Positions 1 to 64,000 of a stretch of 64,000 nt of DNA are shown piece after piece. The stretch lies in IMG/VR virus record IMGVR_UViG_2744054962_000001; one strand, written 5' to 3'. This DNA comes from a virus. Lineage: Duplodnaviria > Heunggongvirae > Uroviricota > Caudoviricetes. The position numbers and the translations under genes are program-made. Positions within the stretch are counted from its first letter, which is position 1; each line of letters opens with the position of its first letter. A model generated the notes under the pieces. The model was not told the DNA's origin, made no database searches, and saw only the letters and a list, made by a program, of their open reading frames with translations.

Positions 1-933
1 ATCGCTGCCAATCCATTTCACCGAATACGGCGGGTTAGAAACGATGGCATCAAACGGTTTTTCATCTCTGAAGTGCGGTTCAGTCAGCGTATTACCCAGC
101 TTGATATCAAACTTGTCGTAGTTGATGTTGTGCAAAAACATGTTCATACGCGCCAGGTTATAGGTCGTATGGTTGATTTCCTGACCGAAAAAGCCTTCTT
201 CGATGATATGGTTATCAAACTGTTTTTTCGCCTGCAACAACAGTGAGCCGGAACCCGCTGCCGGGTCGTAGATTTTGTTAACGCTGGTCTGCCCGTGCAT
301 AGCCAGTTGTGCAATCAGCTTGGAGACGTGCTGCGGTGTAAAGAACTCACCGCCTGACTTACCGGCATTTGCCGCATAGTTAGAAATCAGGAACTCATAG
401 GCATCACCGAACAGGTCAATCTGATGTTCGTTAAAGTCACCAAGTTTTAACCCTTCAACCCCTTTCAGAACCGCAGCCAGGCGGGCATTTTTATCTTTAA
501 CGGTGTTACCCAGGCGGTTACTGGTGGTATCGAAATCAGCAAACAAACCTTTGATGTCAGCTTCTGAAGGATAACCGTAAGCAGAACTTTCGATAGCAAC
601 GAAGATACTGTTTAAATCTGCATTCAATCTGTCATTGGTATTTGCTTTCGCAGCTACGTTGCAGAAAAGCTGGCTTGGGTAGATGAAGTAGCCTTTGGTT
701 TTGATGGCATCGTCTTTAATGTCATCAGTAATTACGCTGTCATCCAGTTTCGCATAACAGATACTGTCATCACCGGCTTCAATATAACTGGAAAAATTTT
801 CGCTGATAAAACGGTAGAAAAGTGCGCCCAGAACGTATTGCTTAAAATCCCATCCGTCAACAGAACCTCTGACATCATTGGCAATTTGCCAGATCTGGCG
901 ATGAAGCTCTGCACGTTGTTGAATACTTGTCAT
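1..933 (-). CDS. hsdM: Type I restriction-modification DNA methyltransferase subunit (HsdM-like), N-terminal 311 codons only; gene continues beyond window start
   Basis: Minus-strand frame open to position 1, ATG at 933 ([15 protein letters not shown]..); HsdM-type N-terminal region ([19 protein letters not shown]), AdoMet motif [11 protein letters not shown] and NPPY motif at the window edge; absent from ORF track because truncated. Confidence 0.85.
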
Positions 934-1361
934 TTTCATCCACTTATTTCAGGTTTAAGTAATTGGATGTGATTCTACAGCAACTTGGATGCTTTAGCAG
1001 TTCGGACATTAGGTAACGAATGACCTAATTAGAGCTTTTTGGAAAAGCGGTATTGTCGGTGCGATGATAGCTATGTTTGGGTGCGCGATGGTGCAATACA
1101 ATGACGGTGAAAAGGTAAGCATCCAGTTCGATGGCTGGTATTGGCTTGGATAGCCTGCCAAAAAACGCAGATAAAGCCTGTCAGCAATACGGAAAGTCTA
1201 AAGCTGTATATCTGCATAGCGCGAACGCTAACCCTCATCTTGCGCCTGGTACGGGTGTTCAGAATACCATCTGGAAATGTGAGCCTTAAACATGAGCAAC
1301 TGGAACATAGCAGCCAAAAGCCAGGAAGAAAGGAATAAAGTTAACGTTGACCTGGCTGCCA

Positions 1362-1370
1362 GGGGGGGGG
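1362..1370. repeat. G9 homopolymeric tract in hsdM / umuD-like intergenic region
   Basis: Nine consecutive G read directly; lies within fragmented short ORFs. Confidence 0.9.
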
Positions 1371-1605
1371 TGCCTACAAAGAGCGATTGAACATACCCGT
1401 CATAGCGGAACAGGTAGCCCGTGAGCAACCTGAGAACCTGCGCACATATTTCATGGAACGGCTACGGCACTACCGGCAGTTAAGCCTCCTGCTGCCAAAA
1501 GGAAACGATCCGGTATATCAGAAAGAAGATATAGCCAAAAAATAACGCGCCACCAGACGAGCGCAAAGCATCGCGCTATTGCACACTTCAAGCATCTTTA
1601 ATGTA

Positions 1606-1625
1606 TACTGTATGGATGAACAGTA
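1606..1625 (+). promoter_or_regulatory. LexA (SOS) box TACTGTATGGATGAACAGTA
   Basis: Fits TACTGT-N8-ACAGTA consensus; 18 nt upstream of ATG at 1644. Confidence 0.7.
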
Positions 1626-1643
1626 CTCTGAGGTGAAAACGCT

Positions 1644-2033
1644 ATGGGCTTCCCTTCTCCTGCGGCGGATTATGCTGAGAGCCGTATTTCTCTTGATCAG
1701 CAGATAATTAGACATCCTTCAGCGACCTACTTCTTGAGGGCAGCTGATAGCCATCATCGTGAGGGAATATTGCAGGGTGCATTGCTGGTGGTCGATTCCT
1801 CACTCACCCCGGTTGATGGTTCTCTGCTTGTATGCGCTCTGGATGGGGAATATCGCGTAAAAAGATACCGGAAGTATCCACGTCAGCATCTGGAGGATTT
1901 AAGAACCGGTAAGAAGGAAGCATTGCCAAAGGATGACGATGGATGCACGGGCAGCAATGCCGTGTTTGGTGTGATCACTCACATTATCAACGACGCAAGA
2001 AGTGGCGAGTTTGATGATTGTCCCGTGATGTAG
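1644..2033 (+). CDS. UmuD-like S24 peptidase lacking the N-terminal arm (UmuD'-like), no adjacent umuC
   Basis: 129 aa starting MGFPSPAADY, colinear with UmuD from Gly25; Ser (ADSH) and Lys (RVKRY) dyad positions retained; GAGG RBS; LexA box upstream. Confidence 0.75.
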   Translation: MGFPSPAADYAESRISLDQQIIRHPSATYFLRAADSHHREGILQGALLVVDSSLTPVDGSLLVCALDGEYRVKRYRKYPRQHLEDLRTGKKEALPKDDDGCTGSNAVFGVITHIINDARSGEFDDCPVM

Positions 2034-2046
2034 GAGAACTGATTAG

Positions 2047-2071
2047 GCGGTGCAATGCACCGCCTTTTTAT
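2047..2071. terminator. Rho-independent terminator between convergent umuD-like and apbC
   Basis: Palindrome GGCGGTGCA-A-TGCACCGCC followed by TTTTTA. Confidence 0.65.
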
Positions 2072-3171
2072 CACACTGCGCGGAATGCGATTTCGCCAGG
2101 TATTACTTCACCTTGCCAATACATTTGGGCAGCAACGTGATCTGCGAGGTCACGATAAATAGCCGTAAATTCGCTATCTGGACGACTAATAACGGTTGGT
2201 GTTCCGTTATCCAGATCTTCACGAAGAGAGATATGAAGTGGCATTTGGCCTAACAACTGCGTGTTGTATTTCTCGGCCAGTTTCTGTGCGCCACCGGTGC
2301 CAAAAATTGGCTCGTGATGACCGCAGTTACTGCAAATATGCACACTCATGTTTTCGACGATACCCAGTACCGGCACTTCGACTTTTTCGAACATCACAAT
2401 GCCTTTCTTCGCATCGATCAGCGCGATGTCTTGCGGCGTAGTTACCACAACCGCACCAGTTACAGGAATGTTCTGCGCCAGCGTCAACTGAATATCACCA
2501 GTGCCCGGCGGCATATCGAGAACGAGATAGTCCAGATCAGGCCACAGTGTTTCCTGCAACATCTGCATCAGCGCCTTGCTGGCCATCGGTCCACGCCACA
2601 CCATCGCATTGTCGTCAGTGACCAGATAACCAATTGAATTGGTTGCCAGGCCATGAGACATGATAGGTGCCATGTGAGTACCGTCAGGTGAGGTTGGACG
2701 TTGGTTTTCCGCGCCCAGCATGGTTGGAATTGATGGCCCGTAGATATCGGCATCCAAAATACCAACTTTCGCACCTTCAGCCGCCAGCGCCAGCGCCAGG
2801 TTTACCGCCGTGGAGGATTTACCCACGCCGCCTTTACCGGAGCTGACCGCAATGATGTTCTTCACGCCATTAATGCCTGGTTGGTTTTTGACGCGCTTAA
2901 GCGTGGCAATGTTGTACGACAGCTTCCAGTCAATAGCCTTTGCGCCAGTGATACGGAGCAGATCACCACTACATTGCTCTTTCAGATCTTCAAAAGGCTT
3001 ATTCCACACGAAAGGCATGATTAGTTCGACATGCAGTGTGTCATCCATCAACGCAACATGGTGTAACGCTTTAAGCGTAGTCAGGTTGTGTTTCAGGGTT
3101 GGGTGCTGAAAATTAGCCAGCGTACCGGCTACCATTGCTCTCAGGGCATCCGGCGATTTGGACTCGCTCAT
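2071..3171 (-). CDS. apbC: Iron-sulfur cluster carrier ATPase ApbC/Mrp
   Basis: 366 aa; P-loop SSGKGGVGKSS; near-identity to enterobacterial Mrp as recalled; divergent from metG. Confidence 0.95.
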   Translation of the reverse strand: MSESKSPDALRAMVAGTLANFQHPTLKHNLTTLKALHHVALMDDTLHVELIMPFVWNKPFEDLKEQCSGDLLRITGAKAIDWKLSYNIATLKRVKNQPGINGVKNIIAVSSGKGGVGKSSTAVNLALALAAEGAKVGILDADIYGPSIPTMLGAENQRPTSPDGTHMAPIMSHGLATNSIGYLVTDDNAMVWRGPMASKALMQMLQETLWPDLDYLVLDMPPGTGDIQLTLAQNIPVTGAVVVTTPQDIALIDAKKGIVMFEKVEVPVLGIVENMSVHICSNCGHHEPIFGTGGAQKLAEKYNTQLLGQMPLHISLREDLDNGTPTVISRPDSEFTAIYRDLADHVAAQMYWQGEVIPGEIAFRAV

Positions 3172-3328
3172 CCCGTCTCCTTTATTTTAATTTGCGCAAT
3201 TGTCGCCTTGTAGTGTACTCCAGCTACGACATTTAATCATTTATGAGAAATGCTGTTATCACATGGCAGACATAAGGCCATTTTGTTACTATCAAGCCCC
3301 TTTTCACTACAAAGAAGTAATGCCTACT

Positions 3329-5362
3329 ATGACCCAAGTCGCGAAGAAAATTCTGGTGACGTGCGCGCTGCCGTACGCTAACGGCTCAATCCACCTCGGC
3401 CATATGCTGGAGCACATCCAGGCTGATGTCTGGGTTCGTTACCAGCGAATGCGCGGCCACGAGGTTAATTTCATCTGTGCCGACGATGCCCACGGTACGC
3501 CGATCATGCTGAAAGCGCAGCAGCTTGGTATCACACCGGAGCAGATGATTGGCGAAATGAGTCAGGAACACCAGACTGATTTCGCAGGCTTTAACATCAG
3601 CTATGACAACTATCACTCGACGCACAGCGAAGAGAACCGTCAGTTGTCTGAGCTTATCTATACTCGCCTGAAAGAGAACGGTTTTATTAAAAACCGCACT
3701 ATCTCTCAGTTGTACGACCCGGAAAAAGGCATGTTCCTGCCGGATCGTTTTGTAAAAGGCACCTGCCCGAAATGTAAAGCGCCAGATCAATACGGCGATA
3801 ACTGTGAAGTCTGCGGCGCAACATATAGCCCGACTGAATTGATCGAGCCGAAATCGGTGGTTTCTGGCGCTACCCCGGTAATGCGTGATTCCGAACACTT
3901 CTTCTTTGATCTGCCTTCTTTCAGCGAAATGTTGCAGGCATGGACCCGCAGCGGCGCGTTGCAGGAGCAGGTGGCGAACAAAATGCAGGAATGGTTTGAA
4001 TCCGGCCTGCAACAGTGGGATATCTCCCGAGATGCGCCTTACTTCGGTTTTGAAATTCCGAACGCGCCGGGCAAATATTTCTACGTCTGGCTGGACGCGC
4101 CGATTGGCTACATGGGTTCCTTCAAGAATCTGTGCGACAAGCGCGGCGATACCACCAGCTTCGATGAATACTGGAAGAAAGACTCCACCGCCGAGCTGTA
4201 CCACTTCATCGGTAAAGATATTGTTTACTTCCACAGCCTGTTCTGGCCTGCCATGCTGGAAGGCAGCAACTTCCGCAAGCCGACCAACCTGTTTGTTCAC
4301 GGCTATGTGACGGTGAACGGCGCGAAGATGTCCAAGTCTCGCGGCACCTTTATTAAAGCCAGCACCTGGCTGAATCATTTTGACGCCGACAGCCTGCGTT
4401 ACTACTACACTGCGAAACTCTCTTCGCGCATTGATGATATCGATCTCAACCTGGAGGATTTCGTTCAGCGCGTGAATGCCGATATCGTGAACAAAGTGGT
4501 TAACCTGGCCTCCCGTAATGCAGGCTTTATCAACAAGCGTTTTGACGGCGTGCTGGCAAGCGAACTGGCTGACCCGCAACTGTACAAAACCTTTACTGAT
4601 GCCGCTGAAGTGATTGGCGAAGCATGGGAAAGCCGCGAATTTGGTAAAGCTATCCGTGAAATCATGGCATTGGCTGACCTGGCTAACCGCTATGTCGATG
4701 AACAGGCTCCGTGGGTGGTGGCGAAGCAGGAAGGACGCGATGCCGATCTGCAGGCGATTTGCTCTATGGGCATTAACCTGTTCCGCGTGCTGATGACGTA
4801 CCTGAAGCCGGTACTGCCGAAACTGACTGAACGTGCAGAAGCATTCCTGAATACAGAACTGACCTGGGATGGTATCCAGCAACCGCTGCTGGGCCATAAA
4901 GTAAATCCGTTCAAGGCACTGTATAACCGCATCGATATGAAGCAGGTTGAAGCACTGGTGGAAGCATCCAAAGAAGAAGTGAAAGCCACAGCCGCACCGG
5001 TAACTGGCCCACTGGCTGACGACCCGATTCAGGAAACTATCACCTTTGACGACTTCGCCAAAGTTGACCTGCGCGTGGCGCTGATTGAAAACGCAGAGTT
5101 TGTAGAAGGTTCTGACAAACTGCTTCGCCTGACGCTGGATCTCGGTGGTGAAAAGCGTAATGTCTTCTCAGGCATCCGTTCCGCTTATCCAGATCCACAG
5201 GCACTGATTGGTCGTCACACCATTATGGTGGCTAACCTGGCACCACGTAAAATGCGCTTCGGTATCTCCGAAGGCATGGTGATGGCTGCTGGCCCTGGCG
5301 GAAAAGATATCTTCCTGTTAAGCCCGGATACCGGTGCTAAACCTGGCCACCAGGTTAAGTAA
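3329..5362 (+). CDS. metG: Methionyl-tRNA synthetase
   Basis: ORF track starts at 3200 but conserved N-terminus [25 protein letters not shown] begins at ATG 3329; 677 aa; C-terminal tRNA-binding domain present. Confidence 0.97.
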
Positions 5363-5382
5363 TTAAACAACCTCTGTTCGCA

Positions 5383-5409
5383 ATGCCCGGCAACACGCTG
5401 GGCATTTTC
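5383..5409 (+). terminator. metG terminator
   Basis: ATGCCCGG...CTGGGCAT inverted repeat followed by TTTT. Confidence 0.55.
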
Positions 5410-5445
5410 ATATAGACACAATCCCTCCTGATTTACACAAGCCCT

Positions 5446-5460
5446 AAAACAATTTGTTTT
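5446..5460. promoter_or_regulatory. Palindromic operator-like site AAAACAATTTGTTTT
   Basis: Perfect 15-bp palindrome; first copy of the repeated AAACAAnTTGTTT family. Confidence 0.5.
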
Positions 5461-5478
5461 CTACCTTTTGTTGATTGA

Positions 5479-5510
5479 GATAATAAGCCACATAAGAAAA
5501 CAAATTGTTT
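5479..5510 (+). promoter_or_regulatory. Early promoter/operator motif (GATAAT..ACA..GAAAACAAATTGTTT)
   Basis: Palindrome AAACAA-A-TTGTTT immediately upstream of RBS AGGAG and ATG 5516. Confidence 0.5.
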
Positions 5511-5515
5511 AGGAG

Positions 5516-5764
5516 ATGAAGATGTTTGGAACAGCAAAAGAAATCATCGAGAAACTGAAAAACTATCCAGAAGACGAACCCTTACTCATGGTTATGTGGC
5601 ACAAAGAAGATATTGCTGAAGTAAGGACAGATCTCACTGATGAACAATGCGTACAGGTGATGCAAAAAATCAGACAATGCCATAACGCTGATGTCGGCGT
5701 TAATTGGGAGGTTATATCAACTACGGCGAATGAGTTGTTTCCGAACGAGGTGGTAAAATGCTGA
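5516..5764 (+). CDS. Hypothetical early protein (82 aa)
   Basis: ORF with AGGAG RBS; start 5516 or 5522. Confidence 0.5.
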   Translation: MKMFGTAKEIIEKLKNYPEDEPLLMVMWHKEDIAEVRTDLTDEQCVQVMQKIRQCHNADVGVNWEVISTTANELFPNEVVKC

Positions 5765-5946
5765 AACTCACCAAATTGTATAAGACGACAGTTAGTAGCC
5801 CTACCCTCGTTACACAGCATGACTCTGAGTGTCTACCAAATATCTGTTTCGAGCACCATACGATCTCGGACTCAATTGGGTACAGAAACGGAGTATGGGG
5901 GAGTCAGGGGAGGGAAGAAAAGCTGCGTGATTACGGTGTCACATAG
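5758..5946 (+). CDS. Hypothetical small protein (62 aa)
   Basis: ATG overlaps upstream stop (ATGCTGA), suggesting translational coupling; no recognised domain. Confidence 0.3.
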   Translation: MLKLTKLYKTTVSSPTLVTQHDSECLPNICFEHHTISDSIGYRNGVWGSQGREEKLRDYGVT

Positions 5947-6058
5947 CAAACCATCAAGAACATTCGAAAGGTGCTCGATGTAGGATTTGATGCGGTACAA
6001 TTCCACCCTGACGCTGAAATAGACGATGGTCTGGAAAATTGGAAATTGTGAGGGATAA

Positions 6059-6457
6059 ATGAAATATGCACCATTGGCACTAATATTTTTTGTGCTTTCT
6101 GCTAATGCCACGCCAGTTGAAGAGCCTAACACTATCGTGTACCCACGATGCATGAAAATAGATCCGGAAACACACAAGCAATTACCTGGTTACAATATTG
6201 TTATGGATATAGGGAATAAATTTAAAATCGTTTCCCCAAATGGGAATTCGGTGATATCCATCTCGCTTGCCCAAAGTGAAAAAGATAGGAACATGTTCGA
6301 CGCCTCAGTCGGCGATGTTTACTTCTCTCGTTACCATGTTCAACCTGATGGGAACTTTCTATACTCAGCCTGGAGTGAAAAGGCGAAAGTTACAGTGCTG
6401 TGTAATGGTAAAAGCGGTGAGCGGCATTACGTTGACCCTATTCATTTCGAGAACTGA
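6059..6457 (+). CDS. Hypothetical exported protein with N-terminal signal peptide
   Basis: MKYAPLALIFFVLSANA-TPVEE signal-peptide-like N-terminus; GAGGG RBS. Confidence 0.6.
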   Translation: MKYAPLALIFFVLSANATPVEEPNTIVYPRCMKIDPETHKQLPGYNIVMDIGNKFKIVSPNGNSVISISLAQSEKDRNMFDASVGDVYFSRYHVQPDGNFLYSAWSEKAKVTVLCNGKSGERHYVDPIHFEN

Positions 6458-6589
6458 CTACACAAGTAAACAAATCAATCAGTTGATAATGGCGGTCACA
6501 ATTTGATTCTTTTCTATAAGAATCCGTTGATCGCCACTACTCCCCTTCCATACCTGCAATCACATCCTTAAATATCAATAAGTTATGGT

Positions 6590-7370
6590 TGTTTATACAA
6601 ACAAGAAAACAACTGAATAACAGATCAACGAAACGTCAATGCTTTCTCCCGATTTGGTCTAAAAAATTGACGTTTTCACACATCACTTCTTATACCCGTA
6701 ATTCTACGCAGCATATAGCGCCACAGCGTCCAAATTTCACCACAGACGACCCAACACACTACCAACAAAAACACACGCTCAAAATCGCTCCCGTTGCGTT
6801 ACACAACCATATAAACAACTTATTTTCAGGCATAACAAAACAACTAAATAACACACATGCCATTCCCCAAAACAACCAACCTCTTTATGGCAGGCTACCG
6901 AAAAGACCCACCTCTTCTCCCCAGGCTACCGGACAACCAACCTAACTTTCACAGGCAATCCGAAAACATTCATACGCGCGATACCCACGACACGCCATTC
7001 CCCAAACAGCGAAGAAACACCAGAATCACTGAAACCCCAACGAAGCCTGTAACAGCAAGGTTTCTCTCAATCCCAAAAGACACGAAACATAACAATCACG
7101 GGAAACGCCATTACCCAATACACGAATAACTACAAAAGCCCTTCACACTACAGACAAACAACTCAAACACAATAACGAAAGGAATCGCCCACCTGCCATT
7201 ACTCCATACACGGAGAAGAACAATCACCAAAACGACGAGAACACCCCATAGAAGAACCACCGCAAAACTAACGAAACCACATACACCGACAGGGAAAACA
7301 ACACACCCAATTCACCAACAGAAATAGTCGCCGTATAGAACGTTCTGGAAGGAGTGAGCATTAACGCCTA
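6590..7370 (+). other. A+C-rich, G-depleted stretch with no credible ORF (candidate untranslated RNA / Rho-loading region)
   Basis: Top strand dominated by A and C with CAA/ACA/CCAAC motifs; ORF-track ORFs here translate to low-complexity P/T/Q/N-rich peptides. Confidence 0.55.
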
Positions 7371-7537
7371 TAGAGAGGTTGAGACAGATAAAACACGAAG
7401 AAAACACAACATGTATAGCGAAGAAGCCAGGTATGTATAAGTGGGGAGGGAAGGAGGGGTGTCGCCTCCTTTTTCGTATTTATTCAACTCCTGATTTTAT
7501 CCCCCGTAACACCCCTACGGTCAGCCTTCGGTCCATA

Positions 7538-7676
7538 CAGGGAAAAGGTTGCATCCCGCTACAGAAACGGCTGGGTTGCCTTCGGGGAACGGCTGGAGGT
7601 TTTCAGGGAAACGGTCGAGTTGCCTGTGTGGATTTCGGGAAAAGGCTCGATGCCGGTTCAGGAACGGCGGCGTACC
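7538..7676 (+). repeat. Array of six direct repeats (iterons), consensus approx GGGAAACGGCTGGGTTGCC
   Basis: Six copies at roughly 21-32 bp spacing: 7538, 7562, 7583, 7604, 7636, 7659. Confidence 0.7.
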
Positions 7677-7987
7677 GGTATAGCGTGAGGGAGAGTTGCG
7701 GCTACCCACCTGTAATGTGCGGGAAGAAGAGAGGCGCTCACGTGCAGGCGAACTTACTTACCGCTGGATTCCCTCTGAATGCCCAGCTACAGCGTAATTG
7801 TGCCAGACAGCCAACGGGTCACAATCGATTTCAGTAGGTTTTCGGGGAGAGGATTATTCTGCCCACCAGCCACCTTCGGCCACTAAATCAGAATAATGTA
7901 AAAAGTGTACTCGATACTGAACCTGAAAACTCACTGCCAAAACAACATTCACCGGAATAAAATCCTTTTTCGCCTGTGCGTTATTGC

Positions 7988-8019
7988 GATAATAACACCA
8001 ACGAGAAAACAAGTTGTTT
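7988..8019 (+). promoter_or_regulatory. Conserved early promoter/operator (GATAATAACACCAACGAGAAAACAAGTTGTTT)
   Basis: One of four near-identical 32-bp copies (7988, 8471, 10126, 10610) ending in the AAACAAnTTGTTT palindrome; upstream of ATG 8032. Confidence 0.6.
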
Positions 8020-8031
8020 AAGGATTGCTTT

Positions 8032-8361
8032 ATGTTTGCAAATATCGACATCAACCAAATCAAGAAATTAACTCAAAAAGAGTTTGATCAGTTTTATGAG
8101 TTAGAAGGTTGGTCTTCCACTCTGATTAATTCAAGATGGGTGCTGGAGCTGATGACTCGTGATGACGCACCTGCTTTGATGATTTGCGACATGGGTGAAG
8201 ATGCTGACTTTATGGATATGAGCGAATTTTGTGTGGACACATACAACCGCAGCCAGAAGTACTACTTCACATGCGATAGCGAAAATGACGTGATTTCTAA
8301 GGTCTATCTTCACCTCGTCCAGCATTGGGACGTTCAGGAGTTTCTTGAGGTATTCGCGTAA
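8032..8361 (+). CDS. Hypothetical early protein (109 aa)
   Basis: ORF track 8014..8361; ATG 8032 preferred (AAGGA RBS, downstream of operator). Confidence 0.55.
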   Translation: MFANIDINQIKKLTQKEFDQFYELEGWSSTLINSRWVLELMTRDDAPALMICDMGEDADFMDMSEFCVDTYNRSQKYYFTCDSENDVISKVYLHLVQHWDVQEFLEVFA

Positions 8362-8470
8362 TCCCAACCAAAGCCAGCAATGCTGGCTTAATTTCTCTAT
8401 AGCCGCAGGGAGGAACCTGCATATCGATCATGCACCTGATCATTATGCTTTGTAGCCGTTTTCTTACTGG

Positions 8471-8503
8471 TATTATTTACGCCATTGAGAAAACAAGTTG
8501 TTT
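8471..8503 (+). promoter_or_regulatory. Conserved early promoter/operator copy
   Basis: TATTATTTACGCCATTGAGAAAACAAGTTGTTT upstream of ATG 8515. Confidence 0.6.
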
Positions 8504-8514
8504 ACGGAGTTGTG

Positions 8515-8826
8515 ATGAAAAAATCATTGGTTCTTGGTCTGGACAAAGACCAGAAGAGAAAAGAGAAGCCTGCGCTGGTTGCTCAATTAACTTTGCTGGA
8601 CATCGTTGCCAATGGAACCTCTATTCGTCTGTTCCGTGAAACAGCGGTGTCTTTCGATAAAAACACCTTTACTCGTTATGTAATGAATGTTCGTCGCCAG
8701 CGTGGAAAAGGCTGGATGGCATTTCAAAGAATGTGGCCGGAACATCAGCTCGAACTGGCTTTGATGGAAGTTAACCGCGTGGCCCAGCAAGAAATTCAGA
8801 GAGCATCAGTGATGGCAATAGCCTGA
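8515..8826 (+). CDS. Hypothetical early protein (103 aa)
   Basis: ORF track 8485..8826; ATG 8515 lies after the operator. Confidence 0.55.
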   Translation: MKKSLVLGLDKDQKRKEKPALVAQLTLLDIVANGTSIRLFRETAVSFDKNTFTRYVMNVRRQRGKGWMAFQRMWPEHQLELALMEVNRVAQQEIQRASVMAIA

Positions 8827-8861
8827 TAATGTGCAAGTGGTAATTAGTCGACCGTACGACA

Positions 8862-8889
8862 GCCCCGCCATCCTTACGGGGCTTTTTTT
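8862..8889 (+). terminator. Rho-independent terminator
   Basis: GCCCCG..CGGGGC stem followed by TTTTTTT. Confidence 0.6.
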
Positions 8890-8953
8890 GTATTGTAAGT
8901 ACATACTTACGATCATAGAATATAAAAATAACCAATACACTACGGAGAGTGAA

Positions 8954-9349
8954 ATGACCGTTAAACGCGAAAAACTGACAGTTGATGTTTACTATGCCTC
9001 TGAAACCGCCGAAGGTAAGAATGTGGCAAAAATCACCGTTGTTACGTACAACACCGAAACTGGTGCCGAAGTCCAGGCCAGTACGATCGTGCGTAAAGGT
9101 GATGCCTCCGGCGGCGAGTACGCGACTCAATACCAGTCCATTCTCGATGCAACTGACCCGCTGCTGCTGAAAATCGAGAACTACTTCCGCCAGGTTGATG
9201 AGGAGGTGTTTGAAACCATGATGAATATGGTTAACACCGTATTCGCCTCCAGCCTGAATACCAACACTACCTGGATTGGTCAGTACGGCCTGCGCATTAC
9301 CTCCGGCATTCCTGCTGACACCTTAATCCCTGAAAGCGTATTCGCTTAA
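8954..9349 (+). CDS. Hypothetical protein (131 aa)
   Basis: ATG 8954 with GGAGAG RBS; upstream part of track ORF 8831..9349 overlaps the terminator. Confidence 0.55.
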   Translation: MTVKREKLTVDVYYASETAEGKNVAKITVVTYNTETGAEVQASTIVRKGDASGGEYATQYQSILDATDPLLLKIENYFRQVDEEVFETMMNMVNTVFASSLNTNTTWIGQYGLRITSGIPADTLIPESVFA

Positions 9350-9361
9350 TCCTCTTTGAAT

Positions 9362-9385
9362 GGCGCGTAAACCGCGCCATTTTCT
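9362..9385 (+). terminator. Rho-independent terminator
   Basis: GGCGCGTAAACCGCGCC hairpin followed by ATTTTCTT. Confidence 0.55.
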
Positions 9386-9392
9386 TATGCCC

Positions 9393-9408
9393 GATAACAA
9401 TTTGTTTT
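9393..9408. promoter_or_regulatory. Operator-like palindrome (GATAACAATTTGTTTT)
   Basis: Near-perfect member of the AAACAAnTTGTTT family. Confidence 0.45.
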
Positions 9409-9466
9409 CTGCCTTATCTGATTTGTGAAAATGATTTCACTGAAGCAACTTAATAAGGAAACCATC

Positions 9467-9841
9467 ATGGGACTTGATATCTATATCGAGACACAGCCTA
9501 AAAACGATCTGAATAACGAGGCATCCAGAAAGCAGGTTGCTTACTTCCGTAAGTTCAATGCGCTCGTTGGGTGGATGGAGCGCAACGTAGGTGAAGTCGA
9601 AAATTGTGAGCTTTTAGAATTAACGATGAATGACATTTGTTTTCTGAAGGCTCATTTGATGCACATAAACGAAAGTAATTGCGAAGAGTACTTGCCTACC
9701 CGGGAAGGTTTTTTCTTCGGCAGTCAGGAGTACGATGAAGGTTACTGGCATGATGTGGGGCAGTTGAAAGAGCTTGTGGAAGATCTGATTAAGAACCACG
9801 ACTTTCACAATAACAGACTGACCTTCTGCGCCTGGTGGTAA
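9467..9841 (+). CDS. Hypothetical protein (124 aa)
   Basis: ATG 9467 with AAGGA RBS (track ORF starts 9425). Confidence 0.5.
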   Translation: MGLDIYIETQPKNDLNNEASRKQVAYFRKFNALVGWMERNVGEVENCELLELTMNDICFLKAHLMHINESNCEEYLPTREGFFFGSQEYDEGYWHDVGQLKELVEDLIKNHDFHNNRLTFCAWW

Positions 9842-9844
9842 ATA

Positions 9845-9988
9845 TGGGCGATTTCAAGAAACGCCTGAAGGAAAGAGCCGAGATGGTCAGAAAGCAAAAC
9901 GCCTCTTCTGTCATCAGATACGCAAGGCAGTTTAGTCGCAACAACAAATCAGTTGAGGAAAAGATCCTTAGCGTAATCGGTCGATAAT
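9845..9988 (+). CDS. Possible small protein (47 aa)
   Basis: ATG 4 nt after upstream stop; below track size cut-off; no other support. Confidence 0.25.
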
Positions 9989-9992
9989 TATT

Positions 9993-10016
9993 AAGGCCAC
10001 CAGCATTGGTGGTCTT
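9993..10016 (+). terminator. Hairpin, copy 1 of repeated ATTAAGGCCACC..GGTGGCCTTAAATGAC element
   Basis: Inverted repeat AAGGCCACCAGCATTGGTGGTCTT; near-identical copy at 10464. Confidence 0.45.
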
Positions 10017-10125
10017 AAATGACTTTTAATAACCGAAGGTTAGTTTGAAACCTGGCTATCAACTTCCAGAACCTTTCTTGTGTATTCAGCCTGTATTAAC
10101 TTCTTTTATGCCTTATCTACACTGC

Positions 10126-10157
10126 GATAATTACACCAACAAGAAAACAACATGTTT
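10126..10157 (+). promoter_or_regulatory. Conserved early promoter/operator copy
   Basis: GATAATTACACCAACAAGAAAACAACATGTTT; lies inside track ORF 10045..10458, so the true start is downstream. Confidence 0.6.
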
Positions 10158-10176
10158 ACGCAGTGAGGATATGCTC

Positions 10177-10458
10177 ATGACTGATTTCACCATTACCCCT
10201 AAAGCACAAAATGTATTCCTTGAATCATGGCTGGACTTGCCGGAAACAGAACAGCAAGAAATGGATCATGTGGATTATGACGAGCAGGTAAGCACGCGAT
10301 TCTTCCACTTTGAGGGATGCGTTTACGACATTGCCGACTTCATGCGAGATGACCGCTTCCCTGAATGGCACGCAAGCTATCCACTAAACGCCTTTGCCAT
10401 GCTGATGATCCGTGTGGATGATTCAGGGGATACCATCGACATCGGTCTGCTCCACTAA
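10177..10458 (+). CDS. Hypothetical early protein (93 aa)
   Basis: GAGGA RBS 7 nt before ATG 10177. Confidence 0.5.
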   Translation: MTDFTITPKAQNVFLESWLDLPETEQQEMDHVDYDEQVSTRFFHFEGCVYDIADFMRDDRFPEWHASYPLNAFAMLMIRVDDSGDTIDIGLLH

Positions 10459-10463
10459 AGATT

Positions 10464-10487
10464 AAGGCCACCAATGCTGGTGGCCTT
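10464..10487 (+). terminator. Hairpin, copy 2 of repeated element
   Basis: Perfect palindrome AAGGCCACCAATGCTGGTGGCCTT followed by AAATGAC. Confidence 0.5.
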
Positions 10488-10497
10488 AAATGACCAT

Positions 10498-10572
10498 CCT
10501 GTTTCCCGCAGGCTAAAAACACCAACCTCTTACCTCCAGGCAACCGACAAACCCACCTGTTCCCGTCCGGCT
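10498..10572 (-). repeat. Iteron-like repeats in reverse orientation (CCTGTTTCCCG..)
   Basis: CCTGTTTCCCGCAGGC and CCTGTTCCCGTCCGGC contain the reverse complement of the GGGAAAC core; CAGGCTACCG-type motifs shared with 6893-6960. Confidence 0.45.
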
Positions 10573-10609
10573 ACCGCAACTTTCCACTTTGACGCCTTAT
10601 TCGTACAAC

Positions 10610-10641
10610 GATAATTAACACCAACAAGAAAACAATATGTT
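10610..10641 (+). promoter_or_regulatory. Conserved early promoter/operator copy (degenerate palindrome)
   Basis: GATAATTAACACCAACAAGAAAACAATATGTT upstream of ATG 10663. Confidence 0.5.
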
Positions 10642-10662
10642 ATTTACGATAAGGAATTAATC

Positions 10663-11145
10663 ATGAATTTTATCGCTACTGTAAACGCACCCGCACATGG
10701 CAATATCGCTGTAACGTTCTCTGACATTGAAAAACGAGTACTTGGTGCATGGCGCGACAATGAGACGGTAGAACTGTCAGCACAAGAAAAATGCATTATT
10801 GCACGCGACATCATTGGCAATCGTCGTTACTCGCGGGTATTTGAGAAAGCGTATGTGGTAAATTCTGGATTCGGAACGTTCGTCTTTCCGGTGCGCTCCG
10901 GGCGATTCTGCCAGTCCAAGCTGATTGAGTTCGCTACGCAGATTTCTGTCTGGATTAAAACTCAATCGTCGTTCAAATTTTCCGACGATGAAGCAGTATC
11001 GCAGGGGATGCGGATCGCCAACAATGCGATTAAATGCAAAAACATTACGTATACCGCTGGCGTTGATACATGGAAACTGTTTTGCGCTAACTTTATGCTG
11101 AATGTATACGCAAGCAACCGCATCCACATCCTTGATGGCGTGTAA
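10663..11145 (+). CDS. Hypothetical protein (160 aa)
   Basis: ORF with AAGGA RBS; followed by hairpin GGGCCAGAAACGGCCC. Confidence 0.55.
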   Translation: MNFIATVNAPAHGNIAVTFSDIEKRVLGAWRDNETVELSAQEKCIIARDIIGNRRYSRVFEKAYVVNSGFGTFVFPVRSGRFCQSKLIEFATQISVWIKTQSSFKFSDDEAVSQGMRIANNAIKCKNITYTAGVDTWKLFCANFMLNVYASNRIHILDGV

Positions 11146-11154
11146 CTGAGAAGA

Positions 11155-11275
11155 GGGCCAGAAACGGCCCTTTCTCTATAGCCACCAGCTGCCTCAGGGA
11201 AATTTTCAGAAACGGCGAGGAACGTATTCATAAGCCGACGGGAAACGGCCAGGATTTTTTCGGGAAACGGCTGCA
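11155..11275 (+). repeat. Second iteron cluster (GAAACGGC core, at least 4 copies)
   Basis: CAGAAACGGCCC, CAGAAACGGCGAGG, GGGAAACGGCCAGG, GGGAAACGGCTGCA. Confidence 0.55.
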
Positions 11276-11724
11276 TTCGCCTTTATGTAGAAAAAACATC
11301 GGGAAGCTGGTGGAATCCAACCAGCGGTTGTCGGACAGGTGAGCGGGGAAAATTATGATGACTTTCGTCACCTGAGACATCCAGATTTCTTTCGTAGCGT
11401 AATCACATACGTGATTAAGTGGTGTGATTATGTGAAAAATCACGCGCACATAATACGCGAGCGGATACAGAACAACACAAAATGCCGATCCGCGCCGACA
11501 AATAAACGCGGATCACATAGCAAGAATAAAAGCCAATGATTAGCCATACACCATAACGCAATATAACGCGATTTAAGCGCGTTAATGCGCTAAGTAATGG
11601 GTATGTACTGGTAAGGATATAAAAGCGCGTCTATGGCGTTATTTTGGCGCTTATTTTTATGTTGTTGGTGTGAGTCAAAGACAATAAAAAACGCGCTAAT
11701 GATGGCGCGTTATGGTGGGAGTAT

Positions 11725-11755
11725 TGGAAACGAAAAAAGCGCCCATAGTGGGCGC
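11725..11755 (-). terminator. Rho-independent terminator (hairpin GCGCCCATAGTGGGCGC, copy 1)
   Basis: 17-bp palindrome at 11739-11755 followed on minus strand by T-run; just after stop of 11762..11992. Confidence 0.65.
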
Positions 11756-11761
11756 TCGATT

Positions 11762-11992
11762 TTATTTATGTAAACTGATTTCAAATCCCATTTCTACAAA
11801 CGCTTTTAACATTAAAAATATATCAGCGTCATTCACGTCTGCTTTTTTTCGCTCCTGGTCGCTCAATAAGTCAATTTTGCGCGTCGTTTCATCTATAAGC
11901 TCGACTGCGCGCCCAGCGTAACCAGCGATCCCAGCGATGCGATTAACAAAATATTCATTGCGCACGTTAACGCCAGCGATAAGAATAAACAT
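11762..11992 (-). CDS. Hypothetical small protein (76 aa) bracketed by identical terminator hairpins
   Basis: AAGGAG RBS 7 nt before ATG; identical 17-bp hairpins on both sides. Confidence 0.55.
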   Translation of the reverse strand: MFILIAGVNVRNEYFVNRIAGIAGYAGRAVELIDETTRKIDLLSDQERKKADVNDADIFLMLKAFVEMGFEISLHK

Positions 11993-12005
11993 GATTAAGC
12001 TCCTT

Positions 12006-12026
12006 AAAAGCGCCCATAGTGGGCGC
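12006..12026 (-). terminator. Rho-independent terminator (hairpin GCGCCCATAGTGGGCGC, copy 2)
   Basis: Identical hairpin at 12010-12026 plus T-run, after stop of 12040..12690. Confidence 0.6.
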
Positions 12027-12039
12027 CAGATTCCATTAA

Positions 12040-12690
12040 TTACGCTTTGAAAGCATCAGCCAGATAGTTATAGAAATCATTTTTAATAAAGCGATATTGC
12101 TGCGTACCAGCTTTTGCGCTTCCCATTCCTTTGACTTTCTCAACAAGTCCAAGACGTTCGCAAAGATTGATAAGCTGGTTGGCTTGAGTGTATCCTGCGT
12201 CTAATTTTATTTCGTTGGCTTTTTTCGCTTCATTCATTAAATCGAAAACAGCTCCATTTGTGAACGTCTCGATCTCGTCGTTAATCATATCGATTAATGC
12301 GAATACACGAGATCCGGACATATCAGCGACGGAATAAACACACTTTCCAGCTTTAATGGATTTAACCAGATAAACCAGTTTTTCCAGAGAATAACTATTA
12401 GTCATTGCATCACGGAAAAATACTTCTGGCGCTTGTTTGCTTGCTTTGATCGCATAGTAGAAAACAGAGCATAATTTTTCGTCTTCTACTGCGTTTACGA
12501 CGTTGTTGATGAAGTAAGCAAGTTTGGTGGTTGCAGCTTGCATATTTGCTTTGTCTGCTTTTGTGTGCGTACCATTTTTATAATGTTCGTTATATGTTTG
12601 AGTTGCCAGATCTGCTTTTTCGCGCAGCTCGTCGGATACAATGGCAGCAGCTTCAATGATGGACTTTTTAGAAATGATAATGTTAGCCAT
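12040..12690 (-). CDS. Hypothetical protein (216 aa), AT-rich island
   Basis: Start moved to ATG 12690 (AAGGA RBS, 8-nt spacer) from track start 12699. Confidence 0.6.
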   Translation of the reverse strand: MANIIISKKSIIEAAAIVSDELREKADLATQTYNEHYKNGTHTKADKANMQAATTKLAYFINNVVNAVEDEKLCSVFYYAIKASKQAPEVFFRDAMTNSYSLEKLVYLVKSIKAGKCVYSVADMSGSRVFALIDMINDEIETFTNGAVFDLMNEAKKANEIKLDAGYTQANQLINLCERLGLVEKVKGMGSAKAGTQQYRFIKNDFYNYLADAFKA

Positions 12691-12985
12691 GATGGACATC
12701 CTTACGAAAAATTAAAATGAATTTATTTTTTACTGTCGTTAGCCAGCTCGCTTTCGACGAGTTCAATTATCAATACGTGAAAAAAGATTGCAAGTGTTTT
12801 TTTTAAATATTCTGCAGGGATGAAAGTCCTAGAAATAAAAGCGAGATCGTCGAAGGTGTTCCCTAAATAAATAATCAATTCGGGCCTTTAACCTTATATA
12901 TTTATACGGGGTGGCATTGAAAGAGTTTTAAATGAATGGCATGTAAAATAATAACCGGACTTAGCCGGTTATTACCCTTATAGAT

Positions 12986-13510
12986 TTAAAATGGAAGGAT
13001 TCGTTCAACCCAATCGAAGAAAACAAGTATTTTTCTGCCGTCTTCTAACTTAAGAGTGACCTGGCAAGCATCAACGCCTCTTGACACCCCTTCTATTTCA
13101 CGACCGTCTGTCATGTAGACCCTTATAGATTGGTCGTTTTGATAAGCCTTGCGACATATCGCAAAAAAGTCACGGCGTGATGGCTGATTGTCAACATAGT
13201 CTGGATGTATTGTTAGCCTACCTTTGAACTCGCGAGCAATGCCATCGATTACACCTGATTCAATTGTGCTAATGCGCTCAAGTGGGAGTCTTATACGATT
13301 TTCTTTATCATATGGAATCGGGCATAAATCTAGCTTATTGCGTGAAGGCATTGTCCCCTGAACGTACATGCAAAACACCTGACCGTCTTCAAGCGTGACT
13401 CTTACAGGAATGTTGTTCTTCCGCCAGAACATAAGTATGTTCTCAGCATGTTCGTAGTCTCGCGGCCAGACTTCAGCCGGTATGCCGTAGGTGATGTCCA
13501 ATGTTCTCAT
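12986..13510 (-). CDS. Hypothetical protein (174 aa), AT-rich island
   Basis: Stop overlaps upstream gene by 4 nt (coupled); no recognised motif. Confidence 0.55.
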   Translation of the reverse strand: MRTLDITYGIPAEVWPRDYEHAENILMFWRKNNIPVRVTLEDGQVFCMYVQGTMPSRNKLDLCPIPYDKENRIRLPLERISTIESGVIDGIAREFKGRLTIHPDYVDNQPSRRDFFAICRKAYQNDQSIRVYMTDGREIEGVSRGVDACQVTLKLEDGRKILVFFDWVERILPF

Positions 13511-14106
13511 TCTGATACTCTTAGAGGTGTTTTCAGCAACCCAAATTTAAATTCTTTGTTACCAACGACAAAGAAGGGAACCTCAACATAGATTTTTTTA
13601 TCGACGGATTTAGAGTTAGCTGTTTTCTGTATGTCACGAACGATACGTTTTGAGATATTTTCATCGATAAACAATACCTTTCCACTTGTATTCCCTTCAG
13701 CCTTGGCGTAAGTAACGATAGGCTCTTCATTGCCAACCCTAATGTTTACTTGGCAACCTGTTGTAGCCATTTCATCACAGTAAAGTGTGCCGTCTTGAAC
13801 TTCTAAAACAATTCCAGATGGCTTCATGGCTTCGTCAGAGCTTACATTAACGTTTTCTGGTACAGCGGTCCCGTTAATTTGCAACCGTAATCTTTCTTTT
13901 CCTCCATTAAGTATTGTTTCTTCTGCGTTGTCTGAGAATCTGAACCAAACTGGCTGATTCAGACCTCGTGATTTGTATTCTACTACGTCTTCGGAGGTAA
14001 ACATGCTGTACGTTTTTTGCATGTCATAGACGAAATCTGATAATGCGTTGGCGGAAAACGCCGGGAGGTATATACAAGCAAGGAGTAACGAAAGTTTCAT
14101 TTTCAT
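13507..14106 (-). CDS. Hypothetical exported protein (signal peptide), AT-rich island
   Basis: Track start 14121 is TTG; ATG 14106 gives MKMKLSLLLACIYLPAFSANA, a signal-peptide-like N-terminus. Confidence 0.5.
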   Translation of the reverse strand: MKMKLSLLLACIYLPAFSANALSDFVYDMQKTYSMFTSEDVVEYKSRGLNQPVWFRFSDNAEETILNGGKERLRLQINGTAVPENVNVSSDEAMKPSGIVLEVQDGTLYCDEMATTGCQVNIRVGNEEPIVTYAKAEGNTSGKVLFIDENISKRIVRDIQKTANSKSVDKKIYVEVPFFVVGNKEFKFGLLKTPLRVSE

Positions 14107-14121
14107 ATCATGATAATCCAA

Positions 14122-14610
14122 TTATTTAACATCACACTTTCTAAGTTTTTCTATTTGTTCTAATTTTTCATGATCATCATTTAGATTTCCTTCGACTATC
14201 TCCGTTTCAAGTTTGCTGATTAGCATGTTAAGTGCGTTGTAGTTATTGCATTTTACTTTGTAGGCGTAGTATGACCTTGTCCCTGGTTTTTGTACACCCA
14301 TATCATTAAAGTTAGAGCTTAAAGTATAACCTTCAAGTTCAACCCCTTTTATTGTAGGAAGAATTATATTTAATGGTTCTAATTTAAATGGGTAGATATA
14401 AATATGTGATATGAAGTACTCTTCTGAAGAGATTTTCTTCATGTCTTTTGTGATTGAAACTGAATATTTACGGTTCCGAGTGATATAAAATTTTGTACAT
14501 TTGTACGGCTCTAAGTTGAATAGATAATATTTTTCTTTAAAAAGAACATCTTTTCCATGTGATATTTTATGTCGTAAAGAGTTAATTATTTTGTTTATAG
14601 AAATACTCAT
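14122..14610 (-). CDS. Hypothetical protein (162 aa), strongly AT-rich
   Basis: K/N/I/Y-rich composition; abuts downstream gene. Confidence 0.5.
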   Translation of the reverse strand: MSISINKIINSLRHKISHGKDVLFKEKYYLFNLEPYKCTKFYITRNRKYSVSITKDMKKISSEEYFISHIYIYPFKLEPLNIILPTIKGVELEGYTLSSNFNDMGVQKPGTRSYYAYKVKCNNYNALNMLISKLETEIVEGNLNDDHEKLEQIEKLRKCDVK

Positions 14611-14720
14611 CTACAGTATCCGACCTTAGTTATCAATTGAAAAGCCTACAAATATCGTTCAGCCAATCAAGAAATTTTTTCAGCCGGAGGTGTGTGCTTC
14701 AAAAAATGTGATGAATGTCA

Positions 14721-14748
14721 CATGCAGGTGCTCTCATACACCTGCATG
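14721..14748 (-). terminator. Hairpin terminator separating two minus-strand operons
   Basis: Perfect palindrome CATGCAGGTG-N8-CACCTGCATG; T-run on minus strand nearby. Confidence 0.5.
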
Positions 14749-14755
14749 TAGACTA

Positions 14756-15322
14756 TTAATCATTCAATAATCTATATTTTCTTTTGATTAAATCTTCACC
14801 TTTTTTGGTGAACACAAAACCAAATTGCGATTTTTTGTTCAGCCTAAGGACTCTGTTATCCAACGCATCGGTTGATGGAATCAATGTTTGATCATCTATC
14901 CAATTTAGTAGCGTAAGAAAGTTCAGCAGCCTCAACGTTGTTGTGCGAAGCTCTTTCGATATATTTTCAATGCTGGCAATTCGTCTTTCTTTTTTCTCAG
15001 GTGGTACAGACAATTGTTCTTGAGGTTTCGTGGATAGATAATCAATTTCGTTTGCAGCATCGAATGATATGTGTGGCGTTATTTTGCTAAAAAAGCCTTT
15101 CGCTGACTCACTTGATAATAAACCAGACCTATTCATATCGTTTGTTATTCTGTACAGGAGTGGACTGTGTTTCATTTCAGGATAACGTTGATAAAAGTTA
15201 AGCAATTCAAAAGCAGCATTAGCGCCAACAAGAAAATCAGAAGGATCGCTGACTTTCCAGAAAGAATGATTTTTCTTAGCGCCAGTGGTGTCAACAAATG
15301 ATAATTCTTTTAACCAACTCAT
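14756..15322 (-). CDS. Hypothetical protein (188 aa)
   Basis: Start moved to ATG 15322 (AAGGAG RBS, 6-nt spacer) from track start 15355. Confidence 0.55.
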   Translation of the reverse strand: MSWLKELSFVDTTGAKKNHSFWKVSDPSDFLVGANAAFELLNFYQRYPEMKHSPLLYRITNDMNRSGLLSSESAKGFFSKITPHISFDAANEIDYLSTKPQEQLSVPPEKKERRIASIENISKELRTTTLRLLNFLTLLNWIDDQTLIPSTDALDNRVLRLNKKSQFGFVFTKKGEDLIKRKYRLLND

Positions 15323-15387
15323 GATGTGCTCCTTTCTAACAAGTGAGCACATCATAGAATTAGTAGATAGGGGGTAAATATGAAATG

Positions 15388-15666
15388 TTACGGCAACCTG
15401 CTCAGTATTTCCTCTAAATCTTTTTTTGTCATATTGGAGTTTTCATAGATGCGCATGATTTTCTCACGCGTCTTAGCGGAAACCCCAACAGCAGATGTGA
15501 CTTTGTCAAATTCAGCCATAGTCATCGTCTCCAGAATGGCATTGATAACTTCAGCTTTAGACATCTTGATTTTTTTCTCTTTGAGTTTTATTTGAAATTT
15601 TCCAAGTTTTTCATTGGCCTTATCAGACAATGCCACTTGGCAATAAGTTGTTTTCTTTTCGCTCAT
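15388..15666 (-). CDS. Hypothetical protein (92 aa)
   Basis: ORF begins 2 nt after helicase stop; K/E-rich. Confidence 0.5.
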   Translation of the reverse strand: MSEKKTTYCQVALSDKANEKLGKFQIKLKEKKIKMSKAEVINAILETMTMAEFDKVTSAVGVSAKTREKIMRIYENSNMTKKDLEEILSRLP

Positions 15667-15668
15667 AA

Positions 15669-17228
15669 CTAATCTCGTTTCAGAACTCCAAAATCGAATG
15701 CGCCATCAATAGGCAATACACCTTCTGCAAAGCCAGGTGTGGTGTCGATGATGTGTTTTCGCTCATAAGAGTGAGACAACAGGTATTTGTTGCTAATGTC
15801 AATGAAATCAGTGATAAAACACACGTTTGCCTGATTCTTCTTGGCTCGTAAGCCACGACCGACACGCTGTCTCATTTCAACTTCTGCTTTCCCACCACCA
15901 GCAAGAATGACCGCACCAACGCTTGGCACATCAACACCAACATCCAGAATAGTCGAGCCTATTAAAACATCTATTTCACCAGACGCTAAACTGTTCAGCT
16001 TTGCTTGCCTTGTCGACTGGTTCGATTCCCCATAAATGAAGTCAACTCTAAGGCCGGACTCTTTCATCATTTCCATCAGGATTTGCCCGTGGCGTTTAAG
16101 ACGAACCAGAGTCATACAATTGAGAGAATGTTGCTTATAGAGCAATGCTTCGCGAACAATGGCCTCATTACGTCCCAAATTATACACGATCCCCAACTGA
16201 TAAGCCTTTTGGTAGGCTGTGCTCATACCTACTCTAAAATTAAGGTGTTTGTTGGCAAGTTCCGCCTTGATTCTGACCTCGTCTGGCTTGTAAGCAACTT
16301 TATGATAAAGGAAGTACGGTTTTGCCAGAATGCCTCGATCAATCAGGTACTTTTCTGTGACTTTAATTTCAATTCGACCGGCCACAGCCATCAGACGCAT
16401 GTTGGCTTCTGTAGAATCCTTCATGAACGGCGTGGCCGTAAGCGCCAGACGATAGTCTGCGTTCACACATAATCTGGCAATGTCATAGAAATTAGAGCCT
16501 GAAGACTCATGCGCTTCTTCCAGAATAAGCAGAGACACACTTGAAAGGAAGCGTTTCACTAGCTCCCGACGTTTGAGGTGGTAGCTCTTTTTATCTGGTG
16601 TTGCATCGCGTGGTGGTTCTTCAAGGAAACTTGCCAGAGTTTGAACTGTAGCGACGTTGATATGTCGTGATACCTGGAACTCACCCGAGCCAATGACTCC
16701 AACCTTTTGGTCTTTTAACCACGGTTCGCCATTTTTGGCGCGGTAGTCGATGGATCTCTGGAAGTTTTCGGCCATTTGAAACATCAGAACAGAGCGGGTT
16801 GTTAAAAATAATGTCATTCGACCGATACGTGCAGCTGCTTTGCAGGCAACATTAGATTTCCCGCCACCAGTAGCGATCTGCGCAATCATCATTCCCTCTC
16901 GAACCAGTGTTTCCACAGTCTGATCCTGATACGCATAATCAGGATTGTATGGGAATGGGTTAACCGCCGGATTTGGTTTTCCAAGCGCCGGGGCTTTGTC
17001 TTTGCGGATATGAACACATTTGATGCCCGCCTTGTTCAAGTTCGCCGCTACAGGCTTGGCAAAGCCTGCAGGGAACGAGTTTTTACTCCAGTTGAACATT
17101 GTGCTTGTGCCCTTCCAGTCGCCAGTCTCGACTTCGTAGCTCAACATCTGTTGCACCAGTTGCTTTACCTTGTCATCTGCGCCAGAAATAAGCGCATTAA
17201 CTGCGTTAGATACAATCCGAACAGTCAT
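15669..17228 (-). CDS. Superfamily 2 (DEAD/DEAH-type) DNA helicase
   Basis: Walker A ATGGGKS, motif II LEEAHE, motif III TATP, motif VI QRVGRGLR. Confidence 0.85.
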   Translation of the reverse strand: MTVRIVSNAVNALISGADDKVKQLVQQMLSYEVETGDWKGTSTMFNWSKNSFPAGFAKPVAANLNKAGIKCVHIRKDKAPALGKPNPAVNPFPYNPDYAYQDQTVETLVREGMMIAQIATGGGKSNVACKAAARIGRMTLFLTTRSVLMFQMAENFQRSIDYRAKNGEPWLKDQKVGVIGSGEFQVSRHINVATVQTLASFLEEPPRDATPDKKSYHLKRRELVKRFLSSVSLLILEEAHESSGSNFYDIARLCVNADYRLALTATPFMKDSTEANMRLMAVAGRIEIKVTEKYLIDRGILAKPYFLYHKVAYKPDEVRIKAELANKHLNFRVGMSTAYQKAYQLGIVYNLGRNEAIVREALLYKQHSLNCMTLVRLKRHGQILMEMMKESGLRVDFIYGESNQSTRQAKLNSLASGEIDVLIGSTILDVGVDVPSVGAVILAGGGKAEVEMRQRVGRGLRAKKNQANVCFITDFIDISNKYLLSHSYERKHIIDTTPGFAEGVLPIDGAFDFGVLKRD

Positions 17229-17270
17229 AAACCTCTTTCCTTAGTGCCTTTTGTATGTTATTTGGCTATT

Positions 17271-17293
17271 ATAATAAGTAAGTGATTACTTAG
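17271..17293. promoter_or_regulatory. ATAAGTA-family motif (palindromic TAAGTAA-GTGA-TTACTTA) in divergent promoter region
   Basis: Between helicase (-) and ParB-like operon (+); member of repeated ATAAGTA motif family. Confidence 0.5.
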
Positions 17294-17310
17294 TGGATTG
17301 TAGCAATAAA

Positions 17311-17991
17311 ATGGATGTAAAAATCACGATTTTGCAGGTTGATGTTGCCAACCTTCGCCCGAATACCTGGAACACCAATTCGGTTGGTGCGCAGAATTTT
17401 GAAAAACTGAAAGGTTCTATCGAAAAATTGGGCTTTTTTAAGCCAATTTTGGCTCGTGAACTTGAAGATGGATTTTTTGAAATCCTCGGCGGCGAACATC
17501 GCTGGCGTGCCGCTATTGAGCAAGGAATTTCAACGGTTCCAGTGCTTTCTGTGGGCAAAATTAGCGATGTCGTAGCTAAACAGATGTCACTGGTGGACAA
17601 CGAGCGATACGGTGAAGACGACCAAATCGCATTGCAACGCTTCATTGAAGAAATTCAGTCAGAACTTGACTATCAACTGTCTGAAATCGCCCCGTATGAC
17701 GACGAAATCTCGATGGTTTTAGCAAAAGAGGCGGCAATCGACCTTGAAGCACTGGAGGCGTTGTCTCGTGGTAGTGATGAGCCTGTCGATACCGACAAAC
17801 GAGAGAAAACCGAACGTGTGGGGGCGGAACATCAGACCATGCGCTTCAAAGTAACTTTCGATGCGTCAGATCGCGTTGCAGAAACCATAAAAAACATCAT
17901 CAAAGAGCAGGCTATTAACACCGGTAATGAAATGGAGAACGCTGGTGAGGCTCTGGTGTGGCTGGTCGACTACTACAAGGAGCGTATGTAA
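17311..17991 (+). CDS. ParB-like nuclease-domain protein 1
   Basis: ParB/Srx-type N-terminal domain (GGEHRWRAA); ATG 17311 preferred over track GTG 17293. Confidence 0.65.
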   Translation: MDVKITILQVDVANLRPNTWNTNSVGAQNFEKLKGSIEKLGFFKPILARELEDGFFEILGGEHRWRAAIEQGISTVPVLSVGKISDVVAKQMSLVDNERYGEDDQIALQRFIEEIQSELDYQLSEIAPYDDEISMVLAKEAAIDLEALEALSRGSDEPVDTDKREKTERVGAEHQTMRFKVTFDASDRVAETIKNIIKEQAINTGNEMENAGEALVWLVDYYKERM

Positions 17992-18659
17992 TGACCAAAA
18001 AGTTTGAAATCGTATATCGCGACCCGGCAGATCTTATTCCCTATGAGATGAATGCCAAAAAGCATGATGAACAGCAGATCCGAGATCTAGCCGCAGCCAT
18101 TAAAAAGCGCGGATTTGACCAGCCAATTACGGTCGATAAGAACGACGTAATTATTACTGGCCACGGCCGCCGTGAGGCTGCAATTTTTGCTGGACTTGAG
18201 CGCGTACCGGTTATTGTTCGCGATGATCTCAGTGATGACGAGGTTCGTGCGAAGCGCCTTGAAGATAACCGACTTGCCAGCATTGATTACGATGCAATTA
18301 AGCTACAGAAAGAGCTTGAGTCGCTTGTTCTGGACGATATCGAGGTTTTCGGCTTTGAAGAGCGTGAGTTGAATGTTCTCGTTGGCAGCATGACAGAAGA
18401 AATGGACACCGACTCGCTAGTTATCGATCTTGGCGAAGAAACTAAACGACAGAAGGATGAACACACCGAGATCAGTCGTGAAGTTGCAGCGGAAGAAGTA
18501 CGTGTTGTCGACGTATTGGGCTTTAAAACGCTTCCTGCTGGCTCTGCCATTGTTGTTGGTGATTTGCTTGCCCACATGGAAGAAATGACGGGAGAAAGCG
18601 GGGTAGACGCATTTGTGGCATATGCGGAGAAGATCTCTTCCGGGGAGATGGCTGCATGA
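17958..18659 (+). CDS. ParB-like nuclease-domain protein 2
   Basis: Second ParB-type N-terminal domain (ITGHGRREAA); overlaps upstream gene by 34 nt; acidic C-terminal half. Confidence 0.6.
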   Translation: MAGRLLQGAYVMTKKFEIVYRDPADLIPYEMNAKKHDEQQIRDLAAAIKKRGFDQPITVDKNDVIITGHGRREAAIFAGLERVPVIVRDDLSDDEVRAKRLEDNRLASIDYDAIKLQKELESLVLDDIEVFGFEERELNVLVGSMTEEMDTDSLVIDLGEETKRQKDEHTEISREVAAEEVRVVDVLGFKTLPAGSAIVVGDLLAHMEEMTGESGVDAFVAYAEKISSGEMAA

Positions 18660-19321
18660 GCAAATACATCATCAACGTATCGTTTCAGACACGCGTAAAT
18701 AAAACCACGCGCACGTTGGAAATCGCTGAGTCGTTCGGGCTTGGCCTGGACGAAAAAGAGTGGACGCTTTACGACAATCTGGAGCTGGAAGTGAAGCAGG
18801 GCGATGTGGTGTACATCACCGGCCAATCCGGTTCCGGCAAATCAGTTGTGCTGCGCGAGTTGCAACGACAGATGAAGGATGAAGGGCTGTCTGTAGCCTC
18901 CATCGATGATTTTACCTTCGATAATGAGGTTAACGTCATCGATCAGTTGGGCAAAACGACCAGCGATGCGCTTGGGTTGTTATCTATGGCTGGTCTGAAC
19001 GATGCATATCTGTTTGTTCGCAAGCCTTCTGAAATGTCAGACGGTCAGAAATATCGTCTCAAGATTGCCAAACTGATTGAGTCAGGCGCTAAAGTGTGGG
19101 CTGCTGACGAGTTCGGTGCTGTTCTAGACCGTGTAACCGCTCAGGTTGTGGCATCTAACCTCCAGCGTGCCGCTCGAAAGGTTGGTGCAACGGTAATGGT
19201 GGCGACGACTCACGAAGACCTGAAGAACGCGCTGCGCCCGGATATGCAGATCACCAAGCACTACAAAGAACGCGTGAAGGTGGAATATCACAATGGTAGT
19301 CATGATGAGGTTCATTTATGA
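18656..19321 (+). CDS. Stand-alone ABC-type ATPase domain protein
   Basis: Walker A GQSGSGKS, signature MSDGQKYRL, Walker B VWAADEF, H-loop TTHEDL; ATGA overlap with neighbours. Confidence 0.75.
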   Translation: MSKYIINVSFQTRVNKTTRTLEIAESFGLGLDEKEWTLYDNLELEVKQGDVVYITGQSGSGKSVVLRELQRQMKDEGLSVASIDDFTFDNEVNVIDQLGKTTSDALGLLSMAGLNDAYLFVRKPSEMSDGQKYRLKIAKLIESGAKVWAADEFGAVLDRVTAQVVASNLQRAARKVGATVMVATTHEDLKNALRPDMQITKHYKERVKVEYHNGSHDEVHL

Positions 19322-20208
19322 CGGACATCATCATTAAACGCTACCGCCCTGAAGAGTTTCCGCGTCATCTGGACTTTCTGGAGCGAATGACTGTCACAAA
19401 GGGAACTGTAGAGGACTGGTACGCTCTTAAGTCGCTTCACTACAAAACAGACGGCAAACCTTTCGCGCCAACTTACTATCGCTGCGAACTTGATGACCGT
19501 CTGGTGGGCGTCGTGGTTATGGCTTACCCGAAACTACTGCTGGCACCTCGCCACCGCATGTTTCCTAAGTTGAAACCAACCACTAATACCACCGTGGCTA
19601 ACCAGTACTGGGGTCGGTACGTGAATAACAACTTTGCGGTGATCAGTCGCTCAGTTGTGGATACTCAGTATCGTGGCGTAGGCGTCTCTTATCGAATGAT
19701 TAACCTGGTTAGCAGGATGCATGACCGGCCAATCATTGAGATCCAGTCCTCGATGAGCAAATACAATCCCTTCGCCATGAAAGCAGGGTTTAAGTTCATC
19801 CGCCCTGAGCGACCGAAGAGCTATGAAAGTGCACTGCGTGTATTCCAGCGCCATTTCCGTTCCGACCCGGGTGATAACGAGGCGATCGTCAAAGAGTTGT
19901 TCGCAATGAGCGAGTCTCGTCGTCGCCGTGCACTGCGTGATCTGGTGGCGGACTACCACAAGAACAGTTCCCTGGCAAAAGCTGGGCGGAATCGTGGCAC
20001 GACGATTCAGGACATTGCCGACAGTCTGGTGGACGAGGCCAGCATTGTGAAGCTGCTCAAGGACATTCACAACCTGAGCTTTACGTCTCCGTTGTATGGT
20101 GTGTACCGAAACCCTGACTTTGGTCGTCGACTGCCTGACACGCTGCCACTGCTGGCATTCGACAAACAACCTTTGGATAAACCGTTAGAAATTGCTTTAC
20201 CGGCATAA
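19318..20208 (+). CDS. Hypothetical protein with weak GNAT-like motif (296 aa)
   Basis: YRGVGVSYRMINLV resembles GNAT motif A; ATGA overlap with ABC ATPase gene. Confidence 0.45.
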   Translation: MTDIIIKRYRPEEFPRHLDFLERMTVTKGTVEDWYALKSLHYKTDGKPFAPTYYRCELDDRLVGVVVMAYPKLLLAPRHRMFPKLKPTTNTTVANQYWGRYVNNNFAVISRSVVDTQYRGVGVSYRMINLVSRMHDRPIIEIQSSMSKYNPFAMKAGFKFIRPERPKSYESALRVFQRHFRSDPGDNEAIVKELFAMSESRRRRALRDLVADYHKNSSLAKAGRNRGTTIQDIADSLVDEASIVKLLKDIHNLSFTSPLYGVYRNPDFGRRLPDTLPLLAFDKQPLDKPLEIALPA

Positions 20209-20217
20209 GGATTTGCC

Positions 20218-20484
20218 ATGACGTTAACCGATAAACAAAAGGACATCATCAAAACGCTCAATCTCGGTTATGAGCGAGGTCATTTACTTGATCTGGACGA
20301 ATTGCTTGAAGTTTTGCCGTACAAGACAACCAAGCAAAGTATCCAGTTCTCAATTCGCGCTCTGATAAAAAAGGGGCTGGTGGAGAAAGGGCATACGCGC
20401 CAACGCAGTGACAATCGCTATCACCGCCGAACTCTTGGGTTAACCACTTTAGGTCGAGCCAAAGCGAAGTTACTGGTGATGTAA
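20218..20484 (+). CDS. Small basic protein, possible winged-helix DNA binder (88 aa)
   Basis: AAGGA RBS; K/R-rich; fold assignment tentative. Confidence 0.4.
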   Translation: MTLTDKQKDIIKTLNLGYERGHLLDLDELLEVLPYKTTKQSIQFSIRALIKKGLVEKGHTRQRSDNRYHRRTLGLTTLGRAKAKLLVM

Positions 20485-20508
20485 TCGGTCTGGGAGCTTA
20501 TTTAAAGA

Positions 20509-20565
20509 CCTGCTTCTGTATATATAAATAATAAGTAACTTATTAAATATATATACGGAAGCAGG
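20509..20565. repeat. ~57-bp AT-rich imperfect palindrome, copy A
   Basis: CCTGCTTC arms (rc GAAGCAGG) flank core AATAAGTAACTTATT; ~95% identical copy in opposite orientation at 51170-51224. Confidence 0.8.
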
Positions 20566-20601
20566 CTTAATAAGACATGCCAGACCTAATTAAACACCCC
20601 A

Positions 20602-20642
20602 GAAAACAAGTTGGTTAGCAGATGCAGTAAACAAGTTGTTTT
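20602..20642 (+). promoter_or_regulatory. Two tandem operator palindromes upstream of terminase genes
   Basis: GAAAACAAGTTGGTT at 20602 and AAACAAGTTGTTT (perfect) at 20629. Confidence 0.55.
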
Positions 20643-20681
20643 AGAGCGCATGGACGCGCTCTGTGTGTTTTAGAGGGATCT

Positions 20682-21314
20682 ATGACGGTCGAAAAAGACG
20701 AGGTAAAAACTCGCCTGACACCAGCGGAGTGGGCCGAAGCTGAAGCCAAATGGACGTCAGGCGAATATACACTCTCAAAGCTGGAGGAAGAGTACGGCAT
20801 TCGTCGTGAAACACTCTCCAGACATTTCAAAAAGCGAGGATTAGAGAAAGGCGCGGACTCTGTTGGGAAGATGGTTCGTGAGTCTCTTAAATCTGACGCA
20901 GAGCTTCGCGCTAAAGCCCGTGCGGAAAAGATAGAAGAACGTCGTACACGTTATGACGGCTGGGCGTATGCGTTGGGGCAGATGGTGATGGTCGAAGTCA
21001 CTACGGCCAAACGTGAGGGTAAGCCTTTAGGGGCGATTGAGGATTCTCTCAAGAGCTTACAGAGAGCCAGTAATACCCTTGCAAAATGCTTTGAAGTTTC
21101 GTCCAAAGCATTGGGCATGGATCATGCGGAAAATGACGAGGAAGAAATTCCGAACCTGGTATTTGGTGAGCTTACGCCTTCCCAGGTGGCGAAATTACGT
21201 CAGGAAGACGACGAGCCTGAAATCATCGATGACGAATTGCTTGAGACGTTGGAAGAAGAAGCTCTAAGCGAATTTGATGCGACAGATGATGGAAGTGAAG
21301 GGGAGGACGAATAA
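20682..21314 (+). CDS. Terminase small subunit (putative)
   Basis: N-terminal HTH-like segment, acidic C-terminus, directly upstream of TerL with overlapping stop/start. Confidence 0.55.
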   Translation: MTVEKDEVKTRLTPAEWAEAEAKWTSGEYTLSKLEEEYGIRRETLSRHFKKRGLEKGADSVGKMVRESLKSDAELRAKARAEKIEERRTRYDGWAYALGQMVMVEVTTAKREGKPLGAIEDSLKSLQRASNTLAKCFEVSSKALGMDHAENDEEEIPNLVFGELTPSQVAKLRQEDDEPEIIDDELLETLEEEALSEFDATDDGSEGEDE

Positions 21315-22570
21315 TGGCAATCCCGTCCTCGCTCAGTCTTGTGCAACTGCATTCTGGACAGATGAAAGTCTTCCAGTCTCCGCATCGATTTAAAGTTGTT
21401 TGTGCTGGTCGACGCTGGGGAAAATCCCGGTTGTCGATCTCCACTATTATTCGTGCGGCGGCAAAGGAAAAAAAGCAAAGAGTCTGGTATGTCGCTCCTA
21501 CTTACCAGATGGCTCGCCAGATTTTGTGGGACGATCTACAGGAAGTTCTGCCTCGTAAGTGGGTTAGGAAAAAGAACGACACCACGATGACAATCGTGTT
21601 GAAGAACGGTTCGGAGATCGCCCTCAAAGGTGCTGATAAGCCTGACACTCTGCGCGGCGTAGCGTTGCATTTTGTAGTGCTTGATGAATTTCAGGATATG
21701 AAGGCTGACACCTGGTACAAGGTGTTACGACCTACTCTTTCATCGACACGCGGCGGTGCGCTGATCATTGGTACGCCAAAAGGCTTCTCGGAATTTCACA
21801 AACTGTGGACTATAGGCCAGAACGTAGAGCTGCAAAGAAAGGGACAGTGGAAGAGCTGGCAGTTTGTAACTGCCGATTCTCCGTTTGTACCTACGGCGGA
21901 AATTGAAGCTGCTAAGAACGATATGGACCCCAAATCGTTCGCTCAGGAGTACCTGGCGAGCTTTGAGAACATGTCCGGGCGCGTTTACTACCCGTTCGAT
22001 CGTAACGTGCATGTAAAACCGCTTCAGTTCAACCCTCGGTTGCCTATATGGGTAGGGCAGGACTTCAACATTGACCCGATGTCTTCCGTAATTTTGCAAC
22101 CTCAGCCAAATGGTGAGCTATGGGCAATTGATGAATTGGTGCTCTTTTCCTCTAACACGGCAGAGGTTTGTGATGAGCTTGAGAGACGCTTCTGGCGCTG
22201 GAAATCACAGATAACGGTATTTCCAGATCCGGCAGGTGCTTATCGCCAACATGCTCGCGGGGAGTCTGACGTCGACATATTCAAAGAGAAGGGATTCTTA
22301 CGTGTCGATTATTCGAAAAAGCACCCGCCAATTGCGGATCGTGTTAATGCTGTTAACCGAATGCTGATGACCGCATCTGGAGATATCCGGCTGTATATCG
22401 ATCCGAAGTGCAAGCATTTGATTGATTCACTGGAAAAAGTCATCTACAAGCCTGGAACACGAGATATGGATAAGACAGGTGGCATTGAGCATAGTGCAGA
22501 CGCATTGGGCTATCCAGTACATCGTAGGTATCCAGTCAAAAACCGTGTTATTCTTGGTGGTTCTCGATAG
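21314..22570 (+). CDS. Terminase large subunit
   Basis: 418 aa; Walker A CAGRRWGKSR, Walker B-like VVLDEF; position before portal. Confidence 0.85.
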   Translation: MAIPSSLSLVQLHSGQMKVFQSPHRFKVVCAGRRWGKSRLSISTIIRAAAKEKKQRVWYVAPTYQMARQILWDDLQEVLPRKWVRKKNDTTMTIVLKNGSEIALKGADKPDTLRGVALHFVVLDEFQDMKADTWYKVLRPTLSSTRGGALIIGTPKGFSEFHKLWTIGQNVELQRKGQWKSWQFVTADSPFVPTAEIEAAKNDMDPKSFAQEYLASFENMSGRVYYPFDRNVHVKPLQFNPRLPIWVGQDFNIDPMSSVILQPQPNGELWAIDELVLFSSNTAEVCDELERRFWRWKSQITVFPDPAGAYRQHARGESDVDIFKEKGFLRVDYSKKHPPIADRVNAVNRMLMTASGDIRLYIDPKCKHLIDSLEKVIYKPGTRDMDKTGGIEHSADALGYPVHRRYPVKNRVILGGSR

Positions 22571-22583
22571 GTAAGTAATTATC
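22566..22583 (+). promoter_or_regulatory. ATAAGTA-family promoter-like motif
   Basis: GATAGGTAAGTAATTATC, 14 nt upstream of portal ATG. Confidence 0.45.
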
Positions 22584-22596
22584 TAAGGTTATTCAA

Positions 22597-24171
22597 ATGG
22601 AATTGAACGACAAACAAATTAAGGATCTGGTGGCGCGACGCCACCCGGAATACGAAAAGAAAAAAGAACATTGGGACTTCCTCGCCAGCACTTACGCTGG
22701 CGGGCGTGGTTGGTTTACAGACAATATCTTTCGTTACTTTAAAGAGGGAGATCAGGAGTTTAAGGAGCGAGTTGAACGTGCTTATCGCTTCAACCACACT
22801 CGTGAGGTGGTAAACCTCATCAACAAATATCTCTTTAAAGAAGACATTCATAGAAATATCGAAGAGGCACCAGAGCAGATCCGCAATTTCTGGAAACGTG
22901 CGACTCGCCAGAATGCCTCTATTGACTCATTTATGGCCGCTATTGATTTGCAGTCGTCTATTTACGGTCGCATATGGGTTGTTGTCGATAGCACGATGAG
23001 TGGTGATGTTGAGTCAGTAGCTGACGAGAAAAAGAAAGATGCTCGCGCCTACGCCTACTGGATTTCACCTCAGCAAATGCTGGATGTGGCATGGGACGAC
23101 GACGGGAATATGTTATGGGCGTTAATTGTGGAAGTCGCTCGCGATGACGCAGATCCTTTTACTTCTACAGGTCAGGAATACCAACGTTATCGTCTGTGGA
23201 CACAAAACGAGTGGTATCTGTTCCGTGAGGAAGTGAAGAAGGGCGCTGGTGGAGCAGGTCGCCGTCAGGCAAAAGTTATTTTAGAGGATAGCGGTGAGCA
23301 TAATCTCGGCGTAGTTCCTGTGTTTCCTGTTGATTGTATTGGAGAAAGTGAATCACCGTATTTCAGCCCATCGTTGATCGATGATATCGCTTATCTTGAT
23401 CGTGCGGTTGCAAACTATCTGTCAAACCTTGATGCCATTATTCAGGATCAGACATTTAGCCAGTTGGCTATACCAGTACAGTCGCTTTTACCTGGTGATG
23501 AAAACCACACTAAAGTGCTTGAAATGGGCACAAAGCGAGTCTTCACCTACGATTCTGAAGGTGGAAACCAGCCGTTTTATCTGTCACCAGACCCGAAACA
23601 AGCTCAGATGATCATCACTACGATTAAGACGGTGATTAACGAAATCTACCATTCAGTTGGTGTAGCTGGTGAGCGAACGAAGCAGGACAACGCACAGGGA
23701 ATCGATAACTCATCTGGTGCCGCAAAAATGTATGACTTCCAGCGTGTAAATAGCTTGCTTGTCACAAAAGCAGAGCGTCTGGAAAGGGCTGAACGCCAAA
23801 TCATGCTACTGGTTGCGAAATGGATGGGGGTAGATCTGGACGAAGACCACTCTTTAATTGCGTATCCAGAAAGTTTCGATATTCGTGGCCTTACTGATGA
23901 ATTTTCTGTTGCCGAGAAACTGTCATTACTTCAGGCACCGGACTCTGTACGTCGTCACCAGATGGAAATGCTTATTGAGAAGATTTTCCCGAACATTACT
24001 GAGGCGATGAAAAAGGAATTTGATAAAGATCTCTTGAATTTTCCGCCAAAAAATGATCTAAATACTCTTGAAAATAAGTCAGTACTTACTTATGATCAAG
24101 GCGCAGCCCAAGAAAGCGGGCAAGATCAACCCCGAGGGAATGGGGACTCATCTACTCAAGAGAACGAGTGA
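22597..24171 (+). CDS. Portal protein
   Basis: 524 aa immediately after TerL; AAGG RBS. Confidence 0.75.
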   Translation: MELNDKQIKDLVARRHPEYEKKKEHWDFLASTYAGGRGWFTDNIFRYFKEGDQEFKERVERAYRFNHTREVVNLINKYLFKEDIHRNIEEAPEQIRNFWKRATRQNASIDSFMAAIDLQSSIYGRIWVVVDSTMSGDVESVADEKKKDARAYAYWISPQQMLDVAWDDDGNMLWALIVEVARDDADPFTSTGQEYQRYRLWTQNEWYLFREEVKKGAGGAGRRQAKVILEDSGEHNLGVVPVFPVDCIGESESPYFSPSLIDDIAYLDRAVANYLSNLDAIIQDQTFSQLAIPVQSLLPGDENHTKVLEMGTKRVFTYDSEGGNQPFYLSPDPKQAQMIITTIKTVINEIYHSVGVAGERTKQDNAQGIDNSSGAAKMYDFQRVNSLLVTKAERLERAERQIMLLVAKWMGVDLDEDHSLIAYPESFDIRGLTDEFSVAEKLSLLQAPDSVRRHQMEMLIEKIFPNITEAMKKEFDKDLLNFPPKNDLNTLENKSVLTYDQGAAQESGQDQPRGNGDSSTQENE

Positions 24172-24192
24172 TAAGTAACAAAGGGAATTTTT

Positions 24193-25080
24193 ATGCAACT
24201 GTGGCAAATGCTTTTGGCCCGTCGTGGTCTGATGGATGTTGCTGAAGCGCATGAGCGTGGAGGCGCTGGCGGTGTAGCTGCTGATAATGAGCAGAGTACA
24301 CAAGATCCTGACAAACAGGGTGAACAAAAAGAGCAGCCGAAGGGTGATGACGAATACGCTGGCATGACTCATGAAGAGTTACTGGCCGAACTTCGCAAAA
24401 CCAAGAAAGCTGGTGCTGAACTGCTGAAAGAGAACATGAAGCGCAAAGAGAAAGAGCGCACATTGACCGATCAGCTTGCTCAGTACGGTGACATCGACCC
24501 GGCGCGTGCTCGCCAGCTTTTAGAAGCTGAACAGGCCGCAGAAAACGCACGTCGTGAGGCGGAGCAAGCTGAACTGGAGCGTCGTGGTGAGTTCGATGCT
24601 GTTAAAAAACAGATGATCGAAGCACACCAGGCAGAGCTGGCACAGCGTGACGAACGTTATGCAGCACTGGAAAGTGAAAACGCATCACTGAAATCTCAAT
24701 TAGTCGAGATGACCGTGGGCGCTTCCTTCAGTAACTCTCTCTTCCTACGTGACAAAGTTCTGATGACTCCGGCAAAAGCCCGCGTGATCTACGGTTCTCA
24801 TTTTGAAGTGGGTGAAGACGGTAGCGTAGTGGGTTATGACAAACCGGCAGGTTATAAAGAACGAGCTGTTCTGGTTGACGGTGAAGGTAAGCCGTTGCCG
24901 TTTGAATCCGCGATTGAACGCATTGTGCGGGCAGATCCGGAAGCTGACGCATTGATGCGTAGCGAAGCCAAGCAGGGTGTAGGCTCACATTCCAAATCGA
25001 CCTACACAATATCCCAACCGAAGAACAAGTCGACTATGGATAAGTTGGCCTCCGGTCTGGGGAAAATTGGACTTAAGTAA
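24193..25080 (+). CDS. Scaffolding protein (putative)
   Basis: Charged, coiled-coil-like middle region; between portal and major capsid. Confidence 0.5.
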   Translation: MQLWQMLLARRGLMDVAEAHERGGAGGVAADNEQSTQDPDKQGEQKEQPKGDDEYAGMTHEELLAELRKTKKAGAELLKENMKRKEKERTLTDQLAQYGDIDPARARQLLEAEQAAENARREAEQAELERRGEFDAVKKQMIEAHQAELAQRDERYAALESENASLKSQLVEMTVGASFSNSLFLRDKVLMTPAKARVIYGSHFEVGEDGSVVGYDKPAGYKERAVLVDGEGKPLPFESAIERIVRADPEADALMRSEAKQGVGSHSKSTYTISQPKNKSTMDKLASGLGKIGLK

Positions 25081-25105
25081 CATCTAAATCAAAGGGAATT
25101 GATAG

Positions 25106-25981
25106 ATGCCATTACTTCGTGAAGAAGCTGAAAAGCTGTCTAACAACGAACTTGAACAGGGCGTGATTGAAACCATCATCGATCGCGATGACCTGTTTGC
25201 CATCCTGCCTTTTATGAAAATTAATTCAAAGGCATATCTGTACAACCGTGAAAAAACGCTGAGTGAAGCTACCTTCATCGACGTTAACGACACCATCCCT
25301 GAAGGTGCAGCAACCTTCGAAGAATGCGTTGCGAAACTGCGTATTCTGGCTGGTGACGTAGACGTTGATAAATTCCTGGCGACCACTATGGCCGACACCA
25401 ACAACCAGTTGGCTATTCAGGTTCGTCAGAAAGTTAAAGGTCTGGCTCGTGCGTTCCGTCGCAACCTGATTTTGGGTGACTCCAGCTCCAACAACAAGGC
25501 GTTTGACGGCATTCCACGCCTGATGCACGCAGATCAGAAGATCGATATCGCCGGTGCATCTATGACTTTCTCTATGTTCGACGAACTGGTCGATGCGGTG
25601 AAAGATCTTGGTGCTGACTGCATCATGATGCGTTCAGAGCACCTGCGTGCTTACCGTGCGCTGCTGCGTACAGTAAACGTAGGCCCGTCTGAAATCATGA
25701 TGGAGAACTTCGGTCGTCCGATGCTGTGTCATAACGGCGTTCCGTTCATCATCAACGACTTCATCCCGACCGATTCTGGCAAAGCAAGCATCTACTGCCT
25801 GCACCTGTCAGAAGAGAACGGCGTTACTGGTCTGTATGGCGGCGACAACGCAGGTATCGTTGTTGAAAACATTGGCACTGTACAGAACAAAGACGCAGTA
25901 CGTACCCGTGTGAAGTGGTACTGCTCTCTGGCGAATAAGCACGATAAGGCTATCGCTGCACTGACCAATGTAAAAATTTAA
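25106..25981 (+). CDS. Major capsid protein
   Basis: 291 aa, follows scaffold, strong terminator after it. Confidence 0.75.
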   Translation: MPLLREEAEKLSNNELEQGVIETIIDRDDLFAILPFMKINSKAYLYNREKTLSEATFIDVNDTIPEGAATFEECVAKLRILAGDVDVDKFLATTMADTNNQLAIQVRQKVKGLARAFRRNLILGDSSSNNKAFDGIPRLMHADQKIDIAGASMTFSMFDELVDAVKDLGADCIMMRSEHLRAYRALLRTVNVGPSEIMMENFGRPMLCHNGVPFIINDFIPTDSGKASIYCLHLSEENGVTGLYGGDNAGIVVENIGTVQNKDAVRTRVKWYCSLANKHDKAIAALTNVKI

Positions 25982-25991
25982 TCAGTGCAGT

Positions 25992-26009
25992 AGATAAGTA
26001 ATTATCTAT
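25992..26009 (+). promoter_or_regulatory. ATAAGTA-family motif (TAGATAAGTAATTATCTA)
   Basis: Palindromic copy of motif between capsid stop and terminator. Confidence 0.45.
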
Positions 26010-26013
26010 GTTA

Positions 26014-26042
26014 AAGGGTGGGCTATACGCCCACCCTTTTTG
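26014..26042 (+). terminator. Rho-independent terminator after major capsid gene
   Basis: GGGTGGGC-TATAC-GCCCACCC followed by TTTTT. Confidence 0.75.
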
Positions 26043-26054
26043 TAGGAGCAAGAA

Positions 26055-26975
26055 ATGCCAGAACAAAAGATGAAGATTACGGAAGAGGCATTTTCGGATT
26101 TTACGGGGCATATGTGCCGCGCCGGATTTACCAATTCTATCTCCGATGAACCTTTAACCGAGCGGCAACAAAGTCAGCTATCTGCTTGTTTGCAGGCGGT
26201 TCCCCTCTCCCAATCCGTAAACATAACCCCGGCTTCACCGTCAGTTTTGGTTGGGAAAACTGTTCAACTTAGTGCAGGTATTAGTATGGGTAAGAGTGCC
26301 AGTTCATTCACCTGGAAGTCAGCGAATGATCAAATTGCAACCGTTAACGGCACTGGATTAGTAACTGGTGTAGCACCAGGCAAAGTAAAAATTACTGCAA
26401 CTGATCAGGAAACCCAGCTTTCCGCGTCAGTGGAAGTCACCGTAAATCCGGTAGCCGTTCAATCCGTAACGGTAACGCCAGACTCAACCTCTGTTGAGAA
26501 AGGGAAATCAGTCAGTCTGAAAGCGAATGTTCAGCCGTCAAATGCGACGAATAAGGCTGTTACCTGGTCTTCAAAAAATGAAGATAAGGCAACGGTAGAC
26601 CAGAGCGGGAACGTTACTGGTGTAGAAGTTGGCACTGCGACGATTGAGATCGTTTCCCAAGATGGCAGCAAAAAGGCAACTGCAACGGTGGAAGTAACTG
26701 CGCCTGTTGTGGCTGTTACCGCCGTCGAAATCGACCCAAATAGCACAACCGTTGAGGCAAACAAAACTGTTCAGCTGACCGCAAATGTCGAGCCGGCAGG
26801 AGCCACAAATAAAACCGTTACTTGGGAATCCAAAAATACCGAGTTTGCAACGGTTGACAGCGAAACCGGTGTTGTAACTGGTGTTGCGGCTGGTACTGCC
26901 ACAATCGAGGTTACTACCCAAGATGGTAGCCACAAAGCGACAGCAACTGTAGAAGTTACTGCCGCACAGGAATAA
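26055..26975 (+). CDS. Ig-like (BIG2-type) repeat protein, likely head decoration protein
   Basis: Three ~85-aa repeats of type VTVTPDSTSV..KAVTWSSKNEDKATVDQSGNVTGV. Confidence 0.65.
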   Translation: MPEQKMKITEEAFSDFTGHMCRAGFTNSISDEPLTERQQSQLSACLQAVPLSQSVNITPASPSVLVGKTVQLSAGISMGKSASSFTWKSANDQIATVNGTGLVTGVAPGKVKITATDQETQLSASVEVTVNPVAVQSVTVTPDSTSVEKGKSVSLKANVQPSNATNKAVTWSSKNEDKATVDQSGNVTGVEVGTATIEIVSQDGSKKATATVEVTAPVVAVTAVEIDPNSTTVEANKTVQLTANVEPAGATNKTVTWESKNTEFATVDSETGVVTGVAAGTATIEVTTQDGSHKATATVEVTAAQE

Positions 26976-27019
26976 CCGATATTGGGCGGCTTTCGCCGCC
27001 CAAGTGGAGAGAAAGCGTT

Positions 27020-27454
27020 ATGAAACCAGCAAAAATTGTTTTATTAGAACCGCAATTTTCCGGTTATTCGGGAATGCTGTGTGGCGTTCAGTTCGAGAAC
27101 GGGGTATCCGTAGCGGAGTTGCCTTTTATCGATCAGCAGAGGATTTGTGCTTCAATGCGAGCGTCAACAGTAGAGGGCAAAAATGTTTCTCCGTCTGCCG
27201 CATACAGTGATCGTGGTGAATTGACAGCAGACCTGATTACCGAGCCAGCAGCACCTGACATTGTGCCAATGAAACGTGGGACACCAGATGAACCGGCCAA
27301 ACAGATCCAGACTTTCACACGAGAAGAGTTGGAGTCAATTGCAGACAATGAAGGCATTGCCGGTCTACGTGTGATTGGTAATCAGGTTGGTGTCAAAGCG
27401 AAAGGAATTGTCGAGATGATTGAAGGCATCCTGAAAGCACAAGGCGGTGAGTAA
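27020..27454 (+). CDS. Head-tail joining region protein (hypothetical)
   Basis: GGAGAG RBS; position in head-completion block. Confidence 0.45.
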   Translation: MKPAKIVLLEPQFSGYSGMLCGVQFENGVSVAELPFIDQQRICASMRASTVEGKNVSPSAAYSDRGELTADLITEPAAPDIVPMKRGTPDEPAKQIQTFTREELESIADNEGIAGLRVIGNQVGVKAKGIVEMIEGILKAQGGE

Positions 27455-28287
27455 TGGCGCAGATCGACTCGTATCGTAGCGGTGAAGCTGTTTCCCTTTC
27501 ATTTGCCTTCAACGTGCTGGATATCGAATCTGCTACCTACACAGTAAAGGACAGCACCGGGGCTATTCTCGTTGATGGCGAGCCGCTAGAAATTACCAGC
27601 GGTCAAATGTCGATTCCGGTTGTCGTGTCGGCTGAATATAACCAGCTCTCTGAGAAAGAGCGAGATCTGCGGTACGTCATTGTGAAGGCTGTTGCATCGG
27701 GTCTGACGCATGAAGAGCGGCAAATGTATGTTCTGCTGAATAGTTTTGAACTGTCGATACCAGAACAGTCGTTTGCAACTGTCGCTGATGCTCAAATGCA
27801 GGCGATCGATATGCTGAATGGGGACACTTTGCTGTCGGATGGTGAAGGCTTAATGCGCAAGCGTCTCATTGAGGCTACCAGACGAATTAAAACTTTACCG
27901 TTCTCAATCCGCAAAATTCTACGTATCGACTTTGACCGATACGATCGCCCTCAAAATATGCTGAATGTGTATGACATTCCGTGGGGAGCAGATGGAGCGT
28001 ACCGGCATGATTTAGTCGATTGGGAAAAGATGGCGCAGGAGAAGTTTGAAGAGTTCCCTGACTACTTCAAAGAAGCGTTGATGCTTGCCGTTGTCAACGA
28101 AGCGTGTGAGATCGCAAATGGCAATGATGTAGCCGCAGCACGAGAGGATGGCATTTTGTCAGAGTCCATCGGTGAAACAACCAACATGTACCGTACCGGT
28201 AAAGCTGCAAACGTGCATGTGGCTCGTAGTACCTGGCGCTTGCTGGTCAGTTACATCAACAACCGTATGATTGTTCGCCGTGCGTAA
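27454..28287 (+). CDS. Head-tail joining region protein (hypothetical)
   Basis: ATG overlaps upstream stop (TAATGG). Confidence 0.45.
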   Translation: MAQIDSYRSGEAVSLSFAFNVLDIESATYTVKDSTGAILVDGEPLEITSGQMSIPVVVSAEYNQLSEKERDLRYVIVKAVASGLTHEERQMYVLLNSFELSIPEQSFATVADAQMQAIDMLNGDTLLSDGEGLMRKRLIEATRRIKTLPFSIRKILRIDFDRYDRPQNMLNVYDIPWGADGAYRHDLVDWEKMAQEKFEEFPDYFKEALMLAVVNEACEIANGNDVAAAREDGILSESIGETTNMYRTGKAANVHVARSTWRLLVSYINNRMIVRRA

Positions 28288-28366
28288 CGCCAGTCGCATT
28301 ATTTACTTTTGGTCTAAAGGGTTTTTGGCCAGTAATGAGAGCGACCGACAACAACAGGGAGAGAGC

Positions 28367-28711
28367 ATGAATATTTCATGGCAAACAGAAATTGCGATCT
28401 ACCGCTTTGGCGCAAAGAACGTTTACGGTGAGGCGCAATTACAATTCGTCAGGAAGACGAATGTCGGCGTGGTTAAGTTCGAACAGAGTAATGAGAAATC
28501 GTCAGTTCGTGCTGATAGCTCTGGTAGTCGTGGTAAGGCGAGTCTGGAGCTGTTTGATGCTGTGTTAGTTGTCCCTTTAGAAGCGGCTGTACAACTTGAT
28601 GATGTACTGATCCTTGAAGGTCAAAAATTAAAGGTGTCCAGTGTTCATCGCCGCTGGGGGCTACGAGGAAGACCTGGGCATCTTGAAGTAGGGGCGAATA
28701 TATGGGTCTGA
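28367..28711 (+). CDS. Head-tail joining region protein (hypothetical)
   Basis: ATG 28367 with GGGAGAGAG RBS (track start 28271). Confidence 0.45.
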   Translation: MNISWQTEIAIYRFGAKNVYGEAQLQFVRKTNVGVVKFEQSNEKSSVRADSSGSRGKASLELFDAVLVVPLEAAVQLDDVLILEGQKLKVSSVHRRWGLRGRPGHLEVGANIWV

Positions 28712-29175
28712 AATACGATGCGCATCAGTTCAAACGTGCGGGGAATCGACTCAACAACAGCCAGAAAGCATTTAAGCGATATCTTATTCGGGACATGGAA
28801 AAGCTGGCGCGTTTGGTTGAGCGTCTCAGCCGTGCAATGGCCCCGCTGGAAACCGGATCTCTGGAGACAGCCATCTTTGCCAGGGTGATTAAAGAAGGTT
28901 ATTCAGGGCTGCGCATTGAGCTTTCTGTGTCTGGAGCAAAACCACGTCAGGGGCATCCGGGCGTAGAAGTAGGTGACTATGCTAAGTACATGGAGCTGGG
29001 TAAATACCGACTCGGTTATCTTTCTCGAATGAAGAACGTGACCAACCCACCAATTGCCGGTGTTAAACCTCGTGTTGGGCCGCACTTTCTGGAAAGAGCG
29101 GTGGAAATTAGCGAGAAGCAGTTCTCAGAAGCGATTCTTGAGGCTGCCAGAAAAGCCGGTTTTACGAGAGGTTAA
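28702..29175 (+). CDS. Head-tail joining region protein (hypothetical)
   Basis: ORF overlapping upstream gene end. Confidence 0.45.
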   Translation: MGLKYDAHQFKRAGNRLNNSQKAFKRYLIRDMEKLARLVERLSRAMAPLETGSLETAIFARVIKEGYSGLRIELSVSGAKPRQGHPGVEVGDYAKYMELGKYRLGYLSRMKNVTNPPIAGVKPRVGPHFLERAVEISEKQFSEAILEAARKAGFTRG

Positions 29176-29176
29176 T

Positions 29177-29560
29177 GTGTTTATTGAAGCGTTTGCAAGT
29201 TTGATGCAGAAGGCAAAGATTGGCACGGTCGGGACTGACATTTTCTGTCACTACTTGCCTGCCAATGTGAAATCTGGCGTCCTGCTTATTAACCCAAATA
29301 CCGGTATCAGCATCGATCATGAGCTACAGGGCTTTTACCACGAATCATTCACAATAATTGTGCGTGGTTCGTCAATTACTACGACGGTTGAGAAAGCCAA
29401 TAAAATCATTGAGATGTTTCCAGTAGAGGAAACGGAATCTGGTGGTGTTTATTTTCGACTTGTACGACCGATGGCGATGCCAATCATTTATCCCAAAAAT
29501 GATGGGGCATTAATAGAAGCAGGCATTCCTGTTGAATTTGCTGGCTATTTATTGAATTAA
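29177..29560 (+). CDS. Tail completion protein (hypothetical), GTG start
   Basis: GAGAGG RBS 5 nt before GTG 29177; track start 29054 overlaps preceding gene. Confidence 0.4.
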   Translation: MFIEAFASLMQKAKIGTVGTDIFCHYLPANVKSGVLLINPNTGISIDHELQGFYHESFTIIVRGSSITTTVEKANKIIEMFPVEETESGGVYFRLVRPMAMPIIYPKNDGALIEAGIPVEFAGYLLN

Positions 29561-29567
29561 CTCAATT

Positions 29568-29584
29568 GGTAAGTATATACTTAC
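29568..29584 (+). promoter_or_regulatory. ATAAGTA-family motif (GGTAAGTATATACTTAC palindrome)
   Basis: Upstream of major tail gene. Confidence 0.45.
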
Positions 29585-29634
29585 TATTAGCGCAATAAAT
29601 GCGTAGAATTAACGGAAAAAGGAGTTTTCCATCA

Positions 29635-30381
29635 ATGTCTAATACCCATGTAAAAAACATCAAACTTGGTGCCTGTAAGGTGTCGTTTGGTGGTGTGGAT
29701 TTGGGTTACACCAAAGGTGGTGTTCAGGTTGAAGTAGCCACTGAAACGCTGAAAGTCACCGTCGATCAGTTGGGGCAGACCGTAATTTCCGAATTAGTTC
29801 AGGGGCGCAACATTACCATCACCGCGCCTCTGGCTGAGTCTGTACTCCAAAACATGGTTGACCTGATGCCTGGTTCTACTCTGAGCGAAGATGACAACTC
29901 TGTCACGATCACATCTGCACAGGGCGTTAACCTGATTGATGTGGCGAAGGAGCTGGTTCTGACTCCGCAGGACACCACCGACTATGTGTTGACCATCCCG
30001 AAAGCGGCAACCGCGGGCAACTTCACTATGACCTACCAGTCTGATGATGTTCGTGTGTTCTCTGTTCAGTTCAGCGCATACCCGGATGATGAAGGCGTTC
30101 TGGGCAAAATGAGCGGTCCTAAACCGGTAAAAACTGTGTCGATCTCACCGGAATCTCCAACCGTAAAAGCTGGAGAAACTGTGCAACTGACAGCCGAAAT
30201 CACTCCAGCTGATGCCGCAGACAAAACCGGTGTTTGGGAATCCGAAGACCAGGAAAAGGCCACGGTAGATCAAACGGGTCTGGTACGTGGTGTGGCGCAG
30301 GGTTCTACAAATATCTCCTTCACCAGCAATAGCGGTGGTAAGAAGGCAACTAAGTCAGTAACGATTAACCCCGCAGATTAA
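29635..30381 (+). CDS. Major tail protein with C-terminal Ig-like (BIG2) domain
   Basis: AGGAG RBS before ATG 29635; C-terminal domain similar to the repeats at 26055..26975; position before chaperone and tape measure genes. Confidence 0.7.
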   Translation: MSNTHVKNIKLGACKVSFGGVDLGYTKGGVQVEVATETLKVTVDQLGQTVISELVQGRNITITAPLAESVLQNMVDLMPGSTLSEDDNSVTITSAQGVNLIDVAKELVLTPQDTTDYVLTIPKAATAGNFTMTYQSDDVRVFSVQFSAYPDDEGVLGKMSGPKPVKTVSISPESPTVKAGETVQLTAEITPADAADKTGVWESEDQEKATVDQTGLVRGVAQGSTNISFTSNSGGKKATKSVTINPAD

Positions 30382-30436
30382 TCAGTAATTAAGCAGAGGC
30401 TCAGGATGGGCCTCTCTTTTAAAAGGATTTTAACCA

Positions 30437-30754
30437 ATGACCAAATTACTCGATCTCGATTCCATTCTGCCTCCGAAGAAAAGCATCAAATTTGGCGGTC
30501 AGGAATATCCCATCGTTGAAATGACGGTAGGTCTGTTCGTTTCCATCAAGCAGATGGAAGGCAAAGATCTCATGAACATGTCTCCTGTTGAGCAAGTGAC
30601 AGCTTATGCAGATCTGGTTCGTAAGGTTATCCCTTCAGTACCTGACGAAGTTCTTGAAAAACTGACTGTTCCGCAACTCCAGCAGATCTTCACCTTCGCT
30701 ATGGAAGTGATTGATGAAGAAAACGAAAAAGCGGCTGGCGAAGGGGCAAAGTAA
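30437..30754 (+). CDS. Tail assembly chaperone (lambda gpG-like)
   Basis: 105-aa acidic protein immediately upstream of tape measure gene. Confidence 0.6.
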   Translation: MTKLLDLDSILPPKKSIKFGGQEYPIVEMTVGLFVSIKQMEGKDLMNMSPVEQVTAYADLVRKVIPSVPDEVLEKLTVPQLQQIFTFAMEVIDEENEKAAGEGAK

Positions 30755-31104
30755 TTTCCCGCGATGAATCCGGGACAAGGACCGTCTCAATAGATCTCGG
30801 ATTCTATTTCAGTCGTGTAGTTGCTCACTACGCCGTGTCGCCATTAGAGCTACTGAACGTTCCTCTCACGATGTTCTGGATGCTCAGTCGCAATATAGAC
30901 CGTCTGCGTGCGGAAGAGGATGTCCGCAACTTACAAGTCGCTCGTGCGTCCCAGGCGGATGGCGAGGCTGTGAAGGCGTTCATGGAGGGTTTGCAACTCA
31001 GGATTGGAAGACCAGTCGTAACAGATAAAGTCTACGATCCAAGCCAGGATAAGGCAGACCCTGACGCCAAAGAGCAACTGATGCAAATATTTGGCAGAGG
31101 ATGA
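30712..31104 (+). CDS. -1 frame extension of tail assembly chaperone (gpGT-like frameshift product)
   Basis: Frame -1 relative to 30437..30754 is open from 30712 to 31104 with no ATG start; canonical slippery heptamer not identified. Confidence 0.4.
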
Positions 31105-31111
31105 CAAGGGA

Positions 31112-34100
31112 ATGTCACAAAACGTAGAGTTTATCCTGTCGCTGGAAGACAAACAGTTTACAGCGTCAATCGATCGTGCGGGGAAACTGCTTACTCGATT
31201 TGGTGAGCAGGTAACAAAGCCTGCTCAAAAAATCCAAACCTTTGAACGCTCTTTGGGTTCGGTCGCCCGTATCATTGGCGTTCTGGAAAGCAAGCTCGAT
31301 TCTACGGCAGATAAACTACAGGATGTAGCTGCCGGTTTTGAGCTTGCTTCAGATGCTACGCGTAAAATGCGTGGCAACATCACCAGCCTCAATTCTGGTC
31401 TTAAAGCCCTGATTGAGCGCGTCGATACGACAACTTCTTCAGTAGATAAACTCACCGCGTCATTACGTAAAGTGCAATCAGAGCTAAATGATTTCTCTGA
31501 TTGGGCGACCTATGCAAGCAAAAGCGCAAGCCGCTTTGGTACGGAGGCCAAAGAAGCCTCTGCGTCCGTGAGTGGCATGAATACGCGCCTTAATACCACG
31601 ACGAAGCGACTCAGTAATTGGGGTGTCACAACGAGTCAGGCTGCCGAGGGACTGAAAAAGGTTCGTGAGCAGATGGACGAAGTTATCGGACGTCAGCAAC
31701 TGATTAGCAAGCCGGTACGCGTTCGTACATCTGGAAGTGGCGATGGTGGTAGCGGGCGGCGTAGCGGCGCTTCTGGCCATAGCGGTAAAAGTAACGAAGG
31801 AGGTATGTTCTCTGGCCTTCGTGGCAACATTTTCCTGCTTGGCGAGATCGGAGATGCAGCCAGAACGGTTACTGACATCATGTTTGGGTGGCAGAAGCCT
31901 ATTGTTGAAGCTGCGGCCGAAATGGAACGTATGCGGGTGATGCTTCGAGGGTTGAATAAGGAGAAGTCCAACCCGGGCCAGGCTGCCGCTGATGATATGA
32001 AGTACATCGTAGACATGGCGCAAAATGCGCCGTTCGCGATGCAGGCGTTAACAGATTCCTTCGTGAAGTTTCGTTCTGCTGGCTTAGATCCAACCGATGG
32101 TTCTCTGAAGGCGCTGGTGGACTCCGTTGCTCGTTTTGGTGGTGATAGTGAGCTGTTGAAACGTGCGGCTGTGGCCGTTCAGCAGATGTCCGGTAAGGGC
32201 GTTGTGTCAATGGAAGAGCTACGTCAGCAATTAGGTGAAGCCGTTCCTAACGCGATGCAGGCAATGGCAGACGCCGCAGGCATCACTATGGGGGAACTGA
32301 CTAAAGCCGTTGCCAGCGGTACGGTTGAGGCAAAACAGGCGTTGTCTCTGATGTTTGTTGGTCTGCGTGCGGAGAATGAGAACGCAGCGAAAGACATGAT
32401 GCAAACCTACACAGGTGCGCTGGCGCAACTTCAGACGTCATTCACGTTATTTGCTGATCGGGTTGGTCAGGCCGGATATCTGGATTCTCTATCGAAGGGG
32501 ATGAAAGAACTGGCTTCAATCATGAATAGCGCCGAAGGGATTTCGTTTGCCAATTCTTTAGGCTCGGGGTTAACGACGGCAATCGATGGGTTGCGTCAGC
32601 TTGCTCAATGGTTAGCAAAGAACCAAGAGCTGGTGATTAATCTCGGTAAGGTCGTGGCCGCGATGGTTGCGTTCAAACTGATGCGAGCAGGGATCATGGG
32701 GGTAGTTGGCGCAGGCAGCCAGATGGTTAGCACCTTTGCCACGATGGCGACCGCCATACAGACTCCATTTAACCTCGGCGCTACAGCAGTAACCCGATTC
32801 AATCGTGCGGCACGTATGGGGCTGGCTCCGATCCCCTCTCTTATTTTCGCCATCCGTGGGGCGATTACGGGGCTTAAAGGCGCTTTTGCTGGATTAACGG
32901 CGTTCATTGCAGCAAACCCTATAGGGGCAGCATTTACAGTTGCCACTGTAGCTGTTGCTGGCCTAATCACGTACATGACCATGCTCCGCAGCGAAACTTC
33001 AAAGGTCGTTGACGAGATTAGGAAAATACCAGAGGCGATGACGGCGGCCAAACGTGCACAGATGGCGGAGTATAAAGCGCGTCTTGAGCAACAAATCACG
33101 CAAAAGGAACAAGAGTTAAAATCTGGCGAAAAGGTGGTTTATGGGCCGGGTATGGCCGGAACTACAGTAAAGATTAATCAGGATGAACGTAAGCGTATAG
33201 AAAATGAGCTAAATGACCTTCGTAAGAAACGCGATAAAACTACTGGGGCAATTGAACGCGGAGACATTGCTGTAGCCAAACGTCTTGCAAAAGATGCGGC
33301 AGAATCACAGATAGAGAAAATACGGGAAGAGAATAGAGACTTTGCGGCAACATTCGTGAAAGCCCGGCAGGAGGCTCTGGATAAGATCCAGAAAATCAAT
33401 GATGACGGTTCACTTTCAGATGACGAAAAGAACAAGCTATTGGCACCGTTACGTGAAACGGTAAACAAAAGCTATCTGGAGCCTGCGCAAAAACTGGTTG
33501 ATTCACTTTCTTCTCGTAAGAATGCTGTCGAGGGGCAAATAGCCACTCTTAATGATCAGCTTGAAAAAGCGAAAAAGGAAGGAAACACCGAGCAGATCAA
33601 GAAACTGCAAGGCAGTATTCGTGGTTATCAGGAGAATTTGGAAGTCGTCGCTCAGGAACTGACTCAGGCAGAGTTCGAGAGAGATAACGCTGCCAAAACT
33701 GGTAAGGGCGTAATGTCAAACCAGGGGACTGTTCTGGGGTTAGGTACAACTGATAAAGCTGCTCAGAAGGCGCTGGCGCAATATATGCGAAACCAGATGG
33801 ATTCTGCGACTTATCAACGTACTTTGCCTGACGGCACTCCGATGATGGACTTCGAAGGTAAGCCGATTATTGGGCCTAAACAACTCAAGACGCAGCTTAA
33901 TTTGCAGAAAGCATCCAGTGCCAGCTCTCTGGAGAAAATGAGCGATGAAGAGCGTGCCGCAGCCATTGCCGCACTTACTAAAGCTCGTGAACAGGATGCC
34001 GCAGCCGCCGAGAAAGCAGCCCAACGATCAGCTAATGCCTCGCAGCGTGCGGCCAAGAAAGAACAGGCAGCGCAACAGAAACTGGCGGCCGGATATCAGA

Positions 34101-35689
34101 AGGCTCTGGATAAAGCCGATCAGCTTATGGGGCAAATGGGTGAAAGCTCTAAGGCTACGGTATCGTTTGATCAGTCTCTTCGCGATACAACAAAATCGCT
34201 AACTGATTTGGCTAATGCGATTCCTAACGAGTTCATCACTCAAGAGATGATCGACAAGGCGAAAAAACGTCTTGAAGACCTCAAAAATGCGACACCTGAA
34301 TATCGCGAGATGTTTAATCGCCGCAATGTTGAGCAGATGATCTCCACTTGGGCACCGAAGGCGGATTCCATTATTAGTGCTGGCTATACGCCGTCTCGCG
34401 AAGATAAAGTTGCTGATTTCGAAGACACCTACAACCGCAATCTCAAAGCGTTGATAGAACTTCGTGATAAGGCGTCTGATCCTAAAGTTGTGGCGCTTTA
34501 TACAAAGAAAATCAATCAACTGATTGCTGCTGGCAATACCGCGCTTATTAAAGAGACGGGGACTGCGACGCAGAAGTTGGCACTGGAATACGAAAACCTG
34601 GCAGAGCAGATCGAAAGCACCTGGACTGATTTGTTTAGTGGCTTAACTGATGTCCTGACTGATTTCGTTATTAACGGGAAGATGAGCTTCTCCAGCCTGT
34701 CTCAGTCCATTTTGAAAGATATCACCAATATGGTCGTGAAGTCGCAAATCACGCTGCCTCTAATGAACATGTTGGGGATGGGAGCCACCGCAGCTGGTAG
34801 TTCACAGAGTGGTAATTTGCTCACCGGGGTTGCTTCCGCAGTTGCCAATCAAGGTGTGCGCATAAGCAACACTGTTAATGGCGACAAGTCGGTAGGAGAA
34901 GCCACGAAGGAGACGTCCAGTTCGGTAACTGGATTGGGGCAAACAACACAGCAGACCACCAGCGCAATTGGCACTGCAACAAATGCGATTGGTAGCTGGG
35001 TATCAGGGCTATTTGATAGCACTGAAGCCAAAGATGCCGAGACAAAAGCCGTGAAGGACTCCATCTTCTCGATGCAGAACCTCAGCTCTGTTACCGGCGC
35101 TCTGTCTGCCGCGTTTGCAATGCTTGGAGCTAATGCTTCCGGCTCTGGTAATAAGTGGTTGAATTTCGGCGCGACAGTTGCATCTGGTTTGGTTTCAGTA
35201 TGGGCTGGTGGTGGATTCGATGGATTGATGTCCGGTTCTTCTGGCTCAACTTCCGGGTTCAACAATCTGACCAGTTCTGCTGCCGATGGCACGAATGGTA
35301 TTCCTGCAATTCCGAAGTTTGCAAATGGTGGCATATTCGGAAAAGACGGCGTGATCCCGCTCCGGGCATACCAGAAAGGCGGTATCGCCAACTCACCTCA
35401 ATTGGCGTTGTTTGGGGAAGGCGATATGAATGAGGCGTATGTTCCATTGCCTGATGGTCGAACAATCCCTGTAACGCTCAGTACCGATGGTATGAGTGGA
35501 GGAGGAAATGTTCTTTCTCCGGTATCAATTGAGATCAACGTCCATAGTGACGGTAGCACAACTGAATCCGGCGATACAGAAAGCATATGGAACAATGCCG
35601 CTCAACGGATGAAAGCAATCGCGCTTGAGACTATCGCTCAAGAGAAACGCCCTGGCGGATCACTCAACCCAAACACTCAACGTAACTAA
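31112..35689 (+). CDS. Tail tape measure protein
   Basis: ~1525 aa, coiled-coil and Gly/Ala-rich segments; ATG 31112 (track start 31091 is TTG). Confidence 0.9.
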   Translation: MSQNVEFILSLEDKQFTASIDRAGKLLTRFGEQVTKPAQKIQTFERSLGSVARIIGVLESKLDSTADKLQDVAAGFELASDATRKMRGNITSLNSGLKALIERVDTTTSSVDKLTASLRKVQSELNDFSDWATYASKSASRFGTEAKEASASVSGMNTRLNTTTKRLSNWGVTTSQAAEGLKKVREQMDEVIGRQQLISKPVRVRTSGSGDGGSGRRSGASGHSGKSNEGGMFSGLRGNIFLLGEIGDAARTVTDIMFGWQKPIVEAAAEMERMRVMLRGLNKEKSNPGQAAADDMKYIVDMAQNAPFAMQALTDSFVKFRSAGLDPTDGSLKALVDSVARFGGDSELLKRAAVAVQQMSGKGVVSMEELRQQLGEAVPNAMQAMADAAGITMGELTKAVASGTVEAKQALSLMFVGLRAENENAAKDMMQTYTGALAQLQTSFTLFADRVGQAGYLDSLSKGMKELASIMNSAEGISFANSLGSGLTTAIDGLRQLAQWLAKNQELVINLGKVVAAMVAFKLMRAGIMGVVGAGSQMVSTFATMATAIQTPFNLGATAVTRFNRAARMGLAPIPSLIFAIRGAITGLKGAFAGLTAFIAANPIGAAFTVATVAVAGLITYMTMLRSETSKVVDEIRKIPEAMTAAKRAQMAEYKARLEQQITQKEQELKSGEKVVYGPGMAGTTVKINQDERKRIENELNDLRKKRDKTTGAIERGDIAVAKRLAKDAAESQIEKIREENRDFAATFVKARQEALDKIQKINDDGSLSDDEKNKLLAPLRETVNKSYLEPAQKLVDSLSSRKNAVEGQIATLNDQLEKAKKEGNTEQIKKLQGSIRGYQENLEVVAQELTQAEFERDNAAKTGKGVMSNQGTVLGLGTTDKAAQKALAQYMRNQMDSATYQRTLPDGTPMMDFEGKPIIGPKQLKTQLNLQKASSASSLEKMSDEERAAAIAALTKAREQDAAAAEKAAQRSANASQRAAKKEQAAQQKLAAGYQKALDKADQLMGQMGESSKATVSFDQSLRDTTKSLTDLANAIPNEFITQEMIDKAKKRLEDLKNATPEYREMFNRRNVEQMISTWAPKADSIISAGYTPSREDKVADFEDTYNRNLKALIELRDKASDPKVVALYTKKINQLIAAGNTALIKETGTATQKLALEYENLAEQIESTWTDLFSGLTDVLTDFVINGKMSFSSLSQSILKDITNMVVKSQITLPLMNMLGMGATAAGSSQSGNLLTGVASAVANQGVRISNTVNGDKSVGEATKETSSSVTGLGQTTQQTTSAIGTATNAIGSWVSGLFDSTEAKDAETKAVKDSIFSMQNLSSVTGALSAAFAMLGANASGSGNKWLNFGATVASGLVSVWAGGGFDGLMSGSSGSTSGFNNLTSSAADGTNGIPAIPKFANGGIFGKDGVIPLRAYQKGGIANSPQLALFGEGDMNEAYVPLPDGRTIPVTLSTDGMSGGGNVLSPVSIEINVHSDGSTTESGDTESIWNNAAQRMKAIALETIAQEKRPGGSLNPNTQRN

Positions 35690-35731
35690 CTATCGACTGC
35701 CCCGACCGGGGCAGTCTCACAAGGATGTGAG

Positions 35732-36067
35732 ATGGAAAGACAAACGTTTAATTGGTATCCAGATTACGAATCTGAAAAAAGCGTAAAACCGAATGTAACG
35801 GTACTTAATTTTGGTGATGACTACGAGCAGCGACAGGCTCAAGGTCTTAATCGTATTAAAGAAGAATGGTCGTTAACCTTTACCAGATCATACAACGAAA
35901 TTAATGCAATCGATGACTTCCTGACTGAGCGAGCAGGCGTTGAGTCGTTCTATTGGGTTAATCCAAGAGGAAAACGGATTGTAGTTGTATGTGACAGTCA
36001 TACGGTCAAGCGATATCAGGGGTACTGTGTCTTAACTGCTACATTCAGACAAGTATTTGAGGCTTAA
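35732..36067 (+). CDS. Minor tail protein (lambda gpM-like)
   Basis: 111 aa; FGDDYEQR and SFYW segments match gpM pattern; synteny. Confidence 0.75.
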   Translation: MERQTFNWYPDYESEKSVKPNVTVLNFGDDYEQRQAQGLNRIKEEWSLTFTRSYNEINAIDDFLTERAGVESFYWVNPRGKRIVVVCDSHTVKRYQGYCVLTATFRQVFEA

Positions 36068-36073
36068 GTATCT

Positions 36074-36096
36074 GGATAAGTAAGTACTAATTTACT
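36074..36096 (+). promoter_or_regulatory. ATAAGTA-family motif
   Basis: GGATAAGTAAGTACTAATTTACT upstream of gpL-like gene. Confidence 0.45.
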
Positions 36097-36149
36097 ATCA
36101 TTGTGGCGCTGACAGGATGCTAGCGCCTACTTATTTCAAGGATGAAACA

Positions 36150-36848
36150 ATGGGAATTAAAGCTGATATTCAGAGCTTATCTCCCTCTGCACTCATTGAG
36201 TTGTTCGTACTGGATATGTCGAACACAACTTCAGGGGGGAAGTTATTCTTCCACGCCGGAACAAACGAACTGATGCAACCGGTCGTCTGGCAAGGAGTGA
36301 CATACGAGCCGTGGCCAATCAAAGCATCAGGCTTTGACAAAACTGGCCAGGGAACGTTGCCACGTCCAAAAATTCAGGTATCGAACTTTGCCGGAACCGT
36401 CTCTGCGGAAGTTCAGGCGAACGACGATCTTGTTGGCTGCCGCATTATTCGCAAGATGACGCTGGCTCGCTTCCTCGATGCCGTTAATTTTAAAGACGGC
36501 AACCCAACAGCAGATCCAAACCAACATTTCCCGGATGAAATGTGGTTTATCGAACAGAAAACTCTCGAAACTCATCAGGTTGTCGAGTTTGAATTGTCCA
36601 GTGTGTTCGATTTGATGGGGGTGCAACTGCCGTATCGTCAGATCATTAAAAACACCTGCCCGTGGAAATACCGAGGGCCAGAATGCGGCTATACCGGTCC
36701 ATATTTCGACAAAAATAACCAGCAGACGTCTATGTCTGGTGCTGATTACTGCACAAAACGTTATGACGCCTGTAATGCGCGTCGGAATTATTTTGCCAAC
36801 GGAGTGATCCATTTTGGCGGGTTTATTGGAGCTACGCGATATGGGTAA
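36150..36848 (+). CDS. Minor tail protein (lambda gpL-like)
   Basis: C-terminal Cys cluster CPWKYRGPECGY..C..C; ATG 36150 with AAGGA RBS. Confidence 0.85.
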   Translation: MGIKADIQSLSPSALIELFVLDMSNTTSGGKLFFHAGTNELMQPVVWQGVTYEPWPIKASGFDKTGQGTLPRPKIQVSNFAGTVSAEVQANDDLVGCRIIRKMTLARFLDAVNFKDGNPTADPNQHFPDEMWFIEQKTLETHQVVEFELSSVFDLMGVQLPYRQIIKNTCPWKYRGPECGYTGPYFDKNNQQTSMSGADYCTKRYDACNARRNYFANGVIHFGGFIGATRYG

Positions 36849-37638
36849 TAAAGCAATCCCTGAGCTTGGCTCTGATGTTATGCAGCAAATCTATCTCTGC
36901 GCCATAAATCGCTACCCTAATGAAGCGTGTGGCTTTCTGGTGAGAACTAATGGCGACAAATATCGCTTTATGGAAGCGCGAAATGTTTCGGAGAACCCGC
37001 AGAACACTTTTGTAATGCACGTTGACGACATTATGGCGGCAGAGGATGCGGGTGATGTTATCGCAATCTGGCATTCACATACTGATGAATCAGCAGAAGC
37101 ATCTGATGCCGATCGTGCAGGCTGCGAAGCGACGGAAGTTCCGTGGATGATTCTGGCTATTCGCAAGAATGTTGAGGGAGATGCCCCTTTCCATTTTAGC
37201 GAGATGAATGTGATCACTCCTGATGGTTTCGAAATGCCATACCTGGGTAGACCGTATGTATTTGGCGTATTCGATTGCTGGATGTTGTGTCGGGACTATT
37301 TGAAGCGTGAGTTTAACGTCGAGCTTAACCCGAACGCACACCTGCATATTCCATCGTGGTACACCGGCGATAACGACATTCTCGACCAGAACTACCGAAA
37401 CGAGGGATTGGTACGGCTTGCGCCTGGAACAAAGCCTCAACGTGGGGACGTCTTCTTTATTCAATACGGGAAAATGCCAGATCACTGCGCGGTTTATATC
37501 GGCGATGGAATGATTCTTCATCACCAGATCGACCGTCTTAGTTGTCGTGCTTATTACGGCGGAATGTATCAGAAACATACGACGCATCACTTGCGTCACA
37601 GAGACTTGCTCAAGGGAGATGAGACGTGTCTGAGTTAG
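36841..37638 (+). CDS. Tail assembly protein (lambda gpK-like; JAB/MPN plus NlpC/P60 domains)
   Basis: JAMM-like HSHTDESAEASDAD and NlpC/P60 Cys-His region (DCWMLCRDYL..H); start overlaps gpL stop. Confidence 0.85.
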   Translation: MGNKAIPELGSDVMQQIYLCAINRYPNEACGFLVRTNGDKYRFMEARNVSENPQNTFVMHVDDIMAAEDAGDVIAIWHSHTDESAEASDADRAGCEATEVPWMILAIRKNVEGDAPFHFSEMNVITPDGFEMPYLGRPYVFGVFDCWMLCRDYLKREFNVELNPNAHLHIPSWYTGDNDILDQNYRNEGLVRLAPGTKPQRGDVFFIQYGKMPDHCAVYIGDGMILHHQIDRLSCRAYYGGMYQKHTTHHLRHRDLLKGDETCLS

Positions 37639-38219
37639 TTCATGTGCAGCTTGGCGGCCCTATGGCCAAACATTTTGGCCGCCACTGGCATCTAAAGGTG
37701 CGCAATACAAAACAGGCTCTGGATTTAATTGAGGCCAACAAGCCTGGGTTTAAAGCATGGATGAAGCGCAATATCAAAACCTATGACCGTTACCACATCC
37801 AGATCACCAATAAACAGGGCCACAAGTGGTCTGTTGACGAAAGTGAATATCAGATGATGGGGCAGTCTGACAACATTGCCAAAATCCGCATTACACCTGT
37901 TCCGCGAGGAAGCGGTGGATCTGCTTTTGGGTGGTTTCAGACGGTAGTAGGGGCCGCTTTGTTGGTTGTATCGGCGGTAGTGATGCCTGCTTTAGCACCT
38001 CTCGGTTTGTCACTGATGATGGGCGGCATATCACAAATCATATCGCCGCAAGCCACTAACGAAAGTGTGAGACAGGCAGATAACTCGAACTCTTATTATT
38101 TCGACGGCCCTCAAAATACAGAAAACCAGGGCAACCCAGTACAACTTATCTATGGCGAGGAAATTCTGGTTGGCTCACAGGTTGTGAGTTCTTCAATCAC
38201 GATTGACCAGCTAATGTAA
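37626..38219 (+). CDS. Tail assembly protein (lambda gpI-like)
   Basis: GTG start with GGGAGA RBS; hydrophobic central segment; synteny. Confidence 0.75.
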   Translation: MSELVHVQLGGPMAKHFGRHWHLKVRNTKQALDLIEANKPGFKAWMKRNIKTYDRYHIQITNKQGHKWSVDESEYQMMGQSDNIAKIRITPVPRGSGGSAFGWFQTVVGAALLVVSAVVMPALAPLGLSLMMGGISQIISPQATNESVRQADNSNSYYFDGPQNTENQGNPVQLIYGEEILVGSQVVSSSITIDQLM

Positions 38220-38236
38220 ACAAGGATTTTTTGAAC

Positions 38237-41200
38237 ATGGAACAGTTCAAGAAGAAAAAGCTACCGCTGTTTATTGCCGGTGCGGGTGGTAAAAAAAGCA
38301 GCAAAAGCTCCAGCCGTACACCGGTTGAAGCCGACGATACCGTAAATTCTCGTGCAATGGCCGCTATCCTCGATCTTCTTGGGGAAGGGGTAATTGGCGG
38401 CTTAGTAAATGGCGCAAGATCTATTTTTATCGACGATCTGCCGATTGTAAATGAAGACGGTTCCTCCAACTTCAGCGGAATCACATGGGATTTTCGCGAC
38501 GGTTCACAAGACCAGACTCCAATGTCTGGCTTTGATTTCGTTGAAACGCCTAAATCCGTCAATATCCAGTTAAAAAAAACACATTATGTAACGGTTTCAA
38601 TCGATAACGATGAAGCTGATCGGGTTCGTGTCATCATGAAGTTTCCTTCTTTGCGAAGCATAGATAAAAAAACTGGTGACACGAACGGTACGACTGTTGA
38701 GTACAAGTTCCAGATAGCAAATGGCGACTCAACATTTGTAGATGTGGTCGCTGAAGGTGAAAAAAGCGTTGGCATTAAGCTAACAGCAAAGAAGACCGGC
38801 GTTTATTACCGTAGCTATGAGCTGAAGCTGCCTAAGCCTGGACGAGCATACAAGGTTCGTGTGGTCCGTATTACCGATGATAACAGCAGCCAGTATCTCT
38901 ATAACGATACATGGGTGGACTCAATAGGTGAGATTGTAGATACACCGATGAACTACCCAAACTCTGTGCTGGTGGGTCTGAAGGTTAATTCTGAGCAGTT
39001 TGGTAGCACCATGCCATCTCGTTCGTATTTGGTACGTGGATTAAAAATTCGCGTGCCGTCAAACTACAACGAGGCCAGCAACACTTATGATGGTGTATGG
39101 GATGGCACTTTTAAGCTGTTGTCTTCTTCAAACCCCGCGTGGATTCTCTTTGATTTGCTGACCAATGCTCGATATGGCCTTGGTCAGTATGTGTCGGAAT
39201 CTATGATTGACCTTGGCCAGTTGTACCAGATTGGTCGATATTGTGACGAAGAGGTCGATGATGGCTTTGGTGGCAAAGAGAAACGCTTTGCAATCAATAC
39301 GCAGATCACCAGTCGACAGGACGCATACCGGCTAATTCAGGATATTGCCGGAGCATTCCGCGGCATGGTGTTTTGGGCTGGTGGGATGGTTAACATCATG
39401 CAGGATAGCCCATCAGATCCGGTAATGATGTTTACCAACTCTAACGTCAAAGATGGATTGTTTACCTATAAAGGTTCTGCGCGTAAAGATCGCCCATCCG
39501 TTGCGCTCGTAACCTACAACAACAAGGAGGACGGTTATAAGCAAAACATCGAGTACGTTGAAGATCAGGACGCAATGCGCCGTTATGGTGAGCGTAAGAC
39601 AGAAGTCGTAGCATTTGGCTGTACAAGCCGAGGCCAGGCCCACCGAGTTGGTTTATGGCTTTTGTATACAGCCAGAATGGAGTCGGATGTAATTACATTT
39701 ACTGCCGGCTTAGATGCGTCATTCCTGATGCCTGGTGAAACCGTTCTGATTCAGAACAAATATCGCGCAGGCAAACGTAACTCAGGTCGAATTGTGGCGT
39801 TTACCAAAAACAGCGTCACACTCGATGCGCCTGTGTCGTTAGCCAAAGGCGGCTGCTTTATTCGAATACTGAATCAGGAAGGCAAAATCGTTGAACGCGA
39901 TGTTCTTGAAACTGGCGAAAATATAACAAAAGTTACGTTTTCAAAAGCCCTGTCTTCTGCTGAAACGCCTGTTTTGAACGGCGTCTGGACTATTACAGAA
40001 CCAGATCTCGAACCTATGCGCGTTCGCATTGTTAACATAGCACAGGGGGAAACGCCGGGTAGCTTTGACATCACCGCTGTTGAGAACAATCCGTCTAAAT
40101 ATGAGGCGATCGATAATGGTGCAACGCTTATCCCGCAGAATACGACGGTATTGGACCCGACTTATTCCAAGCCGTCTAATTTGCAAATCACTGAAGGGAC
40201 TTATCTCTCAAGCCCGGGCAACCTGTCAGTAAAACTGACTGCAACATGGGAAGGGAAATCTCCAGAGTATTGGATCAGTTGGCGACGTTCTGATGCAAAC
40301 AATGTATCGAACTGGCAATCGGCGCGTGTAACCGAAGAGCAATACGAAATCGTTAATGTCGCGGAGAATGGACGCTACGACTTCCAGCTGTATGCGGTTT
40401 CATTCAACGGTAAAAAAACAGAGATTATCAGTACCGTTTATCAGGTGCTGGGCACAATGACACCGCCAGATGCCCCAACGTCATTAACGGCCGTTGGAGA
40501 CTATCGTAATGTGATACTGAATTGGGTTAATCCAGATTCGGTAGACCTTGATCACATTAATGTTTACGCATCCCAGACCAACAATCTGGATACAGCGAAA
40601 CTGATCGCAGAGTCTGCAAGCACCACCTTTACACATGCTGGTCTTGGGGATAGCGAAACGTGGTATTACTGGGTTCGTGCGTCAAACAAGCGCGGTATGT
40701 TGAGTCCTCCGAACTCAAACTTGGGTACAGAGGCGACGACTCGCGATGTGCTGTCGTTCCTGACAGGCAAAATTACGTCTTCTGAACTTGGCCAGACTTT
40801 ACTTGAGGAAATCGACTCAAAAGTATCTCAGGAGGCGGTGGATTCCATCTATCAACAGATGGAAGAAAGTCTGAAAATCCTCGATGACAAATTTACAGAT
40901 GCCGATCAGCGGCTTGAAGAAGCTCAAAACAATCTTAAAACGGAAGTTTCCGGTACTGTCAGCAAGGTGGAAGACGCACTTAAGGAGGTTGCAAACTCTA
41001 ACGCTGCCTTAATTCAGTTGCAGGAAACTGTATCAGAGCAGGGTAAAGCTGTAGCTGGAGCTGTTGAGGCGGCAAATGCAGCACTTGACAATTCATCGGC
41101 TTTAATTGCGGAGGAGCGTGAAGCACGAGTTGAGGGTGACTTGGCAAACGCGAAAGAAATCGAGGCGATGAAGTCAACTGTAGATAGCAGTTTAGCCACC

Positions 41201-42397
41201 ATTGAAGAAATGAAAAAAACCGTGGCTGAAGTTGAACGTTCTAGTGCCGAAGTTACGACAAACATTGAGGCATTGGCTAAAACAAACATCGATCTTGCTT
41301 TGCGTCAGGATGAAGATCAGCACAAGCAGATGGTGAGTAATGCGAAGATCACCACAACTCAGAAGGCTTTTGCAGACGATATATCTGCAATGGCTACGAA
41401 AATGGAGGAAATTCGCGCTGAAATAAATGAGGATATCAGAGCTTCAATCACTGAAGAAACAACGGCTCGTGTAGATGCTGATAATGCTATTGCAAGCAGA
41501 ATCACCAAACTTGAATCAAAGATTAACGATGATATTTCTGCCGCAATTGTGAGTGAACAAGAGGCACGAGCTAGTGCCGATGAAGCACTTTCAAAAGAAA
41601 TACTATCGTTACAAGCCAAAATTGAAGGCGATATTAGTGCAGCTATATCTGAAGAAAAAATTGCCCGAGCAACTGCTGATGAATCTTTAGCACAACAGAT
41701 AACCACATTGAAGAGCCAGACGGGTAAAGATATTAAGGCGGCTGTAGCAGAAGAGACGAAAGCCAGAACTGACGCTGATTCGGCTTTGGCTTCTAGCATC
41801 ACTAATCTACAGGCGCAAACGAGCAAAGATATTAATGCCGCGATTACGTCTGAGGCGACTGTGCGCACAAACGCCGACAATGCTCTAAGTGGACGAATTG
41901 ACACCTTAAAAGCATCAGTTGATGGAAATACAGCGACAATTCAAGAGCAGGCAACTGCTATTGCTGATACTAACAAAAAGGTTTCAACCGCGTGGACGTT
42001 GAAGATGGAAACGTCAACAAGTGGTGGGCAAAAATATGTCGCAGGTATTGCGCTTGGAATTGACACCACGGGGCTTTCCCAGTTTTTGGTGCAAGCAGAT
42101 CGATTTGGTCTAGTTAACTCAGTTAACGGAAAGATCACCACACCATTTGTTATCGAAAACAGCGTTGCATACATGAATGGTGCGTATATTAAGGATGGTA
42201 CTATCACAAATGCAAAGGTAGGTGACTTGCAATCAACAAACTTCGTAAGCGGACGAGCCGGATGGCGATTTGGTAAAAATGGAACGCTTGAGATCAACGG
42301 CAATAGTGGCGGCAATGGGAGATTGGTTATAAATGGTCAGAGGATTGACGTTTATGATGACAATAATGTCCTTCGAGTGAGGATTGGTCGGCTTTGA
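38237..42397 (+). CDS. Host specificity / central tail fibre protein (lambda gpJ-like)
   Basis: ~1386 aa after K/I genes; C-terminal ~20-aa coiled-coil repeat series. Confidence 0.9.
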   Translation: MEQFKKKKLPLFIAGAGGKKSSKSSSRTPVEADDTVNSRAMAAILDLLGEGVIGGLVNGARSIFIDDLPIVNEDGSSNFSGITWDFRDGSQDQTPMSGFDFVETPKSVNIQLKKTHYVTVSIDNDEADRVRVIMKFPSLRSIDKKTGDTNGTTVEYKFQIANGDSTFVDVVAEGEKSVGIKLTAKKTGVYYRSYELKLPKPGRAYKVRVVRITDDNSSQYLYNDTWVDSIGEIVDTPMNYPNSVLVGLKVNSEQFGSTMPSRSYLVRGLKIRVPSNYNEASNTYDGVWDGTFKLLSSSNPAWILFDLLTNARYGLGQYVSESMIDLGQLYQIGRYCDEEVDDGFGGKEKRFAINTQITSRQDAYRLIQDIAGAFRGMVFWAGGMVNIMQDSPSDPVMMFTNSNVKDGLFTYKGSARKDRPSVALVTYNNKEDGYKQNIEYVEDQDAMRRYGERKTEVVAFGCTSRGQAHRVGLWLLYTARMESDVITFTAGLDASFLMPGETVLIQNKYRAGKRNSGRIVAFTKNSVTLDAPVSLAKGGCFIRILNQEGKIVERDVLETGENITKVTFSKALSSAETPVLNGVWTITEPDLEPMRVRIVNIAQGETPGSFDITAVENNPSKYEAIDNGATLIPQNTTVLDPTYSKPSNLQITEGTYLSSPGNLSVKLTATWEGKSPEYWISWRRSDANNVSNWQSARVTEEQYEIVNVAENGRYDFQLYAVSFNGKKTEIISTVYQVLGTMTPPDAPTSLTAVGDYRNVILNWVNPDSVDLDHINVYASQTNNLDTAKLIAESASTTFTHAGLGDSETWYYWVRASNKRGMLSPPNSNLGTEATTRDVLSFLTGKITSSELGQTLLEEIDSKVSQEAVDSIYQQMEESLKILDDKFTDADQRLEEAQNNLKTEVSGTVSKVEDALKEVANSNAALIQLQETVSEQGKAVAGAVEAANAALDNSSALIAEEREARVEGDLANAKEIEAMKSTVDSSLATIEEMKKTVAEVERSSAEVTTNIEALAKTNIDLALRQDEDQHKQMVSNAKITTTQKAFADDISAMATKMEEIRAEINEDIRASITEETTARVDADNAIASRITKLESKINDDISAAIVSEQEARASADEALSKEILSLQAKIEGDISAAISEEKIARATADESLAQQITTLKSQTGKDIKAAVAEETKARTDADSALASSITNLQAQTSKDINAAITSEATVRTNADNALSGRIDTLKASVDGNTATIQEQATAIADTNKKVSTAWTLKMETSTSGGQKYVAGIALGIDTTGLSQFLVQADRFGLVNSVNGKITTPFVIENSVAYMNGAYIKDGTITNAKVGDLQSTNFVSGRAGWRFGKNGTLEINGNSGGNGRLVINGQRIDVYDDNNVLRVRIGRL

Positions 42398-42427
42398 TTG
42401 TGGAAAAAAATAATCATTTCTGTAAAA

Positions 42428-42469
42428 ATAGGTAGGTACTAACTTAATGGTGGGCATGGAACGCCCACC
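42428..42469 (+). promoter_or_regulatory. ATAAGTA-family motif plus hairpin upstream of tail fibre gene
   Basis: ATAGGTAGGTACTAACTTA followed by hairpin GGTGGGC..GCCCACC. Confidence 0.45.
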
Positions 42470-42490
42470 ATATCTAGGAGCAAAGGATAA

Positions 42491-44878
42491 ATGTGGTACA
42501 GAGAAGGTACAATAAATCTCACTAAAGGAAATAAAACTGTAGTGGGAACAGGCACAGCCTGGGGAGTGACGGCGAACGGCGTCCTTCCAGGTATGATATT
42601 GATTGGCCCCGATAATAAGTTATATGAAATAAAATCAATCGAGAGTGACACTTCGTTAACTCTTGTTGAAGCCTACGGTGGCAGCACCCAAACAAATGTT
42701 CCGTGCAGAATAATTACGACCTATGAAGGTGATTTGACCCAATTTAGTGCTCGTTTTACTGCGCTTATGTCTCGCATGTCAGCCGATTCAAAAATGATGC
42801 GTAGTTGGCTGACTGCTGTGGATGAAATAACAATTGAGCGTGAAGATGGCACGGAATTAACCGTAAAATCCCTTACGCAGATCGTTAATGAGCACAATGA
42901 GAACCTAGAATGGTATAAAGAAAATACTCCCATAATTAACACCGCTGCACAAAAAGCTAAAGAGGCGGCAGCGAGCGCAACAGCGGCCAAAAAATCAGAA
43001 ACTAACTCAAAAGCGAGTGAGACAGCTTCAAAGACTAGCGAAACTAATGCGAAAAATAGCGAGGTAGCTGCAAAATCGAGTCAGAGTGCTGCCGCAAACT
43101 CCGCTACCGCAGCAAAAAACAGCCAGGATGCAGCAGCCGAAAGCGAGAGTGCTGCAGCTGGTTCTGCGACTTCAGCAGCTGGATCAGCAACTGCTGCGGC
43201 TAACAGCCAGAAAGCCGCGAAGACGAGCGAAACTAACGCAAAGTCCAGCCAGACGGCAGCGAAGACCAGCGAAACAAATGCCAAAGCCAGCGAAACTGCG
43301 GCGAAAAACAGTCAGGATGCAGCAGCCCAAAGCGAGAGTGCCGCAGCTGGTTCTGCAAGTGCGGCGGCTTCTTCTGCCTCTGCATCAGCCAACAGTCAAA
43401 AAGCTGCAAAAACCAGTGAAACCAACGCAAAGGCGAGCGAGACTGCGGCGGCTAACTCAGCGAAAGCATCGGCAGCAAGCCAGACGGCTGCAAAAGCAAG
43501 TGAAGACGCAGCCAGAGAGTATGCAAGCCAGGCTGCGGAGCCGTATAAACAAGTTTTGCAGCCGCTTCCCGATGTGTGGATACCGTTTAACGATTCACTG
43601 GATATGATTACGGGCTTTTCGCCGTCATATAAAAAGATTGTTATTGGTGATGATGAAATAACGATGCCTGGCGATAAGGTTGTAAAGTTTAAACGCGCAT
43701 CAACTGCCACATATATCAATAAATCAGGCGTATTTAGTGTTGCTAAAATTGATGAGCCACGATTTGAAAAAGAAGGTTTATTGATTGAAGGACAGCGCAC
43801 TAACTATTTTGTTAAATCCAATATCCCCGCTGAATGGACGAGTACCAGCAATATCGATAAAACTAATAATGGTGTTGATGAATTTGGTTTTTCATATGCC
43901 AAAATGCGAACAAAAGATAATATGACAGGACAATCATCTGCACTTAGTCTGCATACATGCAGTGCATCCCGGGGGATTGATGTTAGTGGCGATAATAAGT
44001 ATTGCACTGTTTCATGCAGGGTTAAAGCTCCTGATGGTCTTCGTTGTCGTTTGCGTTTTGAAAAATACGATGGGTCGGTTTATACATTTTTAGGAGATGC
44101 TTATTTAACTTTCGGAACTCTGATAATAGAAAAAACTGGCGGAGCAGCCAATAGAATAGCAGCTACTGCAACTAAAGATCCGGTTACAGGGTGGATTTTC
44201 TATGAGGCAACTATAGAAGCTGTTGAAGGTGAAACCTTAATTGGCGCAATGATTCAGTATGCGCCGAAAAAAGGTGGTGTAACTGAAGCGGGAGATTATA
44301 TTTACCTTGCAACACCACAATTTGAAAACGGCGGATGTGCTTCATCTTTTGTTATTACGACAACTGTACCCGCAACCCGCTCCAGTGATATGGTGACGAT
44401 CCCAACTGAAAATAATATCTATAATAGACCGCTTACGTGCCTGGTCGAGGTTAATAGAAATTGGGGCGATATTCCTCCTAATGTAGCACCGCGTATTTTT
44501 GATTTTTCTGGTGTGCCACCTATTGAGTCAATTACATACGCTTTTAACACAACTGAGAAATATTACGGTCAGCTTTATATGCAAACTTATAAAGCGTCGA
44601 CAAGTACTTACGTTTCTAGTGTGTTTGCTGGTCGAACTGATGTTCGAAAATTCATTGGTGGTTTTAATATTTATTCTGATGGTACTAAACGAGTAGTTTC
44701 TAACGGTGAGGCTACTAAAACCATGAAAACGGAGTGGACGGGCGTAAAAACACGGACCTTTATTCGAATTGGAGGTCAAGCCACATCGGGAACTCGTCAT
44801 CTATTCGGCCATTTGAGAAATCTTCGTCTCTGGCATAAAGAATTAACTGATGCGCAAATGGGGGAGAGTATTAAATGA
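42491..44878 (+). CDS. Tail fibre protein with Ala/Ser/Lys-rich tandem repeats
   Basis: 795 aa; repeated AAKNSQDAAAESESAAAGSA / KTSETNAK units. Confidence 0.8.
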   Translation: MWYREGTINLTKGNKTVVGTGTAWGVTANGVLPGMILIGPDNKLYEIKSIESDTSLTLVEAYGGSTQTNVPCRIITTYEGDLTQFSARFTALMSRMSADSKMMRSWLTAVDEITIEREDGTELTVKSLTQIVNEHNENLEWYKENTPIINTAAQKAKEAAASATAAKKSETNSKASETASKTSETNAKNSEVAAKSSQSAAANSATAAKNSQDAAAESESAAAGSATSAAGSATAAANSQKAAKTSETNAKSSQTAAKTSETNAKASETAAKNSQDAAAQSESAAAGSASAAASSASASANSQKAAKTSETNAKASETAAANSAKASAASQTAAKASEDAAREYASQAAEPYKQVLQPLPDVWIPFNDSLDMITGFSPSYKKIVIGDDEITMPGDKVVKFKRASTATYINKSGVFSVAKIDEPRFEKEGLLIEGQRTNYFVKSNIPAEWTSTSNIDKTNNGVDEFGFSYAKMRTKDNMTGQSSALSLHTCSASRGIDVSGDNKYCTVSCRVKAPDGLRCRLRFEKYDGSVYTFLGDAYLTFGTLIIEKTGGAANRIAATATKDPVTGWIFYEATIEAVEGETLIGAMIQYAPKKGGVTEAGDYIYLATPQFENGGCASSFVITTTVPATRSSDMVTIPTENNIYNRPLTCLVEVNRNWGDIPPNVAPRIFDFSGVPPIESITYAFNTTEKYYGQLYMQTYKASTSTYVSSVFAGRTDVRKFIGGFNIYSDGTKRVVSNGEATKTMKTEWTGVKTRTFIRIGGQATSGTRHLFGHLRNLRLWHKELTDAQMGESIK

Positions 44879-45156
44879 AAGATTTAACGCTCAAATTTGC
44901 AGACAGGGCCGACTTTTCGGCCTTTATGGAGAGTATTGGCTATTATGATGACGAGTCGATGCAGGGTGATATTCTTATTGACGTGATAGGTAACGTGTAC
45001 AAAGAAACCGGAGAACTGACTGAAGATGGCGAACCGGTATGTGTTAAGGAGGACGGATATTTTGTAAACGTGCGCATCATTAATGATGCAAAAAAATCGT
45101 CAATATTCGATAAATACGCGATTGTTGTTGAGCATCAACTTCGTGGCTGGATGTGA
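44875..45156 (+). CDS. Hypothetical protein (93 aa), possibly fibre-associated
   Basis: ATGA overlap with tail fibre stop. Confidence 0.45.
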   Translation: MKDLTLKFADRADFSAFMESIGYYDDESMQGDILIDVIGNVYKETGELTEDGEPVCVKEDGYFVNVRIINDAKKSSIFDKYAIVVEHQLRGWM

Positions 45157-45165
45157 GGGAGACAA

Positions 45166-45870
45166 ATGGCTACATCGACAGTAATTCCAGGAGACATCAC
45201 CACGTTAAAGGGAGATGTCAGTAAAGCCAAGGAAGATATTTCCTCAATTAACGGAAAAGTATCAACGCTTCAGACTGATATGACCAGTGCAAAGCAGGAT
45301 ATCAGCACCAGATACACAAAAACTGAAGTTGATAATAAGCTGAAAAACAAAGTGGAAGTGAACGATCTGGAAAGTGGTCGTTATGGTGGAGATTTTTACC
45401 CGCTGACTGGTCGTGAAGCGTTTTATTTGTGGGGATTGGGCACGACTACAGCGGCGGCAAACCTTTATCTTAATCCTGACCCCGCAATTTCGTCTGTACT
45501 GCGGTCCACATCGTCTATCCGCTATAAACATTCAGTAGAGACGATAGATTCGGAGCACGCCGATCTCATTTTCAAGATGCGCCCTGTGTGGTACAGGTCG
45601 CAATGCGAAAATGACAGGCGCGATTGGGGATTCTATGGATTGATTGCCGAGGAAGTAGGAGAAATTGCCCCTCAGTTTGTTCACTGGCGACCAGCTAACG
45701 AGAATGATGCTCCTGAAGCTATTTCCAGCAATGGCCTTGTTGCCGAAGGTGTAATGTACGAACGTCTGGTTGTTCCACTGATTCACCATATCCAGAAACT
45801 GACTGAAAGAGTTGATGAACTTGAGTCAGAATTAAAGTTGTTATCAACTTCCCGAAGCGATATTGGATAA
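45166..45870 (+). CDS. Fibre-like protein with C-terminal intramolecular chaperone (peptidase S74-like) domain
   Basis: N-terminal coiled coil; C-terminus SSIRYKHSVETIDSEHADLIFKMRPVWYRS..GLIAEEVGEIAPQFVHW resembles the autoproteolytic chaperone domain of phage fibres. Confidence 0.55.
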   Translation: MATSTVIPGDITTLKGDVSKAKEDISSINGKVSTLQTDMTSAKQDISTRYTKTEVDNKLKNKVEVNDLESGRYGGDFYPLTGREAFYLWGLGTTTAAANLYLNPDPAISSVLRSTSSIRYKHSVETIDSEHADLIFKMRPVWYRSQCENDRRDWGFYGLIAEEVGEIAPQFVHWRPANENDAPEAISSNGLVAEGVMYERLVVPLIHHIQKLTERVDELESELKLLSTSRSDIG

Positions 45871-45880
45871 AGGAGGAGTA

Positions 45881-46165
45881 ATGGATATAACACCTTTCCT
45901 TCATGCACTTTGTGCTGTGGCTGCGCAGGTACTGGTTGGTCTTTTTACCGGAAACTGGGCTTACGGGGCGATAGCCGGTTGTACGTTCTTCATTGCTCGT
46001 GAACATACCCAGGCAGAATATCGCTGGATTGAAATATTCGGGCATGGCAAGCGAATGAATATGCCGTGGTGGGGCGGTTTTGATCCGCGCGCGTGGGATG
46101 TAGCAAGTCTGATGGATTTTGCGATTCCACTTTTAGCGTGCACATTATTATATATTTTTATTTAA
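45881..46165 (+). CDS. Small membrane protein (94 aa)
   Basis: AGGAGG RBS; two hydrophobic segments. Confidence 0.5.
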   Translation: MDITPFLHALCAVAAQVLVGLFTGNWAYGAIAGCTFFIAREHTQAEYRWIEIFGHGKRMNMPWWGGFDPRAWDVASLMDFAIPLLACTLLYIFI

Positions 46166-46263
46166 TATAAGATTAACTGAGATATAGCTTACGCAAAGAA
46201 GGTAATAAATATAAAGAGAGATGTTCTGAGGTAATTTATTGTTGGTGTTTAAGGTTATTTACA

Positions 46264-46286
46264 GATAGGTAAGTGCATACCTATAT
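46264..46286 (+). promoter_or_regulatory. ATAAGTA-family motif (ATAGGTA..TACCTAT inverted repeat)
   Basis: Upstream of lysis cassette. Confidence 0.45.
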
Positions 46287-46346
46287 AAAAAAGATAAAAT
46301 GTGATATAAATCCGCCATCCCGATTTGACTTTTCATGGAGGAAAAT

Positions 46347-46670
46347 ATGTCGAACGAGATGGCGGGCGTAACAACAGAGCAAGTTGAGCGCATTGCCGCG
46401 ATCGTTGCTCGGGAGGTTGTCGGCAAATTAGGTAAAGAGCTACGTGAAGAAATTGGCCAGGAGGTCAACGATCAGCTGAAAACCTACTTTGGTGATATGA
46501 CCCCGGCGCAACATAGTATTCAACACTCCAACCTGGACAAACTCCTTAACCGGTTAGATTCCATCTCCAGTGGGTTCTTTGGCGGCATTGTTTCTAAAAT
46601 AACGTCGTTCATTATTACCGCACTGCTTTTGGGGTTAGCCGCGTATGGCGTGAAAAATGGACTGCAATAA
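46347..46670 (+). CDS. Putative holin or lysis regulator (C-terminal transmembrane helix)
   Basis: GGAGGA RBS; hydrophobic C-terminus; first gene of lysis block. Confidence 0.4.
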   Translation: MSNEMAGVTTEQVERIAAIVAREVVGKLGKELREEIGQEVNDQLKTYFGDMTPAQHSIQHSNLDKLLNRLDSISSGFFGGIVSKITSFIITALLLGLAAYGVKNGLQ

Positions 46671-46683
46671 CAGGAGATCAAGG

Positions 46684-47376
46684 ATGAAGACTCCGAGAGG
46701 CATTCGTAACAATAACCCCGGTAATCTTGATAAAGGATCGCCGTGGCAAGGTCTGGTTGCTAATCCAGACGAACCCCGCTTTTGCACGTTTAAAGACCCT
46801 GTTTGGGGGATTCGTGCGCTGGCGGTGACTCTAATTACCTACCACGACAAACGTCGCGCAAAAGACGGCTCAAGTATCGATACCATTCGTGAAGTTATTG
46901 AACGCTGGGCACCGCCGAACGAAAATAACACTGACGCCTATATTAATGAGGTGTCCAAAGCAGTTGGTGTAACCGCAGACATGATTATCGATCTGCATGA
47001 TTACGACATCCTTCGACCTTTAGTTGAGGCAATCATTCGCCACGAGAATGGCCGAGGCCCGCTAAAAACGCTGAACACCTGGTATGCGGCAGAAGTTATT
47101 GAGGAAGGTCTGCGTCGAGCTGGCGTCGTTAAGCCGGTGAAAACGGTGAAGGCTGTTCCTGTAACGAAAGAAACCGCAGGCGCAACTGTTACAGCAGGTA
47201 TTGGTCTGGCGCAGCTTGCCGATGTTATGCCGCAGATTTCCGCTGCTATGGATAAAGCACAAGGTCATATCTCTAGCGGGGATACAGTACGCATCATCTT
47301 CGGTATTGCCACTATTGTTGTGGCAGGATTCATTGCCTGGTCGCAGGTAAGAAAACACCAGAAAGGGATGGTCTAA
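46684..47376 (+). CDS. Putative endolysin (by position), with C-terminal hydrophobic helix
   Basis: Between holin-like gene and spanin pair; AGGAG RBS; catalytic family not assigned. Confidence 0.4.
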   Translation: MKTPRGIRNNNPGNLDKGSPWQGLVANPDEPRFCTFKDPVWGIRALAVTLITYHDKRRAKDGSSIDTIREVIERWAPPNENNTDAYINEVSKAVGVTADMIIDLHDYDILRPLVEAIIRHENGRGPLKTLNTWYAAEVIEEGLRRAGVVKPVKTVKAVPVTKETAGATVTAGIGLAQLADVMPQISAAMDKAQGHISSGDTVRIIFGIATIVVAGFIAWSQVRKHQKGMV

Positions 47377-47377
47377 T

Positions 47378-47629
47378 ATGCTAGGCAGCCTGATGACAAA
47401 GCTAAAAGTTGCTTTGATTACGCTGGCTGCCGTTCTTTTCGTTCTTGTCGGCGCTTACACGATGGGCGGGAATGCGGCGCGACGAGCAATGGAAGAGAAG
47501 GCAAAACAGGAAGACAGAAAACGACTTCAAAACACAGTGAAAGTGGTGAATGAGACGAGCAGTAAAATACGTCAGAAAGATGCTTCTGCCGTTCATCGTG
47601 AGTTGTATGATAAGTGGGTGCGTCATTAA
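47378..47629 (+). CDS. i-spanin (Rz-like)
   Basis: N-terminal TM helix then charged coiled coil; o-spanin-like gene embedded in +1 frame. Confidence 0.6.
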   Translation: MLGSLMTKLKVALITLAAVLFVLVGAYTMGGNAARRAMEEKAKQEDRKRLQNTVKVVNETSSKIRQKDASAVHRELYDKWVRH

Positions 47630-47765
47630 ACCACAAACAGCCAGCGTGTTGTTCTGCGATGGGGCTGAGCCTATCTATATCAGCAATAATGATGTAATGA
47701 CTGAAGAAACCGAACGCCAAATCCTTTTTCACAATACGATGGGAGAGAGGGTTTGTGGTTGGTGA
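47550..47765 (+). CDS. o-spanin (Rz1-like lipoprotein)
   Basis: Lipobox ISGC after short hydrophobic leader (real start possibly ATG 47580); overlaps i-spanin 3' end. Confidence 0.55.
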   Translation: MRRAVKYVRKMLLPFIVSCMISGCVIKPQTASVLFCDGAEPIYISNNDVMTEETERQILFHNTMGERVCGW

Positions 47766-47772
47766 TGTCGAA

Positions 47773-47794
47773 GTTCCCCTCAAATGAGGGGAAC
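47773..47794. terminator. Bidirectional hairpin between lysis genes and toxin gene
   Basis: GTTCCCCTC-AAAT-GAGGGGAAC. Confidence 0.55.
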
Positions 47795-47797
47795 ACA

Positions 47798-48319
47798 TTA
47801 TTCTTCGAACAATTTTTCGATAGATTTTGTAGGATAGAACAAAGAACGCTCGTTGTTACCAACCAGCTGGATAAAGCCTAAACTTTTATAAAACGCCTTG
47901 GCTTTGTCATTTAACGCCTCAACGAAAAGTCCATGAATGCCTACAGCAAGAGATGCATTGTACACAACGCGCATTGCATGTGTTACAAGCATTGAGCCAA
48001 ATCCTTGACCTTGAAGGGACTTGTCCAAAGCCAGCCTACCCAAAGTAACACTTGGAACATTCCGATAAGGAACCTTCTTTTGTTTGCTTCTTGAAGGTAA
48101 GGACTCCTTTTCAAAACAACTACCTGACAAAGTGTAATATCCTAACACTTTTGGCCTTTCTTCTTGAGTGCAAAGCACATAAGCACGAAGAATTTTTCCC
48201 TCATGCTGCCTTTTTAAGTGGTTGGCTAAAAAGGCGTTTAGTGACTCTTCGCCGCAATCAAAACCGTTTAGATCATAATCTTTCTCTCCAGAGAAAATCT
48301 CTATCGTTGTATTGCTCAC
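47798..48319 (-). CDS. GNAT-family acetyltransferase toxin (TacT/AtaT-like)
   Basis: GNAT motif LQGQGFGSML; GTG start 7 nt after antitoxin stop. Confidence 0.75.
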   Translation of the reverse strand: MSNTTIEIFSGEKDYDLNGFDCGEESLNAFLANHLKRQHEGKILRAYVLCTQEERPKVLGYYTLSGSCFEKESLPSRSKQKKVPYRNVPSVTLGRLALDKSLQGQGFGSMLVTHAMRVVYNASLAVGIHGLFVEALNDKAKAFYKSLGFIQLVGNNERSLFYPTKSIEKLFEE

Positions 48320-48326
48320 GAGTAAA

Positions 48327-48596
48327 CTACTCCATGCTTTTCAGACGATCAGCAGCTCGTTTCAGCTTGTCGTTCGGTGCCGGAGGATTGCTTATAGCGT
48401 CCATAACCAGATTCCAGGATTCTTCATTCAGAACTAGTCTACGGTGTTGCTCTATAACTTTCACGGCACGTTCAGATGCACTGCTAACCATAAACTGAGT
48501 AATGCTCTGGTTAGACATTGCGGCAGCTTCCTCGATGATGCTTTTATCGTCATCGGTTAATCTCAAATCGATGCGCTGCTTTTTTAGTGCTGACAT
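48327..48596 (-). CDS. RHH antitoxin (DUF1778/TacA-like)
   Basis: 89 aa from ATG 48596 (AGGAGG RBS); immediately upstream of GNAT toxin. Confidence 0.7.
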   Translation of the reverse strand: MSALKKQRIDLRLTDDDKSIIEEAAAMSNQSITQFMVSSASERAVKVIEQHRRLVLNEESWNLVMDAISNPPAPNDKLKRAADRLKSME

Positions 48597-48864
48597 GTAT
48601 TCCTCCTGATGGCCGTGATGTAGGAAGGCCATCAATCTCCTCTGTTCAAACTGAGTTTTCGACTCAAAAATTACTTTAAAAGGCTATAGCCCATTACGTG
48701 TGCATTATCAAATTGTGTACGGCATATCACCGTACTTGTAATATAGAGGTCATTGTTACTTTTTTCAACAGACAAATACAAGCTATGATTGCCAATTGTT
48801 AATCACAACCTACCATTTAACCTTTACACCGCAGCCGTAGGCATTTAGGCTATATCACATATAA

Positions 48865-48879
48865 GAAAACAAGTTGTTT
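48865..48879. promoter_or_regulatory. Operator palindrome GAAAACAAGTTGTTT upstream of parA
   Basis: Perfect AAACAAGTTGTTT core 36 nt before parA ATG. Confidence 0.55.
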
Positions 48880-48914
48880 CAGACGATAATTATATACGCA
48901 AAGGGAACTCTCCA

Positions 48915-49583
48915 ATGACCAAGATCTTTGTGGTTGGCGGCACAAAGGGCGGGCCTGGCAAATCCACCGTTGCCCAGCAAATTGCCGTTTGCCTGAAAGT
49001 CAAAAAGAAGAAGAAGGTTTATATTACCGATATAGATATTCAGCGCACGACAACGAGCTGGTGTGAAGACCGTCGACAGAACGAAGACCTTGAGCTGATT
49101 CCTTTTGCATACGTTCAGGATGACATCATTAAGCACCTAAAATCGCTTCAGGGTAGAGCTGAGTTTGTAGTGGTAGATGCTGGTGGCTTCGACTCCGAAA
49201 TTCAGCGACAAGCGATGCTGATGGCTGACGTTATCATTATCCCGCTGCGTCCTAAGCGTCGTGATTTGAAATCTTTACGTGACATCGATCCTATTATCGA
49301 CAATGTTCGCAATGTAAACGATAAAGTGAAGGTCCGCGCGGTCATGAACCAGTGCCCGGCTTTGCCATCACAAGTGTCTCGCATTCTGGCGGCTAAAGAG
49401 ATTGTTGAGACGTTTGGAATCGAGTCTGCGCCAGTCAATCTATATAACCGCAACGTCTATGATGATGCGGAAGAGTCTGGTCGTTCTATCTTTGAAATGA
49501 CCGGTAGCGAGCGCGACAAAAAGGCGGAAGCCGAGTTTGAAGAATTTGTAGATTATCTGTTGAGTCTGGAGGAAGAAGAATAA
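48915..49583 (+). CDS. parA: ParA-family partition ATPase (small, type Ib-like)
   Basis: Deviant Walker A GGTKGGPGKST; 222 aa. Confidence 0.85.
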   Translation: MTKIFVVGGTKGGPGKSTVAQQIAVCLKVKKKKKVYITDIDIQRTTTSWCEDRRQNEDLELIPFAYVQDDIIKHLKSLQGRAEFVVVDAGGFDSEIQRQAMLMADVIIIPLRPKRRDLKSLRDIDPIIDNVRNVNDKVKVRAVMNQCPALPSQVSRILAAKEIVETFGIESAPVNLYNRNVYDDAEESGRSIFEMTGSERDKKAEAEFEEFVDYLLSLEEEE

Positions 49584-49942
49584 TGTCCATGAAAATGGGT
49601 GACCTAGCAAAGCGCAAAGAGCCTGATGCACCGGCTAAGAACACAACTCCTTTGCGCCAACCAGTCAGACCACAAGGACGCCCGACTCGTGGCAAAGAGA
49701 AAATTAAAAGCCGCACTATGTCACTGGAAGACGAATACTTCGAGCTTCTGGAAATGATGAAGTTTATCCCTCGTTTCGAGAAGTTCACCCGCTCTGATGT
49801 GATTCGTGCTGCTATTTTCCATCTGGCAGAGAAGTCACCGCAGGAAATCGAGGACATCGTAAAGCTGAACGAGGCGATCACAGCTGCCGATGTCACGATG
49901 CGTACCGATGAAATTAAACGCGAGTTGATGAAGAAAGGTTAA
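49583..49942 (+). CDS. Small partition partner protein (RHH/ParG-like, putative)
   Basis: TAATG overlap with parA; basic N-terminal tail then RHH-like segment. Confidence 0.5.
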   Translation: MSMKMGDLAKRKEPDAPAKNTTPLRQPVRPQGRPTRGKEKIKSRTMSLEDEYFELLEMMKFIPRFEKFTRSDVIRAAIFHLAEKSPQEIEDIVKLNEAITAADVTMRTDEIKRELMKKG

Positions 49943-49945
49943 TAA

Positions 49946-49978
49946 TGTGGGCTGTCTAGCCCACATTATTTTAATTAA
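49946..49978 (+). terminator. Rho-independent terminator
   Basis: TAATGTGGGC-TGTC-TAGCCCACATTA followed by TTTTAATT. Confidence 0.6.
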
Positions 49979-49993
49979 AGTGGAGTGATAATT

Positions 49994-50746
49994 ATGCATT
50001 CGTTAGTATTTGCATTTAAAAACATACTCAAGAATGTTATAAACATACTAGGGATGTTAAATATTTTTTTGTCTGTGAGGGTGAGGAGAAAAGATATAAA
50101 AGATAAATTAAAGGAACTTAACAAAGAAAAAGAACAATTAAAAAGCGAAGAAATTATTATTGATTTATACAAGAAAAAACTCGCATCTAGCAAGGGGAAA
50201 GCTAATGATAAAATCAAAGGAAAAATAATTCACTATATTATTGCTAGAGAGTTGGGGAATGATCCTGATAATGAAGATTTGCGACATAATCTTTTTACAA
50301 AGATAAAAGAATCAGAAGAACAGGTTGAAGTTCTGGTTCATCAAAGAGAAGTAAGTGAGCAGGCGAACAAAAAAGAAACGGTTGTCAATTTGTTTTTATT
50401 GTATGAAAAAAATAAATTGTTTAAAGCTAAGGGGTTGGCTGTGTTTCTTATAGTTATAAACTTAATTATAGTTGCGACTCTCGATCTTCCAGCTTGGTCA
50501 TTGATTATAAGTTTTTTTATTCTCTCTTTGATTATGTTGAAAGATCAGATACTTACTATTCGTGTCTCTAAAGGATATTTTGGCACAAGTGCGTATGAAG
50601 CGGTTCAATTGCTTAAATTCATCAGAGAAAATTCAGACAAATTTGACTCAGATGATAATGACGGTAGCCCACGACGGATATTGAATCCGAAGGGAACAAC
50701 AAAAAAATCAGACAACCTATTCGATAAAGGGTGGCAAAATGTTTGA
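49994..50746 (+). CDS. Hypothetical membrane protein (250 aa), AT-rich
   Basis: GGAG RBS; K/E-rich N-terminal region then two hydrophobic segments. Confidence 0.5.
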   Translation: MHSLVFAFKNILKNVINILGMLNIFLSVRVRRKDIKDKLKELNKEKEQLKSEEIIIDLYKKKLASSKGKANDKIKGKIIHYIIARELGNDPDNEDLRHNLFTKIKESEEQVEVLVHQREVSEQANKKETVVNLFLLYEKNKLFKAKGLAVFLIVINLIIVATLDLPAWSLIISFFILSLIMLKDQILTIRVSKGYFGTSAYEAVQLLKFIRENSDKFDSDDNDGSPRRILNPKGTTKKSDNLFDKGWQNV

Positions 50747-51161
50747 CCTTGACGCCATCACTAAGTTCTTAAATCAGTGTTTTGATCTACTTTTGCTCAA
50801 GCAGCCTTTAAGAACTGTTTTCGGAATACTGATTGGTTTCATTATTTTTGTTTTTGTTTACACGTTTAGGTTTGCGATAGCTCAAGATTTTTATGAAATA
50901 GATGGTGTGCATTACGCTGCATGTTTCGTCATCGGTGTTTTAGTTGTTCACACAAGAACATTTTTTGACGTTATCAAGGGCACCGCAGTTGATGAAGAAA
51001 TAGATAGTATGATCAGAGTTATTACGAAGCAGCCACACCTATCTAACCATCAAAAAAACATAATGATTGCTGAAATACTTCAAAAAGAAATTGCAGCCAT
51101 AAGTCAAAAGAGATTGGATAAAGTTGCACAAGAAATAACGGAGAAAAAGACAACTGATTAA
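50739..51161 (+). CDS. Hypothetical membrane protein (140 aa), AT-rich
   Basis: Start overlaps upstream stop; two predicted TM helices. Confidence 0.5.
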   Translation: MFDLDAITKFLNQCFDLLLLKQPLRTVFGILIGFIIFVFVYTFRFAIAQDFYEIDGVHYAACFVIGVLVVHTRTFFDVIKGTAVDEEIDSMIRVITKQPHLSNHQKNIMIAEILQKEIAAISQKRLDKVAQEITEKKTTD

Positions 51162-51169
51162 TTTAATTA

Positions 51170-51224
51170 CCTGTTTCTGTATATAAATAATAAGTAACTT
51201 ATTAAATATATATACGGAAGCAGG
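51170..51224. repeat. ~55-bp AT-rich imperfect palindrome, copy B
   Basis: CCTGTTTCTGTATATAAATAATAAGTAACTTATTAAATATATATACGGAAGCAGG; flanking TTAAAGAC indicates inverted orientation relative to copy A. Confidence 0.8.
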
Positions 51225-51307
51225 TCTTTTAAAAGACACCCACCAGAACAACTCCCTTCCGTTTCCACTTCCAAAAACTGCCACCAGTCGCTATCATCCG
51301 CTCATTG

Positions 51308-51330
51308 TGATAAGTAAGTAACTACCTACC
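51308..51330 (+). promoter_or_regulatory. ATAAGTA-family motif
   Basis: TGATAAGTAAGTAACTACCTACC upstream of 51342 gene. Confidence 0.45.
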
Positions 51331-51341
51331 AGGTGAGCCAC

Positions 51342-52082
51342 ATGAGCCAAATCTTTTTCGATACCATCGACAACAACCAGTACGACTTCATGACAGAGTG
51401 GAATACCGCTGTTATGGACAAGTGGGTTGCTGAAAACATTGGTTTGTCGCGCTGTAAAGACGAGGCTGAACTCTTCGAGACGAAGTGGTTTGATTATCGC
51501 GACATGCATCCTCTCATGGCCACCTGTCTTTTTACGGAGGCATACAAACGTCAGTACTCAAATATCATGCTGACGCACGGTCGCGAACACTTTGAAACAG
51601 CTCCGTTCACCACCGGGTTAAAACGTCTGCCTTATCAGGAGTTGTCGACTGCCAACAAAACGTCGCTATGGAAAGCACGCCAGTTTGCGGATCGCTATTG
51701 CTGCTCATACGACTACTTTATCTCCACCGTTCTTTCCGCAGCTGCACGACGGCTGTGGGACAAGCTGCCGCGCCCACAGCATTTGTGGCAGCCAGAACTG
51801 ATTGAGATATTTGAAGAGAAATTAGCCAGACGCGCAACAACCCGTCTGGATGACTCTCTGGTTAGCTTTAAGCATATGGGAGACATGCAGTTCAACCCGA
51901 TTCAGGAAAGCTATTTTGAGTGGATTCTGGAGCGTTTGCGCACCATCCCTCGCAGTAAGCGCATACGCGCAATTTTCTCCGCTATCTGGCTAATGGAAAT
52001 CGTTCCAGAGCGCCTTATTTCCGCCCACTTTCCAGAAGAACTGGAAGAAGCACGGCGGTTTATTGATCCCCTATCTAATTAA
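51342..52082 (+). CDS. Hypothetical protein (246 aa), possible replication initiation or helicase-loading factor by position
   Basis: AGGTG RBS; precedes DnaB-like helicase. Confidence 0.45.
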   Translation: MSQIFFDTIDNNQYDFMTEWNTAVMDKWVAENIGLSRCKDEAELFETKWFDYRDMHPLMATCLFTEAYKRQYSNIMLTHGREHFETAPFTTGLKRLPYQELSTANKTSLWKARQFADRYCCSYDYFISTVLSAAARRLWDKLPRPQHLWQPELIEIFEEKLARRATTRLDDSLVSFKHMGDMQFNPIQESYFEWILERLRTIPRSKRIRAIFSAIWLMEIVPERLISAHFPEELEEARRFIDPLSN

Positions 52083-52091
52083 CTAATACTA

Positions 52092-52106
52092 GAAAACAAT
52101 TTGTTT
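52092..52106. promoter_or_regulatory. Operator palindrome GAAAACAATTTGTTT upstream of helicase gene
   Basis: Member of AAACAAnTTGTTT family, 20 nt before ATG 52126. Confidence 0.55.
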
Positions 52107-52125
52107 AAAAAACAAAGGAAAGCAC

Positions 52126-53466
52126 ATGACCGAACTTTGCCATACAGGACGCGGGCTGTCCGAAGAGTTTGATGAAGATTTCCAGAACAGACTGACGGCA
52201 TATTTTTGTCGTGATCACGAGTTTCTTACTCGTGCGGGAGATCTGGTTGTGCCTAGCCAATTTGCCAATGCGGCCAATGCCATATTGGTTAATATGGTTT
52301 CGGGCTATTACCGTATGTACAAGAGCGCGCCCTCTTCATCTGCAATTCTGGATATGCTTAAGCGTGCGAAACGCGATAAGACTATCCGTGAGGAACTATT
52401 CGCCGATGTTGTTGCTGCGTTTAAGCGCATCCTTGCAGAAAAATTGTCCGATACCTCGTACATGGTTGACCAGGTATCAACCTTCGCAAAAAGCGTAGCG
52501 TTTGATGATGCTCTGATTAAGGCTGCTGAACTGAAAGAGAAAGGCGACTTTCAGGGGGCGATGGCAATCATGGCCAAGGTTCAGCAGATTGGATCGAACG
52601 AAGCGACCGGAATCTATGACTACTACACCTCCGCAAGTGAGCGATTGAAAGCGCGTGAATATGAGGCTTCAGAGGAGTATGTACCAAACAGTATTACAAC
52701 TGGACTCCCTCTTCTCGATAGGTTGCTGTACCAAAAAGGCTGGGCAAAGCGCGAAATGGTGCTCTTCATGGGGTTCGCTAAATCCGGTAAATCGACCGCA
52801 ATGGGTGAGTTTTCCATAAACGCAACGCTTGCTGGCTACAATGTTCTGTATCTCTCGCTGGAGGTTCACACCACCATTTTATCCGACCGTTTTGATGCAA
52901 GATTGTCGGAGACGGAAATGTCCAAGCTGGTGGAACGGCGCGATGAGGTTCATCGTAAGTTGGCAGAGTTGGGAGCCACGAAGGGGATTGGTAGTTTGTG
53001 GGTTGTTGAGCGTCCGTCAGGAAGTATGTCACCGGCAGACCTGGATCGTATGCTTAACAGCATGAAAGCCAATGGCATGGTGCCTGACATGGTTGTTGTC
53101 GACTACGCAGATTTGATGCGTGCCAGTTATGACCTTCGTGATGATCGCGCCAACATTCGTAGTATCTACACCGATTTACGTGCTCTTTATGACAAGCATA
53201 ACGTTGCTGGTATCACGGCGTCGCAAACAAACCGTGAAGGTGGCGCGTCAGAAGTTGCCACAATGATGCACGCTGCCGACAACATCGAAAAAGTACGTAT
53301 TGCTGACCTGGTAATAACGATCAACAAAACCGAAGAAGAAGAAGCGAAAGGAGAGGCTCGTCTCTACTTTGCTGGTTCGCGTAACCAGCAGGGAGGGATC
53401 AGCATTCGCGTTAAACAAAACCTCGAACAAATGCGCTTCATTGAGCGAATCTTAGACGTTACCTAA
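52126..53466 (+). CDS. DnaB-family replicative helicase
   Basis: Walker A GFAKSGKST, Walker B VVVDYADL, SQTNR motif; 446 aa. Confidence 0.8.
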   Translation: MTELCHTGRGLSEEFDEDFQNRLTAYFCRDHEFLTRAGDLVVPSQFANAANAILVNMVSGYYRMYKSAPSSSAILDMLKRAKRDKTIREELFADVVAAFKRILAEKLSDTSYMVDQVSTFAKSVAFDDALIKAAELKEKGDFQGAMAIMAKVQQIGSNEATGIYDYYTSASERLKAREYEASEEYVPNSITTGLPLLDRLLYQKGWAKREMVLFMGFAKSGKSTAMGEFSINATLAGYNVLYLSLEVHTTILSDRFDARLSETEMSKLVERRDEVHRKLAELGATKGIGSLWVVERPSGSMSPADLDRMLNSMKANGMVPDMVVVDYADLMRASYDLRDDRANIRSIYTDLRALYDKHNVAGITASQTNREGGASEVATMMHAADNIEKVRIADLVITINKTEEEEAKGEARLYFAGSRNQQGGISIRVKQNLEQMRFIERILDVT

Positions 53467-53473
53467 AAAATAA

Positions 53474-53494
53474 GCGTGGAGAACACCTCCACGC
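53474..53494 (+). terminator. Hairpin after helicase gene
   Basis: GCGTGGAG-AACAC-CTCCACGC; lies inside the N-terminal extension of track ORF 53476. Confidence 0.5.
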
Positions 53495-53547
53495 TTGATT
53501 CATTGGTGAAACAACTTTTCTTTTGCCAAACCACAAAAGAAAAACAC

Positions 53548-54729
53548 ATGAGCCTTTATGTTATATCAACATTTAGGTTGGTCACAATATTGCCTGTTAA
53601 AAGTGGAATTATCGTGAGCGAGCTGAAAGAGCTAATTACCGAATTAGATTTTGAACAATGGTTGGATACTGAAGGTATCGTTTATCGACGTGGAGGCGTG
53701 AGTACTCGCGGTCGTGAAGTGAATATCAAGGAGTGTCCGGTATGCGGCAGCTCCAACTGGAAGGTATATTTCAATCTGACCAGTGGCGTCGGTAAATGCT
53801 TCGCTGGTGATCATCCCGAAGAGATTCAGTTCAATAAGCTGGTCTTCCTCAAGCACTACAGCGGTAAATCACGACGACAGTTCGAGGAATATGTGCAGAA
53901 CGCTCTTCTTTCCCAGGGGTGGGCACCAAAGAAAGAAGAGATAGTGCTTGCAAGCACAGTCGAGTTAGAGGGACCAGTTGCACTCCCTCGTCATTACGAT
54001 CTTCCTATAGATGGCCATCTTCCAGACTATCTGGTTGAACGAAATATATCGCCTGAAATGGCAAAGTATTTTGACCTACGATACTGCGTCGAAGGCAAGC
54101 ACGCTTATGTAGATCCGTATACAGATCAGGTTAAAGGACAGATTTTCGATATGCGAATACTGATACCGGTTTACGATCTGGATGGGGTAATGAAGACATT
54201 TCAAGGACGAGACATTACCGGTACAGCAGAACGCCGCTACCTCTTCCCTATGCAGCTGCCGGCGTCGGGTAAGTTTCTCTACAACGGCCACAACGCAGTC
54301 GGGAAACAAACAGTCGTTGTGTGTGAAGGGGCATTTGACGTAATGGGCGTGAAGCGAGCCATCTTCGACGAAAAGACGCTGAGGGATTATGTAGAGCCAA
54401 TTGGCACGTTCGGGATGCACTTGTCCGGAAATATGAATGAGGACGCTGAAGATCAGTTGGGCGCGTTCCTGACGCTCAAGGCGCGTGGATTACGCAACGT
54501 CATCATGATGTGGGATAGCGAGAAGCAAGCGATCCGCAACACCATGTCGGCGGCCAAACGCCTCACCAGCATCGGACTAAATGTCAAAGTGGCCTGTCTG
54601 GGCGAAGAAGGTCTCGACCCCGGCGACGCGACGCCAGAGCAGATCCTCAAAGCCTATTATCGTGCCAAGCCTTACTCCAAACAGCTGGAGTTAAAATGCA
54701 AAGTGCTCGGTATCAAGTCACTCGTGTAG
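53548..54729 (+). CDS. DNA primase (zinc-ribbon plus TOPRIM)
   Basis: Zn ribbon CPVCGSSNWKVYFNLTSGVGKCF; TOPRIM-like VCEGAFD and MWDSE; start uncertain (53476 GTG or 53548 ATG). Confidence 0.75.
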   Translation: MSLYVISTFRLVTILPVKSGIIVSELKELITELDFEQWLDTEGIVYRRGGVSTRGREVNIKECPVCGSSNWKVYFNLTSGVGKCFAGDHPEEIQFNKLVFLKHYSGKSRRQFEEYVQNALLSQGWAPKKEEIVLASTVELEGPVALPRHYDLPIDGHLPDYLVERNISPEMAKYFDLRYCVEGKHAYVDPYTDQVKGQIFDMRILIPVYDLDGVMKTFQGRDITGTAERRYLFPMQLPASGKFLYNGHNAVGKQTVVVCEGAFDVMGVKRAIFDEKTLRDYVEPIGTFGMHLSGNMNEDAEDQLGAFLTLKARGLRNVIMMWDSEKQAIRNTMSAAKRLTSIGLNVKVACLGEEGLDPGDATPEQILKAYYRAKPYSKQLELKCKVLGIKSLV

Positions 54730-54730
54730 T

Positions 54731-55828
54731 TTAAGTTGTGGGAGACAGACGGTTCAGGACAAACGCTGCGATATTATTTAGTGCTATATTTAGCAAACTT
54801 GCATCATATGTTTGGTCGTTATCCTTAGGTTTAAAATTGCTGATACTGACTGTCTCACTGTGCTCATTTTCATAGAAACGTTTACTGCTTGAATCTAGGC
54901 GTTTGAGGACGTAAATTTGCCCAAATTCAATCCACTCACCTTCACCATTGAGTCCGCTCCCTGTTTTGACTGAGATGAAGTACTTTGCCAGCTTGGTTGT
55001 AATGCAGTCTTCATTTTTTTCTATGCAAACCTTAATGCCGGCGGCTTTCAAACTACGATAAATGCTGTTTGGATATGCCCCACTATAGATTTCGCTGCTT
55101 TCAATGATAATGACGTCGTATTCTTCCTTTGGCTCAATAGATAAAGCTTCAGGCTCCAAATCATCCTTGTGAAAAATAAATCCTAAAAGACGCTCAAGTT
55201 CATCTGTTAATTTGAACATGGGGTTCGCTTGGATCTCGCCAGCCCTGTCTTCGTAGACGAGCCCCGAGGTTATGAGCTTATTTAGCGATCTCAGAGCCAT
55301 TCCACTTTTTTGTGATGTGAGGCTAACTTGGGCTAATACAGTTGATTTATAGCCTTTTATTGGCGAGCTTGTTGTGATGTAAAGTTTGCGCGCATATTCA
55401 ATATCAAAGCAGGTTAACCCACTCAGTATGTGGATAAAAAATAGTTTTTCATCGTCGTTAAGGCTGCTGCGGGCTAGGCTTACCGTCAAGCGAATGTAGT
55501 ATTCTGTTTTCTTGTCTTCATCATCAAGCACGAGCTTTTTGACTAACGCCGAAAAGTGTTCTCTTGAGATATCGACCTCATCGTCGCAAATTTCACCAAT
55601 GCCCATAATGTAACGGTTGAATCGATCACGACAAGTCGTCGCATTTATCTCTGAGAACAACGTGAACATTTTTTCCGCTGCCTCAATATGAGGTCCAACA
55701 AGCGGTATAGATTTGGCAAACGCCAAACCAGTTTCTTTCAATACCTTCCTGTGTTGCATCACGTTTTTGGACAACGTTGTCATAGACCTAAGCCTTGTGT
55801 GTTTAACGTATGAGTTAAGTGAAATCAT
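54731..55828 (-). CDS. Hypothetical protein (365 aa), AT-rich, convergent with primase
   Basis: Opposite orientation to flanking replication genes; stop 2 nt from primase stop; alternative start ATG 55783. Confidence 0.55.
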   Translation of the reverse strand: MISLNSYVKHTRLRSMTTLSKNVMQHRKVLKETGLAFAKSIPLVGPHIEAAEKMFTLFSEINATTCRDRFNRYIMGIGEICDDEVDISREHFSALVKKLVLDDEDKKTEYYIRLTVSLARSSLNDDEKLFFIHILSGLTCFDIEYARKLYITTSSPIKGYKSTVLAQVSLTSQKSGMALRSLNKLITSGLVYEDRAGEIQANPMFKLTDELERLLGFIFHKDDLEPEALSIEPKEEYDVIIIESSEIYSGAYPNSIYRSLKAAGIKVCIEKNEDCITTKLAKYFISVKTGSGLNGEGEWIEFGQIYVLKRLDSSSKRFYENEHSETVSISNFKPKDNDQTYDASLLNIALNNIAAFVLNRLSPTT

Positions 55829-55900
55829 ATAGAAGTGACCTGACAGCTACAACTGGACAAGATTAAGAGCATTTTTTATAAACGAAAATAAACGCCTACA

Positions 55901-55925
55901 TTGATAAGTAGATACATACTTATAT
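55901..55925 (+). promoter_or_regulatory. ATAAGTA-family motif (ATAAGTA..TACTTAT inverted repeat)
   Basis: TTGATAAGTAGATACATACTTATAT upstream of 55967. Confidence 0.45.
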
Positions 55926-55966
55926 TTCTGTAAGAATATGCTCGACGAAGGAATTGAGGAACCTTT

Positions 55967-56761
55967 ATGAAAGCAGATATTCAGAAGTCCGTTACCGAAA
56001 TCATCGACAAATCAGGCGTAGAAATTGATACAGAAGAGCGCCAGAAGATTATCGATGAGGCGATCCAGACTGCGCTGGAGCACATCGCCACGTCTGTGAG
56101 CACCGCACCTCTTTCGGAAGGCTCGAAATACATGCGGGTCTGGGTTCGTTTTGGGGAGTCCCCGGAGCTGCCTGGTGTTAAACAGAAACGCGCGGCACTC
56201 GTGGCGTTCACTCGCAAAATGAAGGACGCAACGGTCGAAGTACGCGCCGGTGCATGGTACGACGGTCGCGTTGTCTACACCAATCAGGCAGTGTGCGATG
56301 AAGGTGAACGGTTTGAGGAAATTGTCGACGCGACTCTTCGCGCGATCAAAGGCAGGGCTGGCGTAGAGGATGATCCTTCTATCGCGGCGTTCCTGAGCAT
56401 TGTCGAACTGCCTGAAGTTACCGAACGCGTTACAGATCTGACAACCCCACCTGGTTTGCTGGAGTTGGTGGTCAGTGGCGATACCAAAAAAGCCGTTGAG
56501 CGCATTCGTGAGGTGGAATACGGCATCATCTGCGATATGTGCCGCAGCGACTTAGACCTGGTGCGCATCATTGTCGACGCGGGTCAGACATGTGACGGTG
56601 TGCTCGCCAGTTTTGCAGGGCAGGTGGCACGCCTGGCCAACGAGCTGCCGATGATTAAACAGGAGGCAAAATCCTACGCCGTCCACCATGCCAACGATTT
56701 ACTGGAACCATACCGGTTCGAAGCCGCTCAGGACAAAATGACTGGCTGGGCTACCTGGTAA
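55967..56761 (+). CDS. Hypothetical protein (264 aa)
   Basis: GAGGA RBS; strong terminator follows. Confidence 0.55.
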   Translation: MKADIQKSVTEIIDKSGVEIDTEERQKIIDEAIQTALEHIATSVSTAPLSEGSKYMRVWVRFGESPELPGVKQKRAALVAFTRKMKDATVEVRAGAWYDGRVVYTNQAVCDEGERFEEIVDATLRAIKGRAGVEDDPSIAAFLSIVELPEVTERVTDLTTPPGLLELVVSGDTKKAVERIREVEYGIICDMCRSDLDLVRIIVDAGQTCDGVLASFAGQVARLANELPMIKQEAKSYAVHHANDLLEPYRFEAAQDKMTGWATW

Positions 56762-56779
56762 GCCTTGATAAACCATTTA

Positions 56780-56800
56780 GCCCCCTGGTGGGGCTTTTTT
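56780..56800 (+). terminator. Rho-independent terminator
   Basis: GCCCCC-TGGT-GGGGC followed by TTTTTT. Confidence 0.7.
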
Positions 56801-56810
56801 AAACTGCGCT

Positions 56811-56834
56811 CAATAAGTAAGTACACGACTACGG
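56811..56834 (+). promoter_or_regulatory. ATAAGTA-family motif
   Basis: CAATAAGTAAGTACACGACTACGG after terminator, before 56843. Confidence 0.45.
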
Positions 56835-56842
56835 TTAGAAGC

Positions 56843-57307
56843 ATGTCCACAAAAACAGATTTGTCGAAAATCCCGTCTATCTCCGGAAACAACGGTTATT
56901 CGCTGCGCTGTCAGGAAGTGAAGATCAACGGCCATGAGGCCCATTGCAGCTATACAGTCTGCCAGCACACCATCCTCGCCTACAAAGAGAAGCGTCTCCC
57001 AGCGACATCGTTCCAGTCCTGCGCTGCGGCCATTGCTGCTGGAAAATGCCAGGCGCTGAAGATGATGGTCGAAGAGATCCGCAAAGGCGAACAGCTCTAC
57101 TTCATCGATATGGCTACGCTTATCAAAGAAGTGGAAGAGCAAAACGACCACGCCAGAACGCTTACCCGGAAGCGCAACACCATGACGATTCAACGCACGA
57201 AGAAAACAGAACCAGCCAAACCCGAAACCACGTCCACCGATTCACTGGCGCCTGTCACTGACGTGTACGCGGCACTCATTGAAGAAGCAACCAAAGAAAA
57301 CACATGA
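56843..57307 (+). CDS. Hypothetical protein (154 aa) with Cys/His cluster
   Basis: HEAHCSYTVCQH segment; start after terminator and promoter motif (track start 56765). Confidence 0.45.
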   Translation: MSTKTDLSKIPSISGNNGYSLRCQEVKINGHEAHCSYTVCQHTILAYKEKRLPATSFQSCAAAIAAGKCQALKMMVEEIRKGEQLYFIDMATLIKEVEEQNDHARTLTRKRNTMTIQRTKKTEPAKPETTSTDSLAPVTDVYAALIEEATKENT

Positions 57308-57341
57308 AAACTCCCGAGCGACCGATGGAGGTTAAACACTA

Positions 57342-58664
57342 ATGGAAAAACTGATCGCCCTAAAGCACAAGCTGGATGCCATAAAAACGATGGGAACCAA
57401 CGCCAAAAAAGAGGCGCTGGCCAACCTTGATAAATTTGAGCAGAGCATGGTCTCGCTAATGCTCAACCCATTCATTCGATTCGGTGTGAAGAAGTACAAA
57501 GTGGTCGAGCCACTCGATACTTCCGTACCCATCGACCAGAAGGTAGTCGAGCTGCTGGAGAAGCTGGCGGCGCGCGAACTGACCGGGAACGCGGCCATTA
57601 CTGCTGTTGAGTCTATCGTGGCGTCAATGTGCGCCGATGGGCAGGACGTGTTCCGTCGTTTCCTCTTAAAAGACCCAAAAGCGGGTGTTGGGATTAGCCT
57701 ATGCAACAAGGTTTTTGAAAATCCCATTCCGAAATTCGAGGTGCAGCTGGCGTCACCGTATAAAGAAAAAGGCGACAAATACCCCTTCAAGCCAAACCCT
57801 AAAGCAAAATGGCCTATGATTGGCAGCCTTAAGCTCGATGGTTTGCGAGTAATTTGCGAGGTTATTGTTGACGAAGAAGAGGTTAACTTCCTTTCTCGTA
57901 CTGGTAATCCAATCACGTCTCTCGATCACCTAAAGCCAGCCATGCTCGAATTAGGCAAACTTTCAGGCCACAAACACATCTTCTTCGATGGTGAAGGAAC
58001 TGCCGGTTCATTTAACCAGTCCGTATCTGCATTGCGCAAAAAGAACGTGCAGGCAATTGGCGCTATTTATCATGTTTTCGACTTCTTCCTACCGGAATGG
58101 CGGGCACAGGCTAAATCCAAAGAGTATGCAAAGACAGGTATGAAGCTGAAAGAGCGCCTGGCTATTCTCGTGGCGTTGTTCAAAAACGATCGCAGTGAAG
58201 GCTACGCACAAGACATTCACCTGCATCCGTTCTATATCATCCATAGCCACGAAGACTTCATCGAACGCTTCATGAAACGCCTGGACGATAACGAAGAAGG
58301 GGAGATGGGCAAAGATCCGAACTCTGTTTACGAGTTTAAACGTACCCGCAGCTGGTGGAAGTTAAAAGACGAAGATTCAGAAGATGGTGAAATTATCGAT
58401 TTTGAGCCGGGCGATCCGGACTCTGGTTTTGCCAACACGCTTGGAAAAATTGTTATTCGTCTTGAAAACGGCGTCATCGTTCGTGCGAGCGGTATTAAGC
58501 ATAAATATCTGGACGAGATCTGGAACAACAAAGAGAAGTACCGTGGTCGTATTGTTGAGGTTCATTGTCACGAGAAAACACTGGATGGCAGCTTACGCCA
58601 CCCCCGACTGAAATGGCCGCGTTGCTTACGCGATACAGAAGATCGAATCGGAGATAAAGAATGA
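57342..58664 (+). CDS. ATP-dependent DNA ligase
   Basis: Adenylation motif I KLDGLR; motif III-like FFDGEG; GGAGG RBS. Confidence 0.8.
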   Translation: MEKLIALKHKLDAIKTMGTNAKKEALANLDKFEQSMVSLMLNPFIRFGVKKYKVVEPLDTSVPIDQKVVELLEKLAARELTGNAAITAVESIVASMCADGQDVFRRFLLKDPKAGVGISLCNKVFENPIPKFEVQLASPYKEKGDKYPFKPNPKAKWPMIGSLKLDGLRVICEVIVDEEEVNFLSRTGNPITSLDHLKPAMLELGKLSGHKHIFFDGEGTAGSFNQSVSALRKKNVQAIGAIYHVFDFFLPEWRAQAKSKEYAKTGMKLKERLAILVALFKNDRSEGYAQDIHLHPFYIIHSHEDFIERFMKRLDDNEEGEMGKDPNSVYEFKRTRSWWKLKDEDSEDGEIIDFEPGDPDSGFANTLGKIVIRLENGVIVRASGIKHKYLDEIWNNKEKYRGRIVEVHCHEKTLDGSLRHPRLKWPRCLRDTEDRIGDKE

Positions 58665-58840
58665 TGCTCGGCTGGATGATTGCATTTTTAGCAGTTGGTT
58701 TTTTCATAGGTATTGTGGTGATGTCCAGTTGCATTAATGACTACATTAAAAACGGTGTTATAGAAAGACGCGGTCGCATTTATCGCATTGTAGAAATAAC
58801 CAACACCGTGAAGGAGATTAAGGATGATCGTATTAAGTAA
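58661..58840 (+). CDS. Small single-pass membrane protein (59 aa)
   Basis: ATGA overlap with ligase stop; GGAG RBS; TM helix then RGRIYRIVEIT motif; paralogue at 59036. Confidence 0.45.
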   Translation: MMLGWMIAFLAVGFFIGIVVMSSCINDYIKNGVIERRGRIYRIVEITNTVKEIKDDRIK

Positions 58841-59039
58841 ACGGGAGAAGGAAACGCTTCATGAAATCAGTAAGTGGCCGGAGTTCCCTGAGTACTGGAA
58901 GCCTAAAACGCGAGCTAAGTTAGAGCGGTTAGGGTTGGTTGCAAACGTTTCTGAAACGAAGTGTTCGGCCAACTACCAGTTAACTGATAAAGGGAAAGTA
59001 TTGCTACAGCAATTAGTAGAATCAGGAGTGTTAAAATGA
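58824..59039 (+). CDS. Hypothetical protein (71 aa)
   Basis: AAGGAG RBS; overlaps 3' end of 58661..58840 in another frame. Confidence 0.45.
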   Translation: MIVLSKREKETLHEISKWPEFPEYWKPKTRAKLERLGLVANVSETKCSANYQLTDKGKVLLQQLVESGVLK

Positions 59040-59188
59040 TTCCATACATCTCATTAGCTTTTATGGGTGGCTTCCTTATCGGCTTCGGCATCTGTCGTGA
59101 TTTAATTAAGCAGGAACTTAAAACCAAAACACTGTGCATCGGAAAGCGTGTGTATCGGGTAGTTCATGAAACAAAGGTTAGAAAATGA
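59036..59188 (+). CDS. Small single-pass membrane protein (50 aa), paralogue of 58661..58840
   Basis: ATGA overlap with upstream stop; AGGAG RBS; TM helix then GKRVYRVVHET motif. Confidence 0.4.
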   Translation: MIPYISLAFMGGFLIGFGICRDLIKQELKTKTLCIGKRVYRVVHETKVRK

Positions 59189-59475
59189 GCAATTTAACTT
59201 CTTGGGACTGGTGGTTGGCCACCTATTTCTTAGCGGCCGGAGTCGCATTCGCCTTTTACGTAGGTCAGTTAGTCGTAAAACTGTTGCTGATTAAATTTGC
59301 CAGTCATAAACGTATCGATGATGGTCTGTGGCGTCTTGGCACCCTGGTGGAAACTCGCTACGGGCAACTTAAGGAGAACGAAACCATTACTATCCAAGCG
59401 AAACGATTCACTGCCACCATCACAAGAACACCTAGTCGTAGAGTGGCCTTGATCAAAAAAGTCACAACCGAATAA
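59185..59475 (+). CDS. Small membrane protein (96 aa)
   Basis: ATGA overlap with upstream gene; N-terminal TM helix. Confidence 0.45.
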   Translation: MSNLTSWDWWLATYFLAAGVAFAFYVGQLVVKLLLIKFASHKRIDDGLWRLGTLVETRYGQLKENETITIQAKRFTATITRTPSRRVALIKKVTTE

Positions 59476-59483
59476 AAACATAT

Positions 59484-59506
59484 CGATAAGTATTTACTTA
59501 CTTATC
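59484..59506 (+). promoter_or_regulatory. ATAAGTA-family motif (GATAAGTATTTACTTACTTATC)
   Basis: Palindromic copy at start of the non-coding leader that precedes the tRNA cluster. Confidence 0.45.
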
Positions 59507-59865
59507 CTTTGTGTATAAGATGACTTTGTTTTCGTTGAGACGCGACTGTTTGAACTTAAATACAAGTGCAAACGAAGAAGTCTATCTGGCAGTAGCCTAA
59601 TAAGCCAAACACCAGCGAGGTCAGTTTCCAGCCTCGTTACCGAAATGGGACACACTGAGCGAGTGTGATTGCAGAACGCAGGAGGGAACATTCATGTTCC
59701 CTCCGATGAAGTAACAGAATGGGCGGTTGGTATATTTTCAACTCCATATGACTCCCGGATTCTTAGCCACTGACCGCCCATCCTGTTACGTCATTTTGTT
59801 CAATTATGTCGTTTATACTGGGTTAAAAAGCGGCGACGTAGCCCGGCTGGTATGGTTAGCCAGCA

Positions 59866-59987
59866 CACAACGTTGAGGCCATTACATTTTTATCAATTCT
59901 AAGGTTCTATTCACAGAGATACCGGCGAGCGTTGATATGTAACATGTTGGGCAAACATTCAATCGGAGTAGTGGCCTCAACGTTGTG
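59866..59987. repeat. Perfect 16-bp inverted repeat pair (CACAACGTTGAGGCCA / TGGCCTCAACGTTGTG) separated by 90 nt
   Basis: Arms at 59866-59881 and 59972-59987 are exact reverse complements. Confidence 0.8.
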
Positions 59988-60253
59988 AAGACGGGATTGT
60001 TGTGTAGGTTTAACCACTGTTGCCATTGGTGCCTGTTTTCACAACAAATGATTCCATACATCACATTGTATAAATTACAAAGTAGGTGCTGTCCTCAGAA
60101 ACATCATCTACTTAAAGATTTTGCCTTCTACTATTGAGCGAAGTCGAAAGCGTCTGGCACTAACGAAAAGTGCAAGTAGCGGTGCGTTTCATGGCAGAAA
60201 CTAAACCGTCGCGATTGGCACTGTTGAGTAATAAATACTGGCAGTGCTGAATT

Positions 60254-60328
60254 GATGGTGTAGCTCAGCGGTAGAGCAGTTGGCTGTTAACCAACTGGTC
60301 GGTGGTTCGAATCCACCCACCATCGCCA
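60254..60328 (+). tRNA. tRNA-Asn (anticodon GTT)
   Basis: Cloverleaf: acceptor GATGGTG/CACCATC, D-arm GCTCAGCGGTAGAGC, anticodon loop CTGTTAA, T-loop TTCGAAT, encoded CCA. Confidence 0.85.
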
Positions 60329-60330
60329 AT

Positions 60331-60406
60331 GCCGGTTTAGCTCAGTTGGTAGAGCACCTGCCTTGTAAGCAGGATGTCAGCGGTTCGAATCCGTTAACCG
60401 GCACCA
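60331..60406 (+). tRNA. tRNA-Thr (anticodon TGT)
   Basis: Acceptor GCCGGTT/AACCGGC, anticodon stem CCTGC/GCAGG with loop CTTGTAA, T-loop TTCGAAT, encoded CCA. Confidence 0.85.
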
Positions 60407-60414
60407 ACACAATT

Positions 60415-60501
60415 GGAGAGTAGAGAGCATGGTGCTCAAGCGGTCTTGAAAGCCGTCCCATTGCGCAAGCGATGATGGTTCGATTCCATTACTCTCCGCC
60501 A
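60415..60501 (+). tRNA. tRNA-Ser (anticodon TGA), class II with long variable arm
   Basis: Acceptor GGAGAGT/ACTCTCC, anticodon loop CTTGAAA, variable arm with TTGCGCAA hairpin, T-loop TTCGATT, discriminator G plus CCA; anticodon stem has two G-U pairs. Confidence 0.65.
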
Positions 60502-60503
60502 GA

Positions 60504-60581
60504 CACAGCGTTGAGCGGTTTGGCCTATTAATCAACTCGATTAAGACTCCGCTAACATAAACCAGACCGCTCAACGCTGTG
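60504..60581. repeat. Perfect 16-bp inverted repeat (CACAGCGTTGAGCGGT / ACCGCTCAACGCTGTG) directly after tRNA-Ser
   Basis: Arms 60504-60519 and 60566-60581, 46-nt spacer; arm sequence related to the 59866 repeat. Confidence 0.8.
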
Positions 60582-60659
60582 ATAGACAATTACGGCAGAC
60601 GTTCTTAACCATAGCTTGCTAACATCATAGCAACACTTTTTTTCAGCGCAAAATTCAAA

Positions 60660-60679
60660 GGGGCTTCGGCCCCTTTTTT
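60660..60679 (+). terminator. Rho-independent terminator
   Basis: GGGGC-TTCG-GCCCC followed by TTTTTT. Confidence 0.75.
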
Positions 60680-60722
60680 GCAACTGAAAGAGTCAAGTCT
60701 ACGAACTTTGTAGGAAGAAATA

Positions 60723-61073
60723 ATGACCAGCAAAGAGAACACACCACTAAAAGTCACCTCTGAACACATTGAACAACTCATTCAAAGTGAACATTATTTC
60801 ACTGCATATGATGCCAGCCACGGGGATAACTTCATCTCTGTTTACAATTCAAAAACAGATATCGACAAAGGTCATGAGTCGTTAAAACTCTTAACGTTCT
60901 GCGTTATGGTTCTCAAAAATGGATATACCGTAACGGGAAAATCTGCGTGCGTAAGACCAGAAATCTTCAACTTTGATGTTGGTCGCGAGTACGCTCGAAA
61001 AGATGCTATCGATCAAATCTGGCCCCTGGAAGGCTATCTCCTGAAGCAAAAGTGGCATGAGGCAAAGCAATGA
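60723..61073 (+). CDS. Hypothetical protein (116 aa)
   Basis: ORF; ATGA overlap with downstream glutaredoxin-like gene. Confidence 0.5.
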   Translation: MTSKENTPLKVTSEHIEQLIQSEHYFTAYDASHGDNFISVYNSKTDIDKGHESLKLLTFCVMVLKNGYTVTGKSACVRPEIFNFDVGREYARKDAIDQIWPLEGYLLKQKWHEAKQ

Positions 61074-61315
61074 CGATCACTATCTACGGACGAGATAACT
61101 GCTCATACTGCAAACGTGCGGTCGAGCTGGCGAAGCAACTAAAGGGACATGGCTACGGTGATTATGAGTACATCGACATCACCACTGCCGGTATCGATAA
61201 GGAAAAACTTAGCGAAATTGTTGGAAAACCGGTAGAGACTATCCCCCAGGTGCTGATCGATGGCCAGCCGATTGGCGGATACACAGAGATGGCATCTTTC
61301 GTAAGTTTCTTATAA
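61070..61315 (+). CDS. Glutaredoxin-like protein (NrdH/Grx fold)
   Basis: 81 aa; redox motif CSYC near N-terminus; thioredoxin-fold length. Confidence 0.7.
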   Translation: MTITIYGRDNCSYCKRAVELAKQLKGHGYGDYEYIDITTAGIDKEKLSEIVGKPVETIPQVLIDGQPIGGYTEMASFVSFL

Positions 61316-61352
61316 GTAAAGGCCACATCTTTGTATATATAGTACATATAAC

Positions 61353-61377
61353 AAAAAAGGCCCATATGGGCCTTTTT
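61353..61377. terminator. Bidirectional rho-independent terminator
   Basis: AAAAAA-GGCCC-ATAT-GGGCC-TTTTT. Confidence 0.7.
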
Positions 61378-61499
61378 CATAACTTCTAGCTAATCACTAC
61401 AGAGGCTTAAAGACCACTTCACCCTTGCGTTCAGCTTCAGCTTTAGCAGTCATGAATCGTTTGATCATTTCGACTTTGCTAGCATGGATAGTTTTAAAA

Positions 61500-62054
61500 T
61501 CAATCTTCCCTTTGTTTTGGGTAGTGTTGTGTTCGTATCGCATAGGAAGCTCCGTCATTTAAATAAGTTAGGCCACGCTCTTGTGTAAATCTCTTCACAT
61601 ATCTCTTGTATGTGGCCATCAGTTCTTCGCGTTCTGCCGCAAAGAATAAAATCTGTATGCCTTCATTGTCGGCAACTTTGAGCATTAAGTCAACTAAAGT
61701 ACCGTAAAGGTATTGAAGTTCACCTAAAGTAAGATTAAAAGACCCTTCGGGTTTGGCAAATACGTTAATTGGCTCTTCCGCTCCAAGAGCAGCATTCTGG
61801 AGCTGTTCTTGCTGCCTGTCAAGTTGAATCATGTCCACAAAACTAACGACAGATACACACAACCCATAAACATCAGCACCTAACATATTATGCATAGTTT
61901 CTGCGGCAACAGGATCTAAAGAAGGAGGGCAAAAGACTAAACGGTATCTAGCCTTACGAGCTTCATTGCCAGAGAAAACAAAGTCTATATCTAAATATGA
62001 CAGATCACCCGGCAATGAAGCCAAACCAGGTGTAACCAACTTATGCAAGTGCAT
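61500..62054 (-). CDS. Hypothetical protein (184 aa)
   Basis: ORF divergent from integrase; no motif recognised. Confidence 0.5.
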   Translation of the reverse strand: MHLHKLVTPGLASLPGDLSYLDIDFVFSGNEARKARYRLVFCPPSLDPVAAETMHNMLGADVYGLCVSVVSFVDMIQLDRQQEQLQNAALGAEEPINVFAKPEGSFNLTLGELQYLYGTLVDLMLKVADNEGIQILFFAAEREELMATYKRYVKRFTQERGLTYLNDGASYAIRTQHYPKQRED

Positions 62055-62275
62055 CTGTCTCGAATCCCTCTTTATTAGTATAAGTTGTCTTATTGTACCC
62101 TACCAAACGTTTATATGCATTGTTATGTATTATTTTGATTTTCAATATTACCTCCTAGAACGAAGGGTAGATTTCAAAAAACGCATCCTTAATGATTCCA
62201 TACCTACTATGTATGGAATCATTGCCGAAAATGAGTTACTTTTACTCTTGATCCTATAAGAATCTATGCCTAATA

Positions 62276-62295
62276 TACTGTTTACTTATACAGTA
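62276..62295. promoter_or_regulatory. LexA-box-like site TACTGTTTACTTATACAGTA
   Basis: Fits TACTGT-N8-ACAGTA; 26 nt upstream of integrase ATG, in divergent promoter region. Confidence 0.5.
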
Positions 62296-62321
62296 CATCG
62301 GCGTAACTCGGTGATTGTCAT

Positions 62322-63425
62322 ATGAAAAATAGCTTTGACAGAGCACGCGCTGCGGAGAACACCTCAAAAGAGGCGATTGAGTATCTCGAAAGAGCATCTC
62401 AAATGCAGGCCGTTATGATCTCCCAGGTCAGCAATGACATGAGATTCTCGGACGCATTCATGTTATTCACTCGCTTATCTCTGCTGATAACCAGACGTCG
62501 GCCAGAGATCGCTGTTCATTGTATTTTGATACATGTTTTGCCGCACATTGCCGATGTAAAAGTAAGTGACATTAATAGGTTCATGGTGAACCAACTGGTC
62601 AACCCACTAATACTGGATGGCAAAATTGTTATGGGCCGCCGCGTTTTCTCTCTGATGAAGCAGTTCCTTAGCTGGTGCGCCTTCCAGGGGATGATAGACG
62701 TGTCACCGTTAAACGATATGTCACTTAACAAAGTTGCCGGTGGCGCAAAGCCCACACCTCGCGAGCGGAAGCTGACCGACGCAGAGGTATGGGTGTTCTG
62801 GAATATATGGGACTACTTCAATGTGTGTGCTGGTACAAAATGGGCGGCCAGGCTATGTCTTGTATCCGCAAGACGACCTGACGAAGTACTGCGGGCTAAA
62901 AAAAGTGAGTTCAATCTTAAGCGTGGGGTTTGGAATCAAGGCAAGAGGAACAAATCTGCCCGTGAGCATTCTCTGCCTTTAAGCTCATTAATGCGCACTT
63001 GTATTGAAGAGTTGTTCGAATATGGTAAAGACAGCCAGTGGCTCGTGCCTTCGAATAAAAAAATCGGGAAAGACCTTCCTATGTCTAAAGTGGCAATAGC
63101 CCAGGCATTACGTCGTATTCTGGAACGACCAGAACTGATGGAGCTTGAGCCATTTACACCCCGAGATTTGCGCCGTACTGCGCGTAGTTACTTCCCAGCA
63201 TTAGGCATAAGCCAGGAGGTATCACGTAAAATCATGAACCACAGTCTTGAGGGGATAGATCGGGTCTACGACCGGCACGATTATATGGACGAGATGCGAG
63301 ACGCCTTAGAAAGTTTCTCGACGTACATCGCATCAATCGTAGAGCAACCGGATTTAGACGAAATTGACCACAAATTCAAGGGAGATCGTCTATCAACAGA
63401 GCTTATTCGTGTAAATTTTTCATAG
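62322..63425 (+). CDS. int: Tyrosine recombinase / phage integrase
   Basis: C-terminal catalytic region with conserved Arg, RDLRRT and VYDRHDY tyrosine segment; N-terminal ~60 aa atypical, start uncertain. Confidence 0.7.
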   Translation: MKNSFDRARAAENTSKEAIEYLERASQMQAVMISQVSNDMRFSDAFMLFTRLSLLITRRRPEIAVHCILIHVLPHIADVKVSDINRFMVNQLVNPLILDGKIVMGRRVFSLMKQFLSWCAFQGMIDVSPLNDMSLNKVAGGAKPTPRERKLTDAEVWVFWNIWDYFNVCAGTKWAARLCLVSARRPDEVLRAKKSEFNLKRGVWNQGKRNKSAREHSLPLSSLMRTCIEELFEYGKDSQWLVPSNKKIGKDLPMSKVAIAQALRRILERPELMELEPFTPRDLRRTARSYFPALGISQEVSRKIMNHSLEGIDRVYDRHDYMDEMRDALESFSTYIASIVEQPDLDEIDHKFKGDRLSTELIRVNFS

Positions 63426-63806
63426 AGACTTTATGGCCTCAACAACCTTTTGTGATGCGCCTTTCTCTTTACCGAATCGCTCGTTATATGCAGCAAGAAC
63501 CTGTTTTTCGTCCTCGTTAAGAGGAGCAGTGCCTTCTTTGTATAAAAATGCTGCGAGTTCGGGTTGGCGTTCTTCCAGCACCATCATCATAAGACGACTT
63601 GGCTCAATACCCAGTGCCAGCGCCAGCGGACGAACCTTATCGATAGGCAAAGGAATTTTGCCGCTTTTAATTAAAGAAAGGTTGTTGGCGTTTTTATACC
63701 CAATTGTTTTGGCTATCTGGGCCTGGCTCATAGGTGAGGATTCAATCAACCCTGCGATAAAAGCAGCGTAGCGACTTTCTATAAATTCAATCTTGTTATC
63801 AGACAT
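63420..63806 (-). CDS. XRE-family HTH transcriptional regulator (repressor-like)
   Basis: HTH segment SQAQIAKTIGYKNANNLSLIKSG; convergent with integrase, overlapping by 6 nt. Confidence 0.7.
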   Translation of the reverse strand: MSDNKIEFIESRYAAFIAGLIESSPMSQAQIAKTIGYKNANNLSLIKSGKIPLPIDKVRPLALALGIEPSRLMMMVLEERQPELAAFLYKEGTAPLNEDEKQVLAAYNERFGKEKGASQKVVEAIKSL

Positions 63807-64000
63807 GGTTACAACCTTTGCGCGTTCAATTCTCTCTGGTAAGTGCTTACCGATATTACATCAAAGGTTATGGTTGTAAAGCTATTATCATTTTTTTCGA
63901 TAGGCACTTAAAAGACCGGTTAAAGGCCATTGCACGGAGAAAAATTAGCCAAAAATAGGTAAGAAAATCAACTTGCATATGATATGAATGTATTCAGTAT

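Follow-up and report, generated by a model that had tools for sequence, protein, structure and literature searches.

What purpose is served by two long, nearly identical AT-rich palindromes in the genome of a tailed phage, one lying upstream of the terminase genes and the other upstream of the replication genes? The 64,000 nucleotides analysed here (hereafter the window) come from an SSU5-like phage-plasmid sharing ~99% identity with Escherichia phages CMS-2020a, PhiR41_1 and Cyrano. Palindromes A (20509-20565, 57 nt) and B (51170-51224, 55 nt) are both present, and folding and sequence inspection agree that each is a long imperfect palindrome. The ~95% identity attributed to them by the initial annotation is borne out by pairwise alignment, in which one C/T substitution and one TA indel are the only differences, and the exact match extends over 45 nt on the + strand (20521-20565 and 51180-51224). 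When the window was shuffled 100 times with dinucleotides preserved, no match with three or fewer mismatches was seen.

Two other parts of that first description have to be revised. The copies had been called inverted relative to each other; their cores are in fact direct repeats, alignable at 100% in this orientation and at only 83% in the inverted one, and the internal asymmetries (the T·G pair at position 9 and an AAA facing an AAA) point the same way in both. The inverted reading is limited to an AT-rich flank of ~8 nt, TTTAAAGA on the left of A and TCTTTTAAA on the right of B, which differ by a 1-nt indel. The pair had also been said to bracket the morphogenesis-lysis-partition block, but a third family member, C, lies outside the window, at 13435-13487 of PhiR41_1, ~32 kb upstream of A, so that A and B form no special bracket. 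It is proposed here, with moderate confidence, that the three intergenic hairpins are insulating transcription terminators that evolve in concert.

The features on which the discussion of site A relies are the following.

20218-20484, + strand: 88-aa ORF (phrog_900), last gene of the transcription unit ending at palindrome A.
20487-20586, no strand assigned: composite palindrome A, ~100 nt, with the outer inverted repeat GGTCTGGGAG (20487-20496) and CCAGACC (20580-20586).
20509-20565, + strand: core of palindrome A, made of CCTGCTTCTG, a 37-nt AT-rich interior and CGGAAGCAGG (from sequence, alignment and folding).
20587-20621, + strand: copy of the eight-member motif AGAAAACAAnnTGKTT with an upstream TAATTA, promoter- or operator-like, between palindrome A and terS.
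20642-20673, + strand: GC-rich hairpin GAGCGCATGGACGCGCTC plus TGTGTGTTTT, directly 5′ of the terS ribosome-binding site.
20682-21314, + strand: small terminase gene terS (DNA-binding protein, phrog_867), first gene downstream of palindrome A.

Palindrome A begins 24 nt past the stop codon of the 88-aa ORF, whose Cyrano counterpart, CYRAN_123, is annotated as DNA-binding. The spacers between the outer repeat and the core are partly complementary, and the RNAalifold consensus for A includes the outer stem, with double changes in 4 of 26 pairs, one of them a pair that extends the core stem. The hairpin at 20642-20673 looks like a late-operon leader terminator or attenuator and is kept in relatives with compensatory changes (GCGC/GCGC to GCAC/GTGC). 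Further terminators of the window genome also belong to repeat families and are followed by the promoter-like motif. In Rfam 15, only three tRNAs of the window reach the gathering score, the palindromes giving sub-threshold matches to generic miRNA-precursor hairpins.

The proximity of copy A to terS (117 nt upstream of its start) could designate it as the site where packaging initiates, of the pac or cos type, the more so as the GenBank records of SSU5 and Cyrano begin inside it (window position 20549 being position 1 in Cyrano and position 2 in SSU5). However, the Cyrano record is a re-annotation of the pLF82 plasmid sequence with the same start base as SSU5, and is therefore no independent determination of an end. 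The virion-derived records pJN2-26, vB_KpnS_p4727 and PhiR41_1 begin elsewhere, and breaks at these repeats are frequent among draft contigs, as a repeat length of ~55 nt would predict. Moreover, two more copies lie far from terS, and TerL is of the Terminase_6N (T4-like) type rather than of the lambda-like cos type. Cyrano's virome coverage was at contamination level (PMC9928086). The packaging role suggested initially finds no independent support and is considered very improbable.

At site B, the relevant features are as follows.

49947-51169, + strand: variable cargo slot, occupied here by 253-aa and 140-aa ORFs, from the stop codon of the par operon to the left edge of palindrome B.
51170-51224, + strand: core of palindrome B, made of CCTGTTTCTG, a 35-nt AT-rich interior and CGGAAGCAGG (from sequence, alignment and folding).
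51225-51231, + strand: T-run TCTTTTA directly 3′ of the hairpin, conserved across lineages as TCTTTT(A/T/C).
51243-51249, no strand assigned: right outer motif CCAGAAC, counterpart of CTCCCAGAC at the other sites.
51333-52082, + strand: 249-aa ORF (phrog_2500), which opens the DnaB-primase replication block beyond B.

Palindrome B begins 8 nt past the 140-aa ORF stop codon. Since the variable cargo region runs right up to the core, the window has no left outer motif at B; homology to close relatives stops at both edges of the slot, on the right exactly at the left edge of core B. A simple terminator scan detected no second terminator in the B gap of the window.

All three sites share the position expected for the 3′ end of a transcription unit, since they lie 8-24 nt past co-oriented + strand stop codons (23 nt for C, which follows an adenine methylase gene), with the next + strand start 108-117 nt beyond. 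Folding of the + strand RNA yields -36.3 kcal/mol for A (z -8.5), -26.1 kcal/mol for B (z -7.3) and -25.7 kcal/mol for C, with z-scores ranging from -4.2 to -8.5. In the RNA of the transcribed strand, the stem has a GC-rich base, CCUGCUUCYG/CRGAAGCAGG, and 60-72 of the 72 unique cores have Watson-Crick pairing at each of its outermost 14 positions, the exception being position 9, where Y faces R. The + strand hairpin of B is favoured over that of the - strand (-17.8 kcal/mol) because two pairs are G·U on the + strand only; since the core is flipped at some sites, this bias is inconsistent, B favouring the + strand and Klebsiella C the - strand. A T-run accompanies two of the sites across lineages, TCTTTT at B (mean 5.7 T in the first 10 nt, range 4-8) and CTGTTTT or CTTTTT at C (mean 4.6 T of 10). 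The window has no + strand T-run after A, nor did any lineage show a U-run at this site (mean 3.0 T of 10, maximum 4). Other properties are atypical of, or superfluous for, a plain terminator, namely the length of the stem (~25 bp, mostly AU), the conservation of the arm sequence and the outer inverted repeat.

Transcription across the sites can be followed in the S1 Table of PMC9928086, which lists RNA-seq values as log2(fpkm+5) per gene for ten samples of E. coli LF82 with Cyrano. CYRAN_30 is expressed at 5.7-10.4, and CYRAN_31, the orthologue of the 249-aa ORF, at 2.3-4.2 in the same ten samples, so the latter is essentially silent in the lysogen (PMC9928086). The difference amounts to 2.9-7.9 log2 units and is at least 5.7 units in 8 of 10 samples, a drop across site B of at least 100-fold in these eight, these being per-gene values from a relative whose B flanks are ~98% identical to those of the window. 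CYRAN_30 ends ~25 nt before palindrome B and CYRAN_31 starts 118 nt after it; the step thus places the stop within a 194-nt gap, in which the palindrome followed by TCTTTT is the only strong hairpin and would be the cause. At site A the drop in Cyrano is only ~2-4 fold, at low expression, and site C is uninformative because its upstream gene is silent.

Each element thus lies right behind the last gene of its + strand transcription unit, where one functional module gives way to the next, site A before terS and the morphogenesis block, and site B between the par operon with its cargo and the DnaB-primase block; there it would bring transcription to an end. Once transcribed, the element is predicted to fold into its ~25-bp stem with a GC-rich base, which at B and C, with a U-run directly 3′, would make a strong factor-independent terminator; site C presumably stops transcription as B does. 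For site A the terminator role is less certain, and the hairpin, lacking a U-run, may be a weaker stop or an RNA 3′-end or processing hairpin. Because nearly all genes are co-directional, the role envisaged is one of insulation, by which, in the plasmid-prophage state, active genes (partition, toxin-antitoxin and other cargo) would be blocked from reading into silent lytic genes. Of the ‘bidirectional terminator-promoter unit’ among the initial proposals, the terminator part is retained, in view of the location after stop codons, the T-runs at two of three sites, the canonical terminators or T-runs behind the remnants in the pKpn and pCAV lineages (see below) and the RNA-seq drop, while the promoter-like motif after A belongs to a separate repeat family.

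The same hairpins could instead act on RNA already made, as RNase III cleavage sites or blocks to 3′ exonucleases separating upstream from downstream messages. Stems of ~25 bp whose internal loop of AAA facing AAA is conserved, the ~100-nt interrupted helix at A, the intergenic position right after stop codons, the resemblance of the sites to one another and the missing U-run at A all fit such a role, and degradation of the cleaved downstream RNA would also generate the RNA-seq step. However, the conserved U-runs at B and C, together with the replacement of decayed copies by canonical terminators, indicate termination itself, which makes RNA processing as the primary function rather improbable; the two mechanisms are compatible and not exclusive. 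RNase III sites of phage T7 likewise resemble each other in sequence within one genome. Those of the T7 early mRNA are also long intergenic hairpins with internal loops, the comparison being one of features, but they have neither the U-run nor the perfect GC clamp seen here.

Conservation of the family is extensive. Across the SSU5 supergroup the three sites keep their synteny, and a protein-anchored sampling of IMG/VR found the palindrome at the same position in 74/74 informative loci at A, 78/79 loci at B and 68/78 loci at C. A pattern scan of 185,579 species genomes detected the element only in SSU5-type replicons, and not in chromosomes or other mobile elements, the other pattern matches being unrelated sequences; no empty site was seen, and three syntenic copies per genome do not correspond to MITE- or REP-like dispersal. 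In two distant lineages compensatory changes in the arms preserve the palindrome (GCCTTGCTCCCATA/TATGGGAGCAAGGC and GCCGTGTTCCCATA/TATCGGAGCACGGC), an outer inverted repeat TCTGGGAG/CTCCCAGAC surrounds the core, and the arm sequence is kept, beyond what pairing would need, at three paralogous sites and in several genera. The Klebsiella pKpn and pCAV lineages have a left arm that is missing or degenerate; behind the remnant stands a canonical GC-rich terminator at sites B and C, and site A has long T-runs there.

Does this conservation of sequence reflect recombination between the copies? The flipped cores and the lineage-specific variants common to several sites imply that the copies recombine or convert, and the near-identity of A and B is best read, like the arm variants common to sites within a lineage, as the outcome of gene conversion between copies. 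The stronger proposition, that the copies are recombination sites serving to invert, delete or exchange the intervening ~30 kb, or a selfish MITE-like repeat, could also draw on the exact coincidence of the cargo breakpoint with the left edge of core B, but this is explicable by flanking homology alone. Both native flanks are kept at all 74 site-A loci, and the restriction to syntenic sites argues against mobility. As for inversion, already at odds with the direct repetition of the cores, none of 435 PLSDB plasmid records matching the query contains an A×B inversion junction (at least 80% of the query covered in one place); the A×B deletion junction was likewise found in none of 244 matching plasmid records. 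Recombination as the function of the elements is accordingly regarded as highly unlikely. An inversion system of the Cin/cix, Gin/gix or Hin/hix type was considered and rejected, as the crossover sites are not inverted and no second isomer occurs in the records.

The arms raise another issue, namely whether they are read as DNA. The palindromes might be sites for a phage-encoded sequence-specific protein, with inverted 10-bp arms and outer repeats flanking an AT-rich unwinding centre, and serve as lytic origins or as regulatory or condensation sites, termination being incidental. Arm conservation far beyond pairing needs and the composite symmetric architecture with outer repeats would be accounted for in this way. 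So would the pKpn plasmid of K. pneumoniae, where the altered right arm ATATATAGGAGCCAGGC is common to all three sites in one orientation despite the loss of the hairpin, which hints at a sequence-specific reader, and the Klebsiella arm variant CCTGCGTC, common to sites A and C although their interiors differ. The surroundings are suggestive as well, with site B directly upstream of the 249-aa/DnaB/primase operon, and two ParB_N proteins and the 88-aa putative DNA-binding protein encoded next to site A. However, no protein partner was found, and no clustered arm-like or iteron-like repeats occur elsewhere. Each of the three right arms of pCAV1752-111 has its own sequence (AGAGCACGGC, GGAGCCAGGC and AGAGCAAGGC), and the L409 lineage showed the altered arms in a single copy. 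For an origin, also among the initial proposals and neither favoured nor dismissed here, cumulative GC skew in a complete Klebsiella plasmid rises monotonically without a switch at A, B or C, the skew being dominated by uniform gene orientation. Strand-specific T-runs, canonical terminators behind decayed copies and the RNA-seq step are not predicted by protein binding, which is judged unlikely. A narrower version, in which composite palindromes of ~100 bp are read by a phage protein co-evolving with the arms at the three sites (for instance as palindromic lytic origins or packaging/condensation sites) and the U-runs at B and C are secondary, appears distinctly unlikely. Palindromic viral origins and phage-plasmid telomeres offer parallels, since HSV oriS/oriL and N15-type telomere-resolution sites also combine an AT-rich centre with inverted GC-rich boxes in several copies per genome; in contrast, no link to an initiator or protelomerase and no GC-skew signature were found here, relatives are deposited as circular records (NZ_CP117483.1 and CP018360.1 in PLSDB, and PhiR41_1), and the strand-specific T-runs would stay unexplained.

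As a mechanism, insulating termination would not be of a new kind. Intrinsic terminators, including those that bound morons, share with the family a hairpin with a GC-rich base after a stop codon, the U-run at B and C and the transcript drop at B, and canonical terminators replace the palindrome in the lineage where it has decayed. They differ in that their stem is usually 5-14 bp and GC-rich, whereas here it is ~25 bp and mostly AU, and in that the same sequence recurs here at three distant sites across genera, with outer inverted repeats and with a U-run missing at A. The PeSL (promoter-early stem-loop) cassettes of T4-type phages, as reportedly described by Arbiol, Comeau and Krisch in 2010, are near-identical elements at gene or module boundaries, close to hyperplastic regions and prone to recombination. 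PeSLs are numerous and carry an early promoter, whereas the present family has three syntenic copies, a separate promoter-like motif and no detected recombination products between copies. REP/BIME elements of enterobacteria are likewise conserved imperfect palindromes in transcribed intergenic DNA past stop codons that evolve in concert, and can stabilise upstream mRNA or stop transcription, but REPs are GC-rich, 20-40 nt long and present in hundreds of chromosomal copies, in contrast to an AT-rich element of ~55 nt (~100 nt with flanks) with three copies in one phage-plasmid supergroup.

If the hairpins are indeed insulating terminators, they would be the punctuation that, in a phage-plasmid coded largely on one strand, keeps maintenance and cargo genes on and adjacent lytic modules off. 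This would account for the freedom with which the cargo varies upstream of B, and for the tendency of assemblies, the SSU5 reference record included, to break at the repeats. The annotation of transcription units would also benefit in SSU5-type elements, whose cargo in clinical Enterobacteriaceae includes resistance and toxin-antitoxin genes.

The window belongs to an SSU5-like phage-plasmid: the 3 kb around copy A are 98-99% identical to Escherichia phages CMS-2020a, PhiR41_1 and Cyrano and ~80% identical to Salmonella phage SSU5 and Klebsiella phage-plasmids, genomes in which nearly all genes lie on the + strand. Two palindromes are found where the initial annotation had placed them, copy A at 20509-20565 (57 nt, before terS, the small terminase gene) and copy B at 51170-51224 (55 nt, before the gene for a 249-aa protein in the DnaB-primase block). 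Their near-identity holds: they are one C/T substitution and one TA indel apart, with an identical stretch of 45 nt, and shuffles of the window gave no match with up to three mismatches. Both are also palindromic, forming long hairpins of -36.3 (A) and -26.1 (B) kcal/mol on the + strand (z = -8.5 and -7.3). However, the observation, though real, was mis-described as an inverted pair. The exact match is on the same strand, the inverted alignment reaches only 83%, and the only part that looks inverted is an AT-rich flank of ~8 nt with an indel; the elements are thus direct repeats. They are also three, the third copy (C) lying outside the window, at PhiR41_1 13435-13487, between the adenine-methylase gene and the next + strand gene.

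One architecture is common to the three sites, read as follows.

Left side: a + strand stop codon, then the outer motif (G)TCTGGGAG, then a spacer of 11-20 nt
Core: CCTGCTTCYG, 31-37 nt of AT-rich sequence, CRGAAGCAGG
Right side: a spacer of 12-30 nt, then the outer motif CTCCCAGAC

Every lineage sampled has a T-run (TCTTTT, CTGTTTT or CTTTTT) 3′ of the core on the + strand at B and C; the core of site A has none, and its flanks are partly complementary, giving a palindrome of ~100 nt. The right flank of the Klebsiella-type site C is approximately a mirror image of the left, with an additional T-rich insert of ~14 nt adjoining the core. An ERIC-like resemblance, ATAAGTAAGTAACT, was noted downstream of B.

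IMG/VR loci were sampled through neighbouring proteins, so that sampling was independent of the palindrome itself. It is present upstream of terS in 74/74 loci, upstream of the 249-aa gene in 78/79 and downstream of the methylase gene in 68/78. In a pattern scan of 185,579 species, with one genome each, genuine copies were confined to SSU5-type replicons (Kluyvera, Buttiauxella, Yersinia pestis pMT1 and mis-binned MAG contigs), the other matches being unrelated sequences that arise by chance or from unrelated palindromes with the same arms. No Rfam family matches it, and no description was found in the searchable literature on SSU5, pHCM2 and pMT1.

Published RNA-seq bears on termination. Misson et al. 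2023 gave plasmid pLF82, carried by E. coli LF82, a new annotation as phage Cyrano, with a table of per-gene values (PMC9928086). CYRAN_30, which ends ~25 nt before palindrome B, has log2(fpkm+5) values of 5.7-10.4 across ten samples, and CYRAN_31, on the same strand and starting 118 nt past the palindrome, has values of 2.3-4.2, at or near zero fpkm (PMC9928086). The 194-nt gap between them contains the hairpin of palindrome B followed by TCTTTT and no other hairpin, folding of the gap revealing no further strong one; a simple terminator scan of the corresponding gap in the window found no terminator. The drop across site A is ~2-4 fold at low expression, and the genes flanking site C are silent on both sides (PMC9928086). 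Very high expression in the Cyrano lysogen is seen for CYRAN_43 (723-fold over background), the LexA-like CYRAN_98 and the 44-aa CYRAN_81 (S1 Table, PMC9928086), the last located ~450 nt downstream of site C.

Lineages in which the palindrome has decayed provide comparative evidence. The K. pneumoniae pKpn plasmid NZ_CP117483.1 retains only the right half, TTAAATATATATAGGAGCCAGGC, at A, B and C; this half-element is followed by a canonical GC-rich hairpin and T-run at B and C, and by long T-runs at A. Similarly, K. oxytoca pCAV1752-111 has an imperfect hairpin and then TCTGTTTTTTTTAGTTTTTT at site A, and canonical terminators behind a half element at sites B and C. Canonical terminators or T-runs thus stand behind decayed palindromes, and the B gap of the E. 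coli lineages, with its intact palindrome, has no other strong hairpin (Cyrano) or terminator (the window), the complementary pattern predicted by a terminator role. Site B of the pKpn lineage (L533 16150-16400, NZ_CP117483.1) is further rearranged: the right half-element is followed by CTCCCAGA, the canonical terminator, GTCTGGGG, a left-arm-like CCTTGCTCTGG and an AT-rich stretch. The order of the halves is 'wrong', resembling the product of recombination between two elements or of an insertion that had divided and rearranged them.

Regulatory features of the window place site A in context.

5481-5515, 7990-8024, 8474-8508, 10128-10162, 10613-10647, 20587-20621, 48850-48884 and 52077-52111: eight copies of the motif (TAATTA/GATAAT)-N8-12-AGAAAACAAnnTGTTT
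20642-20673: GC-rich hairpin followed by TGTGTGTTTT, directly before the terS ribosome-binding site
9985-10023 and 10456-10494: canonical terminator hairpin pair
11735-11769 and 12006-12040: second such pair (identity within the pairs, 82-86%)

Each copy of the motif precedes a start codon by 20-60 nt (terS, parA and dnaB are among the genes concerned) and resembles a sigma-70 -10 element with a palindromic operator (AAACAA..TTGTTT) behind it, to which a global repressor or activator would bind. A sigma-70 scan gave only weak AT-rich matches, and resemblances to T7-like, T4-late (TATAAATA) and MotA-box promoters were dropped because the spacing did not fit. One copy lies 22 nt past palindrome A, followed by the leader hairpin and its T-run just before terS. 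This hairpin is kept in all lineages, with compensatory changes from GAGCGC..GCGCTC to GAGCAC..GTGCTC, which suggests a leader terminator and hence antitermination control of the late operon. Site A thus resembles the end of the upstream unit with a regulated late promoter behind it. At 17293-20208, just before the 88-aa gene and terS, two ParB_N-domain paralogues of 232 and 233 aa overlap in tandem and are followed by genes for an ABC-type ATPase and a 296-aa protein; the order is kept in SSU5, Cyrano and Klebsiella plasmids, and these genes are distinct from the ParA/119-aa partition pair at 48915-49942. The paired canonical terminators sit behind small ORFs, with the promoter/operator motif ~100 nt after each, and the small-gene region is made up of repeated terminator-promoter cassettes. 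Repetition of regulatory cassettes is evidently usual in this genome, these other terminators, too, forming repeat pairs with the same motif behind them. Elsewhere, three neighbouring tRNA genes (60254-60498) are directly followed by a 78-nt inverted repeat at 60504-60581 (25-nt arms, 88% complementary, ~-39 kcal/mol).

Besides terminators, the initial annotation had considered recombination, packaging and origin roles. Inversion or deletion between A and B finds no support, as the chimeric junction queries matched 435 and 244 PLSDB records and none spanned the junction. Packaging at A could be read from the SSU5 (NC_018843; L005 1-20 / L006 2440-2500) and Cyrano (OV696614; L003/L004) records, both opened at a point within palindrome A that is 18-19 nt short of its right end. 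However, the Cyrano record is a re-annotated plasmid sequence with the same start base as SSU5, and other virion-derived records begin elsewhere. Draft contigs often end at these repeats, several IMG/VR ones within a few bases of a copy, and such starts and ends are probably assembly or annotation artefacts of the repeat. TerL typing of the packaging mode yielded only a generic T4-like Terminase_6N assignment. Cumulative GC skew, a weak test of a replication origin here, is monotonic, with no switch at A, B or C. Homology at a variable cargo slot breaks off at the left edge of core B, which flanking homology alone explains. This slot (49947-51169), between the par operon and palindrome B, is hypervariable: it holds 253-aa and 140-aa ORFs here (phrog_22270, phrog_17322), a minus-strand gene in PhiR41_1 and CYRAN_30 in Cyrano, with >15 different left flanks among relatives. 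Termination, the ordinary function that the initial annotation had named as telling against special roles, is the most likely one.

The 14 outer stem pairs are nearly always Watson-Crick, except at position 9, where a pyrimidine is opposite a purine. Perfect palindromes with different arms in two distant lineages represent true compensatory change, and a pair extending the site A core stem switches between G-C and A-U. This covariation was rejected as a test of RNA versus DNA function, since a DNA site bound by a dimer would show symmetric changes as well. The core can be reversed with respect to its flanks (the arm pattern of site A is found as its reverse complement at the Klebsiella site C, and L124, one of the site B loci, has a flipped core), and lineage-specific arm variants are common to several sites; the copies therefore exchange sequence. 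Only one copy with L409-type arms was found in a further pattern scan, so concerted arm change in that lineage is unsupported. G·U-pair strand bias (+ at B, - at Klebsiella-type C) is not decisive, since with a flipping core it cannot separate an RNA from a DNA role.

A plain terminator leaves unexplained the conservation of the arm sequence itself across sites and genera, the outer inverted repeats, the altered half-site present in one orientation at all three pKpn sites after hairpin loss, and the missing U-run at site A. The arm conservation and the altered pKpn half-site are explicable by gene conversion between copies. Possibly, a sequence-specific protein reads the composite palindrome, and this is the main alternative; however, no such protein was identified, and the co-evolution argument is weakened by the three right arms of pCAV1752-111, which differ from one another, and by a distant lineage in which a single copy with altered arms was found.

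The best-supported reading is that the elements are transcription stops at module boundaries, and they form a family of conserved hairpins that evolves in concert and is confined to SSU5-type phage-plasmids. Within an almost entirely co-oriented genome, they would insulate the lytic modules (morphogenesis after A, replication after B) from genes on in the plasmid-prophage state, which would be the par operon and cargo before B.

Follow-up and report, generated by a model that had tools for sequence, protein, structure and literature searches.

An AtaRT/KacAT-type toxin-antitoxin cassette beside parA in an SSU5-like phage-plasmid of Escherichia coli: genetic map, operator, mRNA leader and probable role

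The window analysed here, a stretch of 64,000 nucleotides (IMG/VR record IMGVR_UViG_2744054962_000001), shares 97–99% identity with SSU5-like phage-plasmids and belongs to such an element of E. coli. It carries a pair of genes that, in identity and in class of biochemistry, is almost certainly a type II toxin-antitoxin system of the AtaR-AtaT/KacA-KacT clade. The best overall explanation, which we regard as probable, is that the pair forms a functional operon carried as a cassette of ~1 kb and aids the maintenance of the phage-plasmid. The finding is already known, the same cassette being annotated in the published phage Cyrano, and is thus correct but ordinary; as stated it matters little, adding one more confirmed AtaRT/KacAT-type module. 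Useful to phage-plasmid work is rather the exact map of boundaries, terminator, promoter, operator and leader (Table 1), and the undescribed part is the mRNA leader, not the proteins.

Both genes lie on the minus strand in a bicistronic layout, the antitoxin first and then, after a 7-nt gap (TTTACTC), the toxin. The original prediction had the gene order, the sizes of 89 and 173 aa, the gap and the GTG start right, leaving the strand unstated, and it had also placed the pair correctly between the lysis and partition modules, for PHROGs and Pfam identify endolysin, Rz and Rz1 upstream and a ParA-like ATPase downstream. The terminator-like hairpin that separates the toxin from Rz1 lies inside the cassette and may act as a bidirectional terminator. 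A longer antitoxin of 101 or 102 aa (ATG 48632 or TTG 48635), as in the Cyrano annotation, was rejected, since the extension is unconserved and contains stop codons in the Citrobacter allele, and both KacA and AtaR begin at the MSALKKQR-type position, with a good Shine-Dalgarno sequence.

Table 1. Positions, in window coordinates, of the cassette, its regulatory features and its immediate neighbours
Feature	Position	Strand	Details
Complete toxin-antitoxin cassette	47767..48807	-	Variable cargo slot, from the Rz1 stop codon to the conserved parA promoter region
Rz1-like spanin	47646..47765	+	Left neighbour, end of lysis module; PHROG 1275, E 7e-17; Cyrano annotation
G+C-rich hairpin GTTCCCCTCAAATGAGGGGAAC	47773..47794	.	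Terminator-like (terminator scan); between convergent Rz1 and toxin genes
Toxin gene	47798..48319	-	GTG start, 173 aa; GNAT, AtaT/KacT orthologue
Antitoxin gene	48327..48596	-	ATG start, 89 aa; RHH, DUF1778/TacA family, AtaR/KacA orthologue
Antitoxin Shine-Dalgarno GGAGG	48602..48606	-	5 nt before ATG; read from sequence
Leader hairpin 3, TGATGGCC-N12-GGCCATCA	48607..48634	-	3' arm abuts Shine-Dalgarno
Leader hairpin 2, GAGTcgaaaACTC	48653..48665	-	2–3 pairs with compensatory changes
Leader hairpin 1, GGGCtatAGCC	48682..48692	-	Comparison of leaders between loci
Operator palindrome GTACGG-N7-CCGTAC	48717..48735	-	Predicted site of antitoxin-toxin complex; KacAT operator match
Sigma-70 promoter	48740..48768	-	-35 TTGAAA 48768..48763, 17-nt spacer, -10 TATATT 48745..48740; scan score 10/12
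ParA-like partition ATPase	48915..49583	+	Right neighbour, divergent from cassette; Pfam MipZ/AAA_31/CbiA; PHROG 164

The assignment of the two proteins rests on profiles, structural homologues and individual residues. The antitoxin matches PF08681 (TacA1/DUF1778) over residues 8–86 (E 5.7e-26; 90.7 bits, cutoff 21), and the toxin, which belongs to the acetyltransferase family PHROG 1758, exceeds the gathering scores of the GNAT families Acetyltransf_7, Acetyltransf_1, Acetyltransf_10 and FR47, so that the proposed search for GNAT and DUF1778 profiles turned out positive for both. Among proteins in the PDB the toxin is matched by AtaT (6GTS/6AJM, E 1.4e-79, residues 1–172) and KacT (5ZGN_C, E 3.9e-75), and the antitoxin by KacA (5ZGN_A, E 6.6e-42) and AtaR (6AJM_C, E 1.3e-40). 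Profile and PDB matches alike greatly exceed what chance would give. A search of both against NCBIfam returned only sub-threshold matches, to RimI with the toxin and to MobA and RelB with the antitoxin, and no AtaT/AtaR equivalog. With PMC7595197 as the source for the residues by which AtaT performs catalysis or contacts acetyl-CoA or tRNA, the toxin has the acetyl-CoA motif QGQGFG at residues 103–108, of the form Q/R-x-x-G-x-G/A and with G108 kept, as well as a tyrosine, Y144, in register with AtaT Y144 and KacT Y145, for which a catalytic role is described (PMC7595197, PMC6698736). It also shares F30, H34, R37, P84, L27, L136 and K165 with AtaT, and the contacts of AtaT to the tRNA acceptor stem are identical at S76, S78, K79, K81, K82, Y85 and R95, K77 being replaced by R. 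Likewise, the antitoxin keeps the DNA-contact residues R8, D10 and R12 (as defined for KacA in PMC6698736) and, in the aligned sequences, the toxin-contact positions M65 and I68 of KacA. Taken together with the family-specific operator considered below, these matches bear out the earlier assignment to a TacT/AtaT-type GNAT toxin with a DUF1778 RHH antitoxin.

Both genes are probably functional, as judged from three observations: dN/dS between phage-plasmid alleles is 0.035–0.065, implying strong purifying selection on both; the toxin is full-length in 49 of 49 IMG/VR loci; and the identical cassette is transcribed in LF82 lysogens 35-fold (toxin) and 60-fold (antitoxin) over the local background (PMC9928086). 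The mechanism attributed to the pair in the following is transferred wholly from homologues with 70–80% identity, and for the toxin, at 70% identity to AtaT, the activity expected by analogy is acetylation of tRNA.

The control region reads TTGAAA-17-TATATT-4-GTACGG-N7-CCGTAC, a layout of -35 element, 17 nt, -10 element, 4 nt and operator that is conserved across the family, and the sigma-70 start site would fall inside the operator. Half-sites and spacing are both identical to what is seen in the KacAT operator DNA of the crystal structure, AAATGTACGGTTATTAACCGTACATGA (27 bp; PMC6698736), and 85 of 88 related loci keep the palindrome without a mismatch, its spacer being variable. Autoregulation of the operon through this operator, to which binding is predicted, is therefore very probable. 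Homology predicts a hexamer of four antitoxin and two toxin molecules, in which the toxin would be blocked and which would occupy the operator, such that the operon is repressed. Moreover, translation of the antitoxin would begin at an ATG behind a strong Shine-Dalgarno sequence and that of the toxin, 7 nt further on, at a weak GTG, so that antitoxin should be in excess.

Between promoter and antitoxin lies a leader of ~120 nt with three covarying hairpins, the last of which abuts the Shine-Dalgarno sequence. In 76% of 51 distinct leaders a hairpin, built from many different stem sequences, precedes the Shine-Dalgarno sequence at a distance of 0–2 nt, and a stem-loop in this adjacent position occurs in most operons of the AtaR/KacA family, the exceptions including its two studied members, E. 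coli ataRT and K. pneumoniae kacAT. It is comparison between loci, and only this, that makes the case for structure in the leader. Its folding stability in the window (z = -0.48 against dinucleotide shuffles) lends no support when taken by itself; an Rfam scan of positions 47600–49000 gave matches all far below the gathering scores and no cis-regulatory family; and RNAalifold, run on the leaders just as MAFFT had aligned them, returned a near-empty consensus of -1.47 kcal/mol, because in hairpin 3 the group to which the window belongs is displaced by a single column. The structure was consequently derived from folds of single sequences, a hand-given structure and a covariance model, which repaired the register only in part. 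When the hairpins adjacent to the Shine-Dalgarno sequence are folded in both orientations, 15 of 24 are more stable in the sense strand (-266 versus -249 kcal/mol), a bias too weak to prove that the element acts at the level of RNA rather than DNA.

We found no description of a DUF1778 leader RNA in the literature. Tentatively, the leader may be a conserved element of post-transcriptional control, for example a 5' end protected from processing or a switch of Shine-Dalgarno accessibility; the loop of hairpin 3, CUUCC, is pyrimidine-rich and could also pair with the Shine-Dalgarno sequence GGAGG. If true, such control would set the synthesis of antitoxin, and hence the toxin:antitoxin ratio, beyond what is achieved by the operator, and a functional hairpin at this position would add a post-transcriptional layer to the model of GNAT/RHH regulation.

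How then could such an operon serve the element that carries it? The prophage is low-copy and is not integrated, for which reason post-segregational killing or growth arrest would be the most likely selective role. The free toxin, again by homology, would transfer an acetyl group from acetyl-CoA to the amino group of charged tRNAs (for AtaT, Met-tRNAfMet and the Gly, Trp, Tyr and Phe tRNAs) and so stop translation, and cells that lose the phage-plasmid would be killed or arrested in growth, complementing the adjacent ParA partition system. Consistent with this, carriage is extrachromosomal and low-copy, with plasmids the only location in the complete E. coli genomes that have the cassette and ~5.5 copies of Cyrano per cell (PMC9928086). 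There are also precedents by analogy: GmvAT, a GNAT/RHH system, stabilises the Shigella plasmid pINV in a Lon-dependent manner (PMC6519299), and the SSU5 supercommunity is known to include toxin-antitoxin systems among its shell genes, with phd/doc stabilising P1 (PMC7969092). On these grounds we lean, with some reserve, towards plasmid stabilisation through post-segregational killing. Two observations temper the contribution of the cassette: SSU5 and many relatives do without it, and it is thus dispensable for maintenance of the element, and Cyrano also carries HicAB (PMC9928086), so that any stabilising effect may be redundant.

The distribution of the cassette bears on this question. The 991-bp sequence is 100% identical in pLF82 (phage Cyrano), for which the published table lists the identical genes as "KacT toxin / putative antitoxin" (PMC9928086), and among 5426 complete E. 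coli genomes the cassette occurs in 152, always on a plasmid, nearly always one of 105–115 kb, and never on the chromosome. In the alignment with SSU5 and PhiR41_1 homology stops at ~47766 and restarts at 48808, the slot in those two elements holding two unrelated plus-strand ORFs; the cassette is likewise missing from many other relatives, which have other genes in its place. The junction between Rz1 and parA is thus a slot for the exchange of cargo, with varied GNAT/RHH alleles in some elements and unrelated genes in SSU5. Where the system is present in Escherichia, Enterobacter and Citrobacter phage-plasmids, its alleles differ and its position and orientation beside parA are fixed, a recurrence which suggests long-term retention in the slot and not random hitch-hiking. 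On the far side of parA, a 119-aa gene is listed as a RelE/ParE toxin in the Cyrano annotation. This label is unsupported, the protein having no Pfam match and no sequence match in the PDB; its single-sequence AlphaFold model is mostly helical (mean pLDDT 67), a Foldseek search of the PDB with this model returned no hit better than E 3.8 and no positive assignment, and in PADLOC it has only a marginal match to HEC-02B (E 0.006).

Since defence genes of prophages often sit in variable cargo slots of temperate elements, such a location, together with expression of the cassette in lysogeny (PMC9928086) and the fact that several defence systems employ toxins aimed at tRNA (background: PMC12409363, PMC11559606), invites a reading as abortive infection or inter-element competition, in which infection by another phage or host shut-off would deplete a labile antitoxin and the freed toxin would arrest translation and abort the competitor, to the protection of the host population of the resident phage-plasmid. 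We consider this unlikely. No family in PADLOC-DB 2.0 matches the toxin or the antitoxin at E <= 0.01, the alternative cargo of the slot in SSU5 and PhiR41_1 is equally without a match there, as is ParA, and a DefenseFinder survey of SSU5-group phage-plasmids names AbiH, PrrC, PD-T4-3, PD-T7-5, RM and others, its text containing neither GNAT nor acetyltransferase. In the literature we found no report of a GNAT/RHH system conferring phage resistance. There is, in short, no support for a defence role of the cassette, and of the two functions offered in the original prediction, stabilisation of an episome appears better supported than defence.

A benefit to the lysogen, rather than to plasmid inheritance, could arise if the cassette acted as a moron on host physiology, by generating, through toxin activity that is stochastic or set off by stress, dormant cells tolerant of antibiotics or macrophages or by acetylating host proteins. 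KacT and other GNAT toxins have been linked to drug tolerance (PMC6698736, PMC9431474), AtaT is reported to acetylate EspB and so raise the virulence of EHEC (PMC7957018), and the identical cassette is among the expressed morons of the adherent-invasive strain LF82 (PMC9928086). However, bacteria carrying the cassette come from many sources, including chicken, pig, soil, water and human, and its strictly plasmid-borne carriage agrees with selection acting on the element rather than on a pathotype, which makes this reading improbable.

A further view would deny any help to maintenance, the cassette being either a selfish insert that is hard to lose or an anti-addiction module whose antitoxin neutralises chromosomal AtaT. 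Between phage-plasmid alleles the antitoxin is far more conserved than the toxin (87% versus 63% identity), and it is close to AtaR; chromosomal ataRT, with ~66% DNA identity to the cassette, is widespread (1626 chromosomal places in the 5426 genomes, ~30% of E. coli), and two loci of the AtaRT/KacAT family coexist in at least 71 genomes. The plasmid pTIC, moreover, has exchanged the toxin and most of the antitoxin for aac(6')-Ib-cr, keeping both its replicon and the terminator-like hairpin. Yet strong purifying selection acts on both genes, the toxin is always intact, and placement beside parA is fixed in three genera, and we hold this view to be distinctly improbable. Stabilisation of the phage-plasmid remains our preferred reading, with the proviso that, if a chromosomal antitoxin cross-neutralised the plasmid toxin, post-segregational killing would be defeated in hosts with ataRT. 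An allele confined to plasmids in a species of which ~30% has chromosomal ataRT makes such cross-talk, and anti-addiction, directly testable.

Of the known systems, AtaR-AtaT of E. coli O157:H7 (PDB 6GTS, 6AJM, 6AJN) resembles the present pair in the proteins, with 120 of 172 toxin residues (70%, full-length) and 67 of 88 antitoxin residues (76%) identical and G108, Y144 and most acceptor-stem contacts the same, as well as in gene order, a gap of 6–7 nt and the palindrome GTACGG-N7-CCGTAC 4 nt after the -10 box. It differs in being chromosomal, between panM and livJ, whereas the present pair is phage- and plasmid-borne; the genes are only ~66% identical as DNA, and the PGAP name for the present toxin is not ataT. 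The present toxin differs further at several tRNA-contact residues of AtaT (R40E, N41G, R71K, K77R and A26S), for which reason its tRNA targets may not be those of AtaT. From operator to ATG there are 139 nt with the three-hairpin leader in the present operon and 45 nt without such a leader in ataRT.

KacA-KacT of Klebsiella pneumoniae (PDB 5ZGN, 5XUN) is the closer relative on the antitoxin side (70 of 87 residues, 80%, with R8/D10/R12 and M65/I68 shared), its toxin matching with E 3.9e-75, and the operator has the half-sites and 7-bp spacer of the 27-bp crystal DNA. Unlike KacA, the present antitoxin carries Q70N and R77K, being AtaR-like at both positions; the leader of K. pneumoniae kacAT has 30 nt and lacks the hairpin adjacent to the Shine-Dalgarno sequence, and only for KacAT has conditional cooperativity been demonstrated. 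Salmonella TacA-TacT, to which we take PDB 5FVJ, 6G96 and 7AK7–7AK9 to belong, has the same Pfam families and architecture, and the antitoxin family in Pfam is named after TacA, but the relationship is only distant (toxin E 1e-11 to 1e-20, antitoxin E 1e-4 to 1e-13) and the clade is a different one.

The closest functional precedent is GmvA-GmvT of Shigella pINV, likewise a GNAT toxin with its antitoxin on a large low-copy plasmid with ParA (PMC6519299); the likeness drawn here is one of role, and GmvAT sits on a virulence plasmid, not a phage, and acts mainly at 21 °C. Phd-Doc of P1, finally, is a type II addiction module on a phage whose lysogenic form is a low-copy plasmid, and the role proposed is the same (PMC7969092), although the proteins and the chemistry of the toxins are unrelated, Doc being a Fic-family kinase. 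Phd-Doc is a persistent gene family of P1-like elements, whereas the present cassette is optional cargo in SSU5-like ones.

The original prediction of a small RHH antitoxin gene followed by a GNAT toxin gene was exact on the sequence in its coordinates, sizes, gap and start codon; the strand, which it had left unstated, is minus. The two ORFs are co-oriented, a 7-nt gap (TTTACTC) separating the TAG stop of the antitoxin from the toxin start. In the profile check for GNAT and DUF1778, PF08681 (TacA1, formerly DUF1778) covers antitoxin residues 8–86 (Pfam, E 5.7e-26) and four GNAT families score above their gathering cutoffs for the 173-aa protein. In comparison with solved structures, the toxin aligns over its full length with AtaT from E. 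coli O157:H7 (6GTS, 6AJM, 6AJN; E ~1e-79; 120/172 identical residues) and also matches K. pneumoniae KacT (5ZGN, 5XUN; E ~1e-75), while the antitoxin matches KacA (E 6.6e-42; 70/87) and AtaR (E 1.3e-40; 67/88). Further GNAT acetyltransferase and DUF1778 chains, some of which we take to be Salmonella TacAT, are distant matches only. The AtaT residues of demonstrated importance include G108 (acetyl-CoA binding) and Y144 (catalysis) (PMC7595197), both kept in the toxin, as are F30, H34, R37, S76, S78, K79, K81, K82, P84, Y85, R95, L27, L136 and K165; the changes are R40E, N41G, R71K, K77R and A26S. The DNA-contact residues R8, D10 and R12 of KacA (PMC6698736) and its toxin-contact residues M65 and I68 are likewise kept in the antitoxin, positions 70 and 77 being N and K, like AtaR. 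Comparison of phage-plasmid alleles gives a dN/dS of 0.035–0.065 for each gene, and a full-length toxin is found in 49/49 close IMG/VR loci. Pfam, the structure matches, residue conservation and the family operator thus support the interpretation as a toxin-antitoxin (TA) pair, which by its sequence belongs to the AtaRT/KacAT clade, with predicted catalytic, tRNA-, DNA- and toxin-binding residues intact.

Features of the TA cassette and the gene following parA (window coordinates)
Feature	Position	Strand	Remarks
TA cassette	47767–48807		terminator-like hairpin, toxin, antitoxin, leader, operator, promoter
Toxin ORF	48319..47798	-	173 aa, GTG start
Antitoxin ORF	48596..48327	-	89 aa, ATG start; CAGGAGGAATAC ahead of ATG
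Putative operator palindrome	48735..48717	-	GTACGGTGATATGCCGTAC; 4 nt downstream of -10
Putative promoter -10	48745..48740	-	TATATT
Putative promoter -35	48768..48763	-	TTGAAA, sigma-70-like; 17-nt spacer to -10
Gene after parA	49583-49942	+	119 aa; overlaps parA stop codon (ATGA)

The KacA4KacT2 hexamer was co-crystallised with AAATGTACGGTTATTAACCGTACATGA (PMC6698736), DNA whose half-sites are identical to those of the window palindrome and whose spacer is likewise 7 bp; the kacAT transcription start lies within the palindrome (PMC6698736). Exact GTACGG-N7-CCGTAC, with a freely varying spacer, occurs in 85 of 88 related loci (49 from IMG/VR, 39 from GTDB genomes) and also precedes both chromosomal ataRT and an IncF-plasmid allele; the arrangement TTGAA(A/T) – 17 nt – TAnnnT – 4 nt – operator repeats across genera. 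The predicted promoter and operator are therefore well supported by sequence, and the operator is probably the site bound by the complex.

The distance from operator start to ATG is 45 nt in E. coli ataRT, 49 nt in K. pneumoniae kacAT, 139 nt in the window and 140–350 nt in other phage-plasmid alleles. Eleven homologous, mutually related leaders of ~120 nt were compared: that of the window, those of three further phage-plasmid alleles and of two further IMG/VR contigs, and those of five chromosomal loci (Enterobacter soli, Huaxiibacter, Lelliottia, Salmonella, Morganella). When each is folded singly, three hairpins fall at matching alignment positions in all eleven; 77.5% of cells pair in the hand-given structure, as against 30–49% with partners slid by 1–3 columns, and both sides change in 7/20 pairs, compared with 2.0 ± 0.9 in shuffles (0/500 reaching the observed value). 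The covariance model built from them also recovers the IncF-plasmid allele (E 1.4e-8), and its 15-sequence alignment contains compensatory changes in 13/20 pairs, a count which model fitting biases towards structure. RNAalifold flags a conserved pairing of the hairpin-3 loop CUUC with the Shine-Dalgarno GGAG. Family-wide, 51 distinct leaders measure 36 nt or more, and 76% of these have a hairpin terminating 0–2 nt ahead of the Shine-Dalgarno (mean z-score -2.1), by eye with many differing stem sequences. The stability of the window leader itself is unremarkable (z = -0.48), the strand bias of the leader hairpins is weak, no Rfam family matches, and a literature search found no description of the leader. 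That the conserved structure is a functional leader RNA is plausible, a reading to which we give somewhat less than even weight; it might form a processed, hairpin-protected 5' end or control Shine-Dalgarno accessibility. The Enterobacter-type leaders (pEH4236, L004 2130-2330; IMG/VR loci L038-L050) contain tandem repeats, with units of ~7 nt (AAAACTG) and ~15–16 nt, whose copy number differs among plasmids, so that leader length ranges from 121 to 331 nt.

Over the 3 kb surrounding the pair, the window shares 97–99% identity with Escherichia phage Cyrano, with two phage records labelled "CMS-2020a" and with many ~110-kb E. coli plasmids; with Salmonella phage SSU5 it shares 84%, in the flanks only. 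Upstream lie endolysin, Rz and Rz1, and downstream a ParA-like ATPase (PHROGs and Pfam). Alignment to SSU5 and PhiR41_1 ends at ~47766, just past the Rz1 stop, and restarts at 48808, 107 bp before parA; between these points SSU5 (L002 2792-4240) and PhiR41_1 (L003 2782-4250) carry two unrelated plus-strand ORFs with their own terminator, assigned to the function-unknown PHROGs 2594 and 3307 and without a match in Pfam or PADLOC. The predicted TA unit thus forms a discrete cassette, ~1041 bp long, in a cargo-exchange slot at the junction of Rz1 and the parA promoter. The same slot holds, in the same orientation, a diverged GNAT/RHH pair in SSU5-like plasmids of Enterobacter hormaechei (pEH4236, L004 1312-2109) and Citrobacter freundii (L006 1289-2086), with toxins 63% and antitoxins 87% identical to those of the window (dN 0.33 versus 0.08); since the antitoxins are far better conserved than the toxins, alleles could cross-neutralise. 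The 107 bp before parA (48808-48914) are near-invariant among the window, PhiR41_1 and SSU5 despite differing cargo and presumably contain either the promoter/operator of parA or a site resembling a centromere; a search for repeats there detected none. The gene following parA is annotated in its Cyrano homologue as a putative RelE/ParE toxin, a label for which neither a Pfam/PDB sequence match nor a fold match was found (the model is largely helical, at low confidence); its position makes a small ParA partner, a candidate centromere-binding protein, more likely.

A 991-bp cassette sequence is shared at 100% identity by pLF82 (NC_011917; phage Cyrano) and many further plasmids. In PLSDB it is on 145 plasmids, nearly all of 105–115 kb and non-mobilisable, and 152 of 5426 complete E. 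coli genomes have it, every copy being plasmid-borne and none chromosomal. At lower stringency these genomes yield 1626 chromosomal ataRT places at ~66% DNA identity (on the O157:H7 chromosome, L008, between panM and livJ) and other alleles on ~147 further plasmids, the IncF-type allele (L009) adjoining a degraded vapBC and RepB. E. coli holds three co-existing populations of the family, namely chromosomal ataRT, the phage-plasmid allele and other plasmid alleles, and at least 71 genomes have two loci, which makes cross-talk or insulation between them a testable question. Each exact protein sequence is on at least 1000 generically named public-database contigs; of the phage genomes deposited, those with a close toxin homologue number only three, all of them SSU5-like E. 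coli records. In the otherwise near-identical pTIC (MF554642.1, L005 1299-2100), aac(6')-Ib-cr precisely replaces the equivalent of window 47801-48489, from just past the toxin stop as far as roughly antitoxin codon 36, leaving promoter, operator, leader and the first 36 antitoxin codons; as the stop codon is shared at the junction, the replacement may be natural or an engineered marker swap.

The system type is already known. pLF82 was re-annotated as Cyrano by Misson et al. 2023 (PMC9928086), with CYRAN_26 a "KacT acetyltransferase-type toxin" and CYRAN_27 a "putative antitoxin", both among the lysogen-expressed morons (35-fold and 60-fold over local background), and the SSU5 supercommunity has TA systems in its shell genome (Pfeifer et al. 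2021, PMC7969092), so that annotation has already captured the finding. A literature search found no functional test of the window's orthologue.

By homology, antitoxin and toxin would assemble as an A4T2 hexamer that represses through the operator and may share the conditional cooperativity of KacAT, and free toxin would acetylate aminoacyl-tRNAs. Ac-Asn-tRNA is among the species detected upon AtaT induction (PMC7595197); the window has three adjoining tRNA genes at 60254-60501 (+), Asn (GTT), Thr (TGT) and Ser (TGA). From its context beside ParA, the cassette may act by post-segregational killing, helping to retain a low-copy plasmid prophage; Cyrano makes virions and is present at ~5.5 copies per cell (PMC9928086). 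A strict need for it in maintenance is disfavoured, because many SSU5-like elements lack the cassette and Cyrano also carries HicAB (PMC9928086). The cassette could alternatively serve abortive-infection defence, but PADLOC, defence-survey and literature searches gave this no positive support; host physiology or persistence, or a purely selfish or anti-addiction insert, are further candidate roles. For the proposed plasmid-stabilising role, a precedent is provided by GmvAT, which keeps the Shigella plasmid pINV stable in a Lon-dependent manner (PMC6519299), and a functional analogue by Phd/Doc of P1 (PMC7969092).

What the first reader, a model, noticed from the sequence alone, without database searches (positions are those of the whole stretch)
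48865..49942. ParA plus small RHH-like partner controlled by the phage operator palindrome
A small ParA (deviant Walker A GGTKGGPGKST) is followed with a 1-nt overlap by a 119-aa basic protein with an RHH-like C-terminal region, and is preceded by the AAACAAGTTGTTT operator. A plasmid-type segregation module under phage regulon control, in an element that also encodes an integrase, is unusual and bears on whether the element can persist as an episome. The centromere site is not identified.
Basis: partly seen in the sequence, partly recalled or inferred. Interest (0 to 1): 0.45.

Follow-up and report, generated by a model that had tools for sequence, protein, structure and literature searches.

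The report
Partition operon of SSU5-like phage-plasmid
This is the plasmid-segregation operon (a small ParA ATPase plus an unannotated small DNA-binding partner) of a well-known family of phages that live as plasmids; its promoter carries the same 13-base operator that marks about 17 otherwise silent lytic promoters, which is real and neat but largely expected biology.

Summary
parA is at 48915-49583 (222 aa, deviant Walker A). A 119-aa partner at 49583-49942 overlaps it by one base. AAACAAGTTGTTT lies at 48867-48879.

The window is an SSU5/pHCM2-type phage-plasmid, 97-98% identical to E. coli phage Cyrano (pLF82). These elements are already known to persist as plasmids, and the partner gene occurs in 797 sequenced plasmids. 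So the episome question is settled, and the integrase is a conserved family gene.

ParA's closest solved relative is ParF of TP228, a type Ib partition ATPase. The partner belongs to a tiny, unannotated family always found next to this parA. It has a conserved N-terminal Lys/Arg peptide, a disordered basic arm and a probable, weakly supported ribbon-helix-helix core.

The palindrome is a genuine operator-like site. There are 11 copies in the window and about 17 per genome. All copies in the unsampled part of Cyrano are intergenic, and most sit 12-15 nt after a -10 element.

In published Cyrano lysogen RNA-seq, only the parA operon among palindrome-linked units is expressed.

Comparative evidence argues that a separate repressor, not the partner, binds the palindrome. 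pMT1 keeps the palindromes without the partner, and other lineages keep the partner without the palindromes.

The centromere remains unidentified. Verdict: a new member of a known kind, of modest interest.

The parts
48808..48881 (+). Conserved parA control block. It is nearly invariant (one C/G difference) between E. coli, Salmonella SSU5 and the 90%-type Klebsiella relatives, although the coding DNA is only 79-86% identical. It holds the promoter and the operator, and is the best candidate region for a type Ib upstream centromere/operator.
   Evidence: Alignments. Homology to the SSU5 and Klebsiella phages starts at query position 205-215, about window 48804-48814.
48823..48828 (+). -35 hexamer TTTACA of P_parA (inferred).
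   Evidence: A 17-bp spacer separates it from TAGGCT. The same architecture appears in diverged lineages: TTGTCA-N17-TAGGCT in L007 and TTTACA-N17-TAGTAT in L029.
48846..48851 (+). -10 hexamer TAGGCT of P_parA (inferred).
   Evidence: TTAGGCTA is retained in every Enterobacteriaceae lineage compared.
48867..48879 (.). Operator palindrome AAACAA-G-TTGTTT, at about +9 to +21 of P_parA.
   Evidence: It is conserved at this position in lineages whose partner is 31-94% identical.
48915..49583 (+). parA: a small type Ib-like partition ATPase (222 aa). It has the Walker A KGGPGKST and Asp117, which aligns with the ParF Asp111 described as critical in PMC7308502.
   Evidence: ParF 4dzz matches at E 1.2e-10 over residues 9-199.
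49583..49942 (+). Partner (119 aa), a probable ParG/omega-like centromere-binding protein. It has an invariant N-terminal MGDLAK(R/K) peptide, a variable linker, a basic arm PxRPQGRPTRGK, a putative strand KSRTMSLEDE, helices at 48-60 and 70-84 (with a TRSD N-cap), and two further C-terminal helices.
49941..49970 (.). Perfect 13-bp inverted repeat with a 4-nt loop, immediately after the partner's stop codon. It is terminator-like and marks the end of the conserved two-gene module.
   Evidence: Similarity to Cyrano and SSU5 ends at about 49946.
52094..52106 (.). The same palindrome (AAACAATTTGTTT) 19 nt before the DnaB-like helicase gene.
   Evidence: It is conserved in Klebsiella and other lineages.
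20604..20641 (.). A pair of palindromes (20604-20616 and 20629-20641) before the small terminase gene.
   Evidence: The same pair is present in pMT1.
5447..5510 (.). A pair of palindromes (5447-5459 and 5498-5510) before the first small gene of the early-type region. Further single sites lie at 6813, 8007, 8491, 9396 and 10145.
   Evidence: Sites 5498, 8007, 8491 and 10145 follow an extended -10 element (TGnGATAAT or TGnTATTAT) by 13-14 nt.
47798..48635 (-). Divergent neighbour: a TacA/TacT (KacAT) GNAT toxin-antitoxin pair. It is another plasmid-maintenance module.
   Evidence: TacA1 8.6e-26 and GNAT.

Best explanation
The locus is the active-partition operon of an SSU5/pHCM2-type phage-plasmid and works like a type Ib (ParF/ParG-like) system.

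**ParA and the partner (inferred by analogy with ParF/ParG).** ParA is a small Walker ATPase without an N-terminal DNA-binding domain. It would bind the nucleoid as an ATP dimer. The 119-aa partner would dimerise through a probable ribbon-helix-helix core, bind a centromere, and use its disordered N-terminal tail (the conserved MGDLAK-R/K peptide) to stimulate ParA's ATPase. That would move plasmid copies apart.

**Promoter (inferred from footprinting).** The operon is transcribed from a sigma-70 promoter, TTTACA-N17-TAGGCT.

**Operator (shown as sequence, function inferred).** The initial transcribed region of that promoter carries one copy of the 13-bp palindrome AAACAAnTTGTTT. The same site sits just downstream of the -10 element of about 16 other promoters of the element. 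These include early small genes, the helicase, nrdB, cobT and the small terminase. It most likely binds an element-encoded repressor that is not the partner.

**Expression in the lysogen (shown for Cyrano).** That repressor would keep the lytic units silent and only throttle parAB. parAB remains expressed together with repA, the integrase and the HTH repressor.

**Centromere (not located).** By the type Ib rule it should lie in the conserved 74-bp block upstream of parA.
For: **Family.** The locus is 97-98% identical in DNA to phage-plasmids CMS-2020a and Cyrano, 86% to SSU5 and 79-80% to Klebsiella relatives. Synteny from lysis genes through parA and partner to helicase and primase is kept out to Morganella and Xenorhabdus relatives.

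**ParA.**
- NF041546 ParA_partition at 1.9e-33, against MinD at 1.3e-6.
- phrog_164, ParA-like, at 4e-51.
- ParF of TP228 at E 1.2e-10, aligned over nearly its full length, with the Asp111 equivalent conserved (PMC7308502).

**Partner.**
- It lies immediately downstream of this parA in all thirteen lineages inspected.
- It is present in 797 plasmids.
- Its N-terminus is predicted disordered and is followed by a helix-loop-helix.
- It gives weak RHH hits.
- This layout (flexible tail plus C-terminal RHH, undetectable by sequence) is the one described for type Ib centromere-binding proteins (PMC3074162).

**Expression in the plasmid state.** In Cyrano lysogen RNA-seq, ParA is 49.8 and the partner 89.1 against a background of 9.8. 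repA is 133, the repressor 96 and the integrase 50. Copy number is 5.5 (PMC9928086). The Cyrano promoter region is identical to the window's.

**Operator.**
- It is enriched 17 hits against 0.21 expected.
- All six further Cyrano sites are intergenic, 19-74 nt before genes.
- Its position relative to the -10 element is fixed.
- The linked genes are at or near background in the lysogen: terS 7.1, CYRAN_101 7.5, CYRAN_105 12.8, cobT 7.8, helicase 21.

**A binder other than the partner.**
- pMT1 of Y. pestis has no parA or partner but keeps six palindromes at the same promoters.
- Lineages L018-L021, Moellerella and L028 keep the partner with the same putative reading residues (S-R-T-x-S strand, (T/S)R(S/T)D N-cap) but have no palindrome at parA, the helicase gene or elsewhere.
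Against: - No experiment shows that this module stabilises a plasmid.
- The RHH fold is not confirmed. Three fold searches were blank, and PDB sequence and profile searches were blank.
- No repeat array typical of type Ib centromeres was found near the operon.
- Type Ib operons are normally autoregulated by their own centromere-binding protein. Apart from the -10 hexamer, the only sequence near P_parA that stays invariant across the three Enterobacteriaceae lineages that share the partner's DNA-binding residues is the palindrome with its 5' flank. That leaves room for the partner being the binder.
- pMT1 is a young, defective element, so its palindromes could be relics.
- The repressor that binds the palindrome is not identified.
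- The expression data come from Cyrano, not from this exact element.
Confidence: 0.6

Rival explanations
1. The partner itself binds the palindrome. It would then be an omega- or KorB-like dual-function protein: an autorepressor of parAB, a global silencer of about 17 lytic promoters, and a centromere-binding protein. The dispersed palindromes would together serve as the centromere.
For: - Type Ib operons are autoregulated by their centromere-binding protein at a site upstream of the operon (PMC3074162).
- The palindrome with its flank is the only dyad-symmetric element kept at P_parA in lineages I-III and V, and the partner's basic arm, strand and helix-B N-cap are invariant in I-III.
- The partner is one of few proteins with a putative DNA-binding domain that are expressed in the lysogen (89 against 9.8).
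- P_parA is the only palindrome promoter that is on in lysogens, as expected for the repressor's own autoregulated promoter.
- In lineage III the half-site TTGTTT/AAACAA is densest upstream of parA: 4-5 copies in 150 bp against about 0.2 expected.
- Dispersed single-palindrome centromeres exist in the phage-plasmid N15, as IR1-4 (PMC7205306).
Against: - pMT1 keeps six palindromes without the partner gene.
- Morganellaceae relatives and L028 keep the partner's putative reading residues but have no palindrome anywhere in 7-50 kb.
- The half-site is not enriched in those relatives.
- The sites lie at a fixed distance from -10 elements, which is typical of a dedicated transcription repressor rather than of a centromere.
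- RHH centromere-binding proteins normally need arrays of adjacent repeats.
Confidence: 0.15
2. The palindrome does not act as a DNA operator for an element-encoded repressor. It might be bound by a host factor shared by Enterobacteriaceae and Yersinia. Or it might act in the RNA as a 5'-leader motif, for example as a target of the FljA-like post-transcriptional repressor encoded at 12986-13510.
For: - The motif lies in the 5' untranslated leader of every unit.
- It is invariant across E. coli, Salmonella, Klebsiella and Yersinia elements whose HTH repressor is only 56-65% identical or, in SSU5, absent.
- It is missing in Morganellaceae hosts.
- An FljA-family protein is encoded in the element and in pMT1.
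Against: - As RNA the palindrome could form only a 5-bp A-U rich stem, which is very weak (inference from the sequence).
- Its distance is fixed relative to the -10 element, not to the start codon.
- I could not match the motif to any host regulator I know (my own knowledge; no scan was run).
- The FljA-like gene is only 1.8x background in the lysogen.
Confidence: 0.12
3. The real centromere-binding partner of ParA is one of the two ParB_N-domain proteins at 17293-18659. The 119-aa protein would then be only an accessory regulator.
For: - Two adjacent ParB N-terminal domain proteins exist (Pfam 3.3e-13 and 1.5e-8).
- They are annotated 'ParB' in Cyrano and pMT1.
- A surveillance study used an SSU5 'parB' as a marker gene (bioRxiv 2025.09.12.675607).
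Against: - They lie 31 kb from parA, in an operon with ABC-type ATPases just upstream of the terminase genes.
- They are silent in the lysogen (5.0 and 9.5 against a background of 9.8).
- pMT1 keeps them although it uses a P7-type parAB and has lost the small parA.
- Only the ParB_N domain was detected in these ~230-aa proteins; no other domain matched.
Confidence: 0.05
4. The pair is not a partition system at all. Options include a MinD/MipZ-like positioning ATPase for another cargo, or a toxin-antitoxin-like pair as implied by Cyrano's 'RelE/ParE putative toxin' label for the partner.
For: - The top Pfam hit by E-value is MipZ (7.3e-14).
- Cyrano annotates the partner as a RelE/ParE toxin.
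- No stability assay exists.
Against: - The partner has no ParE/RelE or any other Pfam hit even at E<=10, and no PADLOC hit of note.
- The curated ParA partition family scores far above MinD.
- This is the only ParA-type operon in a ~108-kb, ~5-copy plasmid that must be actively segregated. That last step is an inference.
Confidence: 0.05

Closest known systems
ParF-ParG-parH of plasmid TP228 (type Ib partition)
   Same: - A small Walker ATPase that is the closest solved relative of this ParA (4dzz, E 1.2e-10).
- A downstream small protein with a flexible, basic N-terminal tail and a C-terminal two-helix DNA-binding core.
- The control region lies upstream of the operon.
   Different: - The partner is 119 aa rather than 76 aa and has two extra C-terminal helices.
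- It shows no detectable sequence similarity to ParG (hhalign E 0.51).
- No array of tetramer boxes like the ~100-bp parH was found.
- The promoter instead carries a palindrome shared with many other promoters.
delta-omega of pSM19035, and IncC-KorB/KorA of RK2 (partition proteins or co-encoded repressors acting as global regulators)
   Same: - One short operator is repeated at many promoters of the replicon, including the partition operon's own promoter.
- KorB's operator is also a 13-bp palindrome with an odd centre (my own knowledge).
   Different: - Here the comparative evidence points to a binder other than the partition protein.
- The regulated genes are phage lytic genes, not replication or transfer genes.
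- KorB is an HTH ParB, not an RHH protein.
P1 prophage-plasmid (ParA-ParB-parS, Cre-lox, and C1 repressor with many dispersed operators)
   Same: - A phage that lives as a low-copy plasmid.
- It has an active partition operon, a tyrosine recombinase, toxin-antitoxin addiction, and a repressor that silences many scattered lytic operons through one operator type.
   Different: - P1 uses a type Ia system: a large ParA with an HTH domain, an HTH ParB, and parS downstream.
- Its par operon is autoregulated by ParA/ParB and is not part of the C1 operator set.
- C1 operators are asymmetric (my own knowledge).
N15 linear phage-plasmid SopAB with four separate palindromic centromere sites IR1-4
   Same: A phage-plasmid whose partition system is intertwined with the phage genome through single palindromes rather than one tandem array (PMC7205306).
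   Different: - N15 uses a type Ia SopA/SopB system.
- Its palindromes are proven SopB sites.
- Here no link between the partner and the palindrome is shown, and the comparative evidence argues against one.
ParA-ParB of pCXC100
   Same: A type Ib system whose centromere-binding protein had no detectable DNA-binding motif by sequence. It was shown only by crystallography to be an RHH with a long flexible N-terminal domain (PMC3074162).
   Different: - It comes from a Gram-positive plasmid and shows no sequence relationship.
- Its centromere is a ~90-bp array of about ten repeats upstream of parA.

Membership tests
Type Ib plasmid partition system (ParF/ParG-like) | Walker-type ParA with the deviant Walker A motif (KGGxxK[ST]) | tested here: met
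   GGTKGGPGKST lies at residues 8-18. NF041546 matches at 1.9e-33, which is below its equivalog cutoff (115.7 against 180 bits). ParF matches at E 1.2e-10.
Type Ib plasmid partition system (ParF/ParG-like) | Small ParA lacking the N-terminal HTH autoregulatory domain of type Ia | tested here: met
   The protein is 222 aa. The Walker A starts at residue 8. Residues 9-199 align to ParF residues 8-189 of 206.
Type Ib plasmid partition system (ParF/ParG-like) | Small centromere-binding protein encoded directly downstream, with a flexible N-terminal tail and a C-terminal RHH dimer | tested here: inconclusive
   - Adjacency with start/stop overlap is conserved in all lineages.
- Residues 1-47 have no predicted structure.
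- Helices fall in RHH-compatible positions.
- RHH profile hits are weak: 2.3e-4, 5e-3 and 0.019.
- Fold searches found nothing.
Type Ib plasmid partition system (ParF/ParG-like) | Centromere made of repeated short sites upstream of the operon, doubling as the operator | tested here: inconclusive
   - A 74-bp near-invariant upstream block exists, but no repeat array was found.
- The only dyad element is the single palindrome.
- An ATAAGA/TCTTAT hexamer recurs upstream of parA in 12 of 13 lineages, which is only a weak lead.
Type Ib plasmid partition system (ParF/ParG-like) | Stabilises a low-copy replicon; the partner's tail stimulates the ParA ATPase | not testable with these tools
   Only indirect support is available. 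The operon is expressed in the plasmid state. A Lys/Arg peptide, MGDLAK(R/K), is conserved at the N-terminus.
SSU5/pHCM2 supergroup of phage-plasmids | Shared gene content, synteny and high DNA identity with recognised members | tested here: met
   Identity is 97-98% to CMS-2020a and Cyrano and 86% to SSU5. Most of the left 12.5 kb matches at 95-98%. The gene order is the same as in pMT1, pHCM2, pJN2-26 and the Moellerella plasmid.
RelE/ParE toxin (the partner's label in the Cyrano record) | Sequence membership in a RelE/ParE toxin family | tested here: not met
   There is no Pfam family at E<=10 for the window protein. NCBIfam and PADLOC give no toxin hit. PHROG 5111 has 'unknown function'.
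MinD / MipZ positioning ATPases | Best match to MinD or MipZ models over the full length, with a MinE or cell-pole context | tested here: not met
   The MipZ Pfam hit covers only residues 4-132. MinD equivalogs score 1.3e-6 and 3.3e-4, far below their cutoffs. The context is a plasmid-maintenance region beside a toxin-antitoxin pair.

The most novel reading that the evidence does not exclude
The 119-aa partner would be both the centromere-binding protein and the protein that binds AAACAAnTTGTTT.

One small RHH protein, made from the only palindrome promoter that stays on in lysogens, would then silence about 17 lytic promoters. It would also use those dispersed operators as the plasmid's centromeres. 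Plasmid segregation and maintenance of lysogeny would be hard-wired together in the most widespread phage-plasmid family of Enterobacteriaceae.
Probability: 0.15. Interest if true: 0.65.

Novelty: new member of a known kind. Interest (0 to 1): 0.3.

Why it matters
SSU5/pHCM2-type phage-plasmids are very common in clinical E. coli, Klebsiella, Salmonella Typhi, Shigella and Y. pestis (as pMT1), and some carry resistance genes.

**Annotation.** Their only ParA-type segregation operon has a second gene that every database calls 'hypothetical', or wrongly a toxin. Recognising it as the probable ParG-like adaptor gives a testable handle on how these ~100-kb, ~5-copy elements are inherited.

**Regulon.** The 13-bp palindrome defines a regulon of about 17 promoters. 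I found no description of it in the searchable literature. It offers a route to identifying the lysis-lysogeny circuitry of this family.

**What is not new.** None of this changes the known picture that these elements are plasmids.

Tried and rejected
**Centromere repeats.** Direct, inverted and tandem repeat searches over 48600-50100 and the whole window found no array near the operon.

**Fold of the partner.**
- Two AlphaFold models were made: full length (pLDDT 63) and residues 37-119 (pLDDT 70).
- PDB sequence and profile searches were also blank.

**Remote homologues of the partner.** A profile search of 1.8 billion representatives found only 18 clusters, all of the same family.

**HTH repressor (63420-63806) as palindrome binder.** This was neither shown nor excluded. 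Its recognition helix is conserved. However, its own upstream region carries a different palindrome, GGTAAGnnCTTACC, and SSU5 lacks the gene yet keeps the AAACAA palindromes.

**Half-site arrays as centromere.** The AAACAA/TTGTTT density upstream of parA is highest in some lineages but not in the window. The A+C-rich 6560-7330 region has many half-sites, but its match in the phage collection is confined to the E. coli-type elements; Klebsiella matches start only near 9465.

**ATAAGA hexamer as the partner's site.** It recurs but is statistically weak.

**A 188-kb Klebsiella plasmid hit.** It held only an IS-flanked remnant of the partner gene.

**Other checks.** The 'MinD' gene of Cyrano (window 2071-3171) is an ApbC/Mrp homologue next to metG, not a partition gene. 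Rfam found only three tRNAs.
Full report
**1. What is there**

- parA is at 48915-49583 (222 aa, MTKIFVVGGTKGGPGKST...).
- A 119-aa ORF at 49583-49942 overlaps it. Its ATG shares one base with the parA stop codon (ATAATG), and a GGAGGA Shine-Dalgarno lies 9 nt upstream.
- AAACAAGTTGTTT is at 48867-48879.
- The partner is basic overall (pI 9.56). The charge sits in the first 47 residues (pI 11.4); the rest is acidic.
- A perfect 13-bp inverted repeat follows the partner's stop codon (49941-49970).
- Upstream, on the other strand, lies a TacA/TacT-type toxin-antitoxin pair.

**2. What the element is**

The region is 97-98% identical to Escherichia phage-plasmids CMS-2020a and Cyrano, 86% to Salmonella phage SSU5 and 79-80% to Klebsiella relatives.

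Cyrano is pLF82 of E. coli LF82. It is an SSU5-like phage-plasmid with 5.5 copies per cell that produces virions and is induced by ciprofloxacin (PMC9928086). SSU5-type elements are the largest known group of phage-plasmids (PMC7969092).

The partner gene is present in 797 PLSDB plasmid records, almost all about 105-120 kb and non-mobilizable. Episomal persistence is therefore established fact.

The integrase (62322-63425) is a conserved family gene. It lies next to an HTH repressor (63420-63806, - strand) in the window, Cyrano, pJN2-26, pMT1 and a Moellerella plasmid.

**3. ParA**
- The best curated family is NF041546, 'ParA family partition ATPase', at 1.9e-33. This is below its equivalog cutoff. 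MinD models score 1e-6 or worse.
- PHROG 164, 'ParA-like partition protein', scores 4e-51.
- The closest solved structures are ParF/ParA of TP228. The match is E 1.2e-10, with residues 9-199 aligned to ParF 8-189.
- The alignment preserves the Asp that corresponds to ParF Asp111. That residue is reported as critical for nucleotide conformation and ParG interaction (PMC7308502).
- There is no N-terminal extension.

This is a type Ib-style ParA.

**4. The partner**

*Homology.* It has no Pfam family. PHROG 5111 is 'unknown function'. Public records call it 'hypothetical', or 'RelE/ParE putative toxin' in Cyrano. The toxin label has no support.

*Family size.* The family is tiny. It has 25 clusters among 5.8 billion proteins and 18 representatives among 1.8 billion by profile search. 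In all thirteen lineages inspected, the gene lies directly after the small parA. This holds in lineages down to 31% identity.

*Sequence layout.*
- An N-terminal peptide M-G-D-L-A-K-(R/K), invariant in the close family. Distant members have [MFL]G[DG]L.K.
- A variable linker.
- A basic arm P.RPQGRPTRGK.
- A segment KSRTMS(L/I/M)EDE(Y/F).
- A segment FTRSDVIRAAI.

*Structure prediction.* AlphaFold monomer models leave residues 1-47 unstructured. They place helices at 48-60, 70-84, 86-98 and 101-118. This matches a strand-helix-helix (RHH) core plus two extra helices.

*RHH support by profile is weak but repeated.*
- aCcr1 RHH family, E 2.3e-4, over residues 54-79.
- Pfam RHH_1 for two members, best E 5e-3.
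- An in-register hhalign match to CopG, E 0.019.

*Negative results.* Fold searches were uninformative. RHH domains form only as intertwined dimers, and the tool folds one chain. The pCXC100 ParB precedent shows that type Ib centromere-binding proteins are often unrecognisable by sequence. They typically combine a flexible N-terminal tail with a C-terminal RHH (PMC3074162). In ParG the tail carries the arginine-finger-like motif that stimulates ParF (PMC7308502).

I therefore read the partner as a probable ParG/omega-like adaptor. The fold and the function are inferred, not shown.

**5. The promoter**

Phylogenetic footprinting defines P_parA.

| Lineage | Promoter |
|---|---|
| Window | TTTACA (48823-48828), 17 bp, TAGGCT (48846-48851) |
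| L007 | TTGTCA-N17-TAGGCT |
| L029 | TTTACA-N17-TAGTAT |
| L028 | TTTACA-N17-TAGGCT |

- The palindrome then lies at roughly +9 to +21.
- The block 48808-48881 is nearly invariant (one C/G difference) between E. coli, Salmonella and 90%-type Klebsiella elements.
- The coding DNA in the same elements is only 79-86% identical, and the leader after the palindrome varies.

**6. The palindrome**

*Enrichment and count.* It is strongly enriched: 17 strand-hits at 10 sites against 0.21 expected. An 11th site is at 9396. The part of Cyrano not covered by the window adds six more sites. All are intergenic and lie 19-74 nt before genes (cobT, CYRAN_58, nrdB, CYRAN_85, 87, 93). That makes about 17 per genome.

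*Position.* Most sites sit 12-15 nt after a -10-like element. Four follow an extended -10 (TGnGATAAT or TGnTATTAT) by 13-14 nt. A conserved AGA lies on the promoter side. This is the position of an operator that blocks initiation or early elongation, not of an activator site. At 5498 the start codon follows within about 11 nt, so the right arm cannot serve as a -35.

*Expression in published Cyrano lysogen RNA-seq (background median 9.8).*

| Palindrome-linked gene | Normalised reads |
|---|---|
| terS | 7.1 |
| CYRAN_101 | 7.5 |
| CYRAN_105 | 12.8 |
| CYRAN_106 | 12.2 |
| CYRAN_108 | 5.7 |
| CYRAN_110 | 6.7 |
| cobT | 7.8 |
| CYRAN_58 | 5.7 |
| nrdB | 12.9 |
| helicase | 21 |
| ParA | 49.8 |
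| Partner | 89.1 |
| Next gene after the partner | 54.6 |

For comparison, repA is 133, the HTH repressor 96 and the integrase 50.

parAB therefore belongs by expression to the maintenance set, although it carries the operator of the silent set. Two features may explain the partial escape:
- P_parA has a near-consensus -35 with a 17-bp spacer.
- Its operator is 15 nt from the -10 (12-14 nt elsewhere), or imperfect in other lineages (AAACATCTTGTTT in L007, AAACAACATGTTT in L029).

That explanation is an inference.

**7. Who binds the palindrome?**

I tested the attractive idea that the partner does, which would make it omega- or KorB-like.

*For the idea.*
- Type Ib operons are autoregulated by their centromere-binding protein.
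- The palindrome is the only dyad element kept at P_parA across lineages that share the partner's DNA-binding segments.
- P_parA is the only palindrome promoter that is on in lysogens.

*Against the idea.*
- Y. pestis pMT1 has lost the small parA and the partner (no tblastn hit). It uses a P7-type parAB, yet keeps six palindromes at terS, cobT and early-gene promoters.
- The reverse case also occurs. Morganella, Photorhabdus, Xenorhabdus and Moellerella relatives and lineage L028 keep parA and the partner with the same putative reading residues (S-R-T-x-S; (T/S)R(S/T)D). They have no palindrome at parA, at the helicase gene or anywhere in 7-50 kb. The half-site is not enriched there.

This two-way dissociation makes a separate binder more likely. 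I give about 0.6-0.65 to a separate binder and 0.15 to the partner. It is not decisive, because pMT1 is a young, defective element and specificity could also reside in the diverged basic arm.

*Candidates for the separate binder.*
- The HTH repressor. Its recognition helix is conserved. However, its own upstream region carries a different palindrome, GGTAAGnnCTTACC. That motif recurs before the holin gene with a co-varying centre. SSU5 lacks the repressor gene but keeps the AAACAA palindromes.
- A 92-aa protein at 15388-15666 (- strand; phrog_1466).
  - It looks RHH-like by eye.
  - It is 11.7x background in the lysogen.
  - It is present in 790 plasmids including pMT1.
  - Its putative reading residues are conserved in palindrome-bearing lineages but changed in Moellerella.

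Neither assignment is established.

**8. The centromere**

It was not found. No repeat array lies near the operon.

Candidates, in order:
- The conserved 74-bp block upstream of parA. This follows the type Ib rule, and parH of TP228 is itself a cryptic array of degenerate 4-bp boxes (PMC3130281).
- An ATAAGA/TCTTAT hexamer. It recurs within 200 bp upstream of parA in 12 of 13 lineages, with two copies in five of them (statistically weak).
- The dispersed palindromes, under the rival model. N15's separate IR1-4 sites are a precedent (PMC7205306).

The two ParB_N-domain proteins at 17293-18659 are unlikely partners. They lie in the terminase-proximal operon and are silent in lysogens. pMT1 also retains them despite the loss of the small parA.

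**9. Verdict**

- It is wrong that the arrangement is unusual or that it bears on an open question of episomal persistence.
- New content is modest. It comprises a functional assignment for a widespread unannotated protein family, a promoter/operator map, and the observation that parAB is the one operator-bearing unit expressed in lysogeny.

Noticed in passing
window 63838-63851 and 46268-46281: A second, unrelated palindrome GGTAAGnnCTTACC sits 32 nt before the HTH repressor gene and, with one mismatch, 54 nt before the holin gene. Both positions are also occupied in pJN2-26. pMT1 has the copy beside the repressor gene and SSU5 has the copy before the holin gene. The central dinucleotide co-varies between the two sites within an element (TG in E. 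coli elements, TA in pJN2-26). This suggests one binder, perhaps the HTH repressor, that directly controls the lysis cassette.
   Followed up: partly
window 15388-15666 (- strand): A 92-aa protein (phrog_1466, unknown function) downstream of a UvsW-like helicase, with a strand-helix-helix pattern by eye. It is 11.7x background in Cyrano lysogens and present in 790 plasmids including pMT1. It is a candidate binder of the AAACAAnTTGTTT operator. No profile or structural support was obtained.
   Followed up: partly
window 6560-7330: About 750 bp that are extremely A+C-rich on the + strand (GC skew about -0.5, AT skew up to +0.6). There is no convincing ORF, and the region is silent in the Cyrano lysogen. 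It contains many AAACAAC-type half-sites. In the phage collection its match is confined to the E. coli-type elements. Its function is unknown.
   Followed up: partly
window 2071-5362: The phage-plasmid carries an ApbC/Mrp-type Fe-S carrier ATPase (annotated 'MinD' in Cyrano) divergent from a full-length methionyl-tRNA synthetase gene. This is the arrangement of the host mrp-metG locus. The Mrp gene is expressed in lysogens (92 against a background of 9.8).
   Followed up: no
window 12986-13510 (- strand): A full-length FljA-family protein, 'repressor of phase-1 flagellin' (Pfam 9e-81). It is conserved in pMT1 and pHCM2. It could be a lysogenic-conversion factor acting on host flagellin, or a regulator of the element itself.
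   Followed up: no
window 61500-62054 (- strand): The homologue of CYRAN_43 (184 aa, no known domain) is by far the most highly expressed Cyrano gene in lysogens, about 720x background. It lies between the tRNA cluster and the integrase and is absent from pMT1.
   Followed up: no
window 17293-20208: Two adjacent ParB N-terminal-domain proteins, then an ABC-type ATPase and one further ORF with no detected domain (annotated as an ABC-type ATPase in Cyrano), lie just upstream of the terminase genes. They are silent in lysogens and conserved even in pMT1 and Moellerella. They are probably a lytic-cycle DNA-handling module rather than a partition system.
   Followed up: partly
window 49985-51161: The two genes after the partner (253 and 140 aa; PHROGs of unknown function) differ from those in Cyrano and SSU5 at the same position, so this is a variable cargo slot. 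A 21-bp tandem repeat (2.2 copies) lies at 50016-50061.
   Followed up: no
window 60254-60501: A cluster of three tRNA genes (Asn-GTT, Thr-TGT, Ser-TGA).
   Followed up: no
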